From NCBI GenBank assembly GCA_965221955.1, contig CBDCTA010000029.1:544001-608000 (forward strand): DNA of 64,000 nucleotides. Reading direction: 5' to 3'. The notes beneath the pieces are model-generated. The model ran no database searches. It saw nothing but the letters and a program-made list of their open reading frames with translations, and had not been told where the DNA came from. Position 1 is the first letter of the stretch, and each line of letters opens with the position of its first letter. The position numbers were made by a program, and so were the translations under genes. This document shows, one piece after another, positions 1 to 64,000 of the stretch. Source of the DNA: Gammaproteobacteria bacterium. GTDB lineage: Bacteria > Pseudomonadota > Gammaproteobacteria > UBA4575.

Positions 1-1111
<1,111 letters not shown>

Positions 1112-1144
1112 TACGCCGCTTCTTATTGAGTCAGTATAAGTAAT

Positions 1145-1471
1145 ATGTTTTTGATATCAGATGCAATGGCTGAAGGCGGATCAGGGCCTGCAGGTGGTGG
1201 AATTGAATTATTTGTCATGATCGGCATTTTCTTTGCCATTATGTATTTCATGATTATTCGTCCACAATCTAAGCGCCAAAAAGAACACCAAAAGCTTATT
1301 GGCTCACTTTCGAAAGGAGACGAAGTGGAAACAACAGGCGGTATGTTAGGGAAAATTACCAAAGTGGGAGACAATTCCCTGCAAATTGAAATCTCAGAAG
1401 GTGTAACAATCAAGTTACAAAAAAATTCAATCTCGAAAGTGTTGCCAAAAGGTTCGCTCAAACAAGATTGA
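1145..1471 (+). CDS. yajC: Preprotein translocase subunit YajC
   Basis: TM helix followed by IRPQxKRQKEH and GDEVxTxGG; tgt-yajC-secD synteny. Confidence 0.96.
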   Translation: MFLISDAMAEGGSGPAGGGIELFVMIGIFFAIMYFMIIRPQSKRQKEHQKLIGSLSKGDEVETTGGMLGKITKVGDNSLQIEISEGVTIKLQKNSISKVLPKGSLKQD

Positions 1472-1522
1472 ATATTTCATCACACAAGTAATTAATCATT
1501 TAGTAAGACAAAGTAAATAATT

Positions 1523-3391
1523 ATGGTTCCAATGAATCATTATCCGCTGTGGAAGTATCTGCTTATCATTATTATTGTAGCGGTAGCAGCTTTGTATGCC
1601 TTACCCAATTTGTATCCAAATGTCCCCGCAGTTCAAATTTCTCATGAGTCGGGAGAGCTAGCAGATACAACACTAGATGCCGTAAAAGAAGCACTCGCAA
1701 AAGATAACATTCAAATTCAAGGTGAAGACCAACAAGATGATCGTATTTTGTTGCGTTTTGAAAACACTGAACAACAACTTCAAGCTTCAGAGGCGATAAA
1801 AGATGCTTTGGATGGACAGCATGTCGTGGCATTAAATTTGGCGCCTGCCACACCAGCTTGGTTGAGGGCTTTAGGTGCTACCCCCATGAATCTTGGTTTA
1901 GATCTTCGTGGTGGCGTGCATTTTCTTTTGCAAGTCGACATGAAAGCCGCAAAAGAAAAAGCGATAAATAACTATGTTTCCTCATTCCGTACTACTTTGC
2001 GTGAAGCAGAACTGAGACGTTTTTCAGTATCGCAGAATAAAGGCGAGCTTACAGTTAAGTTTAGAGATATTGAAAGTAGGGATGCAGGCTTAAAAGCATT
2101 GCAAAAAGAATATACAGATGAGTTAGTGTTTGATGAAAGTGATCAAGGTGGAGACTATTTTGTCACAGCGAAAGTCAGTGAAGATGCATTAAGAGAATTA
2201 CAACGCTTAGCCATACAACAAAACATTCAAACCTTGCGTAATCGTGTGAATGAATTGGGTGTAGCGGAACCGGTTATTCAACAACAAGGTGCCGAGCGGA
2301 TAGTTGTGCAGTTGCCAGGTGTGCAAGATACTGCTCAAGCAAAAGAAATTTTAGGTGCTACGGCTACTATCGAATTTCGTTTAGTAGATGAGCAAAATGA
2401 TCCATTTGCTGCGGCTGAAACCGGTCGGGTTCCTGTAGGCTCAGTACTTTATTACGAGCGTGACAATAAAAACCCAATCCTCTTAAAACGCGAAGTCATG
2501 CTAACTGGTGATTCAATAATTGATGCCGTTTCTGGGTTTGATGAAACAGGAAGGCCTGCAGCCATTATCACTTTGGATGGCAAAGGAGCAAGTCGCTTTG
2601 CTGATGTTACAGGTGAAAACATCAAGAAGTTGATGGCGGTCGTGTTTATTGATAATAAAGTAGTTACTGTTGAAAAAGATGGTGAAAAAGTAAGAAAAAC
2701 CATTAAGACAGAAGAAGTAATTAATGTTGCCCGAATTCAAGAGCAGCTGAGTAAGCGTTTTCAAATTGAAGGTTTAGATTCAACCCATGAAGCATTAAAG
2801 CTTTCCTTGCTTTTGCGGGCAGGCGCGCTTGCGGCTCCAGTAGAAATAGTTGAAGAGCGAACAGTAGGTCCGAGTTTAGGTAAGCAGAATATTGAACTCG
2901 GTAAAAAATCAATTTTAATTGGTTTAGCTTTAGTGATGATTTTTATGCTGTTCTACTACCGCATGTTCGGGATTGCAGCAAACCTCGCGCTAGCCGCAAA
3001 TCTAGTTTTGATTATTGGCATTATGTCGTTAATACCCGGTGCAACGTTAACGCTTCCTGGTATTGCAGGGATTGTCCTCACGGTAGGTATGGCAGTGGAT
3101 GCCAACGTACTGATCTTTGAGCGTATACGCGAAGAGTTAAAAAATGGTAATTCCCCACAAGCGAGTATTCATGCCGGTTATGCTAAAGCACTTTCAACGA
3201 TTGCAGACGCGAACATTACCACCTTGATTGCTGCTGTGGTGTTATTTGTTTTTGGTACCGGACCAATCAAAGGTTTTGCGGTAACGCTATCAATTGGAAT
3301 TGTGTGTTCCATGTTCACTGCGATCATGGGAACACGCGCATTGGTAAATTGGTATTACGGTAGTAAAAAAACTCCATCATTGGCGATCTAA
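1523..3391 (+). CDS. secD: Protein translocase subunit SecD
   Basis: LGLDLRGG, RVNELGVAEP, GPSLG and GMAVDANVLIFERIREE motifs. Confidence 0.97.
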   Translation: MVPMNHYPLWKYLLIIIIVAVAALYALPNLYPNVPAVQISHESGELADTTLDAVKEALAKDNIQIQGEDQQDDRILLRFENTEQQLQASEAIKDALDGQHVVALNLAPATPAWLRALGATPMNLGLDLRGGVHFLLQVDMKAAKEKAINNYVSSFRTTLREAELRRFSVSQNKGELTVKFRDIESRDAGLKALQKEYTDELVFDESDQGGDYFVTAKVSEDALRELQRLAIQQNIQTLRNRVNELGVAEPVIQQQGAERIVVQLPGVQDTAQAKEILGATATIEFRLVDEQNDPFAAAETGRVPVGSVLYYERDNKNPILLKREVMLTGDSIIDAVSGFDETGRPAAIITLDGKGASRFADVTGENIKKLMAVVFIDNKVVTVEKDGEKVRKTIKTEEVINVARIQEQLSKRFQIEGLDSTHEALKLSLLLRAGALAAPVEIVEERTVGPSLGKQNIELGKKSILIGLALVMIFMLFYYRMFGIAANLALAANLVLIIGIMSLIPGATLTLPGIAGIVLTVGMAVDANVLIFERIREELKNGNSPQASIHAGYAKALSTIADANITTLIAAVVLFVFGTGPIKGFAVTLSIGIVCSMFTAIMGTRALVNWYYGSKKTPSLAI

Positions 3392-3407
3392 GTGAATTAA
3401 GAAATCT

Positions 3408-4346
3408 ATGCAACTTTTAAAGGACAACTTAAATATTGACTTCATGGGCAAGCGAAAGCTGGCCTTGGTTTTGTCTCTAATTTTAATTGTTGTTTCAATT
3501 ACTGCGATAGCAATGCGCGGGTTGAACTTAGGCATTGATTTTACTGGTGGAACACTGGTGGAAGTAGGTTATAAAGACTCTGTTGAGCTTGAGCCGGTTA
3601 GAAAAGCGTTAGCTAGCAGTGGTTTTGATGATGTGATCGTGCAACATTTTGGTACCGCTAAAGATGTACTAATTCGTTTGCCGGTTGCTGAAAAGGATGA
3701 AGACAAATCGGCTTTGAGTAATCGAGTGTTGGATGCTTTAGCGACTACCGGTTCGCCCGAGATGCGCCGTGTAGAATTTGTAGGACCGCAAGTGGGTGAT
3801 GAATTGCGGGATAAGGGTGGTTTAGCAATGTTATATGCATTAATAGGCATTCTTATTTACGTTGCATTGCGATTTGAGTGGCGTTTCTCACTAGGATCTG
3901 TGGCAGCCTTGGTCCATGATGTCATTTTAGTAGTTGGTTTCTTTGCGCTTACTCAAGTTGAATTTGATTTAACCGTGCTAGCAGCGTTATTAGCTGTAAT
4001 TGGTTATTCATTGAATGACACGATTGTGGTGTTTGATCGTATCCGTGAAAACTTTCGGCGTTTACGTAAAGCAACGTCTGAAGGTGTAATCAATACTTCT
4101 ATTAATCAGACTCTGTCCCGTACTTTGATGACATCGGTGACTACATTGTTAGTGCTTATCGCGCTATTTTTGTTTGGTGGCGAAGTCATTCATGCATTTT
4201 CCATTGCATTAATTGTAGGTGTAATTGTAGGTACCTATTCTTCTATTTATGTTGCAAGCTCATCACTGCTTGTATTAAATGTAAGTAAAGAAGATTTAAT
4301 GCAGCCGGAGGTGGAGAATGCCAACGAAGACGGCAGCCAGGTATAA
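3408..4346 (+). CDS. secF: Protein translocase subunit SecF
   Basis: GIDFTGG, VGPQVG and GYSLNDTIVVFDRIREN motifs. Confidence 0.97.
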   Translation: MQLLKDNLNIDFMGKRKLALVLSLILIVVSITAIAMRGLNLGIDFTGGTLVEVGYKDSVELEPVRKALASSGFDDVIVQHFGTAKDVLIRLPVAEKDEDKSALSNRVLDALATTGSPEMRRVEFVGPQVGDELRDKGGLAMLYALIGILIYVALRFEWRFSLGSVAALVHDVILVVGFFALTQVEFDLTVLAALLAVIGYSLNDTIVVFDRIRENFRRLRKATSEGVINTSINQTLSRTLMTSVTTLLVLIALFLFGGEVIHAFSIALIVGVIVGTYSSIYVASSSLLVLNVSKEDLMQPEVENANEDGSQV

Positions 4347-4347
4347 C

Positions 4348-4473
4348 AAAGAAGTCCTGATTTAAATTGATACTTCGTTAAAAATTATTCTCAATATCGT
4401 TCGTGTATGTATTAATACACGTCACTCATTTCGAAAATTTTTGTCTCGTCTCAAACTAAATCAAAACTTCTTT
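4348..4473 (+). repeat. ERIC-like/MITE-like palindromic element, copy R1 (126 bp)
   Basis: Terminal inverted repeats AAAGAAGTCCTGATTTA / TAAATCAAAACTTCTTT (15/17); central GTGTAT..ATACAC hairpin; fills the secF-suhB convergent gap and overlaps the suhB stop. Confidence 0.85.
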
Positions 4474-5260
4474 AGGTTTTGTTATTTAAGGTTTGTAAAA
4501 TCAAACGAAACAATTTCGTATTTGCTGCCACTATATTTCCTGTTTCTAGGTGTGAATGACCGCCTTGCGTGTCCCCCACTAATCCACCCGCTTCTTGCAC
4601 AATTAAACAGCCTGCCGCAACGTCCCAAGTGTTAAGGCCGTATTCCCAAAATCCATCAACACGTCCTGCAGCCACATAAGCAAGATCAAGTGCTGCGGAC
4701 CCGGCACGGCGTATTCCTGAAGTGTGCAACATCAATTCTTTGAGTGATGCTAAGTAACGGTCAATATTTTGATTTTCTCGAAATGGAAATCCAGTGGCGA
4801 GTAATGCGCCCTCAAAACTCGTTAATTTTGAAACTCTGATTTTACGATCATTTAATGAAGCGCCGTTACCGCGCCCTGCACAAAATAATTCATCTTTGAA
4901 GGGGTCATAAATTACTGCAACTTCTAGTCGATCTTTATGTTTCAGAGCAATTGAAACAGAATAGTGTGGAAAACCACGTAAAAAATTAGTTGTGCCATCA
5001 AGTGGGTCGATAATCCATTGGAATTCATCATTATTGCCACTGCAACGATTACCACTTTCCTCGGCGAGAATGCTGTGTTGTGGGTATGCGCGGTGAATAA
5101 CATTAATAATTTCTTGTTCCGCTTTGAAATCGACTTCGCTGACAAAGTCATTTTTTTCTTTCGTTTGAATAGATAAAGAATGCACGCGTGACATATTGCG
5201 GAAAATAATTTTTCCCGCTTCACGAGCGGCTTCAATTGCAATGTTCAGAGTAGCTTGCAT
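4472..5260 (-). CDS. suhB: Inositol monophosphatase / Nus factor SuhB (likely start MQATLNIA at 5260)
   Basis: WIIDPLDGTTNF, RRAGSAALDLAYVAAGRVDGFWE and WDVAAG motifs; divergent from trmJ. Confidence 0.96.
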   Translation of the reverse strand: MQATLNIAIEAAREAGKIIFRNMSRVHSLSIQTKEKNDFVSEVDFKAEQEIINVIHRAYPQHSILAEESGNRCSGNNDEFQWIIDPLDGTTNFLRGFPHYSVSIALKHKDRLEVAVIYDPFKDELFCAGRGNGASLNDRKIRVSKLTSFEGALLATGFPFRENQNIDRYLASLKELMLHTSGIRRAGSAALDLAYVAAGRVDGFWEYGLNTWDVAAGCLIVQEAGGLVGDTQGGHSHLETGNIVAANTKLFRLILQTLNNKT

Positions 5261-5322
5261 ATAAACAGATATTATGAAATTGATCGCGCAGCATAGCATT
5301 GGCAAGTAAATTGCGTATACAC

Positions 5323-5419
5323 TTATGTACATGGAAGTACTGTATGCCGGTTTTGCACGACTGCATGGATGCAGGAGATAGAACGAAGCAGGATGCTAGA
5401 GTCGAGGAGCAAAAACCGG
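5323..5419 (+). repeat. GGA-hairpin module B with module C (5358-5405) nested in its second loop
   Basis: TTATGTACATGGAAGTACTGTATGCCGGTTTTGCA-[48 bp]-GGAGCAAAAACCGG; uninterrupted 49 bp copies occur at 41732-41780 (+) and 15943-15991 (-). Confidence 0.85.
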
Positions 5420-5468
5420 CGTTTTAAAAAAAGTATCTCTTCTAGCTAATTAGTAGCTACCCATAGTC

Positions 5469-6215
5469 GTGAATAAACCATATAAAATTAAAATCGTCTT
5501 GGTCGAACCATCACACCCTGGAAATATTGGGGCAGCTGCACGTGCAGCTAAGACAATGTGCATTGAAAATTTGGTGTTAGTGAAGCCAGCAGAATTTCCT
5601 AGTGGCCAAGCGCGAGCGAGAGCAACAGGTGCTTTAGATGTGCTAGAGCGTGCTGAGATATGTGATACGTTAAGTGCAGCAATTGCAGATTGCACTTTTG
5701 TGGTAGGTGCGAGTGCACGTGTTCGTGGATTACAATGTCCTGACATTGCTCCTGATGCATTGGGTGATAAAGTATGGAAAGAAGTAGAGCAGGGGAATGT
5801 AGCAATTGTGTTTGGACGAGAGAGCAGTGGGTTATCAAATGAAGAATTAGATCAATGTCATTTCTTAACAACGATACCTGCAAACTGGGAGTTTAGTTCG
5901 CTCAATATTGCATCCGCTGTGCAAGTGATTTGTTATGAAATCTATAAGGCCTATCTAAATAAAAGTAATACTAAAAATGTTTCCGATATATCTGGTGATA
6001 CGGATGAATTAGCAACCGCTGAAGAAGTTGAACACCTATTGGTACACATGCAGCAAGTATTGCAAGAGATCGAGTTTTTTGATCCTAAACAACCTAAATT
6101 GTTAATGCGCCGCTTACGACAACTTTACTGTCGTGCACGATTGTCGCGTGTAGAAACAAATATCTTGCGCGGCATTCTCAGTGCAACTCAAAAATACAAG
6201 CGTAATGCAGACTAA
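5469..6215 (+). CDS. trmJ: tRNA (C32/U32) 2'-O-methyltransferase TrmJ
   Basis: IVLVEPSHPGNIGAAARA, FGRESSGLSNEEL and SSLNIASAVQV SPOUT motifs; lies upstream of iscR. Confidence 0.95.
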   Translation: MNKPYKIKIVLVEPSHPGNIGAAARAAKTMCIENLVLVKPAEFPSGQARARATGALDVLERAEICDTLSAAIADCTFVVGASARVRGLQCPDIAPDALGDKVWKEVEQGNVAIVFGRESSGLSNEELDQCHFLTTIPANWEFSSLNIASAVQVICYEIYKAYLNKSNTKNVSDISGDTDELATAEEVEHLLVHMQQVLQEIEFFDPKQPKLLMRRLRQLYCRARLSRVETNILRGILSATQKYKRNAD

Positions 6216-6302
6216 TTTCCATATTTTTATAAAGGTTATCAATCCTGGTTTTTAAGCTCCCTACCCATGGGGATAGTGAAGCGAACAAACCGCCTATCTA
6301 TA

Positions 6303-6327
6303 ATACCTGAGTAACTTACTGGGTTAT
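6303..6327. promoter_or_regulatory. Putative type-1 IscR operator (autoregulation)
   Basis: 25 bp imperfect palindrome ATACCTGAGTAACTTACTGGGTTAT upstream of iscR; similar to the site upstream of erpA. Confidence 0.7.
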
Positions 6328-6380
6328 TTGTTATACTTACAGTCTCGTAACTGAGCGGATTTTGATAAAGGCGGTACTGT

Positions 6381-6851
6381 ATGAAACTGAGCACAAAAGG
6401 GCGTTATGCTGTGACAGCGATGTTTGATATTGCATTGCACAATCAAACGGGTCCGGTTTCCTTGTCAGATATAGCTGATCGACAAGGTATTTCATTGTCG
6501 TATTTAGAGCAATTGTTTACACGTTTACGACAGCAAGGACTGGTGAAAAGTACACGAGGACCTGGTGGCGGCTATTCACTTGCCATCGATTCTGAACAAA
6601 TTGCGATTTCAGATGTAATTGATGCCGTTGATGAAAACGTCGATGCGACACGTTGCGGTGGTAAAGCCGATTGTCAAAACCATCAACGTTGTTTAACTCA
6701 TGATTTATGGGAAAACTTGAGTGGTGAAATCAGAAGCTATCTCTCAAACATTAGTCTAGCTCAAGCAGTGAGCGATTTAAGTGTTCGTAAAGTAGCGAGT
6801 CGTCAGGATCTGAGTAATAACCAACAAGTTCATCCTGTTGAGTTTAGTTAA
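6381..6851 (+). CDS. iscR: Fe-S cluster assembly regulator IscR
   Basis: [27 protein letters not shown] and three Cys plus THDLW. Confidence 0.97.
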
Positions 6852-6890
6852 GGCGAGTTTAGTTAAAAAATTTATTGAAGGTAAAGCAAA

Positions 6891-8115
6891 GTGACAGATG
6901 TAAAACTACCCATCTATTTAGATTACAGTGCGACTACGCCAGTTGATGAGCGAGTGGCACAAGCGATGATGGATTGTTTAACCAAAGAAGGTAACTTCGG
7001 TAACCCCGCATCACGCAGTCATAGCTTTGGTTGGGATGCAGACAAGGCCGTTGAAGAAGCGCGAGCTAATGTTGCGGCACTCATTAATGCTAATCCTAAA
7101 GAAATTATTTGGACCAGTGGTGCAACAGAGTCTGATAATTTAGCCATTAAAGGTGCGGCGCATTTTTATCAAAAAAATGGTAAGCATTTAATCACCTGCA
7201 AAACCGAACATAAGGCAGTTTTAGATACTTGTCGTCAGCTTGAGCGAGAAGGATTTGAGGTTACCTATTTAGAGCCGCGTAATAATGGTTTGATTGATTT
7301 AGAAGATTTAAAAGCTGCAATTCGTGATGACACCATTTTGATTTCGATTATGCATGTGAATAATGAAATCGGAGTGATTCAGGATATTAAAGGCATTGGT
7401 GAAATCACACGCGAACGCAAAATTATTTTTCATGTGGATGCGGCGCAAAGTCCCTGGGAAAGTACCAGTTGATGTGGAAGAAATGAATGTAGATTTAATG
7501 AGCCTATCTGCACATAAAGTATATGGCCCTAAAGGTATTGGAGCTTTATATGTTCGCAGAAAACCACGTGTACGTATTGAAGCGCAGATTCATGGTGGTG
7601 GCCATGAGCGTGGTATGCGTTCTGGTACGTTGGCTACACATCAAATTGTAGGCATGGGCGAAGCATTTCGGATCGCTAAAGAAGAAATGGCTGCAGATAA
7701 CGAACGAATTTTAATGTTGCGCAATCGTTTATTAAATGGCCTTAAAGATATGGAAGAAATCTATATTAATGGTGACCTTGAACAGCGTATTCCGGGTAAC
7801 CTAAATGTTAGTTTTAACTTCGTCGAAGGTGAAAGTTTAATTATGGCGCTGAAAGATATTGCAGTGTCTTCCGGGTCTGCATGTACAAGTGCATCACTTG
7901 AGCCAAGTTATGTATTGCGCGCATTAGGACGAGATGACGAACTTGCACATAGCTCAATTCGCTTCACTATTGGTCGTTTTACAACGGTCGAAGAAGTGGA
8001 TTATGCGATTGAGTTAATTAGAAAAGCGGTGATTAAATTGCGCGATCTTTCACCTCTGTGGGATATGTATAAAGAAGGGATCGATCTTAAATCGATCGAG
8101 TGGGCCGCGCATTAA
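6891..8115 (+). CDS. iscS: Cysteine desulfurase IscS, split by a +1 frameshift at about 7452-7454
   Basis: ORF 6891-7472 gives the N-half (YLDYSATTP...HVDAAQS) and ORF 7396-8115 the C-half ([18 protein letters not shown]); removing one C from AGTCCCTGGGAAA restores DAAQSPGKVP. Confidence 0.93.
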
Positions 8116-8170
8116 TTATTTTGATTTTTGATTAGGAATAATAAGTAGGAAATATTAGGAGACGATAACC

Positions 8171-8590
8171 ATGGCATATAGTGACAAAGTACTAGATCAC
8201 TACGAAAATCCACGCAACGTAGGATCTTTTGAAAAAGATGATCCCAATGTGGGCACCGGTATGGTAGGTGCACCTGCATGTGGTGATGTGATGAAATTAC
8301 AAATTAAAGTAGGTAATGACGGCATAATTGAAGACGCTAAATTTAAAACCTACGGTTGTGGCTCTGCGATTGCTTCATCTAGCTTACTTACCGAATGGGT
8401 AAAAGGTAAAACGCTAGAACAAGCGAGTGAAATTAAAAATACCGATATCGCTGAAGAACTAGCACTTCCACCAGTTAAAATTCATTGTTCAGTTTTAGCA
8501 GAAGATGCAATCAAAGCTGCTATTACTGATCTTAAATCTAAAGCTGATGGCTCAGCAGAAGATAATCAACAACAGAAGAAAATTGCTTAA
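8171..8590 (+). CDS. iscU: Fe-S scaffold IscU
   Basis: GAPACGDVM, GCGSAIASSS and LPPVKIHCS motifs. Confidence 0.98.
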   Translation: MAYSDKVLDHYENPRNVGSFEKDDPNVGTGMVGAPACGDVMKLQIKVGNDGIIEDAKFKTYGCGSAIASSSLLTEWVKGKTLEQASEIKNTDIAEELALPPVKIHCSVLAEDAIKAAITDLKSKADGSAEDNQQQKKIA

Positions 8591-8599
8591 TCATTAGTT

Positions 8600-8923
8600 A
8601 TGTCTATCTCGCTAACTGAAAGTGCAGCTACACACGTAAAAAGTTATCTTGAAAAAAGAGGTAAAGGTGTTGGTGTGCGGTTAGGAGTGAAAACCACGGG
8701 CTGTTCTGGTATGGCATACACCATAGAATTTGCAGACCAAATTGAAGATGAAGATCAAGTTTTTGAAGACAAAGGCGTTAAGGTTATCGTTGACCCTAAA
8801 AGCATGGTCTATCTTGGCGGCACAGAACTCGATTTTACTCGTGAAGGATTGAATGAGGGCTTTAAGTTTACAAATCCAAACGAGAAAGAGAGATGCGGGT
8901 GTGGAGAAAGCTTCAGTGTGTGA
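8600..8923 (+). CDS. iscA: Fe-S assembly A-type carrier IscA
   Basis: GCSG and CGCGESF motifs; position in the isc operon. Confidence 0.97.
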
Positions 8924-9071
8924 GGAAACTTTGAATTATTCTGCCTTAGTTTAATTGTTATGGTCGTTAAAAAATAATCACAAATCGTTCATGTATATTT
9001 AATACACATCACTCATTTCGATATTTTTTGCCTCGTCTCAACCGCTTCACTAATAAATCAAAGTTCCTTCA
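8921..9071 (+). repeat. ERIC-like element, copy R2 (151 bp)
   Basis: TIRs TGAGGAAACTTTGAATTATT / AATAAATCAAAGTTCCTTCA (17/20); core very similar to R1; the left TIR contains the iscA TGA. Confidence 0.85.
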
Positions 9072-9123
9072 GCAAAACTAAATTTTTTAGATAAGTTAGA
9101 AACTTCTTTAAGACCCTAAATAA

Positions 9124-9666
9124 ATGAATATTGATCTTACTCGAAGCTATTTCGAGCTATTCGGTTTTGATGAAGATTATTCAATTGATCAAGAACAGTT
9201 AGCAGAGAAATATCGAGCCTTGCAAAGCGAATTGCATCCTGATCGCTTTGCAAACGCAAGCGATCAAGAGCGTCGTGTTTCGGTACAAAATACAGCATAT
9301 GTAAACGAGGCTTATGCAACATTAAAAAGTGATTTAAAACGTGCGCATTATTTACTGCAATTGAGTGATATTGAATTCAACGCGGATGCTGAAACATCAA
9401 GTGATGCAGAATTTTTAATGCAAACAATGGAATTGCATGAAAAAGTAGATGAAGCAAGTAGTGCAGAACAACCATTACAGGTGCTCGATAAATTGTCTAT
9501 ACAGTTGAAGCAAGATCAACAAAATCTTATAGAGCAATTTGCTAGTCAATTTAAGGTGGATGATATGCCTGCTGCAAAAGATACTGCTCTTAAACTACAG
9601 TTCTATGAACGCTTGACTAATCAAGTGCGTAAGCTACAAGAAAAAATAGAAGAAGAGTTGTTGTAA
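9124..9666 (+). CDS. hscB: Co-chaperone HscB
   Basis: J-domain HPD motif; RAHYLL; isc operon context. Confidence 0.96.
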   Translation: MNIDLTRSYFELFGFDEDYSIDQEQLAEKYRALQSELHPDRFANASDQERRVSVQNTAYVNEAYATLKSDLKRAHYLLQLSDIEFNADAETSSDAEFLMQTMELHEKVDEASSAEQPLQVLDKLSIQLKQDQQNLIEQFASQFKVDDMPAAKDTALKLQFYERLTNQVRKLQEKIEEELL

Positions 9667-11538
9667 ATGGCGCTTTTGCAAATATCAGAACCTGGTCAAT
9701 CAACAGCCCCACATGAGCATCGATTGGCAGCTGGAATTGATCTTGGTACGACAAATTCCTTGGTTGCAACGGTGCGCAGTGGTGTAGCCGAAACACTCGC
9801 AGATGAAAACGGCGAACACCTTTTGCCTTCAGTGGTGCGCTATATAAGTAACGATGAAATCGAGGTTGGAAAAGCCGCAATCTCACAGGCTGCGGTAGAC
9901 CCATTGAATACCTTGGCATCGGTTAAACGTATCATGGGGAGGTCGGTCAAAGATCTAGCTACATTAGAAGGCTATCTTCCCTATAAATTTAGTGATGATG
10001 TCAGCAATGTACCACGTATTGAAACGATTGCAGGGCCAGTTACACCAATTGAAGTTTCAGCTGAAATCTTAAAGACTTTGCGAGAACGTGCCGAAGCGAG
10101 CTTGGGCGGCGAGTTGAAAGGCATAGTGATTACCGTACCTGCCTATTTTGATGATGCGCAGCGCCAAGCCACTAAAGATGCAGCAACGCTAGCCGGTTTA
10201 AATGTATTTCGTTTGTTAAATGAGCCTACTGCCGCTGCGGTTGCATATGGGCTCGATCAAAAAGCAGAAGGCATCACTGCTATTTATGATTTGGGTGGTG
10301 GCACTTTTGATATTTCCATTTTAAAGCTCACCAAAGGTGTGTTTGAAGTACTTTCCACGGGTGGTGATACCGCTCTAGGTGGTGATGATTTTGACCGCGA
10401 GATTGCTGCTTGGGTTTTAACGCAAGCCAATCTTGATGCCAGTGATGATCATCAAATGATGCGGCGCTTGATGAAAGAGGCACGTCGCGTTAAAGAAGAG
10501 TTAAGTAATGAAGAAGAAGTGCTTATCAGTGTGAAGTTAAATTTAGAGGATAATTTCGAAACTATATTAACTCGCCAACAATTTGAAGAACTAATTGAAG
10601 CACATATTAATAAAACTATTGCTTGGTGTCGTAAAACTATTCGCGAAGCAGGTGTTGATGCTAGTGAAGTTCAGCATGTAGTGATGGTGGGTGGTTCAAC
10701 GCGTACACCTTTTGTGCGCGAAAAAGTTGCTGAGTTTTTTGGTAATCCACCGTTAATTGATATTGATCCTGATAAAGTCGTCGCGATTGGTGCAGCACTG
10801 CAGGCTGATAAACTTGCAGGTAATAATCCTGATGAAGATATGCTGTTGTTAGATGTTCTACCTTTGTCATTAGGCATTGAAACAATGGGAGAATTGGTTG
10901 AAAAAATTATCGAGCGTAATACTGTTATTCCAGTTACCCGGGCACAAAAATTTACGACTTTTAAAGATGGGCAAACGGCAATGCGTATACACGTATTGCA
11001 GGGTGAGCGCGAAAAAGTTTCAGACTGTCGCTCGCTTGCGACGTTTGATTTAACCGGTATTCCACCTATGGTAGCAGGTGCAGCTCATATTCAAGTTACT
11101 TTCCAAGTGGATGCCGACGGCCTTCTTAGTGTTAGCGCAGAGGAACTAAGCAGTGGAGTGCGCGCAAGTGTTGAAGTGAAACCTTCGTATGGTCTTAGTG
11201 ATACCGAAATTGAGACAATGTTAAAAGCTTCTTTTGAGCATGCAGAAGAGGATATGCGAATAAGAATGCTTGCTGAGCAACAAGTAGAGGCAGATCGAGT
11301 TTTAGAAGCATTACGATCCGCTTTAGCGAAAGATGGCTCATTATTAACCGAAGAAGAGTCCGCTAAAATACAGCGAGCTAAAAGTGTTTTATTGCAAGCA
11401 CGTAATGGTAATGACGAAGAGAAAATTAAACAAGCGATTAAAGCGCTTGAAAGTGACAGCGAAGAATTTATTGCACGACGTATGAATCGTAGTGTGCAGC
11501 AAGTGATGAAAGGTCACAAGCTCGAAGAATTTGAATAA
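9667..11538 (+). CDS. hscA: Fe-S chaperone HscA
   Basis: [11 protein letters not shown]-terminus, GIDLGTTNS and DLGGGTFD Hsp70 motifs. Confidence 0.97.
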
Positions 11539-11565
11539 CAAGCATTGGTACAAAGGAATTAAGCG

Positions 11566-11904
11566 GTGCCTAAAATTACATTTAAACCTCATGAAGAAAT
11601 TTGCCCAGAAGGCAAAGTGATCGAGGTAGAATCTGGTATCAGTATTTGTGATGCGGCTTTAAGTAATAAGATTGAAATAGAACATGCATGTGAGAAGTCG
11701 TGTGCGTGTACAACCTGTCATGTCTATGTGCGTGAAGGGTTAGATTCCTTAGCTGAGGCTGAAGAAAATGAGGAGGATTATCTTGATAAGGCTTGGGGTT
11801 TGGAGCCCGATTCTCGTTTGAGTTGTCAGGCGATTGTGGGTGAAGAAGATTTGGTGATTGAAATTCCAAAGTACACTATCAATATGGTTTCCGAAAACCA
11901 CTGA
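11566..11904 (+). CDS. fdx: ISC 2Fe-2S ferredoxin
   Basis: EHACEKSCACTTCH and SRLSCQ motifs. Confidence 0.97.
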   Translation: MPKITFKPHEEICPEGKVIEVESGISICDAALSNKIEIEHACEKSCACTTCHVYVREGLDSLAEAEENEEDYLDKAWGLEPDSRLSCQAIVGEEDLVIEIPKYTINMVSENH

Positions 11905-12028
11905 AAATGCGTATTTATGTCTCAATATGTCGTTGTTACAGTTTTTTCCAATGCTCATTTACAATCTAGTAAACTGCGCTTCTCAAAAACTGTGCGCCTA
12001 ATTTCGAGACAAAATCCACTATTTTCAG
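11901..12028 (+). repeat. ERIC-like element, copy R3 (128 bp, different TIR subfamily)
   Basis: Ends CTGAAAAT..TGTCTC / GAGACA..ATTTTCAG; core CGTT-ACAGTTTTT..GCTCATTTAC..GTAAACTGCGC..AAAAACTGT-GCCT; contains the fdx TGA. Confidence 0.75.
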
Positions 12029-12072
12029 CGCCCTTGTTGTAACAAAGTCTCATCATAGTCGAGGATGTAAAT

Positions 12073-12273
12073 ATGCAATTAAAATGGACGGATTCGTTGG
12101 ATATAGCCATCGCTTTAGATGAAGCACACCCTGATGTGGACCCTCAATATGTGAGGTATACGGACTTACATGCCTGGATTTGTGCCCTTGAGGAATTTGA
12201 TGATGAGCCTGAAGCTTCCAATGAAAAAATTCTCGAGGCGATTCAGATGGCCTGGTTGGATGAACGTGACTGA
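12073..12273 (+). CDS. iscX: Fe-S assembly protein IscX
   Basis: [13 protein letters not shown] and [12 protein letters not shown] motifs. Confidence 0.95.
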
Positions 12274-12463
12274 TTGGCTATTTAGCCCCTCAGATAACTG
12301 GCATTTTTGCCTTCCTTTGCGAACCGCTAAAACATTGCTTCCTGCTGCTTGCTGGGAGTAGAATTCACTGAAAAATATAAGGAAAATTACGGATAAATCA
12401 ATCTGTAAGCCTTATAAGTTAGATTTCATATTAATTACAACAATTATCTAGGAACATATATTT

Positions 12464-12922
12464 ATGGCAATGGAACGCACACTGTCTATCATCAAACCAG
12501 ATGCAGTACTTAATAATGTGATTGGAGATGTTCAAGCACGAATAGAAAGTGCAGGGTTATCCATCATCGCCGTAAAGATGACGCGCTTAAGTAAAAAACA
12601 AGCAGCCTCATTTTATGAAATACATGAAGGAAAAGATTTTTACGAATACTTAATTAAATTTATGACCTCAGGTCCTGTAATTGTACAAGTGCTCGAAGGT
12701 GAAAATGCAATTAAGAACTATCGCAAAGTAATGGGTGCGACGATGTTTGGAAATGCAGAAAAAGGAACAATTAGAGAAAAGTATGCTACTTCAAATGCGC
12801 ACAATGCGGTACATGGTTCTGATTCACCTGAAAATGCCATACGTGAAATTGCTTTCTTTTTTCCTGAACGACAAATTTATCCAAGAAAAAATTATAAGTT
12901 AACTACAGACCCAAACGCATGA
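12464..12922 (+). CDS. ndk: Nucleoside diphosphate kinase
   Basis: [18 protein letters not shown] and NAVHGSDS (catalytic His); ndk-rlmN synteny. Confidence 0.94.
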
Positions 12923-14067
12923 ACTCTGTTGAAAAGAAATTTGTTAATCAAAACTTGATGGGTATGCCGCATCAAGATTTGGCACAATATTTTTCTGATC
13001 TGGGTGAAAAGTCATTTCGTGCCACGCAAATTATGAAGTGGACACATCAACACGGTATTACTGATTACGTGCAAATGACGAATCTTAGTAAGTCATTGCG
13101 TGATTGGTTAAGTGAAAATGCAATCATTCAACTACCTGAAATGTTGAATGAAGAAATTTCTACTGATGGTACGCGAAAATGGCTGCTACGTGTAAACGAA
13201 AAAAATGCTGTGGAGACGGTATACATTCCTGAAGAGGATAGAGCGACATTATGTGTTTCCTCACAGGCGGGTTGCACGTTGGATTGCACATTTTGTGCTA
13301 CCGCAAGACAGGGTTTTGCGGGAAATCTTACCTCAGCACAAATTATTGCCCAGCTTTGGTTTGCAGAGCATCGCTTACGTAAGCAACTGAATAAGCCAAG
13401 AGTCATCAGCAATATAGTATTTATGGGCATGGGCGAACCGTTGGCGAATTTTGATAATGTGGTGAAAGCCATAGATATCATGATGGATGACAACGCTTAC
13501 GGGTTAGGAAAACGCAAAGTCACAGTGAGCACATCTGGTATCGTGCCTAAAATGGATAAATTGCGTGAAGTGCTGGATGTTAGTTTAGCAGTATCATTAC
13601 ATGCGCCGAATGATGAAATTCGTAATCAGCTTGTGCCTTTAAACCGGCGTTATCCAATAAAAGAATTAATTGCAGCTTGTCATCGTTTTCTAGAAGACAA
13701 AAACCGCAAACACAGCATTACTTTTGAATATGTCATGTTGGATCAAGTCAATGATCAGCCTGAACATGCCAAGCAATTAATCAAAGTGATTAAGGGCTTA
13801 TCGTCAAAAGTGAACTTAATTCCTTTTAATGCATTTGAAAATTCTGGTTATCAACGTTCATCTGATCAAGCGATCGATACATTTAAAGAAATTTTACAAG
13901 CTGCAGATATAACTACGATTACACGTCGTCCCCGTGGCGAAGATATTGCAGCTGCTTGTGGGCAGTTAGCAGGAGATATTAAGGACCAAGTTAAACGCCA
14001 GCGTCATTATGAAAAACTATATGAAGCGGATCTTTTGAAACATAAGATCGAGGTCCAATACGTATGA
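12919..14067 (+). CDS. rlmN: Dual-specificity RNA methyltransferase RlmN
   Basis: [22 protein letters not shown] and DIAAACGQL motifs. Confidence 0.97.
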
Positions 14068-14840
14068 CGCTGCATAAGTTAATTTTGTTGAGCGTAATAG
14101 TGCTGATTTTATCTGCATGTGCGACCACTTCTAGCACAGATGAACCTCTGGGACAAAACCAAAAAGCTGCAGCAATTAATGTGCAGTTAGGCGTGAATTA
14201 TCTCGGCCAGGGCGAATTTGAGTTAGCAGATAAAAAATTACGTCGTGCTTTGAAACAAGATCCAAGTTCAGCAACTGCTCATTGGGTGTTTGCTTTGTTG
14301 CAGGAAAGACTGGGAGAAGAAGCTGTTGCAGAAAAACATTTTCGTAAAGCGATCTCTTTAGACCCTAAAGATTCTAAGGCGCATAACAATTATGGCACGT
14401 TCTTATGTAAGCAAGATCGGGTTGAAGAAGCAGAAAAAGAATTTCTTCGCGCGATTGAAAATCCTTTATACGCTGATGCAGCTTCTGCCTACGCAAATGC
14501 GGGTATTTGTGTTTTGAAAGTTCCGGATAAGGTAAAAGCGGAAGAATATTTTCAAAAGTCATTAGGCTTAAATGCTTCGCATCGTTCTGCTTTGTACCAA
14601 ATGGCATTGTTAACCTTTGAGCGTCAGGAGTTTGTGCAGACTTCATATTATATGCAGCGTTACGAGAGCGTAGCGAAACATAATTCCCAATCTCTGTGGG
14701 TCGCATATCAAACAGAGGCCAGTCTTGGTAACCAAGGTAAAGCAGACGACTATGCGCATCAGTTGAAAAGATTATATCCAGCTTCTCAGGAAGCGAGATT
14801 GTTAGCAGAAAGTTATTGGAATGCAGGAAGAAAAAATTAA
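14064..14840 (+). CDS. pilW: Type IV pilus biogenesis/stability TPR lipoprotein PilW (PilF)
   Basis: Lipobox LSAC, TPR repeats and NNYGTFLC; rlmN-pilW-rodZ synteny. Confidence 0.9.
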   Translation: MTLHKLILLSVIVLILSACATTSSTDEPLGQNQKAAAINVQLGVNYLGQGEFELADKKLRRALKQDPSSATAHWVFALLQERLGEEAVAEKHFRKAISLDPKDSKAHNNYGTFLCKQDRVEEAEKEFLRAIENPLYADAASAYANAGICVLKVPDKVKAEEYFQKSLGLNASHRSALYQMALLTFERQEFVQTSYYMQRYESVAKHNSQSLWVAYQTEASLGNQGKADDYAHQLKRLYPASQEARLLAESYWNAGRKN

Positions 14841-15759
14841 TTTCGAGACACAAGAGTCGGCTAAAAAGTCGATTGAAAAAAGCGTAAGTATCGGCGCTTT
14901 GCTCGTGAACGCGCGTAAAGCTGCTTCATTAAGTCAAGTCGATGTTGCTGAACAAATAAATTTACCTTTGCGTATTGTAAAGGCGCTTGAAGCGGATGAT
15001 TTTGATAACTTACCAGAAGCTACTTATATCCGTGGTTATTTGCGCAACTATGCACGTATTGTTGGAATCAATGCAGATCTATTAATTAACACTTTTAAAG
15101 AACAGCATCATCAAGAGCCTGAGGTGATTACTCCAATACGCTCTAAACAAAGTTATGATCCTGCAATACTATGGAGCACGGCCGCAGTATTTACTATTCT
15201 TGTTGGTTTAGTGGTTACATGGTGGTTTGAATCTAATCCTGTAACTACACCGAGTGTTGAACTTGTTAGTAATGAAAGTACTGCGAAAACGAATACTGAG
15301 ATGAAGCAGGATTTTAAGCACCCTCTCGGTAGTAAAGATGAGTCGGCAGTAGCTGAAGTCCATGATGAACTCCCAGTGCCGATGATTGATCACCAAACAT
15401 CAGAAATGAATAATCCCAGCGTTGTTGATGTCATCACTGAAGATCAGCAACAAGCGATGGAAGATGAATCACGTAACCCTAATCTGGTGAGTCTAAATGA
15501 TGGTGCGCAGATGCTTACTGTCACCTATGTAGAAAAAAGTTGGACAGAAATCAGAGATGCCGATGCAAATACCCTTATGCAAGGTTTGATTGAGCCCGGA
15601 GTCGTGAGAAACTTAAGAGGAAAGCCGCCTTTTGAGGTTTTTCTTGGTAATGCACCCGGCGTAGTAATAGAAGTTAATGGGCTCTATTTTGATCATTCGC
15701 AATATAATAGAAGTAATCGCACAGCACGATTTCAGGTATCGAGCAGCTCACCCAATTAA
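14821..15759 (+). CDS. rodZ: Cytoskeleton protein RodZ
   Basis: N-terminal HTH (YIRGYLRNYAR), single TM helix and C-terminal SWTEIRDA...LGNAPGV domain. Confidence 0.9.
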   Translation: MQEEKINFETQESAKKSIEKSVSIGALLVNARKAASLSQVDVAEQINLPLRIVKALEADDFDNLPEATYIRGYLRNYARIVGINADLLINTFKEQHHQEPEVITPIRSKQSYDPAILWSTAAVFTILVGLVVTWWFESNPVTTPSVELVSNESTAKTNTEMKQDFKHPLGSKDESAVAEVHDELPVPMIDHQTSEMNNPSVVDVITEDQQQAMEDESRNPNLVSLNDGAQMLTVTYVEKSWTEIRDADANTLMQGLIEPGVVRNLRGKPPFEVFLGNAPGVVIEVNGLYFDHSQYNRSNRTARFQVSSSSPN

Positions 15760-15782
15760 ATTATTCTTTGCAGAGCCACTCA

Positions 15783-16032
15783 AAGAGGCTCTGATTTATT
15801 AATGCAATGGCTGATATTAGGCAAAAAATGTCGACAAATCTGCCAGGAGCAGATTTGGAAAGCTATGCTAGCCAAAGGCCGAGCGCCAGGAAGGTGCGAG
15901 TCAAATAAGCAATATGTATTGATTTATACATTAGCGATTTGATCAGTTTTTGCTACTGCAAAACTGGTATACAGTACTTCCATATACATAAGATCATTTT
16001 TAACAACATATCAGAATAAATCAGAGTTTCTT
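15783..16032 (-). repeat. ERIC-like element, copy R4 (250 bp, inverted), carrying module A (15835-15903) and module B (15943-15991)
   Basis: TIRs AAGAGGCTCTGATTTATT / AATAAATCAGAGTTTCTT (16/18); removing the two inserts restores a sequence collinear with the reverse complement of R2. Confidence 0.85.
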
Positions 16033-16038
16033 CCAATA

Positions 16039-17328
16039 ATGTCTAAGCGAATACAATCCATTCGCGGCATGCACGACGTGCTGCCGCCAGACAGTAATAA
16101 GTTACGTGCCATCGAGCATGCTACTCAGGATATTTTACAGCAATATGGGTATCAAGAAATTCGCATGCCTATATTGGAACAAACAGAACTGTTTAAACGT
16201 TCGCTGGGTGAAGTAACAGATATCGTAGAAAAAGAAATGTACACTTTCGAAGATCGCAATGGCGATAGCCTAACTTTGCGTCCTGAAGGTACTGCTAGTT
16301 GCGTGCGTGCTGGGATTCAACATGGATTTATTTACGGTCAACCGCAAAGACTTTGGTATTGCGGACCATTTTTTAGACACGAACGTCCACAAAAAGGACG
16401 TTATCGACAATTTCACCAGCTTGGTGTGGAAACTTTTGGCTATGTTGGTCCTGATATTGATGCAGAGTTAATTATATTAAGTGCACAGATGTGGAAGAAA
16501 ATTAATCTTCCCATGCAACCAAAGTTAGAAATTAATAGCTTAGGTTCGTTACAAGCTCGAAAAAGTTATCGTGAAAAGCTCATTCATTACTTGCAGCAAC
16601 ATGAAGATAAGCTAGATAAAGAAGCGCGACAACGTTTACAAACCAATCCAATGCGAATTCTGGATAGTAAAAATCCTGACATGCAAGAGATCATTCAAAA
16701 TGCGCCGAGTCTTTTAGAACACTTGGATGTTGAATCTGCTGAGCATTTTTTACAGTTGCAAAAAATATTAGATACAGTAGGTATTGAATATCAAATTAAT
16801 CCACGCTTAGTGCGTGGTTTAGATTATTACAGTAAAACTGTATTTGAATGGATCGCAGATGGCTTAGGTGCACAAGCGACTATTTGTGCAGGCGGCCGTT
16901 ATGATGGATTGGTAGAGCAGTTGGGAGGCAAGCCCTGTCCCGCAGCGGGTTTTGCGATTGGTTTAGAGCGATTGGCTTCACTGCTAGAGGATAATCAAGC
17001 AGGGGATCAATTATCTAGTTCTTCAATAGATGTTTATATGGTCCTGATGGGCGAAGCGGCTGAAATTGCAGGTACTCAACTAGCCAGTCAGTTACGCAGC
17101 CAGCTGCCCACCTCTTCTGTGATAACAAATTGTGGTGGCGGTAGTATAAAATCACAAATGAAGCGAGCCGATAAGTCCCATGCAAGGCTGGCTTTTATTT
17201 TGGGCGAAGATGAATTGAAAGATCAAAATGTCACAGTGAAATTCTTGCGCGAAAAACGTGAGCAAGAAACTGTGGCACAAAATGAGTTAGCTGCTTTTTT
17301 GACAGCTTATCTTAGCAATAAACCTTAA
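16039..17328 (+). CDS. hisS: Histidine--tRNA ligase
   Basis: LRPEGTA, RHERPQKGRYRQFHQ, LVRGLDYY and GGRYDGL motifs. Confidence 0.98.
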   Translation: MSKRIQSIRGMHDVLPPDSNKLRAIEHATQDILQQYGYQEIRMPILEQTELFKRSLGEVTDIVEKEMYTFEDRNGDSLTLRPEGTASCVRAGIQHGFIYGQPQRLWYCGPFFRHERPQKGRYRQFHQLGVETFGYVGPDIDAELIILSAQMWKKINLPMQPKLEINSLGSLQARKSYREKLIHYLQQHEDKLDKEARQRLQTNPMRILDSKNPDMQEIIQNAPSLLEHLDVESAEHFLQLQKILDTVGIEYQINPRLVRGLDYYSKTVFEWIADGLGAQATICAGGRYDGLVEQLGGKPCPAAGFAIGLERLASLLEDNQAGDQLSSSSIDVYMVLMGEAAEIAGTQLASQLRSQLPTSSVITNCGGGSIKSQMKRADKSHARLAFILGEDELKDQNVTVKFLREKREQETVAQNELAAFLTAYLSNKP

Positions 17329-17348
17329 GGATATATAAGAGAAACGAC

Positions 17349-17996
17349 ATGGCCGAGTACGAAACGGAAGAACAACAAGTTGAAGCGATTAAAGAGTGGT
17401 GGAAACAGAATGGAGTAGCAGTGATTAGTGGTGCAGTGTTAGGTATTGCTGCGTTAGTCGGTTGGCGTGGATGGGGCTGGCATCAAGAAAAACAAGCTAA
17501 TGAGGCTTCTGATATTTTTGCAGTAGTTCATGAAGCGATTAATAAAATTGACACAACTGCATTAACCGAACAAGCTAAAATTTTACGTGAAAATTATGCT
17601 TCAACACCTTATGCATCTTTGGCTGTATTACACGAAGCAAAAATACAAAACGATAAAGGTGATAATACAGCTGCAGAAGAAAGTTTGCGCTGGGTGCTAA
17701 AAAATAGCAAACAAGACAGTGTACAAGACATTGCACGTTTGCGTTTAGCACGCTTACTACTTGCAGAAAATAAAATTGATGAAGCACAAACGATGGTGAA
17801 CGCAAGTACGTCTGAGGCCTATGCATCATTAGCAAACGAAATTCGTGGTGACATTTTTGTTGCTAAAGGGGAACTTGACCAGGCTAAAAAAGCTTATGAT
17901 CAAGCAATGCAATCTGCGAGCGGTAGTGGAGTCGAGTTTTTGGAATTAAAACGTAACGATTTAGGTATTTCTTCTGGAACGCAGCATGATACTTAA
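17349..17996 (+). CDS. yfgM: Ancillary SecYEG subunit YfgM (TPR)
   Basis: YETEEQQVEAIKEWW, TM helix and ARLRLARL; hisS-yfgM-bamB synteny. Confidence 0.92.
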   Translation: MAEYETEEQQVEAIKEWWKQNGVAVISGAVLGIAALVGWRGWGWHQEKQANEASDIFAVVHEAINKIDTTALTEQAKILRENYASTPYASLAVLHEAKIQNDKGDNTAAEESLRWVLKNSKQDSVQDIARLRLARLLLAENKIDEAQTMVNASTSEAYASLANEIRGDIFVAKGELDQAKKAYDQAMQSASGSGVEFLELKRNDLGISSGTQHDT

Positions 17997-19173
17997 TAAA
18001 AGTATCAAGATTATCTTCATTTTATTTCTTGCAAGCTGTTTACAGCTTGCGGGTTGTAGTGTGCTTAAAAAACCGAAAGAGTGGTTTGAAAAAGAAGAGG
18101 ATCCAAGAGAGCCAACAAAACTTACTAAAATTGAAACTGAAAAAATCAGTGTTCAGCAAGTTTGGCGGAACTCAGTTGGTAATCTAGAAGAATCCTACAA
18201 CAAGATTCGCCCGTACATCACTGATCAACGCGTATATCTTTGTGATGCTGAAGGTCGTGTAGAAGCTTGGAAACGTGAAGATGGAAAGCGTTTATGGTCG
18301 ATAAATCTGAAAGAAAATATTTCTGGTGGTGTGAATGGTGGTGAAGGAATTATTGCTATAGGCACTGAAAATGGAGAAGTGATCGCGCTGGGTGCTGAAG
18401 ATGGTGTAGAACGCTGGCGAGCTAAAGTACCTAGTGAAGTAATGTCACTGTCAGAAGCAAAGTATGGTGTTATTGCAGTGCGTACCAATGACAGCAAAGT
18501 GCATGCATTGGAATTAAACTCTGGTAATGTCAGCTGGAGTGCTGGTAGAGGGGCGCCGCCCTTAACATTGCGTGGTGCGAGTCAACCTAAAGTAGTAGGA
18601 GATGTAGTATTAGTAGGTTTTGATGATGGCAAGCTCATGGCTATAAGCCTTCGTGATGGTGAGCCTTTGTGGGAGGTGTCAGTTTCAACACCAAAAGGGC
18701 GTTCTGAGCTCGAACGCATGTCAGATGTTGATGGTGAATTTGCTTATCTAGATGGTATTGTGTTTGCGGCAAGTTTCAACGGTCGTGTGGTTGCCATTGA
18801 CTTAGACACAGGAAAAACATTATGGAGCAAAGATCTTTCTTCTTATGCGGGTTTAGGGGTGGATAGAGAACGAGTGTACGTAACCGATTCTGATGACAGT
18901 GTTTGGGGTTTAGATATTTCTTCAGGTGCAACATTATGGCGGCAAGATAAACTCTTGTATAGAGAACTTACTGCTCCGCAAGTAATGGGTAACTACGTTA
19001 TGACTTGTGATTTCAAAGGCTATTGTCATTGGTTGTCTAAAGAAGATGGGAAAATTATTGGTCGCGATGATATTGCTGGAGATGCTATCGAAGTGGCACC
19101 TGTGGTTATCAATCAGCGTGCTTACGTATTAGCAAACAACGGCTCACTTTCAGTTCTGCAATACCGAAAGTAA
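17986..19173 (+). CDS. bamB: Outer membrane assembly lipoprotein BamB
   Basis: Lipobox LAGC, PQQ-type propeller repeats and GRSELERMSDVD. Confidence 0.94.
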   Translation: MILNKSIKIIFILFLASCLQLAGCSVLKKPKEWFEKEEDPREPTKLTKIETEKISVQQVWRNSVGNLEESYNKIRPYITDQRVYLCDAEGRVEAWKREDGKRLWSINLKENISGGVNGGEGIIAIGTENGEVIALGAEDGVERWRAKVPSEVMSLSEAKYGVIAVRTNDSKVHALELNSGNVSWSAGRGAPPLTLRGASQPKVVGDVVLVGFDDGKLMAISLRDGEPLWEVSVSTPKGRSELERMSDVDGEFAYLDGIVFAASFNGRVVAIDLDTGKTLWSKDLSSYAGLGVDRERVYVTDSDDSVWGLDISSGATLWRQDKLLYRELTAPQVMGNYVMTCDFKGYCHWLSKEDGKIIGRDDIAGDAIEVAPVVINQRAYVLANNGSLSVLQYRK

Positions 19174-19207
19174 TTGCTAATTTTTATTTACCTACGAGTG
19201 TTTAGCT

Positions 19208-20617
19208 ATGAAACCTGTCATTGCACTAGTGGGTCGCCCCAATGTTGGTAAATCAACTTTATTTAATTATCTCACCAAATCTAATCGAGCATTAGTTGCA
19301 GACCAACCAGGTCTCACGCGTGATCGTATTTACGGTATAACTCGGCGTTTCGATGATCGTTACATCGTAATTGATACCGGCGGGATTGCACCGCCAGATG
19401 ATTCCAAAGATCAAGACAGAATGAATCTTGCGATTAGCAACCAAGCATGGATGGCAATTGAAGAGGCGGACTTTGTTTGTTTTCTTGTGGACGGTACGGA
19501 AGGTTTAGTGCCTCAAGATGAAGAAGTATTTTCTAAGCTTAGATCGGCAAATAAGAAAACCGTAGTTTTGGTGAACAAGGCCGATGCCGGTGCGCATAAT
19601 ATGCTGTCTAGTGATTTTTATTCGCTTGGCGCAGAGCAAGTCTATGAGATTTCAGCCAAATCTGGGAAGGGTGTAAGAGACGTATTCAGTAAATTAGATG
19701 AGCAAATTCCGCCTATAGAGGAAGTTGCTGAAGAAGAAGGTGAAGCAAAAGTAATTAAAGTTGCTTTGGTGGGTCGTCCAAATGTAGGGAAATCAACCTT
19801 AGCGAATGCATTGATAGGAGAAGAGCGTTTTGTTACTTCCAATATTCCTGGTACCACACGCGATAGTATTTCGGTGCGCATCGAAAAATTTGGAACACAG
19901 TTTGAGTTAATTGATACTGCAGGTGTTCGTCGACGCAGTAAAGTGCAGGACATGGTAGAAAAATTCAGTGTCGTAAAAACCATTCAAGCCATAGAGGATG
20001 CACACGTTGTTATTTTAATGTTAGATGGCACACAAGAGTTTGCGGAACAAGATGCAAGGTTAGCAGGCATGGTATTAGAAAGTGGGCGTGCAGTAGTGGT
20101 GGCAATAAATAAAACTGACATCAGTTCTAACGAAGATCGCAAGGAGATTCAAAAGGGCTTTGATCTGAAATTACGCTTTTTAGAATATGCAGAAAAGTTG
20201 TTTATTTCAGCTAAAAACAAAGAAGGTGTGACTAAATTACTACGTGCCGCTGTGCGGGCATACAAGTCTGCAAATATAGAAGTGAGTACTGCAGAAATAA
20301 ACCGAATATTAGAAAATGCTCTTGAAAGCTTTCAGCCGCCATTAGTGCGAGGGCGAAGAATTAAACTGAAATATGCAGCGCAAGTAGGCACGAATCCGCC
20401 TACGATTGCTATTCATGGTAATCAAATCGGCAGAATCCCGGGCTCTTATAAGCGCTATCTTGAAAACTACTTTCGCAAAACATTAAAACTAGTCGGCACA
20501 CCAATTTTATTAGTATTCAAACAGCCTGATAACCCTTATGCAGGTAAACGCAATAAACTCACACCAAGACAAGAACGTTCTAGAAAACGCATGCTGAAAA
20601 AAGTGAAGCGTAATTGA
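19208..20617 (+). CDS. der: Ribosome biogenesis GTPase Der
   Basis: Two GRPNVGKS P-loops, DTGG/DTAG and a KH-like C-terminus. Confidence 0.98.
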   Translation: MKPVIALVGRPNVGKSTLFNYLTKSNRALVADQPGLTRDRIYGITRRFDDRYIVIDTGGIAPPDDSKDQDRMNLAISNQAWMAIEEADFVCFLVDGTEGLVPQDEEVFSKLRSANKKTVVLVNKADAGAHNMLSSDFYSLGAEQVYEISAKSGKGVRDVFSKLDEQIPPIEEVAEEEGEAKVIKVALVGRPNVGKSTLANALIGEERFVTSNIPGTTRDSISVRIEKFGTQFELIDTAGVRRRSKVQDMVEKFSVVKTIQAIEDAHVVILMLDGTQEFAEQDARLAGMVLESGRAVVVAINKTDISSNEDRKEIQKGFDLKLRFLEYAEKLFISAKNKEGVTKLLRAAVRAYKSANIEVSTAEINRILENALESFQPPLVRGRRIKLKYAAQVGTNPPTIAIHGNQIGRIPGSYKRYLENYFRKTLKLVGTPILLVFKQPDNPYAGKRNKLTPRQERSRKRMLKKVKRN

Positions 20618-20657
20618 AATAAATAATGTTTAACTGGCTAAATAATAAAATAGCTGC

Positions 20658-21362
20658 TTACAAGCCAAACTTAGGCAATATGATTTGTAAATACAAATCT
20701 GCAATTTTTTGATGACCGTCATTATTGGGATGAAAACCATCTTTTTTGCTGACTAGCATATCGCCAGGTTGGGCTTTGAAAAAATCTACAATAGGTACAT
20801 TATATTTTTGTGCTTGGCGCGTGATGGCTTGATTGAAAGCAGCTACTCGTTCAACTGTCACATCTCGATCTGGGTCTTCTCTAAATTTTTTAATTTGTGT
20901 TAAGTCTGGAAGATTCATGATCACTACAAATGCATTACTTTTGCTGCGCAAGCGACTTAGAATGTAAGCAAGATCTTCTTCAAATTCATCCACATCATTA
21001 CCGCCAATTAAATCATTTGCACCGGTCCAGATAGTGACTAGATTAATTTCTGTATCACGTTTGAGTGCTGCTTTTGCAGTTTTCTTAATTGCGGGAATAT
21101 CTGCAGTGGGAATACCGAGATTAAGCAAATTTACTTTTCTGCCACGATCTTCGAATCCGTCTTTAATCCGGTATACATAGCCGCGAGTGATGGGTTCAGC
21201 GCCTATGCCAAAGGCATCACTTGCACCTAGGGCAACATAGTTAACCGGTGGTAAATCATTCGCTGGACCTTGTTTGATATCGTCATCATCGGAGCTGCTG
21301 GCACAGCTTGCGATCAAAAGAACGCTGACAACTGGAATGAGCAAAGATCGTAATTTTTTCAT
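20658..21362 (-). CDS. SGNH/GDSL hydrolase lipoprotein
   Basis: Lipobox IASC; YVALGASD (block I), GAND (block III) and DGFHPN (block V). Confidence 0.85.
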   Translation of the reverse strand: MKKLRSLLIPVVSVLLIASCASSSDDDDIKQGPANDLPPVNYVALGASDAFGIGAEPITRGYVYRIKDGFEDRGRKVNLLNLGIPTADIPAIKKTAKAALKRDTEINLVTIWTGANDLIGGNDVDEFEEDLAYILSRLRSKSNAFVVIMNLPDLTQIKKFREDPDRDVTVERVAAFNQAITRQAQKYNVPIVDFFKAQPGDMLVSKKDGFHPNNDGHQKIADLYLQIILPKFGL

Positions 21363-21485
21363 AATAGCCCCTGGGAGAAGTGTTTCTATTATATATGTGT
21401 CAAACCACCACGTGGGTGATTATCTAGAAGTGGACTATATAGGAGTGTGAAAATTCAGAAAATTTTCACCTTTGTAGCAACAACT

Positions 21486-21866
21486 TTATTCGGTTTGTGA
21501 TTTATTCAGCATGATTTTTGCGTTATGCATGCGCTTATAAAGAGGAGCGCATTCGGGAAGTACGGTATCGGTAAATTCTTGCCTAGACATTTTATGGTCG
21601 GAGGCATATTTTTTAACAAGCTTTATATACATATCGCAAATCGCGATTTCGTTCTGATAGTTTTTTTCTTTTCTTGATAATACTGCTGCTTGTTCAAAAT
21701 ATTTGGGCGCTGGCATGATACCGGTATCTAGAGATTTTTCAATTTCGCCTCTGCAACAATCCACAACTGTATTGATATCCGTTTCATCTGGATTTTTTGA
21801 TTGAGTCTGTAAAGTTTTTAATGGAATTATTTTTTGGATAATAGTACTTAGCTTTTCCGTAGCCAT
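21486..21866 (-). CDS. Hypothetical protein (helical, TPR-like PAPxYF...RKEKNYxxEIAIC segment)
   Basis: 126 aa ORF with upstream AGGA RBS; family not recognised with certainty. Confidence 0.6.
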   Translation of the reverse strand: MATEKLSTIIQKIIPLKTLQTQSKNPDETDINTVVDCCRGEIEKSLDTGIMPAPKYFEQAAVLSRKEKNYQNEIAICDMYIKLVKKYASDHKMSRQEFTDTVLPECAPLYKRMHNAKIMLNKSQTE

Positions 21867-22074
21867 CGTGTGTTCCTTTCAGATGTTAGGAATATATTCG
21901 TACAAAAGAATATGGCTGCGTAGGTTATCCCGATAGACGGACCGTTAGATTGTATGAAATTCTAATGGGTTCAATGAATTTTAATTATTGATTTTTGTAA
22001 GTAATAACGTTTTTTATTGCGTTAAATGTAACGAATGAAAGTGAATAAAAATTAATTGACTGAGATTGAATGAG

Positions 22075-22272
22075 TTACTCGAGTTTATTTACGAGTCGGT
22101 ATGCGCCAATCAGAATTCCAAAGCCAACATATAAACCTAATAAAGAAATAAATAATAACAAGCCCATTTCGAAGGGAAGCAGACGTGTTTTAACAGCATA
22201 GAACAAACCAAATACCGCGCATACGAATAACATCATGGCGGCAAAGACTAAAAATACTTTTTTCTTGTTCAA
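22075..22272 (-). CDS. Small two-TM membrane protein
   Basis: 65 aa with two hydrophobic helices; TTG start. Confidence 0.55.
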   Translation of the reverse strand: MNKKKVFLVFAAMMLFVCAVFGLFYAVKTRLLPFEMGLLLFISLLGLYVGFGILIGAYRLVNKLE

Positions 22273-22392
22273 AGTAAGGGGCCTTTTGGCATATTGATGG
22301 AAGATTTCATTTTACAGGTCTCATCCTAATTCACATGTAGGATTCAGTACCTAATAAAATCAACAAGTTAGGAGCAGGCCGCTCTAGATATG

Positions 22393-22436
22393 TTGTAAAT
22401 ATTACAAATATATTTATAATGATGTAAATACATCAT
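22393..22436 (+). promoter_or_regulatory. Promoter/operator of the TA operon
   Basis: TTGTAA-N16-TATAAT overlapped by the palindromes TTGTAAATATTACAA and ATGATGTAAATACATCAT; AGGAG RBS follows. Confidence 0.6.
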
Positions 22437-22441
22437 AGGAG

Positions 22442-22819
22442 ATGATCATGAGTGCACAAGTTCAAAGGCTGCCTGCTGAAGGCGAAGTGTTGAGTAAAGC
22501 CTTATTGAATAGCAAAGAACACTTGGGTTTAACCAACACAGAGCTAGGTGAAATCATCGGTAAAGACCGAACTTATTTTACGCGTTTGCGTAATCACAAC
22601 GTGCTTGAGCCTGATAGTAAAGAAGGTGAATTGGCATTGCATGTGATTCGTATTTATCGATCTTTATACGCACTAGAAGGTGGTGACCTCGAAGCGATGG
22701 AAGAGTGGTTGAATACAGCGAATAAACATTTAAACGCTATACCTAAGGAGTTGCTTAAAAATGTGCAAGGGCTTATACAAGTTACGGAATACTTAGACGC
22801 TATGCGCGGCAAAGTGTAG
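22442..22819 (+). CDS. Xre/MbcA/ParS-family antitoxin
   Basis: N-terminal HTH (LGLTNTELGEIIG) and C-terminal RSLYAL.GGD..WL..NKHL..P...GLIQVTEYLDAMRG; lies upstream of a RES gene. Confidence 0.88.
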   Translation: MIMSAQVQRLPAEGEVLSKALLNSKEHLGLTNTELGEIIGKDRTYFTRLRNHNVLEPDSKEGELALHVIRIYRSLYALEGGDLEAMEEWLNTANKHLNAIPKELLKNVQGLIQVTEYLDAMRGKV

Positions 22820-22823
22820 CACT

Positions 22824-22950
22824 GAAGTTCTGATTTATCTTGCTATGTTGTTAAAAGCTCTCTCGCAATGCTCATGTATAAGTTTATACACTCCGCTTGC
22901 TCGAGATCTTTTGCCTAATAGCAGCCACTTCGTTAATAAATCAGAACTCC
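22824..22950 (+). repeat. ERIC-like element, copy R5 (127 bp), between antitoxin and toxin
   Basis: TIRs GAAGTTCTGATTTAT / ATAAATCAGAACTCC (14/15); core GCTCATGTATA..TATACACTCCGC..GCCT. Confidence 0.85.
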
Positions 22951-22963
22951 CTTAAGCTTCATA

Positions 22964-23707
22964 ATGAGGCTAATTGTTAAAGAAGAGCATATTCAGCAGC
23001 TGCATGCAGAGGTGTTTCGAGTTGCTGAATCGCAGCAGAAGGTTGCAACCAATACTTTGGTAGATACGCTAGAAGAGCAACGGTTATTAGAAGAGATGCT
23101 GGATCGAGTAAAACCTCGAATTCCACAAGAGTGTGATCAATATGATTATCTAATCTACACACCGTTTCGTTATCCGCCGCTTAAACATGGTTCGCGCTTT
23201 GGAAAAAAACATCATTCGAGTATTTTTTATGGTTCTAAAAATATAGAAGCTGCTTTTGCAGAGTTGGCCTATTACCGATTTGTATATTATGACGGCATGA
23301 TGACCTCACCAAAAAAGAAGCAGAAAGTGACTCAGCACACATCTTTTAGGATTGATCTGCAAACTGAAAAGGGTGTGGTATTGAATGAGCAGCCATTCAA
23401 AAAATATAAAAATAAGATTAGTGATCCAACAAGTTATAGTGTGGCGCAGAAATTGGGTGAGGAGATGCGTGAAAAAGAGATCCAGGCATTTAGTTATTTT
23501 TCTGCAAGAGCAGAGAATCAAATCAATATAGGTATTTTTAGTTGTGAAGCCATCACCTGTAAAATACCTCAAGCATTAAGCCATTGGAGCTGTATTACCC
23601 GTGAGAAAAGTGTGACGATTCGCAGTCTGGATAGTCGTTGGAGTAGTATAAGCTTTGAGCTTAAGCAATTTTTAGTTGATGGAACATTACCATCTCCTGC
23701 GATATAG
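22964..23707 (+). CDS. RES-domain toxin (MbcT/ParT-like NAD+-consuming enzyme)
   Basis: FRVAESQ, TPFRYPPLKHGSRFG, FYGS, AELAYYR and YFSAR supply the R-E-S residues. Confidence 0.88.
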   Translation: MRLIVKEEHIQQLHAEVFRVAESQQKVATNTLVDTLEEQRLLEEMLDRVKPRIPQECDQYDYLIYTPFRYPPLKHGSRFGKKHHSSIFYGSKNIEAAFAELAYYRFVYYDGMMTSPKKKQKVTQHTSFRIDLQTEKGVVLNEQPFKKYKNKISDPTSYSVAQKLGEEMREKEIQAFSYFSARAENQINIGIFSCEAITCKIPQALSHWSCITREKSVTIRSLDSRWSSISFELKQFLVDGTLPSPAI

Positions 23708-23727
23708 GTTTCTTAAAAGGCTGGAAA

Positions 23728-23991
23728 ATGATTAAAAAAATAATGCTATCAGTGCTGGTTTTGCTCAGCACAATAATGACTTTGCATGCTGAAGATAATT
23801 ACTGTTATCAAGAACCAGATAAATGTACTGGAGGCGATATTTTAATTTTGAGTCTTTCTGAAGACGTGGCGAAATATTGTGATTTTGATAAACAGATAGT
23901 GTCGGTTGAAAGACGAACCTCCAGTAGTTCATTTAATAATGAAGATGTAGTGTGTGTAAAAATCACTACGCCCAGAAAAAAGTTGAAATAG
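23728..23991 (+). CDS. Small secreted Cys-containing hypothetical protein
   Basis: Signal peptide (..TLHA-ED), four Cys and a YCDFDKQIV motif. Confidence 0.6.
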   Translation: MIKKIMLSVLVLLSTIMTLHAEDNYCYQEPDKCTGGDILILSLSEDVAKYCDFDKQIVSVERRTSSSSFNNEDVVCVKITTPRKKLK

Positions 23992-24020
23992 AAAAGAGTT
24001 AAAGCAGTAAAAATATGAAG

Positions 24021-26122
24021 TTAAGCTTGTATAGCAATTTTACGTTGCAAGGTGTTTAGCTGGCCTTTGAGTTCAGTAAGTTTTTGTTTAGAAATTACCA
24101 ACATTTGGATCATAGAGAAGTGTATTTAGCATTTGTATTGTTGGTGTATATTCAGCTCTAGATACCATTGCTTTGCGTGATGATTTTTTCAATAAACTGA
24201 GTAGGCGTTTCTTGCAGATTTCTTTGAAAGCCTTTTTTGTTCAGCTTTGAAACAAAGCTCAGGAATACTTTTATTACTGGATGTGTTGGTTTTCGATGGT
24301 TTGATAAAAATAATGATAGGGCGACAAAAGTCGCGCTTAATAAAGCACCTAGCAATAATACAAAAGCAATTTTTATAGTGGATATTTTTCCGAATAGTTT
24401 TTGTAAAAAATCTGTCTGGCGTTCTGAGTTATAACCAAGGATAAATAAATTCCAGCGATGCTCTAAAGATTCAAATAGAAACATCATTTTTTGCAATCCT
24501 GGTACGCCATTGAGTCGCACATTAGTGAATGCAGATAGTGAGTCAAGATCATTTTCAGGTAAGGCGGCGCTCAAGCTGTCATGAATTCTTGAGGGTGCGA
24601 CCGCTGCGGTAGGGTCAACGCGCTGCCAGCCCTTATTTTTTTGCCAATATTCTACCCAAGCGTGCGCTAAATATTGTCGAACGACAACATGACCGGTAAG
24701 CGGGTTGACTTCGCCACCTTGATAGCCACCGACCATGCGTGCTGGAATCTTTGCTGCACGCAGCATATACACAAGCGCACCCGCGTAATGAGAGCAGAAA
24801 CCTTGGCGTGTATCAAACCAAAATTGATCAATACTATTTTGCTTTTCTAAAGTCGGTGGCTCAAGTGTGTAGTGATAAGGTTGGTTTCGAATATGATCGA
24901 GTACTTTGCTAACAAAATCTTCTATGTCTAAAGATTGTGCATATAAATCTTGAGCAAAAGCAATGGTACGTGGGTTGTCATTTTTATCTATTTGTGTTGC
25001 TTGAATTCTTAAAAATTCTGGTAACCAAGTGTTTAGTGTTGCGTTAGGGTAAGAGTCGACTTCGTACTGTAAAAGCGATTGTACAGTTTGTTGATGGGTG
25101 AGTTTGTAATTCCACATTAAGCCAGTGGACCGTGTTCTAGGAATGGCCAGGTCAATGCCAATAAGTGTTCGATCATAAGTGGGTTCTAATAAAATACTAT
25201 ATGAAATTTTTTCACTGTTATTTTTGCTTAACTCATTCGGTACAAACCAAGCTTGATTGAGATTGTGTGCCCAGCTTGTTTTCGGAATATTGTTGAACTT
25301 GCTGGGGATGGTAGCTTCGGACCATCTTCCGTCTTCAAAATTAGCAAATACTCTGCCACGCCAGTAGAGCTCACTTGTGGGGGGTACTGCATCTTTAAAA
25401 ATGGCGCGAAAAGCAATTTCATCTGAACGTGCTAGTTTTGAAATATCTCCAGGTGTAATTTCTGAACCTAGGCCAGTGCGAGCCTGTAGATTAGGACTGG
25501 AGATGGCCCACATTGGGCCAATGCGTGGGAATAACACAAATAAAACCACCATTAATGGAACCGCTTGCAGCAATATTTTGCTGGCCACTTTTAGAGACTC
25601 TACTGGTTTTACGCGCGTGTGGAATTGATTCATGCCCACCATTGCAGCTGTCACTAGAATTAATGCACAAAATTCATAAGCAACGATTCCCATGCTTTGT
25701 TTGAAGATGAATTGGATGGCGATTACGAAATAGGCAATGAATATGACGACATAAGCGTCGCGTTGAGTTTTCATTTCTAGCAACTTGAGTGCAAACGCCA
25801 TAACCAATAACGCGGCCCAGGTTTCGAGGTTTTGTGTAATACCTTCCGAAATAACAATTCCTGCTGCACTCGCTAATACTAAAGCTGCTTTGTGCCAAAA
25901 GGATAAAAAATTTCTGCGTCCTAAAAAAATCATCCAGCGCCAGGCCACACAAAATAAACTGGCGACGATAATCCAAATAGACACTTGTGAAACGTGAGGC
26001 ACCACTACAATTACAAATGCGCCCATTAAAATGATTAAACTATTACGTGGTATTTGTGCGACCACGCCATGTTGCCACTGGTTTTTTTGTTGCTTAATTA
26101 TGGAGGTCATGAGGAAGTCCAT
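24021..26122 (-). CDS. Membrane transglutaminase TgpA-like (DUF3488 plus transglutaminase); the C-terminus appears frameshifted twice
   Basis: GFCSHYA (catalytic Cys), GYQGGE, AHAWVEYW and WQRVDPT; the ORF track ends it at 24158, but two 1-nt deletions extend it to a TAA at 24021. Confidence 0.88.
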
Positions 26123-27095
26123 ATAAAGCCAGCTCTTTTAACACTTGGTCTAAATGTACTTTGCCGGTGTTAGGCGGAATTTCTACCTGCGGGAGTTTGA
26201 GCCCAAATTCTTTGTCGTGGTTATATGCATTCAGTGCCATTCCAGTGAGCAGGCTCAAGCGTAATTCTGTGTCACCTTCGAGTTGATACCAATCTAAAAC
26301 CAGAAAGGAGTCAGCATACGCTGCAAATTGTTTAACCAACAATTCATCTTGGCGAGCATAACTTCGCCAAAGGATATGGCGTGGAGAATCTCCAGGGTGG
26401 TAGTTACGCATATCATGAAAATCATCACTGCCACTTCGATGGCTTAGGTGTCCTTCATCATCATCGCCAGTATTTTCAAATTGATGTTCATGAAAAAGCG
26501 GTTTTGGGTAAACGATGGCATTCGCATTTAAATCAATCCATGTCCAGGCGCGTAGTAAACCCAATGGATAATAAGTTTCTACCAACAGTCTTTTCGGGTT
26601 AAGCCATCCTCTTTGTTTGGCTTTTACGAAACAATGTGTAGTTGTGGAGGTGTTATCATATAACTCAACCCATTGTTTTACCTGATTTATCCAACCGATT
26701 TGAATGCCTTCACGTTTAGATTTTTCAGGTCGAATGACCTTGATAGAGAATTCAATGTCTTCATTTACAAACCCTGTACCAGTATTTTGTAATTCAAGCG
26801 TTATATTGGCTAGGTTCTTATAAGTATAGAAAATAGTAACGAAAAAAACGCTTGCTAACCAAAACGTGAGGCCGAAAACTAAGGAGTTTTCATAATTGAT
26901 AGCCGCTAATAGTAAGGCTAGTAATAAAATTGAAAATATGAACCCAACTCGTGTTGGGAAAATAAAAATAGATTTTTGATTGAGTGTGATACTTTTTTGC
27001 GGGGGAATTCGTCGGTTTAACCAATATTTAAATTGGTTTTTGAAAGGCCGTAGCGCCCAAATAGAACTATTGTTAGAGCTACTAAGTGAGGACAT
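26094..27095 (-). CDS. DUF58 family protein
   Basis: AAINYENSL, YPLGLLRAW and DFHDMRNYHPGDSPRHILW motifs; MoxR-DUF58-transglutaminase operon. Confidence 0.9.
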   Translation of the reverse strand: MSSLSSSNNSSIWALRPFKNQFKYWLNRRIPPQKSITLNQKSIFIFPTRVGFIFSILLLALLLAAINYENSLVFGLTFWLASVFFVTIFYTYKNLANITLELQNTGTGFVNEDIEFSIKVIRPEKSKREGIQIGWINQVKQWVELYDNTSTTTHCFVKAKQRGWLNPKRLLVETYYPLGLLRAWTWIDLNANAIVYPKPLFHEHQFENTGDDDEGHLSHRSGSDDFHDMRNYHPGDSPRHILWRSYARQDELLVKQFAAYADSFLVLDWYQLEGDTELRLSLLTGMALNAYNHDKEFGLKLPQVEIPPNTGKVHLDQVLKELALYGLPHDLHN

Positions 27096-28053
27096 CTACA
27101 CCGGCAAGTAGTTTTTGGGCTAAAGAGATTCCGCCATGGCCGGTAAAATCAGCACTACCTCTTAAACGATGCTCGACAACACTAGGTAACACTTGTTGTA
27201 CATCTTCTGGAACGACATGAGTGCGCCGATGAATTAATGCCCAAGCTTTTGCTGCTCGCAATAATGACAGTGCGCCACGTGGGGATAAACCAAAAGCAAA
27301 TTCATTTTGTTTGCGTGAGTAATCCACTAATCGTTGAACGTAATCTAATAAAGTGTCTGCCACTTTTATTTGTTCGACTTCTGCTTGGATGGCGATGAGC
27401 TTTTCTGTACTCATCACAGCATGGAGTTTTTCTAATTGTTTGCGTCGGTCTCCTTCTGTTAACAACTTACGTTCCGCTTCTTGATCTGGATAACCTAGCT
27501 CGATACGCATTAAAAACCGATCCATTTGGGATTCGGGTAAAGGGTAGGTGCCTGTTTGAGTGGCAGGATTTTGTGTGGCAATCACAAAGAAAGGTTGAGG
27601 GAGTTGATGGGTCTCACCATCTACTGTAATGGTTTGTTCTTCCATGACCTCTAATAATGCGCTTTGACTTTTTGGTGTTGCACGATTAATTTCATCTGCA
27701 AGTAGCACTTGAGAAAATACGGGTCCGGGCATGAACCGAAAAGTGGAAGTGTTTTTATCAAAAATAGAAACGCCAATAACATCACTAGGTAATAAGTCAC
27801 TGGTAAACTGAATACGATTAAACTCGAGTCCTAGAATCTGTGCCAGAGTATGGGACAACAATGTTTTACCCATCCCAGGTAAGTCTTCGATGAGCAAATG
27901 TCCTCTTGCGAATAGGCATGCTAATGCCAAACGTATTTGAGTATCTTTTCCCAACAAAACTTTTGATACTCCCTCAATAACCGTATCGATAGTATCGGTT
28001 TGGGAGGTATTGACTTGTGAAAGCTTAGCAGTGTTGGATGTCGGTACCATCAT
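27082..28053 (-). CDS. MoxR-family AAA+ ATPase
   Basis: EDLPGMGKT, RIQFTSDLLPSD, LADEINRA, ATQNP and YPLPESQMDRF motifs. Confidence 0.95.
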   Translation of the reverse strand: MMVPTSNTAKLSQVNTSQTDTIDTVIEGVSKVLLGKDTQIRLALACLFARGHLLIEDLPGMGKTLLSHTLAQILGLEFNRIQFTSDLLPSDVIGVSIFDKNTSTFRFMPGPVFSQVLLADEINRATPKSQSALLEVMEEQTITVDGETHQLPQPFFVIATQNPATQTGTYPLPESQMDRFLMRIELGYPDQEAERKLLTEGDRRKQLEKLHAVMSTEKLIAIQAEVEQIKVADTLLDYVQRLVDYSRKQNEFAFGLSPRGALSLLRAAKAWALIHRRTHVVPEDVQQVLPSVVEHRLRGSADFTGHGGISLAQKLLAGVDVLT

Positions 28054-28146
28054 TATTATGTCCTTAGCCGATAACCATAGCTTTAAATGTGCAGTTGGAC
28101 TAGGTCATTGGTCAGCTATACCTAGTCGATAGCTGCACTAAAAGGG

Positions 28147-28575
28147 TCATTTCCAACCTACGGGTTCGTAACCTTTGTCGATAAGACAGCGTTCAACGAT
28201 TTCTTTATACGCAGGGCTAGGGCCTTTGTTGCGTCGCATGCCTGAGAAGAATCGGTTCATACCACGGCTAATAGCTCCAACTGCGGCAGCAGTTCCAGCG
28301 TTTCCAGTTACTGCACCTGTAGCAGCACCTGTAGCGGCACCTTCAGTCGCACTGCCTGCAGTCTCTTTCGCGGTTTCAGTCGCACTGCTTGAAGAAGCAC
28401 CGCTATCTTTAGCCAGTTGTGTGCATTCGTTAATATCTTTACGTACCTGTTCATCACCCACTTCTTTCGCATGTTCGTTAGGGTATAAAACTGGTTGTGG
28501 TGTTGCGCAGGCAAAAAGTAGGCTTGATGCTGCTAATACAAAATATTTGACCGCATTCATTAATGATTCATCCAC
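28147..28575 (-). CDS. Glycine-zipper lipoprotein
   Basis: Lipobox LFAC; GAATGAATGAV glycine zipper; C-terminal CLIDKGYEPVGW; the start may be a few codons later. Confidence 0.75.
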   Translation of the reverse strand: MDESLMNAVKYFVLAASSLLFACATPQPVLYPNEHAKEVGDEQVRKDINECTQLAKDSGASSSSATETAKETAGSATEGAATGAATGAVTGNAGTAAAVGAISRGMNRFFSGMRRNKGPSPAYKEIVERCLIDKGYEPVGWK

Positions 28576-28649
28576 TAAAGTAATTGGAATAGTGTTGAGT
28601 TAAATATAGACAAGTCTTCTGAGCAATAGTTACAAATATAAAGAGTTAT

Positions 28650-29528
28650 TTAAGGAATTTTAGACTCTAAATCCTCTACATTCACTTTAGGATGTGCTTG
28701 TTTGAACTTTTGTAATTGGCGAGCCGCTTCTGCATAGTCTTTGCGTGCCACCAACTTCTCGATCATCAGCAGCCAGTCTTCAACTGGAATCGGCGCAAAT
28801 TCTGATTCTCTTTCTTGTTTGGATTTTGTAGTTAACACACCATTGCTTAATCTTCCACTTTCTGAAGCCATATCTTCAGTTGTATCGGCATTTTTTTCTG
28901 AACGCGGTTTTTCACTTTGTGTCGATCTTTGTCTCATTAAACTTTCTGTTGCTTTATCTTGGAGATTCTCCATATCTCCTACAGGTTTTTCTAAACCTGG
29001 TTCTGACTCTAACAAGTCGCGTGAAATGGTTTGAGTTGGTTGTGTCTTTTTCTTTGCGGCAGGTTCAGCTTCACGCTCTTTGGAGGAAAGAGCGCCTTTC
29101 GAGACACTTTCATCAATGGGTACCTCATTTGAAGCATCAAAGTCTAATTTTTTATTAAATGAAGAAATATCGTCAACTGTTATTTCTTCCGCTTGATTTA
29201 AAATTCTATTTTCATCTTTGCCAGATTTACTTTGTTGTGAATCACTAGGTGCGGAGATATCTGGGATAGGGGGTAGTTTTAGTTGTTTTGGATTTTGATC
29301 TAATTGCACAATTAAACCAAACACAACGACAACACTGGCTGCAAGTGATAGAGGCACTTTCCAGCCGCCACCAAAATGGCTGCTTACGCCGCTAGATTTT
29401 TCTGCTTTAGCAGCATGATTAATAATTTCATAATTTAGCTTGGCCGAAGCCGTTTCCTTGGCACCTTCTTTATACAGCCGAGCTAAGACTTGATCATCAT
29501 TAGCATCGTTTTGTGAATGGTTTGTCAT
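28650..29528 (-). CDS. Putative anti-sigma factor
   Basis: Starts 3 bp after the ECF sigma gene; single TM (WKVPLSLAASVVV), low-complexity linker and a C-terminal WLxxIxxL...FKQAHP helix pair. Confidence 0.7.
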   Translation of the reverse strand: MTNHSQNDANDDQVLARLYKEGAKETASAKLNYEIINHAAKAEKSSGVSSHFGGGWKVPLSLAASVVVVFGLIVQLDQNPKQLKLPPIPDISAPSDSQQSKSGKDENRILNQAEEITVDDISSFNKKLDFDASNEVPIDESVSKGALSSKEREAEPAAKKKTQPTQTISRDLLESEPGLEKPVGDMENLQDKATESLMRQRSTQSEKPRSEKNADTTEDMASESGRLSNGVLTTKSKQERESEFAPIPVEDWLLMIEKLVARKDYAEAARQLQKFKQAHPKVNVEDLESKIP

Positions 29529-29531
29529 GTC

Positions 29532-30107
29532 TTAATCTAATATGGCGGCTTTAAGTTTATTCTTTGCATAACGTAAACGACTTTTTGCAGTTTCTGTTTT
29601 TACTTGAGTAATCTCTGCAATTTCTTGCACAGTCATTTCTTGTTCAAAATGTAAAATGGCGGCTTCTTTTTGATCAGCAGGTAATGCCTCTAAGGCTTGC
29701 ATGAAGAGTTTGCTTTTTTGTTTCAAAGTAAACTCATCTTCGGGTAAAGCTAAAGGCGTAGATATAGTAGTAAATTCCTCAGTTATCTCTGCATCTTCAA
29801 ATTCAACACTTTGAGAAGGCTTTGCTTTGCGATAAAAATCCACCAAAGTATTGTGTGCGATGGTAAATAGATAAGTCTTAAATTTTGCTTTGGGCTTGTA
29901 ACGTGCCGCACTCTTGATCAATTTAATCCACACCTCCTGGTAGAGTTCTTCTGATTGCTGTGTATCGCTGCAATGTTTAACGAAGTAGCGGTACAACACA
30001 TCTTTATGCCTTCTATACAATATTTCAAAGGCAGACTGTTCGCCTTGCTGATACTGCAACATCAGGTTTTCATCACTTATTGTATCTGTCTGTTGCATCT
30101 GCTCCAT
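29532..30107 (-). CDS. ECF RNA polymerase sigma factor
   Basis: SDENLM..AFEILYRRH, EELYQEVW, FKTYLFTIAHN and ETAKSRLRYA motifs. Confidence 0.92.
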   Translation of the reverse strand: MEQMQQTDTISDENLMLQYQQGEQSAFEILYRRHKDVLYRYFVKHCSDTQQSEELYQEVWIKLIKSAARYKPKAKFKTYLFTIAHNTLVDFYRKAKPSQSVEFEDAEITEEFTTISTPLALPEDEFTLKQKSKLFMQALEALPADQKEAAILHFEQEMTVQEIAEITQVKTETAKSRLRYAKNKLKAAILD

Positions 30108-30174
30108 GGCAGGCAGCCTAGCGATGCCAATCGTTTAGTGCAATAGGGTCTACAATAGTGTTCTCCTATATAGA

Positions 30175-30202
30175 TAAACGAATTAGATGAGGTAAAGGGT
30201 TA
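30175..30202 (-). promoter_or_regulatory. Putative ECF-dependent autoregulatory promoter
   Basis: The minus strand reads TAACCC-N16-CGTTTA (the AAC -35 and CGT -10 pattern of ECF promoters) about 70 bp upstream of the ECF gene. Confidence 0.5.
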
Positions 30203-30285
30203 GGTGCTATATAAATTGAATTCTAAAAATGAGCTATAAAAGAGTACATATACCGTTGATCGGCGAAGCTTGCTAGGATTCATTA

Positions 30286-31440
30286 ATGACAAAGTGCAAG
30301 GTATCTACACGTTTACGGCAAGTTAACGCATTTCATGTGATGAGCTTAATGGCTGAAGCTAAAAAGCTTGACGCGCAAGGGCGCCAAGTCATTCATATGG
30401 AGATGGGTGAACCCGATTTCTCTACTCCGCAGCCAATTATTGATGCAGGCATTCGAACTTTACAATCGGGTATTACGCAATACACACCTACATTAGGTTT
30501 ACCTGCATTACGTGAGGCGATAGCTGAGTTCTATTCAAAAGAATACCAAGTTGCGGTTGAAGCTGAGCAAATCATTATTACACCTGGCTCCGCTTCGGGA
30601 TTACAACTCGTGTTGAATTTAATGGTTTCTGAAGGAGATACAGTAGCTTTTGCAGATCCTGCTTATCCCAGCACACATAATTTAGTGCGTTTATTAGGTG
30701 GCAAAGTTTTACAGATCCCAGTGCACGAAGGCTCGATGTGGCAGCTTACTGCTGAAATACTTGAAGAAAATTGGAATGATTCCATTAATGCAGTGTTATT
30801 GGCGAGCCCTTCAAATCCTACTGGAACTATTCTTGATGATATGCAATTGCAAAAAATCGCAGATTTTTGCGAGTCTAAAGGCGTGTTTTTGTTAATGGAT
30901 GAAATTTATCACGGTTTAGTTTATGCACAGGCACCAAAAACAGCAGCAGGCTTAAACGATAATACTTTTGTGATTAATAGTTTTTCAAAGTTTTATGGTA
31001 TGACAGGTTGGCGAGTAGGTTGGATTGTTTCGCCCAAAGCGTATTTAGATGATGTAAATAAACTCGCACAGCATACTTTTTTGGCAGCACCTACATTAGG
31101 CCAACATGCAGCTCTGGCTGCATTTCAAGATGATGCGCAAAAAATTCTTATTCAGAGAAGAGATGAATTCAAGCTGCGGCGTGATTATCTGTATCAAGCA
31201 TTATTAGATTTGGGTTTTGAGATACCGGTTAAACCAGAAGGTGCATTTTATATTTATGCTGATTGCACAGCATTTACTCAAGACAGTTATGAATTTGCAA
31301 CTAAAGCGTTACAAGAAAAGTATGTTGCATTTACACCAGGTATAGATTTTGGAGAAGCTGGAGCAAAACAACATGTGCGTTTTGCCTATACTACTAATCT
31401 TGAAAACTTAAAAATAGGTATGCAGCGGCTTGCTGAGTGA
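30286..31440 (+). CDS. Class I/II PLP-dependent aminotransferase
   Basis: GEPDF, SPSNPTG, DEIYHGL and SFSKFYGMTGWRVGW motifs. Confidence 0.93.
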   Translation: MTKCKVSTRLRQVNAFHVMSLMAEAKKLDAQGRQVIHMEMGEPDFSTPQPIIDAGIRTLQSGITQYTPTLGLPALREAIAEFYSKEYQVAVEAEQIIITPGSASGLQLVLNLMVSEGDTVAFADPAYPSTHNLVRLLGGKVLQIPVHEGSMWQLTAEILEENWNDSINAVLLASPSNPTGTILDDMQLQKIADFCESKGVFLLMDEIYHGLVYAQAPKTAAGLNDNTFVINSFSKFYGMTGWRVGWIVSPKAYLDDVNKLAQHTFLAAPTLGQHAALAAFQDDAQKILIQRRDEFKLRRDYLYQALLDLGFEIPVKPEGAFYIYADCTAFTQDSYEFATKALQEKYVAFTPGIDFGEAGAKQHVRFAYTTNLENLKIGMQRLAE

Positions 31441-31611
31441 GCACAAGAATGTGCGAATATGAAGTCTATCAAGGATGATGCAACAGATTAAAGTTAGGTT
31501 GGCTAATTTTTCAGACATAACCGTTATTGGTTTTACGGAAATTTTGAAATCTCTAAACTTTAATCTGTAACAGCATTCATGTGGTTTAGTCACATTCGCA
31601 CATTTCTACGC

Positions 31612-31821
31612 TTACATCGCAAGTGATGAGTTGTGATACAAAGTAGAAGCTTTCTTGCAAAGAGTTTTGCGAACTTCTTCTTGATATTGGTCTTCAAAAC
31701 GTGGGATTTGTGAAGCAGCAGTCATGAGGTACCACAATCCATTGCGTTGCTTCATAAAATAAGAAACAAGCTTATTTGCTTCTCGTTTTGCTCTGGCGAG
31801 CATGAGTTCGTCCTGCATCAT
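31612..31821 (-). CDS. Small hypothetical protein
   Basis: 69 aa ORF preceded by a strong AAGGAGG RBS. Confidence 0.5.
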   Translation of the reverse strand: MMQDELMLARAKREANKLVSYFMKQRNGLWYLMTAASQIPRFEDQYQEEVRKTLCKKASTLYHNSSLAM

Positions 31822-32019
31822 TCGCCTCCTTATTTGAGGAATGACTACTACACCATTGTGTGCCTAATAATTAATGTATGAAGACAACACATTGATTAGT
31901 GGTGCTAAATCCCTTAATCAAAGGCACAATAACAGTCATCTAACTATTACTAATTAGAGTGGAAAAAATAAAATTGGTTCCGCTTAATACGGTTGAGGAC
32001 AATGTAGATATAGGAAAAC

Positions 32020-32751
32020 TTATGATTTTATGTGGCCAACCCAAAGTGAGGTTGCCGCTGCAACGCCTACAGGCATTGCAAAAAAGTTCAGTCCCGGAAT
32101 AATCGTCATAAACATCAATGCCGCACCCATACCTAAGCACAAGAATCGATTTTGTTTAATCAGTGTTAATTGTTCCTTAAATTTCATGTCACGATTACCC
32201 AAAGGATAGTCTAGATATTCTATTGCTAGCATCCAGGCACCAAATAGAAACCATAAAAACGGTGCGAATACGTTTAAGCCAGGAATAATGGATATGATGA
32301 GCAATGGGATTGCACGGCTGATGATATAAAATAGCTTTCGCATTTCATTGCTTAAGCCCAAACCGGCACCTTTCAACAAGTCCATGTAGCTACTGCTGCT
32401 TATTTCTTTCTCAAAGCCTTGATTAGTGAGTTGCTGTTCTATTTTTTCTGACAACACACTGTTAAACGGTGCGCCTAAAAGATTTGCGATCAACGTAAAT
32501 GCAAAAAACACCACCACTAAACTAGCAAGTACAATAAGCGGCCAAATTAGAAACTCCAACCATGCAAGCCAATTGGGTAATAATTGCTCTATATATGCGT
32601 CTAATTTTGTATAGCCGAACCAAAAAGCCGTTGTAAATAAAATTAAATTAATTAACGTTGGCATCACTACATAACGTTTAACCCCACGCGATTTGATTAA
32701 ACGAAAGCCATTTAATACTTGAGAAACCCCTTTAAGTGCGTCCGTAACCAT
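32020..32751 (-). CDS. cysZ: Sulfate transporter CysZ (EI24 family)
   Basis: ANLLGAPFNSVLSEKIE, WMLAIEYLDYP and MPVGVAAATSLW motifs. Confidence 0.9.
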   Translation of the reverse strand: MVTDALKGVSQVLNGFRLIKSRGVKRYVVMPTLINLILFTTAFWFGYTKLDAYIEQLLPNWLAWLEFLIWPLIVLASLVVVFFAFTLIANLLGAPFNSVLSEKIEQQLTNQGFEKEISSSSYMDLLKGAGLGLSNEMRKLFYIISRAIPLLIISIIPGLNVFAPFLWFLFGAWMLAIEYLDYPLGNRDMKFKEQLTLIKQNRFLCLGMGAALMFMTIIPGLNFFAMPVGVAAATSLWVGHIKS

Positions 32752-32791
32752 GCAGAGAGATCTTTAAATATCTTTAACTTGCTATTTAAAC

Positions 32792-33190
32792 TTAAAGTGA
32801 ATTAGGAAGTTCTACTGGTGCGCTTGCTTGCCACCCAGGCTTACGGTGTTCCACGGTAACATAGGTATAGATGCCGCCTCGGATATTAAAGTCACCTGTA
32901 ATCCGCATAAATCGGGGCTTTAGCAAAGTTGCAATATCGCTTAGAATTTCATTAGTTATTGCTTCGTGAAATGCTCCTTTGTCTCTAAATGACGTCATAT
33001 ACAATTTGAGTGCTTTTAGCTCTACACATAGTTCGTCGGGAACATACTCAATTAAAAATTTGGCAAAGTCAGGTTGGCCAGTAAGCGGGCACAAGCAAGT
33101 AAATTCAGGAATACGAATACGAATGGTGTAATCGGTTTCAGTTTGTGGATTTTCAAAAGTTTCTAAATGTTGTGTATGAAGGTTCGTCAT
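32792..33190 (-). CDS. queF: NADPH-dependent preQ0 reductase, type I (short) QueF
   Basis: [28 protein letters not shown] and RGGI motifs. Confidence 0.95.
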
Positions 33191-33258
33191 TGGGGTTTAC
33201 TCTTTTGTAATGTACCTTTTGGTTAACTCATTTTAACGAATAACGAGTGAATATATAG

Positions 33259-36200
33259 ATGCGTCTTACATCAATTAAAATGGCGGGCTTTAAATCTTTT
33301 GTAGATCCGACCACTTTAGATTTCCCTACATCGATGGTTGGTATTGTTGGGCCAAATGGCTGTGGTAAATCTAACATTATCGATGCTGTGCGTTGGGTGA
33401 TGGGGGAGAGTTCTAAACATATCCGTGGCGATACTATGGAAGACGTAATTTTTAATGGTTCTTCCACACGTAAACCAATTGGTCAGGCCTCTATTGAATT
33501 AGTGTTTGATAATAGTGATGGCAAATTAGGTGGAGAATATTCTTCTTTTGCCGAGATTGCTGTGCGCAGACAAGTTACACGTGATGGGCAATCAAAATAT
33601 TATCTCAACGGAACCAAATGTAGACGTAAGGATATTGTTGGCTTGTTCCTAGGCACAGGTTTGGGTCCGCGCAGTTATGCAATTATTGAACAAGGCATGA
33701 TTTCAAGATTGATTGATGCCAAGCCTGATGAATTGCGTGTGTATTTAGAAGAAGCAGCCGGAATTTCTAAATATAAAGAACGTCGACGTGAAACCGAAAA
33801 TCGTATTCGTCATACACGAGAAAATTTAGATCGTCTGAATGATGTCATTGAAGAGATCACGAAACGCATTGAACATCTACAAAGACAAGCCAAGGCTGCT
33901 GAGAGATATAAAGTACTCAAAGCCGAAGAGCGTCAAGCAAAGACCGAGTTATTAGCTTTGCGTTGGCAAGCACATCAAGAAGATGTGCTAGAACGTAAGC
34001 ATTCAATGGAGCATAAAGAGACTGAAATTGAAAAAGTAGTTTCTGATATACGTGGTATAGAAGCAGAGATCGAAAAGCTTCGTCAACAACATGCGGATGA
34101 AACTGAGAAGTTTAATGAAGTTCAAGGTGACTATTATAAGTTGGGTGGCGAAATTTCACGTATTGAACAATCCATTCAACATGTTAAAGAACTTAATAGT
34201 CGTTATGACGAAGAGCTTACTCAAGTGCAAGAAGCTTGGGCAAAGTCTGAGAAAAGTTTGATCGATGAGCAAGCAAAGGCTAGCGATCTAGAAAATAAAA
34301 TTGCAGAAATAGAACCAAATTTAGCCGCTGCACGCGAAGAGCTCAGCTCGAATTCTGAAAAGTTAGGTGAAGCCGAGTCTAAGATGGCGAAATGGCAAGA
34401 TGCATGGGAAGCATTGAGCGAGAAAATATCTGAGCCTGCGCAAATTGTTGAAATCGAAGCCTCGCGCATTGAGCACTTAGAAAATCACCTAGAACAGCTA
34501 GCTGAACGCAAAGACAAATTGTTAGAAGACTTGCGCCAGTTCAGTAAACATAAAGATGCTAAGCAATCAGAAGACTTTGTTGCACGAGTGAATGAAACCA
34601 GCACTGCGTTGCAGGCGATATCGCCTAAAATTGTTGAGTTGGCTAAAAAAATCAGCACCGGTCGTGATGCTAGTCAAGCGCTTGGTGTGCAATTAGAAAA
34701 AGCACGTGAAAAACTACAAACCTTGCAAGCTGAGCTATCTTCGTTGCATGCATTACAGCGTGTGGTGTTGGGTGAGGAAGGTAAAGATGTGAGCAAATGG
34801 TTAGACCAACATGGTTTAAGTAAAGCGCCACGCTTAATGGATCAAATAAAAACAGAAGCAGGTTGGGAAGCCGCGGTAGAGACAGTGTTGGGTGATTATT
34901 TAGAAGCCGTTTGTGTGAAAGATTTGCAACAAGTTGCGGAGTCTTTAAGAGAAATTAAGACTGGTCGTATGATGGTGTTGAATCGTAGTGCAGGTACATC
35001 GCAACATGCAGAAAATACGCTTGCGAGTAAGGTTACTGCGCCCGTAAATTTATCCGATAAGTTAGGCAATGTGTTTACTGCCAGCAATATGCAAAGTGCG
35101 CTAAATAAAATTGCTTCGCTTGAAGCAGGTCAGTCAGTGATAACTCGTGATGGTGTATGGATGGGTCCAGGTTGGTTGCGTGTTTCAAGAATTGCTGCCA
35201 ACAAAGGCAATGTTCTGCAGCGTAAAAAAGAAATCCTTGCGCTTGAAAAGCAAGTTGAAGCGCAGCAAAGCACAATTGTCAAAATGGTCGCGGATTTGGA
35301 AAATTGTCAACGTGAGCTGTATGAAAATGAAAAACAGCGTGATCAAGTTCAAGCTAGTTTGTCTAATGCACAAAAAGTGCATGCTCAAGCTGAAGCAGAA
35401 ATGTCAGGCTGGGAGAGTGAAAAAGAGCATGTTGAGCGTCAAGAAGAGCAACTACGTGATTATCTTGAAGACGTAAATCGTCAAATACAACAATCAGAAG
35501 AAGAGCTCGTTGAGTCGCGTGAGTCTAAACAAAAGGCAGATTCGATCCTTGAGGTATTGAATGTTGATCGTAAGGCGTTACTAGAGCAACGCGATAATAC
35601 TGTTTTTCATCTAGATGGAGTGCGGAGTGAAGAGGTTGAGCGACGCGAGTCAACCCATCGTTTAGCGCTAAATTTGGAATCCTACCGAAGCTCTTTGAAT
35701 GCAACACATGCATCGCTTGAACGTATGAGAGAACAAGCTGAACATCTCAAACAACGAGAGCAGTCATTACATGAGTCAATAAAAGATAGTAGTACTCCAT
35801 TAACTGAATTGAATGCGAGTCTTAAAGAGTATGTTGATCAGCGCGTTAAAATTGAACACAGTCTTGCTGAGGCGCGCAGTGTTGCTCAAAAAACAGAAGA
35901 ACTAGTGCGTAGTAAACAAGAGCACAATGTTGAAACACAACGTAATCTTGAAGAGTATCGAAATGAGTTAAATCAACTTCAACTTGCATGGCAAGAAGCC
36001 AATGTGCGTAGTAAAACAGTGCAAGAACAATTACATGAATATGATGTTGCTGCCGAGGAGGTGTTGGAAAAACTAGAAGAAGACGCAACACTAGAGAAGT
36101 GGGAAGAAAAAACACAATCGCTTGAGCGTAAAATTAATCGTTTAGGGCCGATCAATCTCGCGGCCATTGGCGAGTTTGAAGAACATAACGAACGAAAAGA

Positions 36201-36759
36201 ATATTTAGACAAGCAACATGAAGATCTAATTAATGCGCTAGAAACGCTTGAAGATGCCATTCGTAAAATCGACAAAGAAACAAAAGATCGATTCAAAGAT
36301 ATTTTTGAGAATGTAAATAGTCATCTACAAGCGATGTATCCGCGCTTATTCGGTGGAGGTAAAGCGTTCCTTGAAATGACAGGCGATGATTTGCTTACTA
36401 CAGGAGTAGCCATTATGGCACGACCTCCTGGTAAACGACTTTCTTCGATTCAGCTCATGTCAGGTGGAGAAAAAGCACTTACTGCAGTCGCTTTAGTATT
36501 TTCCTTATTTGAACTTAATCCAGCTCCGTTTTGTCTATTGGACGAGGTCGACGCGCCGTTGGATGATGCTAACGTGACGCGCTTCTGCGATTTATTGAAA
36601 GACATGAGTGATCGAGTGCAGTTTATCTATATCACGCATAATAAGAATACTATGGAATATGCTAACCAATTGTTGGGAATCACAATGCATGAGCCTGGTG
36701 TGTCTCGAATTGTTTCCGTGGATGTAGATGCTGCAGCTGAAATGGTTGCGGTTTCCTAG
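33259..36759 (+). CDS. smc: Chromosome segregation protein SMC
   Basis: GPNGCGKSN Walker A, coiled coils and hinge, MSGGEK signature, LLDEVDAPLD. Confidence 0.98.
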   Translation: MRLTSIKMAGFKSFVDPTTLDFPTSMVGIVGPNGCGKSNIIDAVRWVMGESSKHIRGDTMEDVIFNGSSTRKPIGQASIELVFDNSDGKLGGEYSSFAEIAVRRQVTRDGQSKYYLNGTKCRRKDIVGLFLGTGLGPRSYAIIEQGMISRLIDAKPDELRVYLEEAAGISKYKERRRETENRIRHTRENLDRLNDVIEEITKRIEHLQRQAKAAERYKVLKAEERQAKTELLALRWQAHQEDVLERKHSMEHKETEIEKVVSDIRGIEAEIEKLRQQHADETEKFNEVQGDYYKLGGEISRIEQSIQHVKELNSRYDEELTQVQEAWAKSEKSLIDEQAKASDLENKIAEIEPNLAAAREELSSNSEKLGEAESKMAKWQDAWEALSEKISEPAQIVEIEASRIEHLENHLEQLAERKDKLLEDLRQFSKHKDAKQSEDFVARVNETSTALQAISPKIVELAKKISTGRDASQALGVQLEKAREKLQTLQAELSSLHALQRVVLGEEGKDVSKWLDQHGLSKAPRLMDQIKTEAGWEAAVETVLGDYLEAVCVKDLQQVAESLREIKTGRMMVLNRSAGTSQHAENTLASKVTAPVNLSDKLGNVFTASNMQSALNKIASLEAGQSVITRDGVWMGPGWLRVSRIAANKGNVLQRKKEILALEKQVEAQQSTIVKMVADLENCQRELYENEKQRDQVQASLSNAQKVHAQAEAEMSGWESEKEHVERQEEQLRDYLEDVNRQIQQSEEELVESRESKQKADSILEVLNVDRKALLEQRDNTVFHLDGVRSEEVERRESTHRLALNLESYRSSLNATHASLERMREQAEHLKQREQSLHESIKDSSTPLTELNASLKEYVDQRVKIEHSLAEARSVAQKTEELVRSKQEHNVETQRNLEEYRNELNQLQLAWQEANVRSKTVQEQLHEYDVAAEEVLEKLEEDATLEKWEEKTQSLERKINRLGPINLAAIGEFEEHNERKEYLDKQHEDLINALETLEDAIRKIDKETKDRFKDIFENVNSHLQAMYPRLFGGGKAFLEMTGDDLLTTGVAIMARPPGKRLSSIQLMSGGEKALTAVALVFSLFELNPAPFCLLDEVDAPLDDANVTRFCDLLKDMSDRVQFIYITHNKNTMEYANQLLGITMHEPGVSRIVSVDVDAAAEMVAVS

Positions 36760-36822
36760 CTTTATTTCTTTCTATATAAACACTCTGTGCAAGTTTAGTC
36801 TGTTTAGGATTACGTAAACTAT

Positions 36823-37599
36823 ATGGAACTTGAGCTACGCATTGCATTATTGTTAATTGGTTTAGTAGTGATCGTGGTGCTGTACTTTTTTGGTAAATCC
36901 AAACGTGCAGTGCATCAACGTGAAGATAGTGAGTTTGACTTTTCCAGTAACGACCTTCCTGATCCGCTTGAAATTGATCAACCTCTAGATTTAGAAACAG
37001 ATCTTGTCAATGAAAAGAGCCAAATTAGTGATGCAGGTAATGAGCTAAATGATCTGTTACGAGAAGAGATTATAGAATCGCCACGTATAAGTATTCCTAA
37101 AGATAAGCCTTCTTTTAGTCATCAGCCCAGTCTGTTAGATGAAGATCCCGAGCCACTAGAATTAGAAGAAAAACTTGTGGTGTTACATGTTATGGCGCGT
37201 CGACCACAAAAGTTTAGTGGTAAAGGTATCGAAAGTTTAAGTAAAGAACTTGATCTTGAGCTTAGCGATAAGCAAATTTTTAATAAAAATGTCGAACGTT
37301 TTAGTGGTAAAAAAGCCCTTTATCATATGGTAAATATTGTAAAACCAGGCACCTTTGAAAAGCATTCAATGGACGAATTCGAAACACCCGGTTTAAGTTT
37401 CATATTAAATTTGCCAGGACCTGAGGAAGGTTTGCGAGCATTTAATATCATGCTTGAAGATGCAAAAAAATTTGCCGAGCGTTTAAATGGTGATTTACTA
37501 GATGAGTCACGTAGTCGTTTAAGCCCACAGATGACAGCTCATTTGCAAGAAGATATTCAATTATTCAGTTTAAAAAATCCCCGCCCTGTACAAGCATAA
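36823..37599 (+). CDS. zipA: Cell division protein ZipA
   Basis: N-terminal TM anchor; C-terminal NIVKPGTF...TPGL FtsZ-binding domain; smc-zipA-ligA synteny. Confidence 0.9.
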   Translation: MELELRIALLLIGLVVIVVLYFFGKSKRAVHQREDSEFDFSSNDLPDPLEIDQPLDLETDLVNEKSQISDAGNELNDLLREEIIESPRISIPKDKPSFSHQPSLLDEDPEPLELEEKLVVLHVMARRPQKFSGKGIESLSKELDLELSDKQIFNKNVERFSGKKALYHMVNIVKPGTFEKHSMDEFETPGLSFILNLPGPEEGLRAFNIMLEDAKKFAERLNGDLLDESRSRLSPQMTAHLQEDIQLFSLKNPRPVQA

Positions 37600-37723
37600 G
37601 GAAACCCTGATTTATCCTGGCTATTTCGTTGTATAATGGCCTCAAATTCACTCATGTATGCTTAATACACATCGCTCTTTTCGGCATTTTATGCCTCATC
37701 CCAAGATAAATCAGGGCTTCTTT
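37598..37723 (+). repeat. ERIC-like element, copy R6 (126 bp)
   Basis: TIRs AAGGAAACCCTGATTTATCCTGG / CCAAGATAAATCAGGGCTTCTTT (20/23); overlaps the zipA TAA. Confidence 0.85.
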
Positions 37724-37761
37724 GAGATTGGTATCAAATTTAAAGTATTTGTATAGCATAA

Positions 37762-39786
<2,025 letters not shown>

Positions 39787-39875
39787 ATTGTTTGACAACT
39801 GTTTATGGCTATTAGATAGTTTTGCTTATCATGCTTTGCTAACACTCAACTTGTCTAAATTTAGAGTACGAAAAC

Positions 39876-40247
39876 TTGAAGACTGAACGTAGAGCGGTAG
39901 CGCGCTATAGAGAAAAATTATCCGTGCAGATTGAAATGGATGATTATCGATTTGAGGCTACTACCACTGAAATATCTTTACAAGGCTTGCGAATCTTATG
40001 TGCAGGTCCTGTTGCTGTGTCAGTATTTAGTCAATACATACAGGTAACGCCTGGCGAGAATATTACCGCGAATATCCAGATTAAGACCCTAAAATCGAAT
40101 GGTTTATCAGATACTCTGAGTTGTATTGCTAGAGTAATCACTGTTAACCGTGTTTCTCAAGACAGTTATATCGTTGGGTTTAAAATCATAGAGTTTGCTG
40201 CTAGCGAGCAAGAACGTTGGCATGAATACATTGCTATAAAGCATTAG
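39876..40247 (+). CDS. PilZ-domain protein
   Basis: ERRxxxR and EISLQG motifs; G.K near the C-terminus. Confidence 0.75.
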   Translation: MKTERRAVARYREKLSVQIEMDDYRFEATTTEISLQGLRILCAGPVAVSVFSQYIQVTPGENITANIQIKTLKSNGLSDTLSCIARVITVNRVSQDSYIVGFKIIEFAASEQERWHEYIAIKH

Positions 40248-40302
40248 TAGATAAAAATGTCAGCTTCAAAGCGGATTGCAAAAGTATTAATAGGGAACTT
40301 CA

Positions 40303-40836
40303 ATGCATATTGTTCTGAGTATTATTACTGCCTTGGCAGGACTTGCTTGGGCGCTCACATCGTTACAAAAATCTGGTTTTGATATAAATTCCTTAAATCC
40401 ATTCCTTTGGCATCGTCGCAATTCTTGGCGTAAAAAATATGATGCAAAACCTATTTATAAATTATCTGAACCTCTTGATGTAGCTGCATTGCTTTTATTA
40501 GGTATAGCTAAATGCGAAGGTGAAGTGAGTACTGAGCAAAAAAATCAGCTTACTGAAATTTTTCAAAAGGATTTTCACTTAAGTGCAGACGACGCTTCAG
40601 ATCAACTGCTTGCGAGCTCGCACTTGCTGCGTGATGAAATTTATATCGTCGATAATATTGATAAAATTCTTGAGAAAAGTAGTACTAAATTTTCGTCAAG
40701 CCAAATATTATCATTGCTTGAATTGATGGAGCAGATTGCGAAGCTGGAAAGTCCTATTAATCAAGAACAAATTAAATTAATCAATGCTACACAGCAATAT
40801 TTTGCTAAAATAAAGAAAGGGCCTAGTGATTGGTAA
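40303..40836 (+). CDS. TerB-like domain protein with N-terminal membrane anchor
   Basis: AALLLLGIAKCEGEVSTEQ resembles the TerB AxxDGxxxxxE motif. Confidence 0.6.
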   Translation: MHIVLSIITALAGLAWALTSLQKSGFDINSLNPFLWHRRNSWRKKYDAKPIYKLSEPLDVAALLLLGIAKCEGEVSTEQKNQLTEIFQKDFHLSADDASDQLLASSHLLRDEIYIVDNIDKILEKSSTKFSSSQILSLLELMEQIAKLESPINQEQIKLINATQQYFAKIKKGPSDW

Positions 40837-40874
40837 AATCCTGATAATTCTTTCTAAATTTCGCAGCATATAAA

Positions 40875-41639
40875 TTGTCTAATATTCATCCAACTGCGGT
40901 TGTCTCATCTAAAGCAGAAATCGATTCCGATGTAAAAATCGGTCCATATAGCGTTGTTGAAGATCATGTCGTGATCGGTTCAGGGACTGAGATTGGCCCG
41001 CATTGTGTGTTGCATTCTCATGTGAAGCTTGGCAAGAGTAACCAACTGCATGCTCAGGTTGTGATAGGTGGCTTGCCACAAGACTTATCCTTTAGCGGTG
41101 ACGAGACTTGGGTCGAGATAGGCGATGAGAATATCATTCGTGAATACTGCACAGTGCATCGTTCGACCAATCAAGATGCTCCCACTACTTTGGGCTCCAA
41201 ATGTTACTTAATGACTTATGCACATGTTGCGCATGATTGCCAATTGGGTAATGAAGTGATTCTCACTGCTTATGTCGGTTTAAGTGGCCATATCGAAATC
41301 GGCGACAAGGCTAACTTGGGTGGGCACGTAGGTACACATCAATTTATTCGTATCGGTAAGATGTCGATGATTGCAGGTTATACACCTGTACGAAAGGATG
41401 TAATGCCATATTGTTTGTTGGGGGGTGATCCTGTACGTCATATGCGTTTAAACACTATTGGTTTACGCCGTTCAGGTGTAAAGGGTGAGCAATATAAAAA
41501 ACTTGAGCAAACCTTTCGTAATTTAAGAGAAGGTGCTTCGGTAGAAGATCAACAAGGCACGCCAGAGATTGATCATTTGCGCGAGTGGATGTTGGCGCCT
41601 TCTAAGCGTGGAATATATGGATTTTTAAAAGGAGGATGA
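40875..41639 (+). CDS. lpxA: UDP-GlcNAc O-acyltransferase LpxA family, stand-alone copy
   Basis: IHPTAVV, hexapeptide repeats, PQDL, IREYCTVHR, HVAHDC, HQF and LNTIGLRR motifs. Confidence 0.88.
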   Translation: MSNIHPTAVVSSKAEIDSDVKIGPYSVVEDHVVIGSGTEIGPHCVLHSHVKLGKSNQLHAQVVIGGLPQDLSFSGDETWVEIGDENIIREYCTVHRSTNQDAPTTLGSKCYLMTYAHVAHDCQLGNEVILTAYVGLSGHIEIGDKANLGGHVGTHQFIRIGKMSMIAGYTPVRKDVMPYCLLGGDPVRHMRLNTIGLRRSGVKGEQYKKLEQTFRNLREGASVEDQQGTPEIDHLREWMLAPSKRGIYGFLKGG

Positions 41640-41800
41640 GATCTGATTTATCCTCATACTTCGTAAAAAATAATTTCAACGTCGCCATGTGTGACCAATA
41701 CATATCGTTAGCTTCGATATTTTTTGCCTGGTTATGTCCATGGAAGGATTGTATGCCGGTTTTGCAGGAGCAAAAACCGGTCGGGAACAAATCAGAATCT
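41638..41800 (+). repeat. ERIC-like element, copy R7 (about 163 bp), carrying module B (41732-41780)
   Basis: Ends TCTGATTTAT / ACAAATCAGA; core CTTCGTAAAAAATAAT..TCGATATTTTTTGCCT as in R2; starts at the lpxA TGA. Confidence 0.8.
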
Positions 41801-41846
41801 ATTTGAGTTTAGTTTTGTGACAAATTTACTTTTTAAATGGGTTTAA

Positions 41847-42362
41847 ATGTTTGTATTAATAAAAATACTATTTGATATCTGCCTGTTGCGCAAAGGGCCA
41901 GAAGATTTGCCAGCAAATAGTTCTTTAATGTGGGGGTTGGTAGGAGTGAGTTTAACGGTGTCTATTTTTTTAGGCATGATTATTTATGACACACATACTG
42001 CAATTTTCTCTAGTGTGTTGGGATTATTTTTTTCTTTTGTATTCACAAAAATTTTATTGAGTAAAAAACCAGAACGATTTATACAAACTTTCAGTGCGAT
42101 GCTCGGCGCCATTACTTTAATTAATCTGATTTCCTTGCCATTTGTTGCGCCACTGTCAAATGAAGACTTGGATAACAACATAGCAACTCTACTCAGTTTA
42201 CTTAGCTTTGCATTCTTGATTTGGGCGGTAATAGTATACGGATCAATATTTAGTCGAGCAATTTCCTCAACGTTTGGCTATGGGATTGCAATTAGTGTTG
42301 GGTATGTATTCTTAAGTATTGTTATTTTTGAGCTCCTTCTAACTGTAAAAGTACCAAGCTAA
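41847..42362 (+). CDS. Conserved multi-pass membrane protein
   Basis: DICLLRKGPEDLP N-terminus and RFIQTFSAMLG; about 5 TM helices; overlaps the mpl start. Confidence 0.75.
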   Translation: MFVLIKILFDICLLRKGPEDLPANSSLMWGLVGVSLTVSIFLGMIIYDTHTAIFSSVLGLFFSFVFTKILLSKKPERFIQTFSAMLGAITLINLISLPFVAPLSNEDLDNNIATLLSLLSFAFLIWAVIVYGSIFSRAISSTFGYGIAISVGYVFLSIVIFELLLTVKVPS

Positions 42363-43744
42363 TGCATATACATATTCTTGGAATTTGTGGAACCTTTATG
42401 GGTAGTTTAGCCATTATCGCTAAACAGCTTGGTCATACGGTGTCGGGCTCTGACGTAAATGTCTACCCGCCCATGAGCACTCAATTAGAAATGGCAGGTA
42501 TCGAACTCATGAGTGGCTATTCTGTGGATCATTTATTTCCAATGCCGGATCAGATTATCGTTGGTAATGTTATTTCGCGTGGTAATGAAGTTGCCGAATA
42601 TTTATTAAATAACCATATTCCATTCACTTCTGGGCCTGCATGGTTGCATGATCATGTATTGCAAGAACGTTGGGTGCTTGCAGTAGCGGGTACGCATGGT
42701 AAAACGACTACCAGTAGCATGTTGGCTTGGATACTTGAATCGTCTGGTTTAAAGCCAGGATTCTTAATTGGCGGGGTGCCAGAAAACTTTGATTATTCGT
42801 CTCGGTTAGGTGATTCCAAATACTTCGTAATTGAGGCAGATGAATATGACACCGCTTTTTTTGATAAGCGGTCAAAATTCATACACTACTGTCCTCATAC
42901 CTTATTAATAAATAACTTAGAATTTGATCACGCAGATATATTCGATGATCTAGACGCAATAAAACGCCAGTTCCACCATCTTATCCGTATTCTGCCAAAC
43001 GATGGAAAACTTATCATTAATCAAGACGACAAAAACATACAAGATGTAATTGATATGGGATGTTGGACGCCAATCGAGTCATTCTCCACTAGCAACTCTA
43101 CAGCCACTTGGTTTGCAGATGATATTGATTTGCAAAATTCTCAGTTCACATTACAACAAAATAGTAAGCCACGTGGTTTAGGGGCACTAGGATTATTTGG
43201 TCGTCATAACATTGCAAATGCAATTGCAGCGATAGCTGCAGCGCAACATGCAGGAGTTTATGTTGAAGATGCATTACAAGCATTAACAACGTTTTCGGGC
43301 GTAAAGCGGCGTTTAGAACATAAAGGTACTTTTAATAATATCAGTATCTATGATGATTTTGCGCATCATCCAACTGAAATAGCAGCTACGATTTCTGCTT
43401 TTAAAGATCAACGTCCTGATGGTCGTATTATTACAATATTTGAACCACGTTCAAATTCAATGCGTTTAGGTATTCATATAGAGCATTTGGCTGAAGCGTT
43501 TAATCATGCAGACAAGGTTTTTATCTTTGACCCCAATGATTTGCAATGGTCGGTAAACGATGTGGCTAAAAACATTGTGGCTGAAACTAAAGTATTTTCT
43601 GCAGTTGATGATGTCATCTTAGACTTACTTAATGAAGTGAAGCCAGGTGACAATATTTTAATTCTTAGTAATGGCAGTTTTGATGGTTTATCTACAAAAC
43701 TTGTTTTGCAAATGTCTAATCGCGAATCTGGTGCGATACATTAA
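42362..43744 (+). CDS. mpl: Murein peptide ligase Mpl
   Basis: HILGICGTFMG, GTHGKTTT, EADEYDTAFFDKRSKF and DDFAHHPT motifs. Confidence 0.97.
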   Translation: MHIHILGICGTFMGSLAIIAKQLGHTVSGSDVNVYPPMSTQLEMAGIELMSGYSVDHLFPMPDQIIVGNVISRGNEVAEYLLNNHIPFTSGPAWLHDHVLQERWVLAVAGTHGKTTTSSMLAWILESSGLKPGFLIGGVPENFDYSSRLGDSKYFVIEADEYDTAFFDKRSKFIHYCPHTLLINNLEFDHADIFDDLDAIKRQFHHLIRILPNDGKLIINQDDKNIQDVIDMGCWTPIESFSTSNSTATWFADDIDLQNSQFTLQQNSKPRGLGALGLFGRHNIANAIAAIAAAQHAGVYVEDALQALTTFSGVKRRLEHKGTFNNISIYDDFAHHPTEIAATISAFKDQRPDGRIITIFEPRSNSMRLGIHIEHLAEAFNHADKVFIFDPNDLQWSVNDVAKNIVAETKVFSAVDDVILDLLNEVKPGDNILILSNGSFDGLSTKLVLQMSNRESGAIH

Positions 43745-43758
43745 ATTTTAATGTAATC

Positions 43759-45066
43759 ATGACTGAAAGAAGAAAGCGTCGTAATTTATCTTCTGGAGAT
43801 CGGATTGGCAAATACCAGTTAGATAAAATTATCCATCAAGGAAAATATCGGTCCATCTACAAAGCTTTTGATCCTTTTTTGGAACGTGATGTGGCGATTA
43901 AGGTTAGTCAGTTCCCTGATGATCAGCAAGGCGAAGAAAATTCTCAGCAACTTCGTAATTCATTTTTCTTAGAAACGCGTGCAGTAGGGCAATTACAACA
44001 TCCAAATATTGTCGCAGTCTATGATGCAGGAGTAGGGGATCGGCAAACTTTTATCGTAATGGAATATATTGAAGCGAAGAGTTTGGCATCAATAATGGAT
44101 GCTATAGGAAAGATTCAAGTGGCTAAAGCAATTGATATTGCTTTTAAGTGTTGCAAGGCACTTGAATATGCACATAGCAAAAATATTGTACATCGCGATA
44201 TCAAACCAGGGAATATCCTGATCACAGATGATGGCAATGTCAAAATTGTTGATTTTGGTGTGGCTAAAGTGCGTAGTGAAATTGATACATTTTCTAGCGG
44301 CTTATTTGGCTCACCTTTATATATGTCTCCTGAGCAAATTGAAGAGCAAGATGTTGGCCCAAGTACAGATTTATATGCTCTTGGTGTAGTGCTGTACGAA
44401 ATGCTAACGGGTGGTAGCATGTTCGAAGCTGATAATGTGCATACTTTAATGTATAAAATTTTGCATGAGAAACCCAAAACACTTGCTCAATGTGATGTGG
44501 AACATGCAGATAAGATACAACCAATTATTGATCAGGCATTAGAAAAAGAGCGTGACAAACGTTATCCTGCAGCAGCAGATTTCGCAGCTGCAATACGCAG
44601 TGTTGATATTGCTTTGCGATATGAAGAATCAGAAATTATTAAGCAGATCAGTGCAGATCAAGTGGGAATGGTTGGATTTTTTAAAGAATTTGATCAAAAG
44701 CAATTATCTGAATTTGTTGATCTGGCAACCTGGTTGAGAATAGCAGCAGATGAAACCATTATTTCTGCTGGTGAGATTGATCAAACATTTTATGTAATTG
44801 TTGGTGGTAGAGCCATTGTCTATAAACTAAACGAACCTGTAAAAACGCTTACTGAAGGTGATTGTTTTGGAGAAGTTGGATTGTTACGTAATAAAAATAG
44901 TAGTACGAGCATAATCGCAAATACTGATATGTTACTCATGAAACTTTCCACTTCTGACTTAGATAAAATGTCAACCAGCTTACAGGCGCAATTTTATAAA
45001 GCAGTAGCGCATTCAATTGTCAATCGTTTAGCGAATGATGAAGTTTCCACTGATAAAGCTGCCTAA
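43759..45066 (+). CDS. Hanks-type Ser/Thr kinase with C-terminal cyclic-nucleotide-binding-like domain
   Basis: VAIK, HRDIKPGN, DFG, YMSPE and DLYALG; C-terminal FYVIVGG...GDCFGE. Confidence 0.9.
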   Translation: MTERRKRRNLSSGDRIGKYQLDKIIHQGKYRSIYKAFDPFLERDVAIKVSQFPDDQQGEENSQQLRNSFFLETRAVGQLQHPNIVAVYDAGVGDRQTFIVMEYIEAKSLASIMDAIGKIQVAKAIDIAFKCCKALEYAHSKNIVHRDIKPGNILITDDGNVKIVDFGVAKVRSEIDTFSSGLFGSPLYMSPEQIEEQDVGPSTDLYALGVVLYEMLTGGSMFEADNVHTLMYKILHEKPKTLAQCDVEHADKIQPIIDQALEKERDKRYPAAADFAAAIRSVDIALRYEESEIIKQISADQVGMVGFFKEFDQKQLSEFVDLATWLRIAADETIISAGEIDQTFYVIVGGRAIVYKLNEPVKTLTEGDCFGEVGLLRNKNSSTSIIANTDMLLMKLSTSDLDKMSTSLQAQFYKAVAHSIVNRLANDEVSTDKAA

Positions 45067-45144
45067 TTAAAGTAAAATTCTTTTTTTAAATAATTTTAAT
45101 CATTTTTAGAAATCCTAGTTTTCTACCGAAAAAGAGCTTAGCTG

Positions 45145-45738
45145 TTGTCTTCGAGTTTAGTGAAGCTGCCTTTATTTCCACTGAATGCCGTTATTTTTCC
45201 CGGTGGTGCATTGCCGTTACGTATTTTTGAACCGCGTTATTTAGATATGGTGAAAGAATGCATGCGTAATGAACATGGGTTTGGTATAGCCTTGATAAAA
45301 AATGGTAAAGAATCCGGTAAAGCGGCAAAAGTGTATAAAACAGGAACAGAATGTCGTATTGGGGATTGGGAAACTTTGCCAGATGGTCTTTTAGGTATCA
45401 CCGCTTATGGAGAGCGTAAAATTCATATTGAAGATACCCATATTGAGAGCAACCAGCTGCTGATGGGTGATATTCAATATCTAGAAGAAAATCCTGACTC
45501 AGAGCTGCCTGAAGAGTTCGAAGAATTACGCGCTATACTGCAAGACATCATTACCCAAATAGGTAAGCCCTATACTAGTCTCCCGGCCCATTATGATCAC
45601 GCGGGTTGGGTAGGTGCTCGTCTTACGGAACTGTTACCTCTACAATCAGCAACTAAACAACGGCTCTTAGAGATCGACGACCATATTGTGCGTTTATATC
45701 ATCTTAAGGAAGCTATGCAGGAATCTAAATTTTTATAA
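45145..45738 (+). CDS. Lon N-terminal (substrate-binding) domain protein
   Basis: LPLFPL, FPGGALPLRIFEPRYLDMV and KQRLLE motifs. Confidence 0.9.
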   Translation: MSSSLVKLPLFPLNAVIFPGGALPLRIFEPRYLDMVKECMRNEHGFGIALIKNGKESGKAAKVYKTGTECRIGDWETLPDGLLGITAYGERKIHIEDTHIESNQLLMGDIQYLEENPDSELPEEFEELRAILQDIITQIGKPYTSLPAHYDHAGWVGARLTELLPLQSATKQRLLEIDDHIVRLYHLKEAMQESKFL

Positions 45739-45752
45739 CCAAGGAGAATAAT

Positions 45753-46130
45753 GTGGCAACGATTGCCTTAACTAAGGATAACTTTAACGAGACGATTGAA
45801 AATAACGACACAGTTATTATCGATTTTTGGGCATCATGGTGTGGCCCGTGTAAATCATTTGCGCCTACTTTTGAAACGGCATCTGATAATCACGAAGATG
45901 TGGTATTTGCCAAAGTGAATACAGAAGAACAACAAGAATTAGCTCAAGCCTGTAATATTCGTTCTATTCCAACTTTAATGATATTTCGTGAACAAATCTT
46001 ATTGTACTCACAAGCAGGTGCGTTACCCCCAGCGCAGTTGGAAGATATTATCGATAAAACGAAATCTCTGGATATGGATCAAGTTAGGGCGGATATAGAA
46101 AAGCAAAATAAAGAATCTAAAGAAGCTTAA
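45753..46130 (+). CDS. Thioredoxin
   Basis: DFWASWCGPC and IRSIPT motifs. Confidence 0.95.
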   Translation: MATIALTKDNFNETIENNDTVIIDFWASWCGPCKSFAPTFETASDNHEDVVFAKVNTEEQQELAQACNIRSIPTLMIFREQILLYSQAGALPPAQLEDIIDKTKSLDMDQVRADIEKQNKESKEA

Positions 46131-46149
46131 TAACATAATCAGGATATAA

Positions 46150-47985
46150 ATGACCCAAATTAGTAGTATCGACAAAACTTCTGAAGAGATTTCAGATACC
46201 GTTCCAGAGCGATACACAGTGCGCCATGTGTTAAACATGGCGCTTACACATAAAAAAGAACTCGTCTCAGCTCATGTTATTGCAATTATTGCAGTACTTG
46301 CGAGTATCCCAATCCCTTTGCTGATCCCGCTTTTAATAGATGAGGTATTGCTGGATAAGCCAGGGAAAGTGGTTGCCACGGTTGGTCAATTTTTTCCAGA
46401 GTCCTTACATAGTCCATTTCTTTATATTATCGCGCTCACAGCAGTATGCATTGTCTTGCGTATAACTTATCTATTGTTAAATGTTTGGCAAACTAAAAAG
46501 TTTGTTGGAGTTGCAAAAGATATTATATATCGCATTCGTTATCAGTTATTGAATCGACTTAAATCTGTCGCGATGTCTGAATATGAAACCCTAGGTGGTG
46601 GAGCGGTTTCATCAAAGTTTGTAACCGATCTTAATACTGTAGATCAGTTTGCTGGGGAAACCGTAAGTAAGTTTTTAGTCGCCGCTTTGACTATTGTGGG
46701 TGTGGCAGGAGTTTTAATCTGGCTGCATTGGCAACTCGCACTATTTATTTTATTTGTAAATCCATTAGTGATTTACATAACGATGCTGATTGGTAAAAAA
46801 GTAAAAGAGCTTAAGAAAAAAGAAAATAAATCTTTTGAAAAATTTCAACAATCATTGACTGAAACGCTAGACGGAATTCAACAAATTCGTGCCAGTAATC
46901 GTGAAGGCTATTATTTGGACCGGGTTCGAAAAAATGCAGAAAAAGTCAAACAGCATTCGACTGCATTTTCGTGGAAGAGTGATGCAGCCAATCGTCTTTC
47001 ATTCTCGGTATTTTTAATTGGTTTTGATATTTTCCGAGCGGTAAGTATGGCCATGGTGTTACTTTCGGATCTGAGTATTGGAGAAATGATTGCTGTATTT
47101 GGATACCTTTGGTTCATGATGGGCCCAGTGCAAGAAGTACTCAATATTCAATATTCTTTCTATGGAGCGAAGGCGGCATTGGGGCGTATAAATGAACTAA
47201 TGCACTTACCCAGAGAACCACAGTACCCTCATATTGAAAATCCATTTGTAGATAAACATTCTGTTAGTGTACAAGTGGATGATATTAAATTTGCTTACGG
47301 AGATGGACCTTATGTATTAGATGGGGTCAATCTTTCAATTCAAGCTGGAGAAAAAGTAGCATTAGTAGGTGCCAGTGGAGGTGGAAAATCTACTTTAGTG
47401 CAAGTGTTGTTAGGTTTATATCCGCCTTTATTTGGAGAAATAAAGTTCGACCAAGTACCCGTGTCCCGTATCGGTATGGATATTGTGCGTGAGCATGTGG
47501 CGTGCGTCTTACAGCATCCAGCCTTGTTTAATGACACCGTGCGAATGAATTTAACTTTGGGCCGAGAAGTGCCCGATGCGGTCTTGTGGCGTGTATTAGA
47601 AGTCGCTCAGATCAAAGATGTTGTAGAAACTATGCCAAGAGGTTTAGATAGTTTGATCGGTGTGGATGGTATTCGTTTATCGGGTGGTCAAAGACAACGT
47701 ATAGCCATCGCAAGAATGGCACTTACGAATCCGCAAGTAGTAATTCTAGACGAAGCCACTTCAGCTTTAGATGCAGAAACGGAAGCTAAATTACATATTG
47801 CGTTAGCGGATTATCTTCAAGGACGCACGATGATCATTGTTGCGCATCGGTTAAGTGCAGTGAAACAAGCCGATACTGTTTATGTATTTGAGGATGGGAA
47901 AATTACCGAGCAAGGGGAACATGATGAGTTGCTTGTTGCTAATGGGCTTTATGCAAAATTATATGGTCAGCATCAGACGGCATAA
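46150..47985 (+). CDS. ABC exporter, fused permease/ATPase
   Basis: TM domain followed by GASGGGKS, LSGGQRQR, ILDEATS and AHRL. Confidence 0.93.
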   Translation: MTQISSIDKTSEEISDTVPERYTVRHVLNMALTHKKELVSAHVIAIIAVLASIPIPLLIPLLIDEVLLDKPGKVVATVGQFFPESLHSPFLYIIALTAVCIVLRITYLLLNVWQTKKFVGVAKDIIYRIRYQLLNRLKSVAMSEYETLGGGAVSSKFVTDLNTVDQFAGETVSKFLVAALTIVGVAGVLIWLHWQLALFILFVNPLVIYITMLIGKKVKELKKKENKSFEKFQQSLTETLDGIQQIRASNREGYYLDRVRKNAEKVKQHSTAFSWKSDAANRLSFSVFLIGFDIFRAVSMAMVLLSDLSIGEMIAVFGYLWFMMGPVQEVLNIQYSFYGAKAALGRINELMHLPREPQYPHIENPFVDKHSVSVQVDDIKFAYGDGPYVLDGVNLSIQAGEKVALVGASGGGKSTLVQVLLGLYPPLFGEIKFDQVPVSRIGMDIVREHVACVLQHPALFNDTVRMNLTLGREVPDAVLWRVLEVAQIKDVVETMPRGLDSLIGVDGIRLSGGQRQRIAIARMALTNPQVVILDEATSALDAETEAKLHIALADYLQGRTMIIVAHRLSAVKQADTVYVFEDGKITEQGEHDELLVANGLYAKLYGQHQTA

Positions 47986-48012
47986 ATTCAACTAGAAAGT
48001 TTGTGGTTCTTG

Positions 48013-48375
48013 ATGCAACCCATTATTAAAAAATATAATTTTGCAAATGAGTTTTATTTTGAAGAAGGTTGTTACATCACAGAGCTTTCAAATTCTGAGG
48101 ATGATCCAGGTTTATCCATTGCAAGAGCGCGTGTTGAACCAGGGGTTACTACAAAATTACACAAACTATTAAATATAGTTGAGCGCTATGTAATATTAGA
48201 AGGTACCGGTATTGTTGAGATAGGTGAGCAACTGTCTCAGAAAGTTACAAAGGGAGATGTTGTCATTATCCCTGCAAATTGCGCGCAGAAAATTATGAAT
48301 GATGGTTTATCTGACCTGGTCTTTCTTGCAATCTGTACTCCCCAATTTAAGCTTAAACATTATTTAGAAGTGTAA
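48013..48375 (+). CDS. Cupin domain protein
   Basis: ARVEPG..HKL..ERYVILEGTG, GDVVIIP and FLAICTP motifs; ATG at 48013. Confidence 0.85.
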   Translation: MQPIIKKYNFANEFYFEEGCYITELSNSEDDPGLSIARARVEPGVTTKLHKLLNIVERYVILEGTGIVEIGEQLSQKVTKGDVVIIPANCAQKIMNDGLSDLVFLAICTPQFKLKHYLEV

Positions 48376-48709
48376 GCATAAAATATATCTTAGGCTTATT
48401 GCGGGTTCAGATAATTGTGGAATGTAACAGTCTTAGGAGTCTTGAAGGTTGAAAGAATTTTTCGTGTGACTGAGTTGGCAAAATATGTATTTATTTCCAC
48501 AATTATTATTATTGAATCTAAATTCAGAATGAATTGTAACGAGGTATATCCACATAAACACACATTGTTTCAATAAGTTATGAGCAGTTGTTTGCTCACA
48601 CATTTAAATACATAAGTGCATGAATTAAATGGCGTTTTTAGTGATTTTTTAACTTACTTAAGTATAATCACCGGTATTGAAATCCAGATAAACGGAGAGT
48701 GAGGGAGTT

Positions 48710-49384
48710 ATGAAAATAGAAAATCTTGGGGCTTTATTAATTGCAGCAATCCTGCTCGGATTCAGTGCAAATTCACATGCTATTTCTATTTCAACTACTG
48801 GATCAGGTAGTATGTTTGGGGATAATTACAGTTATTTATTTACTATTGAAACAACAGGTAATCCATTTGATTTAGATGCAACGCTTACTAATACTTCGCC
48901 GATGGGTTCAAATGCAAATATCGATGCGTTTGCATTTAACACTACACCGACTTTTAGTTGTTGTGGCATCTTAGATACTATATTTATACAAAACATTTCA
49001 CCTAGTTGGACTTTTTCTGAAGCAGGTGGAGGCATTCAGTTTGATTATGTTGGCAATGCGGTGAATGCACCTATGAATGCAAACAGACTATCTTCTGGTG
49101 AATCTCTTGTTTTTACAATGAATTTTGCAGGTGTTGGGCCTGCCCAGCTATCTTGGTTTACAGATTCAAATGAAAGCACAGGTATGGGCTTTGGCGGTGG
49201 AGAAGATAGTGGACAAGTCTGCACAAGCTTTCAATCATTGGGTGATGATACTGAAGGAAGTGATTTAGTCTGTTCTAATTGGGAGCGAGATACTACTGAA
49301 GTACCTGAACCTACTTCAATGGCATTGATGGGATTGGGTTTAGTTGGGTTAGGTCTAACGCGCCGAAAAAGAAAATTAAGCTGA
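48710..49384 (+). CDS. PEP-CTERM exosortase-target surface protein
   Basis: Signal peptide, Ser/Thr/Gly/Asn-rich body and C-terminal VPEPTS-TM-RRKRK. Confidence 0.92.
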   Translation: MKIENLGALLIAAILLGFSANSHAISISTTGSGSMFGDNYSYLFTIETTGNPFDLDATLTNTSPMGSNANIDAFAFNTTPTFSCCGILDTIFIQNISPSWTFSEAGGGIQFDYVGNAVNAPMNANRLSSGESLVFTMNFAGVGPAQLSWFTDSNESTGMGFGGGEDSGQVCTSFQSLGDDTEGSDLVCSNWERDTTEVPEPTSMALMGLGLVGLGLTRRKRKLS

Positions 49385-49418
49385 AAAAGTTAAGCTAAAT
49401 ACATTCTCTTCTTATTTT

Positions 49419-49447
49419 AAAAAGCCTCGCGATGCGAGGCTTTTTTT
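49419..49447. terminator. Bidirectional intrinsic terminator
   Basis: AAAAAGCCTCGC-GAT-GCGAGGCTTTTTTT between the convergent PEP-CTERM gene and hemL. Confidence 0.88.
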
Positions 49448-49469
49448 GTCTTTGTGCTTTTTTAAAAAA

Positions 49470-50750
49470 TTAAATATTTGCAAAGGCTTTATCAGCCATT
49501 TCTATCGTTTTTTCGATATCTTTTTCGGTATGCGCGGCAGACATGAACCCCGCTTCATAAGAAGAAGGCGCAAGGTATACACCTTGGTCTAACATGCTGT
49601 GAAAGAACTTATTGAAGTGGTCTTGGTTGCAAGCAGTAACTTGAGAAAAAGAAGTAATTTTTTCTTCTTCAGTAAAAAATAACCCAAACATTCCGGTTAC
49701 ATAATTTGTAGTGAGTGGAATATTGTTTTTACTTGCAGCCTCAAGCATGCCATCGACGAGTGACCTTGTTTTGCGATTTAATTGATCATGAAATCCGCGT
49801 TCGGAAAGTAGTTTGAGTGTAGTGAGCCCAGCGGTCATAGCGATAGGGTTTCCGGACAAGGTGCCTGCCTGATACACGGGACCAACAGGTGCTAAAGAAT
49901 CCATAATGGCACGTTCTCCGCCGAGTGCTCCCACTGGCATACCGCCGCCTAAAATTTTACCGAGTGTAGTTAAATCAGGTATCACTTTATAAAGTTGTTG
50001 TGCGCCACCTTTGGCTACACGAAACCCTGTCATCACCTCGTCAAAAATTAATATTGATTTGTATTCAGAACATAGTTTACGTAAGCCTTGTAAGAAACCT
50101 TTAATAGGTGGGATGCAATTCATATTGCCCGCGATGGGTTCGACAATGACGCAGGCAATTTCTTCGCCTAGATCTGCAAATACCTTTTCAACCTCTTCTA
50201 AATCGTTGTAGGTGAGGGTAATCGTGTTTTCTGCAGTTTCGTCTGGTACCCCCGGAGAACTTGGTACACCAAGTGTGAGTGCTCCAGAACCGGCTTTGAC
50301 TAACAATGCATCTCCATGTCCATGGTAACAGCCTTCAAACTTAATGATTTTATTGCGACCCGTGTGTCCACGCGCTAAACGTATCGCACTCATAGTAGCT
50401 TCTGTGCCTGAGCTGGTCATACGGACCACCTCTATAGATTCAATCAGCTCACAGACGAGCTTGGCCATTTCAGTTTCAATTTCGGTTGGAGTGCCAAAAC
50501 TTAAGCCATGCTGTGCAGCTTGTTGTACAGCTTCAATCACTTCAGAGTGGGCATGGCCTAAAATCATTGGCCCCCAGGAGCCAACGTAATCGATATATTC
50601 TTTATCATGGATATCATAAATATGTGCGCCATGCGCACGTTTGATAAACACGGGGGCGCCGCCCACGGCTTTGAATGCACGAACCGGTGAATTCACACCA
50701 CCAGGAATATATTTTTGGGCTTCTTCAAAAGCCTGTTCTGAAGTAGTCAT
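49470..50750 (-). CDS. hemL: Glutamate-1-semialdehyde aminomutase
   Basis: [27 protein letters not shown] and [10 protein letters not shown] motifs. Confidence 0.98.
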
Positions 50751-50773
50751 AGGTTTGACTTAACGTTAGGTGA

Positions 50774-51391
50774 TTAAATTTGTGACAAATATTCTTGCAC
50801 AGCTTGCGTTGGAGATGAAGCGTTAAAAATACTACTAATTACTGCAATCATATCAGCTCCTGCAGTAATTAAATCAGAAGCATTGTCTACTGTAATTCCT
50901 CCAATTGCACAAATTGGAGTCGAAAATGTATATTTTGCGTGTTTAAGTAATTCTATTTCAGCTCTAGGTGCATTGGGTTTAGTGGTCGATGGAAAAAAAC
51001 TACCAAAGGCAATGTAATCTGCAGAGGCATCAATTGCGGGTTTGGCATTTTCGAAGTTTGCGTAACAGGATGCGCCGATAATTTTATCTTTGCCTAAATT
51101 TTTTCTTGCCAATTCAATTGATGTGTCATCTTTTCCTAAGTGCACACCGTCTGCGTCTATAGTGGACGCGAGTTCTAAGTCGTCATTAATGATAAGTAAG
51201 CTTTGATGAGTGCTCGTCAAAGTTCGTAATTGATTCGCAATTTCGTATTTTTTAGTTGCTTGGTTTATTTTGTCTCGATACTGAATGATGTGTACCCCTG
51301 CAGACAATACTTCTTGTGTTTTAGAAATAATTTCATCTGTGCCGATACAGGCAGCATCAACAATTACATATAAGCCTTGAAGTTTTTGCAT
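50774..51391 (-). CDS. thiE: Thiamine-phosphate synthase (likely start MQKLQGLY)
   Basis: QYRDK, IINDD, DGVHLG, STTKP and AIGGI motifs. Confidence 0.94.
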   Translation of the reverse strand: MQKLQGLYVIVDAACIGTDEIISKTQEVLSAGVHIIQYRDKINQATKKYEIANQLRTLTSTHQSLLIINDDLELASTIDADGVHLGKDDTSIELARKNLGKDKIIGASCYANFENAKPAIDASADYIAFGSFFPSTTKPNAPRAEIELLKHAKYTFSTPICAIGGITVDNASDLITAGADMIAVISSIFNASSPTQAVQEYLSQI

Positions 51392-51411
51392 GAAGATTGT
51401 TGCTTGGCTAA

Positions 51412-52203
51412 TTATTTTAGCCAGTGAAAACGGTTTGGTATTTTTTGCCCCATGCCGAGTTGATATGCATCTTCCAAGGATTTCCATGTATATTCTTGGG
51501 CTTGATGCGTAGCCGAGACAATATCTTGTCCACGTGCGATGTTTGCGGCAATGGCAGCCGCGAGTGTGCAGCCAGAACCATGGTAGCTATCTGGTAAACG
51601 AGGCCACGTGTGAGTATCGAGTTTACGATTATTGCCATATAAAACATTACACACGTCATTTGTTTTTTCATGACTACCTGTAATGAGTGCATAATGTGCA
51701 CCGCGTTCTAAAAGCGCCATGGCGCATGCATTTAAGGTGTCACCTTCAGGCGCTAAACGTCTTGCTTCATCACTATTCGGCGTAACAATCGTTGCGAGTG
51801 GGACTAACAAAGTGTTGATGGCATCCACGACATCTTCATTGGCTAACACTTTGCCACCACCTGCAACGATGATAGGGTCTAACACCACAGGAATGGTTTC
51901 ATAATCTGTAAGTAAAGTGTGAATCGCCATTGCGGTCGTATCACTTACAATTAAACCGATCTTAATTGCAGCTATATTCATATCTTCTAAAATAATGCGT
52001 GCTTGTTGAATGATAAAATGTTCATTGATTTGAGTGGTATCTACGACATTGGTAGTATCTTGAGCCGTTACAGAACTTATAACGGGTGCAGCGTGGCATC
52101 CGAGGCTTGCAATCGTTTCTATGTCAGCTTGAATACCCGCGCCTCCTGTAGGGTCCGCTCCTGAAATGGTCATTACTACAGGTGGTTTAATGAATGAATT
52201 CAT
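51412..52203 (-). CDS. thiD: Hydroxymethylpyrimidine/phosphomethylpyrimidine kinase
   Basis: GADPTGGAGIQAD, VLDP, TPN and HGSGCTLA motifs. Confidence 0.93.
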   Translation of the reverse strand: MNSFIKPPVVMTISGADPTGGAGIQADIETIASLGCHAAPVISSVTAQDTTNVVDTTQINEHFIIQQARIILEDMNIAAIKIGLIVSDTTAMAIHTLLTDYETIPVVLDPIIVAGGGKVLANEDVVDAINTLLVPLATIVTPNSDEARRLAPEGDTLNACAMALLERGAHYALITGSHEKTNDVCNVLYGNNRKLDTHTWPRLPDSYHGSGCTLAAAIAANIARGQDIVSATHQAQEYTWKSLEDAYQLGMGQKIPNRFHWLK

Positions 52204-52232
52204 AACTTAACGGATATAAGTAAGAAACATTT

Positions 52233-52403
52233 ATGCAGTATAAAACATATATGTGTGTGATATGTGGTTGGATTTATGACGAAGCTAAAGGTGCGCCGGA
52301 AGAAGGTATCGCGCCCGGTACACGCTGGGAAGAGATCCCTTTTAATTGGAAATGTCCGGAATGTGGGGCGATGAAAGATGATTTCCAGCTTGTCGAAATT
52401 TGA
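52233..52403 (+). CDS. Rubredoxin (56 aa; absent from the ORF track)
   Basis: Manual translation [56 protein letters not shown], with two CxxCG motifs; divergent from thiD. Confidence 0.95.
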
Positions 52404-52413
52404 GAGTAGAGGT

Positions 52414-52971
52414 TTAATTTTTTAGCTGTCGATTTAAATAAGCAATTTTTGCTGAATGTTCTAGTGAGCAAGTCCATTTATAGGCTAAGTTAATTGTCTC
52501 TGCGCAGGCATATACACCATGCCCGCTTACAACAGTAATGCAATACTCGCTTAAAGTATTTGCAACCAGTTGTGGGGATAACTCTGAGTAATCATCAAAT
52601 GCAATGCTATGTACAGGAACCGTTGGAAAATAAAGTTTGCCTTCAAAGTCTTCAGGGCTAAAGTCATCGCCATTCATAGTTAAGGCAATTGTATGTGGTC
52701 CATGGCTATGAAATACCGCTCGAGCATTCGCATTTTGTTTGTAAATTTCGATATGCAGTTTTGCATCAAAAGATGCATTTTCACCACAAGTACCATCTAT
52801 TGAACAAGCAATTAGATCATCTGTTTGAAGTGTATCTGCACAAGCCCCTGTAGGTGTTACCCAAACAGTGTTGCCATCGCGGACCGAAGCATTGCCACTA
52901 TGCGAGTCGTTATATCCATACTTGCGTAGCCAGCCATAATGTTGAACCAGTTCTTGTTTTAATGCCGTCAT
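52414..52971 (-). CDS. Class II aldolase/adducin family protein
   Basis: GNASVR, VTPTG, S.DAKLH, HSH and GHGVYA motifs. Confidence 0.9.
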   Translation of the reverse strand: MTALKQELVQHYGWLRKYGYNDSHSGNASVRDGNTVWVTPTGACADTLQTDDLIACSIDGTCGENASFDAKLHIEIYKQNANARAVFHSHGPHTIALTMNGDDFSPEDFEGKLYFPTVPVHSIAFDDYSELSPQLVANTLSEYCITVVSGHGVYACAETINLAYKWTCSLEHSAKIAYLNRQLKN

Positions 52972-53068
52972 TTATAAATACACTTTATTTTTTTGTTATT
53001 TCACTGATACTCTACATTCTAAGCTACTGCGCCAAAATAATTTTACGAATACATAAAAAGGAATAAAA

Positions 53069-54001
53069 ATGTCAGCACTAATCTGTGGTTCTCTTGCATT
53101 CGATACGATCATGGTTTTTCCAGATCGCTTCAAAGAGCATATCTTGCCAGAGAAGGTACATATACTAAACGTTTCATTTATGGTGCCACAAATGCGTCGT
53201 GAGTTTGGGGGTTGTTCTGGCAATATCGCCTATAACTTAAATTTACTGGGTGGCGATGGTTTCCCCATGGGAACCGTAGGACAAGATTTTGATCCTTATG
53301 CGAAGTGGATGTCAGATTGTGGGATTGATCAAAAATATATTAAAAAGCTTGATAGTGAATACACGGCGCAGGCTTTTATCACTACTGATTTAGACGACAA
53401 TCAAATTACGGCTTTTCATCCTGGTGCAATGAACAATGCACATGAAAATAGTATTCCAGCTCAAGATGGAATTTCATTAGCCTTAATTTCACCTGATGGT
53501 AAAGACGGTATGGTGCAACATGCGCAACAATGTGTGGATGCTGGTATTCCATTTATGTTTGATCCTGGGCAAGGCATGCCGATGTTTGACGGCGAAGAGT
53601 TGCTAAAGTTTGTTGAGCAAGCAACTTATGTTTGTGTGAATGACTATGAATCACAACTACTACAAGAACGAACGGGTTTATCTATTCAACAAATAGCGGA
53701 AAAAGTTGAAGCTGCCATCGTTACGCGTGGGGGGGAAGGGTCCATCATTCATACGAATAGCAGTTCTATTGAAATTCCTGCAGTCAAAGCAAGTTCAGTA
53801 CAAGATCCAACGGGTTGCGGAGATGCTTACCGTGGAGGCCTGATTTACGGTTTGATGAATCACTTAGATTGGGAAGTAACAGGTCGCATTGCAGCGTTGA
53901 TGGGTGCGATTAAAGTTGCTCACAATGGTACCCAGAACCATAAGTTTTCTCTTAGTGAATTTAAAGATCAGTATAAGAAAGAATTTGGACAAGCTTTTTA
54001 G
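53069..54001 (+). CDS. PfkB-family nucleoside/carbohydrate kinase (adenosine kinase-like)
   Basis: GSLAFD, GGCSGNIAY, FDPGQ and DPTGCGDAYRGG motifs. Confidence 0.92.
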   Translation: MSALICGSLAFDTIMVFPDRFKEHILPEKVHILNVSFMVPQMRREFGGCSGNIAYNLNLLGGDGFPMGTVGQDFDPYAKWMSDCGIDQKYIKKLDSEYTAQAFITTDLDDNQITAFHPGAMNNAHENSIPAQDGISLALISPDGKDGMVQHAQQCVDAGIPFMFDPGQGMPMFDGEELLKFVEQATYVCVNDYESQLLQERTGLSIQQIAEKVEAAIVTRGGEGSIIHTNSSSIEIPAVKASSVQDPTGCGDAYRGGLIYGLMNHLDWEVTGRIAALMGAIKVAHNGTQNHKFSLSEFKDQYKKEFGQAF

Positions 54002-54013
54002 TAAGTTGCCCAT

Positions 54014-54667
54014 TCACTTCAAACTGATTTGTTGCCAGCTATTTTTTTCTGCATGTTCACGTAGTTTTTCGTCAGCATCTACAGCGATAGGGTGCGTGAC
54101 GAGTTCTAACAGTGGAATATCGTTGCGTGAATCAGAGTAAAAATAGCTTCCTTCTAGAGTGTGGCAGGTATTTTCTAACCACTCTTTAAGACGAGTGACT
54201 TTCCCAGGACCAAAACTTGGTGTGCCATATACTTCACCCGTGAAGCTTCCATCTTGCATGGCAGGCTCAGTAGCGATTAAGTCATGCGTGTTAAAAATTT
54301 CTTTAGTTGGCTCAGTAATAAAACGATTGGTTGCAGTGATAATTACAAGTTGATCACCTGCTTCTCTGTGTTTATTTACGAGTTCTAGTGCTTTAGGTTT
54401 AATAATAGGCTTAATACGTCGCTCAATATAATCATCTCGCCATAGACATAGTTCTTCATATGGATTGTTGGCAAGAGGTTGTAAAGCAAATTTTAAAAAT
54501 TCATAAACGTCGAGCTTGCCAGCTAAATACTCTTGATAAAAACGCTCGTTTTCACTTGCATAATACTCGGCATCCACTTTGCCAATAGAAACTAAATGCG
54601 CGCCCCACTCATAGTCGCTGTCGCCGGCAATGAGTGTTTCATCCAGATCAAATAATGCTAGAGCCAT
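54014..54667 (-). CDS. HAD subfamily IB phosphatase (histidinol-phosphatase/SerB-like)
   Basis: FDLDETL, IITAT, GKV and FYSDSRND motifs; divergent from rppH. Confidence 0.9.
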   Translation of the reverse strand: MALALFDLDETLIAGDSDYEWGAHLVSIGKVDAEYYASENERFYQEYLAGKLDVYEFLKFALQPLANNPYEELCLWRDDYIERRIKPIIKPKALELVNKHREAGDQLVIITATNRFITEPTKEIFNTHDLIATEPAMQDGSFTGEVYGTPSFGPGKVTRLKEWLENTCHTLEGSYFYSDSRNDIPLLELVTHPIAVDADEKLREHAEKNSWQQISLK

Positions 54668-54813
54668 AAATATCGATATTTTTAGTTTAAAGTTTGCACA
54701 CAAGGGAAGGCTTAAGTGATTGTATTGTATATGAATACGTCCGTTTATCTAGATCTAGTCTAAATTGCTCCATATAGGGCCCTATGCAACAATATTGTGC
54801 AGGAGGGTGAGGA

Positions 54814-55314
54814 ATGGATGGTAATCATCATGTGATCGATGCTTCTGGGTATCGGGAGAATGTTGGCATCATTGTCTGTAATGAAACTAGAAATGTTGTC
54901 TGGTGTAAACGTAGTGGGCAAGATGCGTGGCAATTTCCTCAGGGGGGCGTGCAACAAAATGAGACGATTGAGCAAGCTTTGTATCGAGAATTAAAAGAAG
55001 AAACAGGCTTGGGCGATGAGCATGTTGAAATTCTCACTTGTACAAAAGATTGGCTTCGATATAAATTGCCCACACATCTAATTCGTAAAAACAGTATGCC
55101 AAAGTGCATTGGTCAAAAGCAGCGTTGGTTCCTGCTTAGACTACAAACTGATGAAAGCAATATCGATCTGAACATTTCAAAAAATCCAGAGTTCGATAAT
55201 TGGCGTTGGGTAGATTATTGGCACCCGTTAGAAGAAGTCGTGTTCTTTAAGCGTAATGTGTATGAGCGAGCACTGAAAGAGTTTGAGCCATTTTTATTTT
55301 CAACTGTTCACTAG
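54814..55314 (+). CDS. rppH: RNA pyrophosphohydrolase RppH (start may be the GTG at 54832)
   Basis: [15 protein letters not shown], Nudix box [15 protein letters not shown] and FKRNVY. Confidence 0.96.
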
Positions 55315-55321
55315 GTAGTAG

Positions 55322-56038
55322 TTATCTACGAACGACCCATAACCATATTCCTGTAATCGATAAAATCAATAGCAATATCGCTGCAGCATCTATTATATAT
55401 ATACCGTATTTTCCAAAAATCCTACCGCTGTGTGCGTCGAGTAAAAATCTTTCCAAGTTGATTTGTTGACTCATATCATGGCTTTCAATGACTTGTTTTA
55501 AACTTGGAAGGGTAATACTTGCAGCAACCCATTTCGGGTGAGGTCCGACATATTCGTGCCAATTCAACAGGTCACTATTACTTTCCCAATACTTGGTCAC
55601 ACCTCTAATAACGGGGTTGCCTTGTTCAGATTTAGAAATTCCTAAAGGATGCTCAATTAAACCATCAAGTTTAGTGATTTCATCAATAAGGTTTCCTTCG
55701 TGATCAAAAAGGATTAATGATTTTGCTGTGGCAACAATAATTTGATTGCTCTGTCTAATTGCGCCAAATAAGTTATCTACATTTTCGGTAATGGGTTTGC
55801 CAGACAAATAAAGATAGTCACCTGCATGTGAGATGGTTTGGTTACCAAGTTGATAAGTAGTGATAGGGTTGGGTTTAATGCCGTAGTGAGTTAACAACCA
55901 TGTATTGGCAAGGTGTTTGGCAGGCAAGCCTAATTCATCACTGTGTTGTAAAACAATTCCGGTAACAACTAAGAAGATGATAAAAGATGCAGCAAGCAGT
56001 CCAATTCTGCGATGCCATTTATGAAGTTTGGCAGCCAT
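55322..56038 (-). CDS. PepSY-associated TM domain membrane protein
   Basis: LHKWHRRIGL, TGIVLQH, LDAHSG and SITGIWLW; the His residues are candidate heme ligands. Confidence 0.85.
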   Translation of the reverse strand: MAAKLHKWHRRIGLLAASFIIFLVVTGIVLQHSDELGLPAKHLANTWLLTHYGIKPNPITTYQLGNQTISHAGDYLYLSGKPITENVDNLFGAIRQSNQIIVATAKSLILFDHEGNLIDEITKLDGLIEHPLGISKSEQGNPVIRGVTKYWESNSDLLNWHEYVGPHPKWVAASITLPSLKQVIESHDMSQQINLERFLLDAHSGRIFGKYGIYIIDAAAILLLILSITGIWLWVVRR

Positions 56039-56050
56039 GGGGCGGAGATT

Positions 56051-56566
56051 CTAGCATGAATCTTTTGTCACATGATTATGTAGCAGTAAAGCCATTCTAG
56101 AAATATTAGTAACTGCATCTACCGACATGGTTGCGCCTGAAATATTATCAATGTTTTTATCCAATCTGTTTTTTTTGGTTAGTTTAGCGTTTACAAATTG
56201 TTCACCAAAAAAATCATGTTTCACCTCCCAACCACGGCTTTCACGAAAGATTAATACTTTAACTTTTTCCAAACCTTGTCCATTCACAACAAAGCCTGTG
56301 GTGATGTAACGTTCTTTTCCAATTTCTTCTAAAATCCAAGCAGATCGGCAACCTTCTAGCCAATAAGGAACACGAATCTTTTTATATCGATGTCCAAGAA
56401 TTGATTTAACTTCTTTGCCAAGATCTCCAGACAAGATTAATCGTTCAGGCTCAGGCTTGGTGGTGAAAGTATTCGCTAAAAAATCTTCAGGTGATTGATA
56501 GACGCTTTCAGCTGCCAATGCTAAATTGGACGAAAAGAAAACGAGAATCGATAAAATCCATTTCAT
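56051..56566 (-). CDS. Periplasmic FMN-binding (flavinylated) domain protein
   Basis: Signal peptide; FRESRGWEV; IDNISGATMS flavinylation motif. Confidence 0.85.
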   Translation of the reverse strand: MKWILSILVFFSSNLALAAESVYQSPEDFLANTFTTKPEPERLILSGDLGKEVKSILGHRYKKIRVPYWLEGCRSAWILEEIGKERYITTGFVVNGQGLEKVKVLIFRESRGWEVKHDFFGEQFVNAKLTKKNRLDKNIDNISGATMSVDAVTNISRMALLLHNHVTKDSC

Positions 56567-56617
56567 AGTGAATGATGTTTGTCTGCGAATGTAAATTTAG
56601 TGTAATTGTAAGACTTA

Positions 56618-56654
56618 AAAAGCCCGAATTGGTTTTGTTTCAAAACGGGCTTTT
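56618..56654 (-). terminator. Intra-operon hairpin/terminator after the porin gene
   Basis: AAAAGCCCG...CGGGCTTTT stem; followed by a T run on the minus strand. Confidence 0.6.
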
Positions 56655-56676
56655 GTAAGTTTAATCTAATAAAAAA

Positions 56677-57939
56677 CTAGAACATATAACCAATTCCTAG
56701 ATCAAAGCCATCAAAGTCACGACCTTGAGCTTCAGCTTCTGGGTCATGTGAACGATCACGATAATCGAATTTTACAACCACATCTTTGTGTGGCCACCAA
56801 TTTGCCCCGAGTTCCCATTGACTAAACTGATCTTGAATGCGTGCTCCTTCAACTTCTTCATAACGTGCATACAACCCAAGCCAATTATTTACTTTGAAAC
56901 TTGGTTCAATGTACCAACCAAATTGCTCATCGATATCACCTGCAGCATCTTCAATATCACCACTAAAGTCCCATTGAGCATAGAGCGCGCGCAAACCAAA
57001 AGCTCCTCGATTATAAATAGCATGTGCCTGGTATAAAGTAGCATCATCAATAAAATCATCCTCTGCATCGCTATCATCATCTTGGGTAGGATCAGTTTGA
57101 TGGTTGATAGAAGCAGCTAACTCAAGACCTTGGATACCAGTGTATTTCACTCGGCCAGTAATAGCTGGATCGCTCAAACGTTGATTAGAGGTTTTACCAC
57201 GAGCACTTCTAATACGGCCACTTGTTCCAGAAAAATTCAAGCCCGAATGTAATGCAGCATCAAATGAAAAACCATTGTTTGTGCGGAAAGTTGAACCAAC
57301 ACCTGCTTCCCACCAAGTGGAAGGAATAATGATGTTCTCTACATCGTTTCGTTCTACACCATAAAAAGTAGGGGGCTCATGAGTTTCGTTTAAAATACCA
57401 GTGGGTACAAGAAAAACACCGCCACGAACTTGTGCATTATTATTTACATCATATTCTATATAAGCCTGTTCAATTTCTACTTCGCCACCGAGAGGTTCTC
57501 CGTCAGGTTCTACACCACCATGTTCGATTTCAATTTCGGTTACTAAACGTAGATCATCGGTAAATTCTTTGCCTACAAATAAAACGAAGCGGTGTAGATC
57601 CACTTCTTCTAAATCTCTATCGCTGTCATCTGCACTTAAGTTGTTGTAATGCACTTCACCATAACCCCCTAAAGAAATACCTTCAAAAGCATCAAGTGGG
57701 CTATCTTCAATGACTTCGGCTGTTGCTGTAGCAATTTCAGTGGCCTCATCGGCTTTTTCTTCAGCGCGTGTGGCTTTTTCCATCGCTTCTTTTTGTTGAG
57801 ACATTAAGAACTCAACCGCTTTTTTGAGATTTTCATATTCCTCACGATCTACTGAAATTTGTTCAGCATAGGTGGGGAAAGTGCAGGCTAAAGTAACTAA
57901 AAACAGCACTAGCCTTGTTTTTATGAGTTGGATAACCAT
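56677..57939 (-). CDS. Outer-membrane porin with N-terminal coiled coil (OprO/P-like)
   Basis: Signal peptide, coiled coil, GGYGEVHYN, EIEIEH, EQAY, amphipathic strands and terminal GIGYMF. Confidence 0.85.
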   Translation of the reverse strand: MVIQLIKTRLVLFLVTLACTFPTYAEQISVDREEYENLKKAVEFLMSQQKEAMEKATRAEEKADEATEIATATAEVIEDSPLDAFEGISLGGYGEVHYNNLSADDSDRDLEEVDLHRFVLFVGKEFTDDLRLVTEIEIEHGGVEPDGEPLGGEVEIEQAYIEYDVNNNAQVRGGVFLVPTGILNETHEPPTFYGVERNDVENIIIPSTWWEAGVGSTFRTNNGFSFDAALHSGLNFSGTSGRIRSARGKTSNQRLSDPAITGRVKYTGIQGLELAASINHQTDPTQDDDSDAEDDFIDDATLYQAHAIYNRGAFGLRALYAQWDFSGDIEDAAGDIDEQFGWYIEPSFKVNNWLGLYARYEEVEGARIQDQFSQWELGANWWPHKDVVVKFDYRDRSHDPEAEAQGRDFDGFDLGIGYMF

Positions 57940-58025
57940 TGTGTACTCCCTTGTTGTTTGGTTTGGCCGGTATGACTGGATACGGGCTTATCTTAGGTTC
58001 CAAATTTGATGTATTTACTAATACT

Positions 58026-58044
58026 AATGAGAATGATTCGCATT
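58026..58044. promoter_or_regulatory. Fur box
   Basis: AATGAGAATGATTCGCATT matches the 9-1-9 consensus AATGATAATNATTATCATT; lies 86 bp upstream of the porin start. Confidence 0.75.
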
Positions 58045-58156
58045 TGTATATCCATATAAGGATAGCTTGAGGGTAGGTGAGTAAATTGGTGGGGGTGAGA
58101 ATCGTCTGGGATTAGGTGCCGAGCGTTTTGAGCGGCTTTTGGATAAAGTAATGATT

Positions 58157-58873
58157 ATGAAGATAAAAATAATAAGTCTGAATATAGTTTTATCACTTGC
58201 ACTGTTTTGTATAAGTTTTTATGCAGCTTGGCAGTTGAGTGCAAGCAGTAATTTTTTTTATTCCTTCTGGTATGAGCTGTTAGGCATAAGTGAAACCATT
58301 GAATCATATGGTCCAAAAAACAAATACAAATTAGGTTTTGAGCAAACACAGAAAACTGAGCAAGTGAAATTGTTTTCAGGAATTGTGCATGCAATTCAGA
58401 GAAATGGAGAAGGTTTAAATCAACTAAGTTATAAAAACAAAGAAAAAAATGTAACTTTACTTACTAATGCTGAAATTATTCATTTGCAAGATGTAGCCAA
58501 TTTAGTTGCTACATTTAAAACGGTAGCTATTTTTAGTTTAGTGCTGATAGTAATAGTGTTAACTTTTATGCGAATCACAAAAACCCCAATAGCAAAAATA
58601 AAAAAGCAGTTATTGGGTGGCATAGTATTTATTGTGCTTTTAATTTTACTGCTTTTAATAATTGGGCCAAAAGAAGTATTCTATTTAGGGCATGAGTTAA
58701 TTTTTCCAAATAATCATCAGTGGTTTTTTTATTACGAAGAGTCACTAATGAGCACCATGATGAAAGCGCCTGCATTATTTGGTCCTATAGCATGCCAGCT
58801 TTTAGTGCTTACGTTCTTGATATGGATAGGGCTTTTGTTCTTATTAAAAAATGCAGTGTTTAAGGATAAATAA
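58157..58873 (+). CDS. DUF1461 / Lit-like integral membrane protein
   Basis: EIIHLQDV, GHELIFPNNHQWFF and SLMSTMM motifs; about four TM helices; start is ATG 58151 or 58157. Confidence 0.7.
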   Translation: MKIKIISLNIVLSLALFCISFYAAWQLSASSNFFYSFWYELLGISETIESYGPKNKYKLGFEQTQKTEQVKLFSGIVHAIQRNGEGLNQLSYKNKEKNVTLLTNAEIIHLQDVANLVATFKTVAIFSLVLIVIVLTFMRITKTPIAKIKKQLLGGIVFIVLLILLLLIIGPKEVFYLGHELIFPNNHQWFFYYEESLMSTMMKAPALFGPIACQLLVLTFLIWIGLLFLLKNAVFKDK

Positions 58874-58917
58874 AAACTACAAGATCGTTTCAATAGCTTT
58901 TCTGTCAAATTGATCTA

Positions 58918-59337
58918 TTAAAAAGGCTTTACAACTGCAAGTACTACGATTGCGAATAAGGCCAAAACTGGTGCTTCATTAAACCAGCGATACCATGTAT
59001 GTGATTTGGTATTTGCATTATTTGCAAATATTTTAACGATTTTCCCGCACCATAAATGATAAATAATAAGCAACACTACAAATACTAACTTAATGTAGAT
59101 CCATCCAAACGAAGCATAGATGCTCCAATTTGGAACTAATAATATTGTTCCTAATACAATTGTCAGTGCCATGCTAGGTGTTGTGAAACGATAAAGTTTC
59201 CGTTCCATAATTTTGAAACGTTCATGGCATGCTGGATCATCTGTCATAGCGTGATGCACAAATAACCTTGGTAAATAAAATAAACCTGCAAACCAGGTTA
59301 TTACAAAAATGATGTGCAGTGCTTTTACCCAAAGCAT
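58918..59337 (-). CDS. hemJ: Protoporphyrinogen oxidase HemJ
   Basis: WVKALHIIFVITWFAGLFYLPRLFV, MERKL, NEAP and VVKPF motifs. Confidence 0.92.
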   Translation of the reverse strand: MLWVKALHIIFVITWFAGLFYLPRLFVHHAMTDDPACHERFKIMERKLYRFTTPSMALTIVLGTILLVPNWSIYASFGWIYIKLVFVVLLIIYHLWCGKIVKIFANNANTKSHTWYRWFNEAPVLALFAIVVLAVVKPF

Positions 59338-59352
59338 ATTTCAATCCTATGA

Positions 59353-61104
59353 TTAAATGTTATATGAACTTTTGAATTTCTCTTTAGTAAGAACACCGTA
59401 GACCTTTATTATATCAGGCCCTATCGAGCTACTAATACAGATGGCCTCTACACCTTCTTCTATGAATTGTTCTCGCGCAGAATCCGCAGTTGCACGTATA
59501 TCAATGCAACTCACCTGCAAGCGTTTTGCAGGGATTGCCATTAAATCTATTTCGTCTTTTTCTTCCTCATCTTCTAAGTAATTGCATAGATCGGATGTAG
59601 GTAGAATGGCGATCGGCTTACCATCTTCAATAACAACCCACTCTTTATTTAGAGCTACTAAATCTTTTGCTTGTTCAAAGCTAATGATGTTAGAACTTCG
59701 ATGAATATTACGATTCATCACATTTGCAACGCCTACACGTCGTAGTGCTTGTAACATGGGTTCGTGACGATAGTCCAAACCTTTGAGTTGCATTAGCATT
59801 CGATAAATAGAGCGCTGTCCAAAAAGTTGGCTAGCAGTAAGTTGTGCGGTCACTATGGCCAACATGCCGGGCAAAATAATATTTGGGTTGCTGGTAAGTT
59901 CAAAAACAGCGGTTAATGCTGCAAGAGGTGCTTGTAGTGTGGCGCCCATCATTGCTGCCATGCCCATTAGTGCATACAAGCCTGGCGAAGACGAAAGGTT
60001 TGGGAAAATAGGTTGTGCAATAATTCCCATTATTCCACCTAAGCTTGCGCCAATTACAAATGTAGGGCCGATAAGACCGGCTGGTAATCCCAATCCAACA
60101 CTGCATGCTGTGGCAATCAATTTTGCTGCAAAAATGACGAGCAAGAGATTCAAACTTATGTTGTTTACTAAAGTGTTGTTTACTGTGTCATAGCCGATTC
60201 CCATTATTTGTGGTGCAAAATATGCAAGCAGTCCTGTTATAGAACCAGCAAGGATAAATTTAGTCCAGATAGACAAGTTTTTGCTGGAAGTTGAGGTGAG
60301 CTTTGTAATGTAAATAAAAATAACTGCGGCAATGCCAGTGACTACACCAAGAAGCACCACATAAGGGAGTTCTAATAAATTGGTGAGTTGAAAGTTAGGA
60401 ACTGAAAAAACGGTTTCGGCACCAAAAACTGCTCGAGTTAACGCTGTGGCACTGACAGCAGATAAAATTACTGGTAAAAAACTTGCAAGCGTGTATTCCA
60501 TCATGACGACTTCAAGTGCAAAGATCACTCCAGCTAGTGGCGTATTAAACGATGCTCCTATTGCTGCTGCAGTCCCGCATGCGACGAGTGTGCGAATGGT
60601 GTTGTTAGGCAAACCAAGTTGTTGACCAATGATGCTGCTAGTTGCAGCACCAAGATGAATGGCGGGGCCTTCACGACCTAAAGATTGTCCGGAGATGATT
60701 GCAATGGCAGCGCCTACATATTGCAAGATTAAACTGCGAAACCTTAAATAACCTTGATGATATGAGAGGCGTTCCATGACATGAGAAACACCTACACCGA
60801 TTCCTGACTCTTTATTAGCAAATAATTTAAAGATTGCGGCAATTAAAATTGCACCTGCGATGGGTAATAAAATACGAAAGTTCTTAGGCAATCCTTCATA
60901 ATTTTCAGGATCCCCATAAGGTAAAAATGCAGTTTGTGCAGTTTCAATTACAAGTATAAAGGAAATGATGACGAGACCTGTCATCAAGCCTGCTAAAGTA
61001 CCAAGCACTGCAAGCTGGATGAGCGCATCCGGCCTTGAGGTTCGCAGGCGTAAATTTTCCAATGCGCGTGTGATAAAAATCCGAATTGATGATTCCTTTC
61101 CCAT
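59353..61104 (-). CDS. CLC-family chloride channel/antiporter with degenerate CBS-like tail
   Basis: GREGP (gating Glu), FNTPLAGVIFALE, GLIGP and SIY motifs. Confidence 0.9.
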   Translation of the reverse strand: MGKESSIRIFITRALENLRLRTSRPDALIQLAVLGTLAGLMTGLVIISFILVIETAQTAFLPYGDPENYEGLPKNFRILLPIAGAILIAAIFKLFANKESGIGVGVSHVMERLSYHQGYLRFRSLILQYVGAAIAIISGQSLGREGPAIHLGAATSSIIGQQLGLPNNTIRTLVACGTAAAIGASFNTPLAGVIFALEVVMMEYTLASFLPVILSAVSATALTRAVFGAETVFSVPNFQLTNLLELPYVVLLGVVTGIAAVIFIYITKLTSTSSKNLSIWTKFILAGSITGLLAYFAPQIMGIGYDTVNNTLVNNISLNLLLVIFAAKLIATACSVGLGLPAGLIGPTFVIGASLGGIMGIIAQPIFPNLSSSPGLYALMGMAAMMGATLQAPLAALTAVFELTSNPNIILPGMLAIVTAQLTASQLFGQRSIYRMLMQLKGLDYRHEPMLQALRRVGVANVMNRNIHRSSNIISFEQAKDLVALNKEWVVIEDGKPIAILPTSDLCNYLEDEEEKDEIDLMAIPAKRLQVSCIDIRATADSAREQFIEEGVEAICISSSIGPDIIKVYGVLTKEKFKSSYNI

Positions 61105-61295
61105 AAGCCAGATTATGCCAGAGATTGGCTAGAAAAATTATGTTGTAAGGTGCTATCGGAGCCAATAAAAACTTTAGTGATTTGCTTTTGAAGAAACTTA
61201 TTAGCTTGTATGATGCACCAAGATTACAGCTAGCCAATAGCGTTTCAATAGAATGGCTAGATATTTAATTTAAGCATAATTAGGAAATTGCATTC

Positions 61296-62324
61296 ATGAT
61301 TTCAGTGGGAGTAGTAGGAGGAACGGGTTATACCGGCATTGAGTTGCTGCGTATTTTGGTTTCACACCCTAAGGTTGAGATTAAAGTAGTTACCTCGCGC
61401 AGTGAAGTCGGTAATAAAGTTTCCAACCTATACCCAAGTCTATTGCCAAATCTTGATTTGGTCTTTTCTGCACCAGAAGTTGCGGTTTTAAAAGATTGTG
61501 ATTGTGTGTTTTTTGCTGCTCCAAATGGTACCGCAATGCAAATAGTGCCGGAGTTATTAGAGGCAGGTGTAAAGGTGATTGATCTTGCTGCGGACTTTCG
61601 TATTAAAGATTCTGCAACTTGGGAGCAATGGTATAAACAACCTCATGCGTGCCCAGAATTATTAGATTCAGCCGTATATGGATTACCTGAAATTCATCGA
61701 GAAGAAATTAAGCATGCACAGTTAATAGCGAACCCAGGTTGTTATCCTACAGCTGTTATTTTAGGTTTCTTGCCACTGCTTGAATCTGGAATTGCGGAAA
61801 GCTCGCAACTCATTGCCGATGCAAAGTCTGGTGTTAGCGGTGCAGGTCGAGCGGCTAACGTACCAACACTTTTTAGTGAAGCAGGTGAAAATTTTAAAGC
61901 ATACAATGTAAACGCACACCGACATTGGCCTGAAATTAAACAAGAACTAGAAGGTGTTAATAAAAACGAAATTAACTTTGTGTTTACTCCGCATTTAACG
62001 CCCATGGTGCGTGGAATTTTCGCCACATTATATTTAACCAATATCAATATTGATGATATGCATGCGCTTTACCAAAAACGTTATGCAGATGAAGCTTTTG
62101 TGCAAGTGCTAGATGAGGGTGTGTTACCTGAAACTAAGCATGTTCGTGCCTCTAATCAGTGCATGTTGTCCGTATCTAAACCCTATTCTGGTAATACCGT
62201 AGTAGTGTTATCTGTGATTGACAATCTTGTGAAAGGGGCTGCTGGTCAAGCCGTGCAAAATATGAATCTAATGTTCGGGATAGAAGAGACTACAAGCTTA
62301 ATGCAGCCAGGGCTGTTTCCCTAA
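61296..62324 (+). CDS. argC: N-acetyl-gamma-glutamyl-phosphate reductase
   Basis: GGTGYTG, ANPGCYPT, SGVSGAG and DNLVKGAAGQAVQNMN motifs. Confidence 0.97.
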   Translation: MISVGVVGGTGYTGIELLRILVSHPKVEIKVVTSRSEVGNKVSNLYPSLLPNLDLVFSAPEVAVLKDCDCVFFAAPNGTAMQIVPELLEAGVKVIDLAADFRIKDSATWEQWYKQPHACPELLDSAVYGLPEIHREEIKHAQLIANPGCYPTAVILGFLPLLESGIAESSQLIADAKSGVSGAGRAANVPTLFSEAGENFKAYNVNAHRHWPEIKQELEGVNKNEINFVFTPHLTPMVRGIFATLYLTNINIDDMHALYQKRYADEAFVQVLDEGVLPETKHVRASNQCMLSVSKPYSGNTVVVLSVIDNLVKGAAGQAVQNMNLMFGIEETTSLMQPGLFP

Positions 62325-63043
62325 TGACAACAAATAAATTACAAAATGGTTCCTATTTGATTTCCTTCGGTGTAACTGCAGGATTTTTCTTGTTGTCTTT
62401 ATATCTTGCGTATTGGGTTGGTGTGAATGGTTTCAGGATTCCATTTATTTCATCTCATAGTACACCCGAGTTTAAAGATAGTGATGAAAAAATAAAATTT
62501 TTAGAAAAAAGCGTGCGTGAATTAGAGCGTGAATTAGCCTATGTGAAACGCTCAACTAAAGTTGAACTTGCAGCAGTGGAAAAAATGAAAGAAACGTTGC
62601 AAGAAAAAGATCTTGAATTATTAGAGCTTAATCAAGAACTGCATTTTTATAATACGCTTTACACCGCAAATACGGATAACACCTTGGTGCATATCAAGGC
62701 GTTTAATTTGCACAAAGATTTAGTTACTGGGAAATATAATTATGAATTAGTATTAACCGGTGTGGCTAAAAAAAGCGAAGGGAAAATTTCTGGAGTCATA
62801 GGATTAAGTGTTGATGGCGAAGAGCAAGAAATTTTAAAACGTTTAGTATTTGAAGATGCAAGTGAAATTACCGATACTTCTTTGAAATTTTCTTTTAAAT
62901 ATTTTCAAAAAATTTCAGGTAGCTTCTCATTACCGGAAGAGTTTGTGCCATCTTCTGTTCACGTGGAAGTGCGGCGTGATAAAAATAATAAGGAGCCGAT
63001 AGCCGTTAGTTATAATTGGGATGAAATTTTTGTAAAAAGTTAA
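62324..63043 (+). CDS. Conserved TM plus coiled-coil protein (DUF6776-like)
   Basis: TM helix, coiled coil ending ELHFY and FSFKYFQ; the argC-this gene-bactofilin-erpA order is familiar from Gammaproteobacteria. Confidence 0.7.
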   Translation: MTTNKLQNGSYLISFGVTAGFFLLSLYLAYWVGVNGFRIPFISSHSTPEFKDSDEKIKFLEKSVRELERELAYVKRSTKVELAAVEKMKETLQEKDLELLELNQELHFYNTLYTANTDNTLVHIKAFNLHKDLVTGKYNYELVLTGVAKKSEGKISGVIGLSVDGEEQEILKRLVFEDASEITDTSLKFSFKYFQKISGSFSLPEEFVPSSVHVEVRRDKNNKEPIAVSYNWDEIFVKS

Positions 63044-63058
63044 TAACAGGTCTGAATT

Positions 63059-63439
63059 GTGTTAAAGAGAAAAATTAAAACCATGCAAGTGGATACCCTG
63101 GTGGGTAAACATTCTAAAATTGTTGGCGATATTCTATATACAGGTGGTGTGCATGTTGAAGGTGAAATTGAGGGCAACCTCATGGCAGAAGAAGTCGATA
63201 AAGGCTTTGTGGTGGTCAGCGAATCTGGACTTGTAAAAGGAGAAATTCGTGGGCCAACAATTATTGTTTATGGAACAGTAAATGGCGATGTTTATGCAAC
63301 GGGTACAATCGAACTTGCTGCAGGTGCAAAAATAAACGGCAGTGTTTATTATAATTTACTCGAAATGGCGAACGGTGCAGAAGTAAATGGTAGCCTTGTG
63401 CATCAGCAAAGCTCAAGAGGACAGGTTGAAACCAGCTAA
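63059..63439 (+). CDS. Bactofilin (polymer-forming cytoskeletal protein)
   Basis: DTLVG..IVGD, G.V.G repeats and LEMANGAEVNG. Confidence 0.9.
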   Translation: MLKRKIKTMQVDTLVGKHSKIVGDILYTGGVHVEGEIEGNLMAEEVDKGFVVVSESGLVKGEIRGPTIIVYGTVNGDVYATGTIELAAGAKINGSVYYNLLEMANGAEVNGSLVHQQSSRGQVETS

Positions 63440-63465
63440 TTAGAGGGTTTAACTATTACTTCGGA

Positions 63466-63490
63466 ATAGTTGACTAATTTACTAAGGTAA
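63466..63490. promoter_or_regulatory. Putative type-1 IscR operator upstream of erpA
   Basis: ATAGTTGACTAATTTACTAAGGTAA matches the ATAGTTGAC-type IscR site and overlaps a TTGACT -35. Confidence 0.75.
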
Positions 63491-63534
63491 TGTTAGTATA
63501 TTAGCAAGTTCTAACGTATTATTTGGAGAATCCT

Positions 63535-63924
63535 ATGTCTACATCTGATAGTGGACAAGCAACTGCAGAAGCAACAACACCTTCAGCTCCGCCGGTAACA
63601 TTGATTTTTACCGATGCGGCCGCGAACAAAGTAAAGCAGCTCATCGAAGAGGAAAAAAATGACAATCTCAAGTTACGAGTGTTCGTAAGTGGTGGAGGTT
63701 GTTCAGGATTTCAATACGGCTTTACTTTTGATGAAAATCTCCAAGATGGCGATACCTCTGTTGAAAATGGTGGAGTAACATTGTTGGTGGATCCTATGAG
63801 TTATCAGTATCTAATGGGAGCCGAGATTGATTACACAGAAGGTCTTGAGGGAGCGCAATTTGTGATTCGCAACCCAAATGCACAAACCACTTGTGGTTGT
63901 GGCTCATCGTTTTCCCCAGGCTAA
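63535..63924 (+). CDS. erpA: Fe-S insertion protein ErpA
   Basis: [21 protein letters not shown] and [14 protein letters not shown] motifs; ATG 63535 follows GGAG. Confidence 0.96.
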
Positions 63925-63947
63925 GCAATAACGAATACATTTATTTT

Positions 63948-63974
63948 AAAGCGCTCTCATGAGCGCTTTTTTTT
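63948..63974 (+). terminator. Intrinsic terminator
   Basis: AAAGCGCTC-TCAT-GAGCGCTTTTTTTT after erpA. Confidence 0.88.
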
Positions 63975-64000
63975 GCTCTAATTATTACCTTAATTATTGC

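Follow-up and report, generated by a model that had tools for sequence, protein, structure and literature searches.

Short modules of paired GGA-loop hairpins nested in host repeats and in one another in a gammaproteobacterial genome

Repeats of the REP/REPIN type are short, palindromic, intergenic and non-autonomous, are concentrated at gene 3' ends without producing target duplications, and the modules described here resemble them in these respects. However, a REP head reads GTAG or CGTC, whereas the modules begin TTAT or CGAC and consist of two unlike hairpins instead of inverted REP doublets. In addition, the RAYT gene of the REP/REPIN system was not found in this genome and in only one of the 14 genus members, and at RAYT loci elsewhere it is not flanked by modules. 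PATEs derived from IS200/IS605 have a conserved word of four or five nucleotides on the 5' side of their insertion point. They share with the modules the hairpin at either end and the lack of a target duplication, and a single-strand logic is plausible. For the modules, however, no TnpA is present and no conserved target tetranucleotide was seen; their two hairpins are unlike each other, and their conserved part is the loop rather than the foot of the stem.

The small dispersed repeats (SDR) of Nostoc and its relatives are said to be very small mobile repeats that are nested and found in hairpin contexts, a description which would also suit the tiny modules nested in hairpins presented here. 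SDR are, however, reportedly 21–27 nt long, cyanobacterial and without GGA loops, and would differ in size, host group and loop. Modular intergenic mosaics are likewise formed by ERIC/IRU, BIME and Neisseria repeats, and ERIC copies with internal inserts are known; the inserts in this genome differ in that they themselves belong to a family of many genera and several hosts, with no match in 5,426 E. coli genomes. Classical MITEs combine terminal inverted repeats with a target-site duplication; for modules B, C and A, the orthologous junctions show no duplication, and only C has a terminal inverted repeat (5 bp).

Modules and host repeats in the window

The window, i.e. the whole stretch of 64,000 nucleotides analysed here (C29:544001-608000), contains the modules B, C and A at the positions which a first-pass annotation had given, as confirmed by reading the window sequence (Table 1). 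All three B sites are intergenic. The annotated nesting of C within the second-hairpin loop of the free B copy is borne out by both sequence and fold, the outer hairpin of B being retained around C in the predicted fold. Single-stranded DNA folds reproduce the named hairpins in B, C and A (z-scores against 200 shuffles: -3.71, -3.32, -3.35 (B+C), -2.97 (C) and -2.69 (A)); three hairpins are predicted for A, two of them with a GGA loop. The hairpins named in the annotation hold for all modules, except that the second loop of the copy at 15943-15991 reads AGTA and not AGGA and that the first hairpin of the copy at 41732 has merely 3 bp.

Table 1. Positions of modules, host repeats and T-type units within the window
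Feature	Position	Strand	Remarks
Module B, free copy	5323..5419	+	49 nt after removal of C; divergent intergenic region
Module C	5358..5405	+	48 nt; in loop of B hairpin 2, between GCA and GGAGC
Module A	15835..15903	+	69 nt; inside R4
Module B within R4	15943..15991	-	R position 1, after ...AATGATC
Module B within R7	41732..41780	+	R position 2
R4	15789..16026	-	MITE-like host repeat, ~17-bp terminal inverted repeats, 238 nt
R7	41641..41797	+	host repeat, 157 nt; B near right end
R copy without modules	4375..4464	+	nhmmer match C29:548375-548464
R copy without B, C, A	8929..9063	+	nhmmer and terminal-repeat/length analysis
R copy without modules	22828..22946	+	nhmmer and terminal-repeat/length analysis
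R copy without modules	37605..37716	+	nhmmer and terminal-repeat/length analysis
T-type twin GGA hairpin unit, degenerate	31436..31504	+	nhmmer T match C29:575436-575504
Second T-type unit, inverted, degenerate	31521..31615	-	nhmmer T match C29:575615-575521

The junctions of the modules are real and no artefact of the assembly. The composite of R4, A and B is bridged by contigs of two independent studies, namely an X1 contig of 4765 nt covering 11262-16026 with 4 differences and an X2 contig from another study of 382 nt covering 15721-16102 with 1 difference. The B+C site is bridged by one contig of the source sample (X1, covering 4000-8914). No excised form of a module was seen in the run contigs, where the candidate joints had short sides and extra letters in between and were compatible with paralogous R copies. 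A comparison of the near-duplicate contigs of the assembly likewise revealed no difference in module presence or absence.

With terminal inverted repeats of about 17 bp and a base length of 109–113 nt, the host repeat R is MITE-like; a possible TA duplication at R is indistinguishable from the ends of the repeat itself. Instead of the seven R copies annotated earlier, six were found in the window by nhmmer and terminal-repeat pairs. One of them, at 8929..9063, is polymorphic, since an X1 contig has 151 different letters replacing 8914-9119. The length classes of R (plain 109–113 nt, with B 157–170, with B and C 213, with A and B 238) differ by the lengths of the modules, R4 owing its length to the A and B that it carries. 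The claim that removal of a module restores the host cleanly holds for R7, which without B is 108 nt long and, when aligned to 10 plain R copies of 110–134 nt, leaves gap runs of at most 4 nt against nine copies of 110–113 nt and a longest one of 24 nt against the 134-nt copy. For R4, 120 nt long after removal of A and B, restoration is merely approximate because gap runs of 4–13 nt remain against plain R.

The two R-borne B copies of the window occupy different positions of R, and each position is used repeatedly in the genome: position 1 of R4 also holds B in C21:10258, C18:16494 and C5:68414, and position 2 of R7 in C28:89506 and C2:167015. Most B copies of this genome can be explained by the spread of R subfamilies which already carried B. 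A has a single copy in this genome, where it is oriented opposite to the B of R4. It occupies the same place of R in G005 and G007 and has R-like flanks in G010. As A is encountered solely in R-like sequence, we regard it as an optional part of one R subfamily rather than as an element of proven independent mobility.

A wider module family and its insertion sites

Several counts show that the modules exceed what chance would produce. An iterated nhmmer search of the 2.69-Mb assembly yielded 9 matches of B, 12 of C, 38 of R and only 1 of A (counts including near-duplicate contigs), so that further genomic copies of B and C exist beyond the window. The C matches mostly occupy the equivalent loop of D-type modules. 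Two degenerate units of what we call the T-type share one intergenic stretch of the window, the one at 31436..31504 following immediately on the stop codon that ends the gene 30286-31440. Among all 64 trinucleotides GGA/TCC is the most frequent in short hairpin loops, with 738 of 48,243 occurrences (15.3 per 1000, other trinucleotides 10.5–14.4), and of 12 trinucleotides tried only GGA forms clusters of 5–6 such hairpins.

The family extends far beyond this genome. R7 with B as query matched in 14 of 31 relatives, and an exact 26-nt core of B was found in at least 115 contigs from diverse Gammaproteobacteria of many genera, in a scan biased toward one young subfamily. A structure model (R1), whose best match in the own genome is the B at 41732..41780, detected modules in 17 of 151 genomes, which represent the class with about one genome per family. 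Over 65 modules, hairpin 1 shows compensatory changes in 4 of 5 pairs. Its covariation score is 0.183 compared to 0.061 in shuffles, none of 500 reaching 0.183. In 59 of the 65 modules this hairpin has an NGGA loop, with the A of the closing pair in front of it. Structure is thus kept while the sequence changes. Six of 69 distinct sequences had been excluded before alignment A1 was built, and this raises its paired share. The three modules are not separate inventions of this genome: the D type has the same architecture as B, the two are members of a family found across many Gammaproteobacteria, and B and C belong to a wider family of twin hairpins with NGGA loops.

B occurs in unrelated contexts: it stands free, at two positions of R and behind a terminator, and B-type modules of other taxa lie within fragments of IS91-like and IS30-like transposase genes, where they run antisense to the gene. 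About 14 of 76 distinct module contexts are IS91-like gene fragments by eye count. Excision of exactly 49 nt leaves an open frame across the join in 11 of the 12 IS fragments examined, and the restored frame reads a conserved ...M-T-W-A-Q-R-L-K-R-V-F stretch. The left flanks of B-type modules vary, TC being a frequent ending, and on inspection neither a fixed word nor a conserved tetranucleotide was seen. C sits between GCA and GGAGC of hairpin 2 of B or D and is known from four different host hairpins; D-type modules are placed after GGA in the hairpin loops of T and in a tRNA D-loop fragment. In other taxa stems of at least 7 bp flank 9 of 23 D-type contexts (plus 2 unclassed) and none of 38 B-type contexts, B showing no preference for loops.

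The annotation had proposed discrete mobile units that insert into host repeats and into each other, and this proposal finds partial support. Sharp ends, unrelated contexts and nesting in hairpin loops agree with discrete units, but not for A, found only inside R. Nesting itself stands for the C and D types in loops of GGA hairpins; much of the B copy number in this genome is attributable to the spread of R.

Orthologous sites in relatives provide filled as well as empty states. The B+C site was evaluated in 11 relatives, three of which are filled with diverged orthologous B copies (G005, G013, G007) while 8 are without B. Two of the relatives, G002 and G010, show an exact empty junction with no target duplication, so that the absence of such duplications, as annotated, rests on clean filled and empty junctions within the same genus. 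At the R4 site all 13 relatives have only 23–38 nt. At the R7 site R with B is shared by G010 and G004, and only 13–34 nt are present in G011, G014, G007, G002 and G003. On our tree, 4 gains or 5 precise losses would be required for the patchy occupancy of the B+C site. This occupancy could equally reflect the transfer of alleles between species, and the flanks of this genome have a mosaic look at that site. The module copies of this genome look mostly old rather than active; they would have been inherited vertically and spread along with transposing R subfamilies in which B (and A) was already present.

Candidate enzymes and alternative readings

RAYT/IS200, IS110-type recombinases and reverse transcriptases had been put forward as possible movers. 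None of these is found in this genome, which is 96.6% complete (0 matches for Y1/RAYT, PF01797), or in its complete relatives. The complete genomes G010 and G014 lack Y1 and both carry modules. Around 10 Y1 loci in G020, G015, G001 and G018 there are few GGA hairpins and no profile match of B, C, D, T, R or A, and the expectation of a RAYT gene flanked by modules thus failed at all ten. A search for the Y2 family gave no match in this genome, its control being likewise silent in 14 genomes, and the only match of an IS91-like protein query was the module itself. Single-strand transposition by HUH enzymes, either of the RAYT/IS200 type (Y1) or the IS91 type (Y2), which would since have been lost from the genus, may also be considered, as hairpins at both ends and the missing target duplication resemble HUH elements and as IS91-like gene fragments recur among the contexts. 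In the class sample, 13 of the 17 genomes with modules and 76 of the remaining 134 have Y1 genes (p = 0.19); for Y2 genes the figures are 6 of 17 and 18/(116+18), respectively (p = 0.03), the latter association being confounded because some modules sit in Y2 gene fragments. On the other hand, 11 of the 17 module-bearing genomes have no Y2 match, Y1 was found in just one of the 14 genomes of the genus, no conserved tetranucleotide was seen in the left flanks of B, and in G138, G105, G086 and G158 no Y1 lies near a module by coordinates among the matches listed. We regard an origin from lost HUH enzymes as improbable.

D, T and perhaps other modules may instead be mini-cassettes of an integron attC- or Xer-like site-specific recombinase which would also serve certain 28-bp sites, here named v1 and v2, and cassette arrays. 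These sites have an inverted-arm layout of 11+6+11 and, as pairs, flank small ORFs in arrays in the manner of attC; such a pair might form a long, imperfect hairpin whose variable loop holds GGA hairpins. At v sites, D-type modules sit precisely where the left arm meets the 6-bp centre and open with CGACC as does that centre, T units lie between a degenerate and a full v1, and v1 is conserved in all 14 genomes of the genus. The likeness does not extend to B, C and A of the window, which contains no v site, and B-type modules occur in taxa without detected v1, such as G020 (v1 in 0 of 15 genomes outside two genera). Moreover, integron integrase (TIGR02249) exceeds the cut-off in only one of 15 genomes, G013, which has a single v1 site; the integrase-profile matches of this genome (83 and 77 bits) resemble XerD and XerC, and AAC/GTT core triplets were not seen by eye where expected. 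A cassette origin is unlikely. Very unlikely is the assumption that the modules are immobile, variable internal segments of decaying R and T repeat families shuffled by recombination. The confinement of A to R-like contexts and the two R positions of B, which define R subfamilies in other genomes too, would be in line with it; the free B at 5323, which has no R close to it and whose orthologous site offers a clean empty junction, the module within the coding sequence of two unrelated IS families, and the four host hairpins of C are not. For B and C this explanation is largely refuted; for A it may hold.

A function at the RNA level has also to be considered. The binding motif of CsrA is ANGGA in an apical hairpin loop (PMC5207318), and the modules could be portable CsrA/RsmA-binding hairpins which selection would maintain in sponge RNAs or untranslated regions. 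Loops and closing pairs (CA-NGGA-TG and GC-AGGA-GC) suit this idea, as do the single csrA copy of the genome and the general likeness of CsrB, RsmY and RsmZ, with their repeated hairpins and apical ANGGA. GGA-hairpin loci are densest between convergent genes (1.13 per kb; tandem 0.54, divergent 0.39) and in tandem regions 65 of them share the orientation of the genes while 42 do not (p = 0.03). Clusters of 4–6 such hairpins exist, one of them with the stop of a 36-codon ORF on one side and a terminator on the other; two have weak matches to RsmY (E = 0.14 and 0.21), with best scores of 19.7 and 19.0 bits compared to a gathering score of 57 in Rfam. Unlike the sponge RNAs, the modules are dispersed and present in both orientations, and Rfam gave no match in the window or in 16 B-carrying loci. 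Hairpin 1 has no strand asymmetry (G:T/T:G 12 vs A:C/C:A 11), 4 of the 9 B matches (a total that includes the three window copies) are antisense to both neighbours by the flanking-gene calls, A and B are opposed in R4, and modules lie antisense within IS gene fragments. Furthermore, 14 of the 17 genomes with modules and 109 of the remaining 134 have csrA (p = 1.0), and G150 with 13 modules has no csrA match (90% completeness). The CsrA-binding motif is matched by the loops of 59 of 65 modules, but an RNA-level function is unsupported; selection as a binding hairpin is unlikely to be the explanation. It could, however, be compatible with mobile DNA. On the RNA side, nesting in loops would survive because the host hairpin is spared.

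Proposed origin and consequences

With moderate confidence we propose that B, C, D and T form a widespread family of non-autonomous DNA modules of about 48–52 nt which were at some time inserted as whole units and are mostly old in this genome, no cognate enzyme being found in the assembly. A module would be a pair of hairpins with NGGA loops closed by CA..TG or GC..GC, inserted whole and without target duplication into intergenic DNA, MITE-like R repeats or IS genes of other taxa. The C and D types would in addition enter the loops of other GGA hairpins, giving rise to the nested composites. A trans-acting enzyme may recognise the shape of hairpin plus GGA loop in single-stranded or extruded DNA, and may read this shape on both element and target. 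Such an enzyme would account for the choice of loops as targets and for the self-similar nesting as well as for the missing duplications.

More tentatively, one may go further and see in the modules a new class of micro-transposons, each about 50 nt long and without target duplication, in which the hairpin plus loop serves as both cargo and target signal and which are moved by an unrecognised enzyme shared by many Gammaproteobacteria. If this were true, the scattering of ready-made CsrA-type binding hairpins over these genomes would rewire post-transcriptional control.

Modules, host repeat and related elements in the genome

All three sites claimed for the small twin-GGA-hairpin modules B, C and A in the first-pass annotation were confirmed on reading the window sequence (see table), and single-strand folds give the claimed hairpins with z-scores of -2.7 to -3.7 versus shuffled sequences. 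In the composite of B and C, the outer hairpin of B is still closed around C in such a fold. The junctions are bridged by assembled contigs of independent sequencing runs, which rules out an assembly artefact: window positions 4000-8914 and 11262-16026 are each spanned by a contig of the probable source run, and 15721-16102 is covered, with one difference, by a marine metagenome contig of a second study. Statements on intergenic position and orientation are based on gene calls from our own simple ORF scorer. Contig joints that skip A or B were considered as excision products and rejected, as their sides comprise 20-35 letters with extra letters in between; they are read as paralogous copies of the host repeat R.

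R is a MITE-like element with terminal inverted repeats of about 17 bp and a base length of 109-113 nt, measured between repeat cores. Copies with B have 157-170 nt, the one copy with B and C has 213 nt and R4, which holds A and B, has 238 nt. The claim that removal of a module restores the host cleanly holds for R7: once B is taken out, no gap run exceeds 4 nt in its alignments to nine plain copies of 110-113 nt, and against a further plain copy, of 134 nt, gap runs reach 24 nt. For R4 the claim is only approximately true, because this copy remains about 8-10 nt too long after removal of A and B. The genome yields 38 profile hits of R, near-duplicate contigs included, and between tandem genes R is mostly co-oriented with the genes (25 versus 7). 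At one further R copy a contig of run X1 carries 151 other letters and otherwise tracks the window (69 differences in 4.9 kb), a strain-level difference at a host-repeat site.

The assembly (2.69 Mb, 29 contigs, about 38.5% G+C) contains contig pairs that are 94-99.8% identical and presumably represent strain variants. These near-duplicates slightly inflate the repeat copy counts; module presence or absence does not differ in their collinear parts. Iterated profile searches found 9 copies of B, 12 of C and 1 of A, near-duplicates counted. Two further types were labelled by us D, a twin hairpin on the plan of B with different stems (18 hits), and T, which adds a conserved tail to a twin hairpin (about 60 hits over the hairpin part; the 60 of 143 nhmmer rows covering this part were used for the T orientation count). 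We also labelled two 28-bp palindromic sites of 11+6+11 layout, v1 and v2, with 165 hits at up to 5 mismatches. Genome-wide, GGA is the most frequent trinucleotide in short hairpin loops and, among the trinucleotides tried, the only one to form clusters of 5-6 short loop hairpins. C usually occupies the second hairpin loop of D, equivalent to its place in B, and an empty D also occurs. D itself separates the left arm of v-sites precisely from their centre, and is also placed after GGA within T hairpin loops and in the D-loop of a duplicated tRNA-Arg 5' fragment. The latter copy lies about 60 nt upstream of an intact tRNA-Arg(TCT), and a cluster of five GGA hairpins is found upstream of tRNA-Arg(TCG).

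Beyond the window, small ORFs on one strand form arrays in which a v1/v2 pair, spaced 45-55 nt, comes after every ORF; v1 and v2 differ in their 6-bp centre. The products of these ORFs are for the most part unknown or short membrane-like proteins. The layout is cassette-like as in an integron but lacks an integron integrase: of the 15 genomes of the genus, G013 alone has a TIGR02249 score above cut-off, and this sole true integron integrase of the genus (386.9 bits, cut-off 265) occurs in a genome with one v1 site only (up to 3 mismatches). v1 is kept throughout the genus (14/14 genomes) and also in one sister genus, as against 0/15 other genomes. A xerD gene adjoins one such array both here and in G010, and array content is not the same in the strain-variant contigs C10 and C29.

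Positions of modules, host repeats and related features (window positions where marked; elsewhere contig:position in this genome unless another is named)
Feature	Position	Remarks
Module B	5323-5419 (window)	interrupted by C; intergenic
Module C	5358-5405 (window)	inside B of 5323-5419; intergenic
Module A	15835-15903 (window)	inside R4; intergenic
Module B	15943-15991 (window)	minus strand; inside R4; intergenic
Module B	41732-41780 (window)	inside R7; intergenic
Host repeat R4	15789-16026 (window)	holds A and B
Host repeat R7	41641-41797 (window)	holds B
R copy replaced in X1	8914-9119 (window)	
Small-ORF arrays	C5:676-6887; C23:10825-23303; C26:69642-75805; C29:132350-136417; C11:52-6592; C10:2270-3680	
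Near-duplicate contig pairs	C14/C23, C10/C29, C19/C3, C6/C24, C12/C13, C11/C26, C8/C18	
tRNA-Arg sites	C17:70385-70460; C2:171088-171240	with D-type module or GGA-hairpin cluster
Six-hairpin cluster	C29:283158-283352	extracted locus L009, 359-552
Integron integrase	G013:C20:40615-41559	
Composite repeats	G138:C5:205280-206269	extracted locus L268
Module near csrA	G116:C56:11603-12015	
B-type modules in IS gene fragments	L142, L154, L156, L169, L171, L192, L196, L199, L203, L217; L163	extracted loci

Orthologous sites, structure conservation and distribution

Each of the three window sites was compared across the 14 further genomes of the genus. The B+C site is evaluable in 11 of these relatives. 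Eight of them lack a module, and in three (G005, G013 and G007) diverged B-type modules sit at the identical nucleotide; G005 and G013 have a decayed insert at the place of C, and G007 has two B types in tandem. G002 and G010 show the exact empty junction, with neither duplication nor loss. In a tree of six flanking gene segments our genome groups with G011, G014 and G003, all three of which are empty at this site, so that the pattern requires several gains, several precise losses or transfer of alleles between species. The R4 site measures 23-38 nt in 13 of 13 relatives compared with 279 nt here. At the R7 site, R with B is also held at the same position by G010 and G004, the latter with an additional inverted C, five relatives have 13-34 nt, and unrelated sequence is found in five more.

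For the analysis of structure, 63 of 69 distinct sequences were aligned with two window copies (65 in total), leaving out L148, L164, L194, L207, L210 and L214, whose 5' halves are seemingly truncated or aberrant. The second hairpin is invariant owing to the collection of the sequences by an exact-core scan. The first is variable, with compensatory changes at four of five pairs and 83.7% of cells paired; its covariation score is 0.183 versus 0.061 in shuffled alignments, no shuffle out of 500 reached this value and slid controls were far lower, the 65 sequences being few related types and therefore few independent events. The loop reads NGGA in 59/65. Mismatches in the first hairpin are G:T in 12 and A:C in 11 cases, about equal numbers, and folding of one strand as RNA is thus not favoured.

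Beyond the genus, a query of R7 with B matched 14 of 31 relatives, among them a genome of another family (G020), in which the module is about 90% identical. An exact scan located the 26-nt second hairpin of B in at least 115 contigs, and among the matches listed, record titles name Marinobacter, Stenotrophomonas, Pseudohongiella, Saccharospirillum and Thalassocella as well as sponge and clam symbionts and a few non-gammaproteobacterial MAGs. A covariance model from the 65 modules matched 17 of 151 genomes of the class (about one per family) with up to 17 copies per genome; the exact scan and the model derived from it are biased to one subfamily, and kin are not independent. The exact B core had no match in viral contigs, module queries had none in complete genomes of E. 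coli and the B query none in plasmids; a D-type query matched plasmids at one place, in a 1.8-Mb Halomonas 'plasmid' record.

In other taxa, B-type modules lie antisense within fragments of IS91-like and IS30-like transposase genes. Exact deletion of the 49 nt leaves the IS91-like frame open across the join, within a conserved peptide stretch, in 11 of 12 loci, which were chosen by eye (L150 was too close to a contig end, L159 failed). Across many genera the antisense 49-nt module occupies one and the same codon position in IS91-like gene fragments, the IS30-like fragment belongs to sponge-symbiont genomes, and only C-terminal gene fragments surround these modules. In 76 distinct contexts (from 79 instances), stems of 7-12 bp flank D-type modules in 9 of 23 cases, with two unclassed ones in addition, and B-type modules in 0 of 38; these 11 contexts compare with 3.1/76 in a permuted control. 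By eye, the host hairpins are GGA-looped too, frequently in opposite orientation, and therefore the C/D element and its target look alike. In another family of the class, composite repeats of several GGA-loop hairpin kinds form large inverted pairs, and their D-type second hairpin is, by eye, that of the empty D of our genome.

Our analysis shows that B and C are discrete, structure-conserved units of about 50 nt which entered several unrelated contexts without target duplication, that they are members of a family spread over many Gammaproteobacteria, and that hairpin loops of the same kind harbour them or their D relatives.

Candidate enzymes and the CsrA-like loops

None of the enzymes proposed as movers was found: profiles of RAYT/IS200-type HUH transposases, IS110 and reverse transcriptases find nothing in the 96.6%-complete assembly. 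The IS91-type profile PF04986 has no match either, a result of no weight by itself, as its control was likewise without any match; an IS91-like protein query was discarded as its sole match was the module's own translation. Within the genus, 1 genome out of 14 has the RAYT/IS200 type; the complete genomes G010 and G014 do not. The expected flanking of a RAYT gene by modules was not borne out at ten such loci in four genomes. In the class sample, this type is present in 13/17 module-bearing and 76/134 other genomes (p = 0.19), the IS91 type in 6/17 and 18/134 (p = 0.03), an association confounded because some modules sit inside IS91-type fragments, and csrA in 14/17 and 109/134 (p = 1.0). G159 and G057, flagged unpublished, sit only among the 134 module-negative genomes in these tallies. 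None of the three is both necessary and specific for modules.

The loops could serve the RNA-binding protein CsrA, whose motif, AUGGA/ANGGA in apical loops (PMC5207318), is matched by the module loops and their closing pairs. This likeness is real, the CsrA function itself putative. The density of GGA hairpins is highest between convergent genes, their co-orientation with genes is only mild (65 versus 42), and B copies occur in either orientation. In an Rfam E-value search of eight GGA-cluster loci, two clusters gave weak RsmY matches far under threshold, and beyond these only a tRNA was found. One of them (19.7 bits, E = 0.14) consists of six GGA-loop hairpins, one being a C module; the stop of a 36-codon ORF precedes them, and an intrinsic terminator and then a B-like module come after them. 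Modules of our genome lie 2.5-7 kb from csrA; in a genome of another family, csrA is followed after about 200 nt by a twin-hairpin module on the opposite strand, which may be chance. That the modules are functional CsrA-type RNA elements, a reading compatible with mobility, appears rather unlikely to us from the sequences at hand, and the recombinase, HUH and 'not mobile' readings rank below both this and the mobile-module reading.

We lean slightly towards the reading that the modules are widespread units of about 50 nt, mobilised in trans and fossil in this genus, with A a part of R. They would be moved, now or formerly, by an enzyme recognising the shape of hairpin and loop in single-stranded or extruded DNA; the copies in the genus would be fossils, multiplied chiefly by the MITE R and by descent, and A may be an optional part of one R subfamily.

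Relation to known repeats and significance

Very small dispersed repeats are frequent in bacterial genomes and, to our knowledge, their origin is known for few. Among the nearest known kinds are IS200/IS605-derived hairpin elements, ERIC and BIME mosaic repeats, REP/REPIN-RAYT systems, whose defining RAYT features the modules do not show, and probably cyanobacterial small dispersed repeats. A full match to an Rfam family, which would have made the modules a described element, was not obtained: Rfam 15 gave 0 hits for the window in a gathering search and 0 for 16 B-carrying loci. Neither six module sequence strings, also in U-spelled form, nor word searches on such elements gave any result in the literature searched. 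The MITEs of Thiomargarita described in PMC4853749 are unrelated to the modules.

The modules are unusually well defined: their ends are exact, sister species have clean empty sites, their stems covary and carry fixed NGGA loops, they land in loops of their own kind, and many genera have a near-identical core in common. Together these marks make an old question testable, namely what moves repeats of less than 100 nt. For annotation, the modules account for odd length classes of a MITE and for frame breaks in IS genes. If it is true that their loops bind CsrA, the module family would be a route for the spread of regulatory sites.
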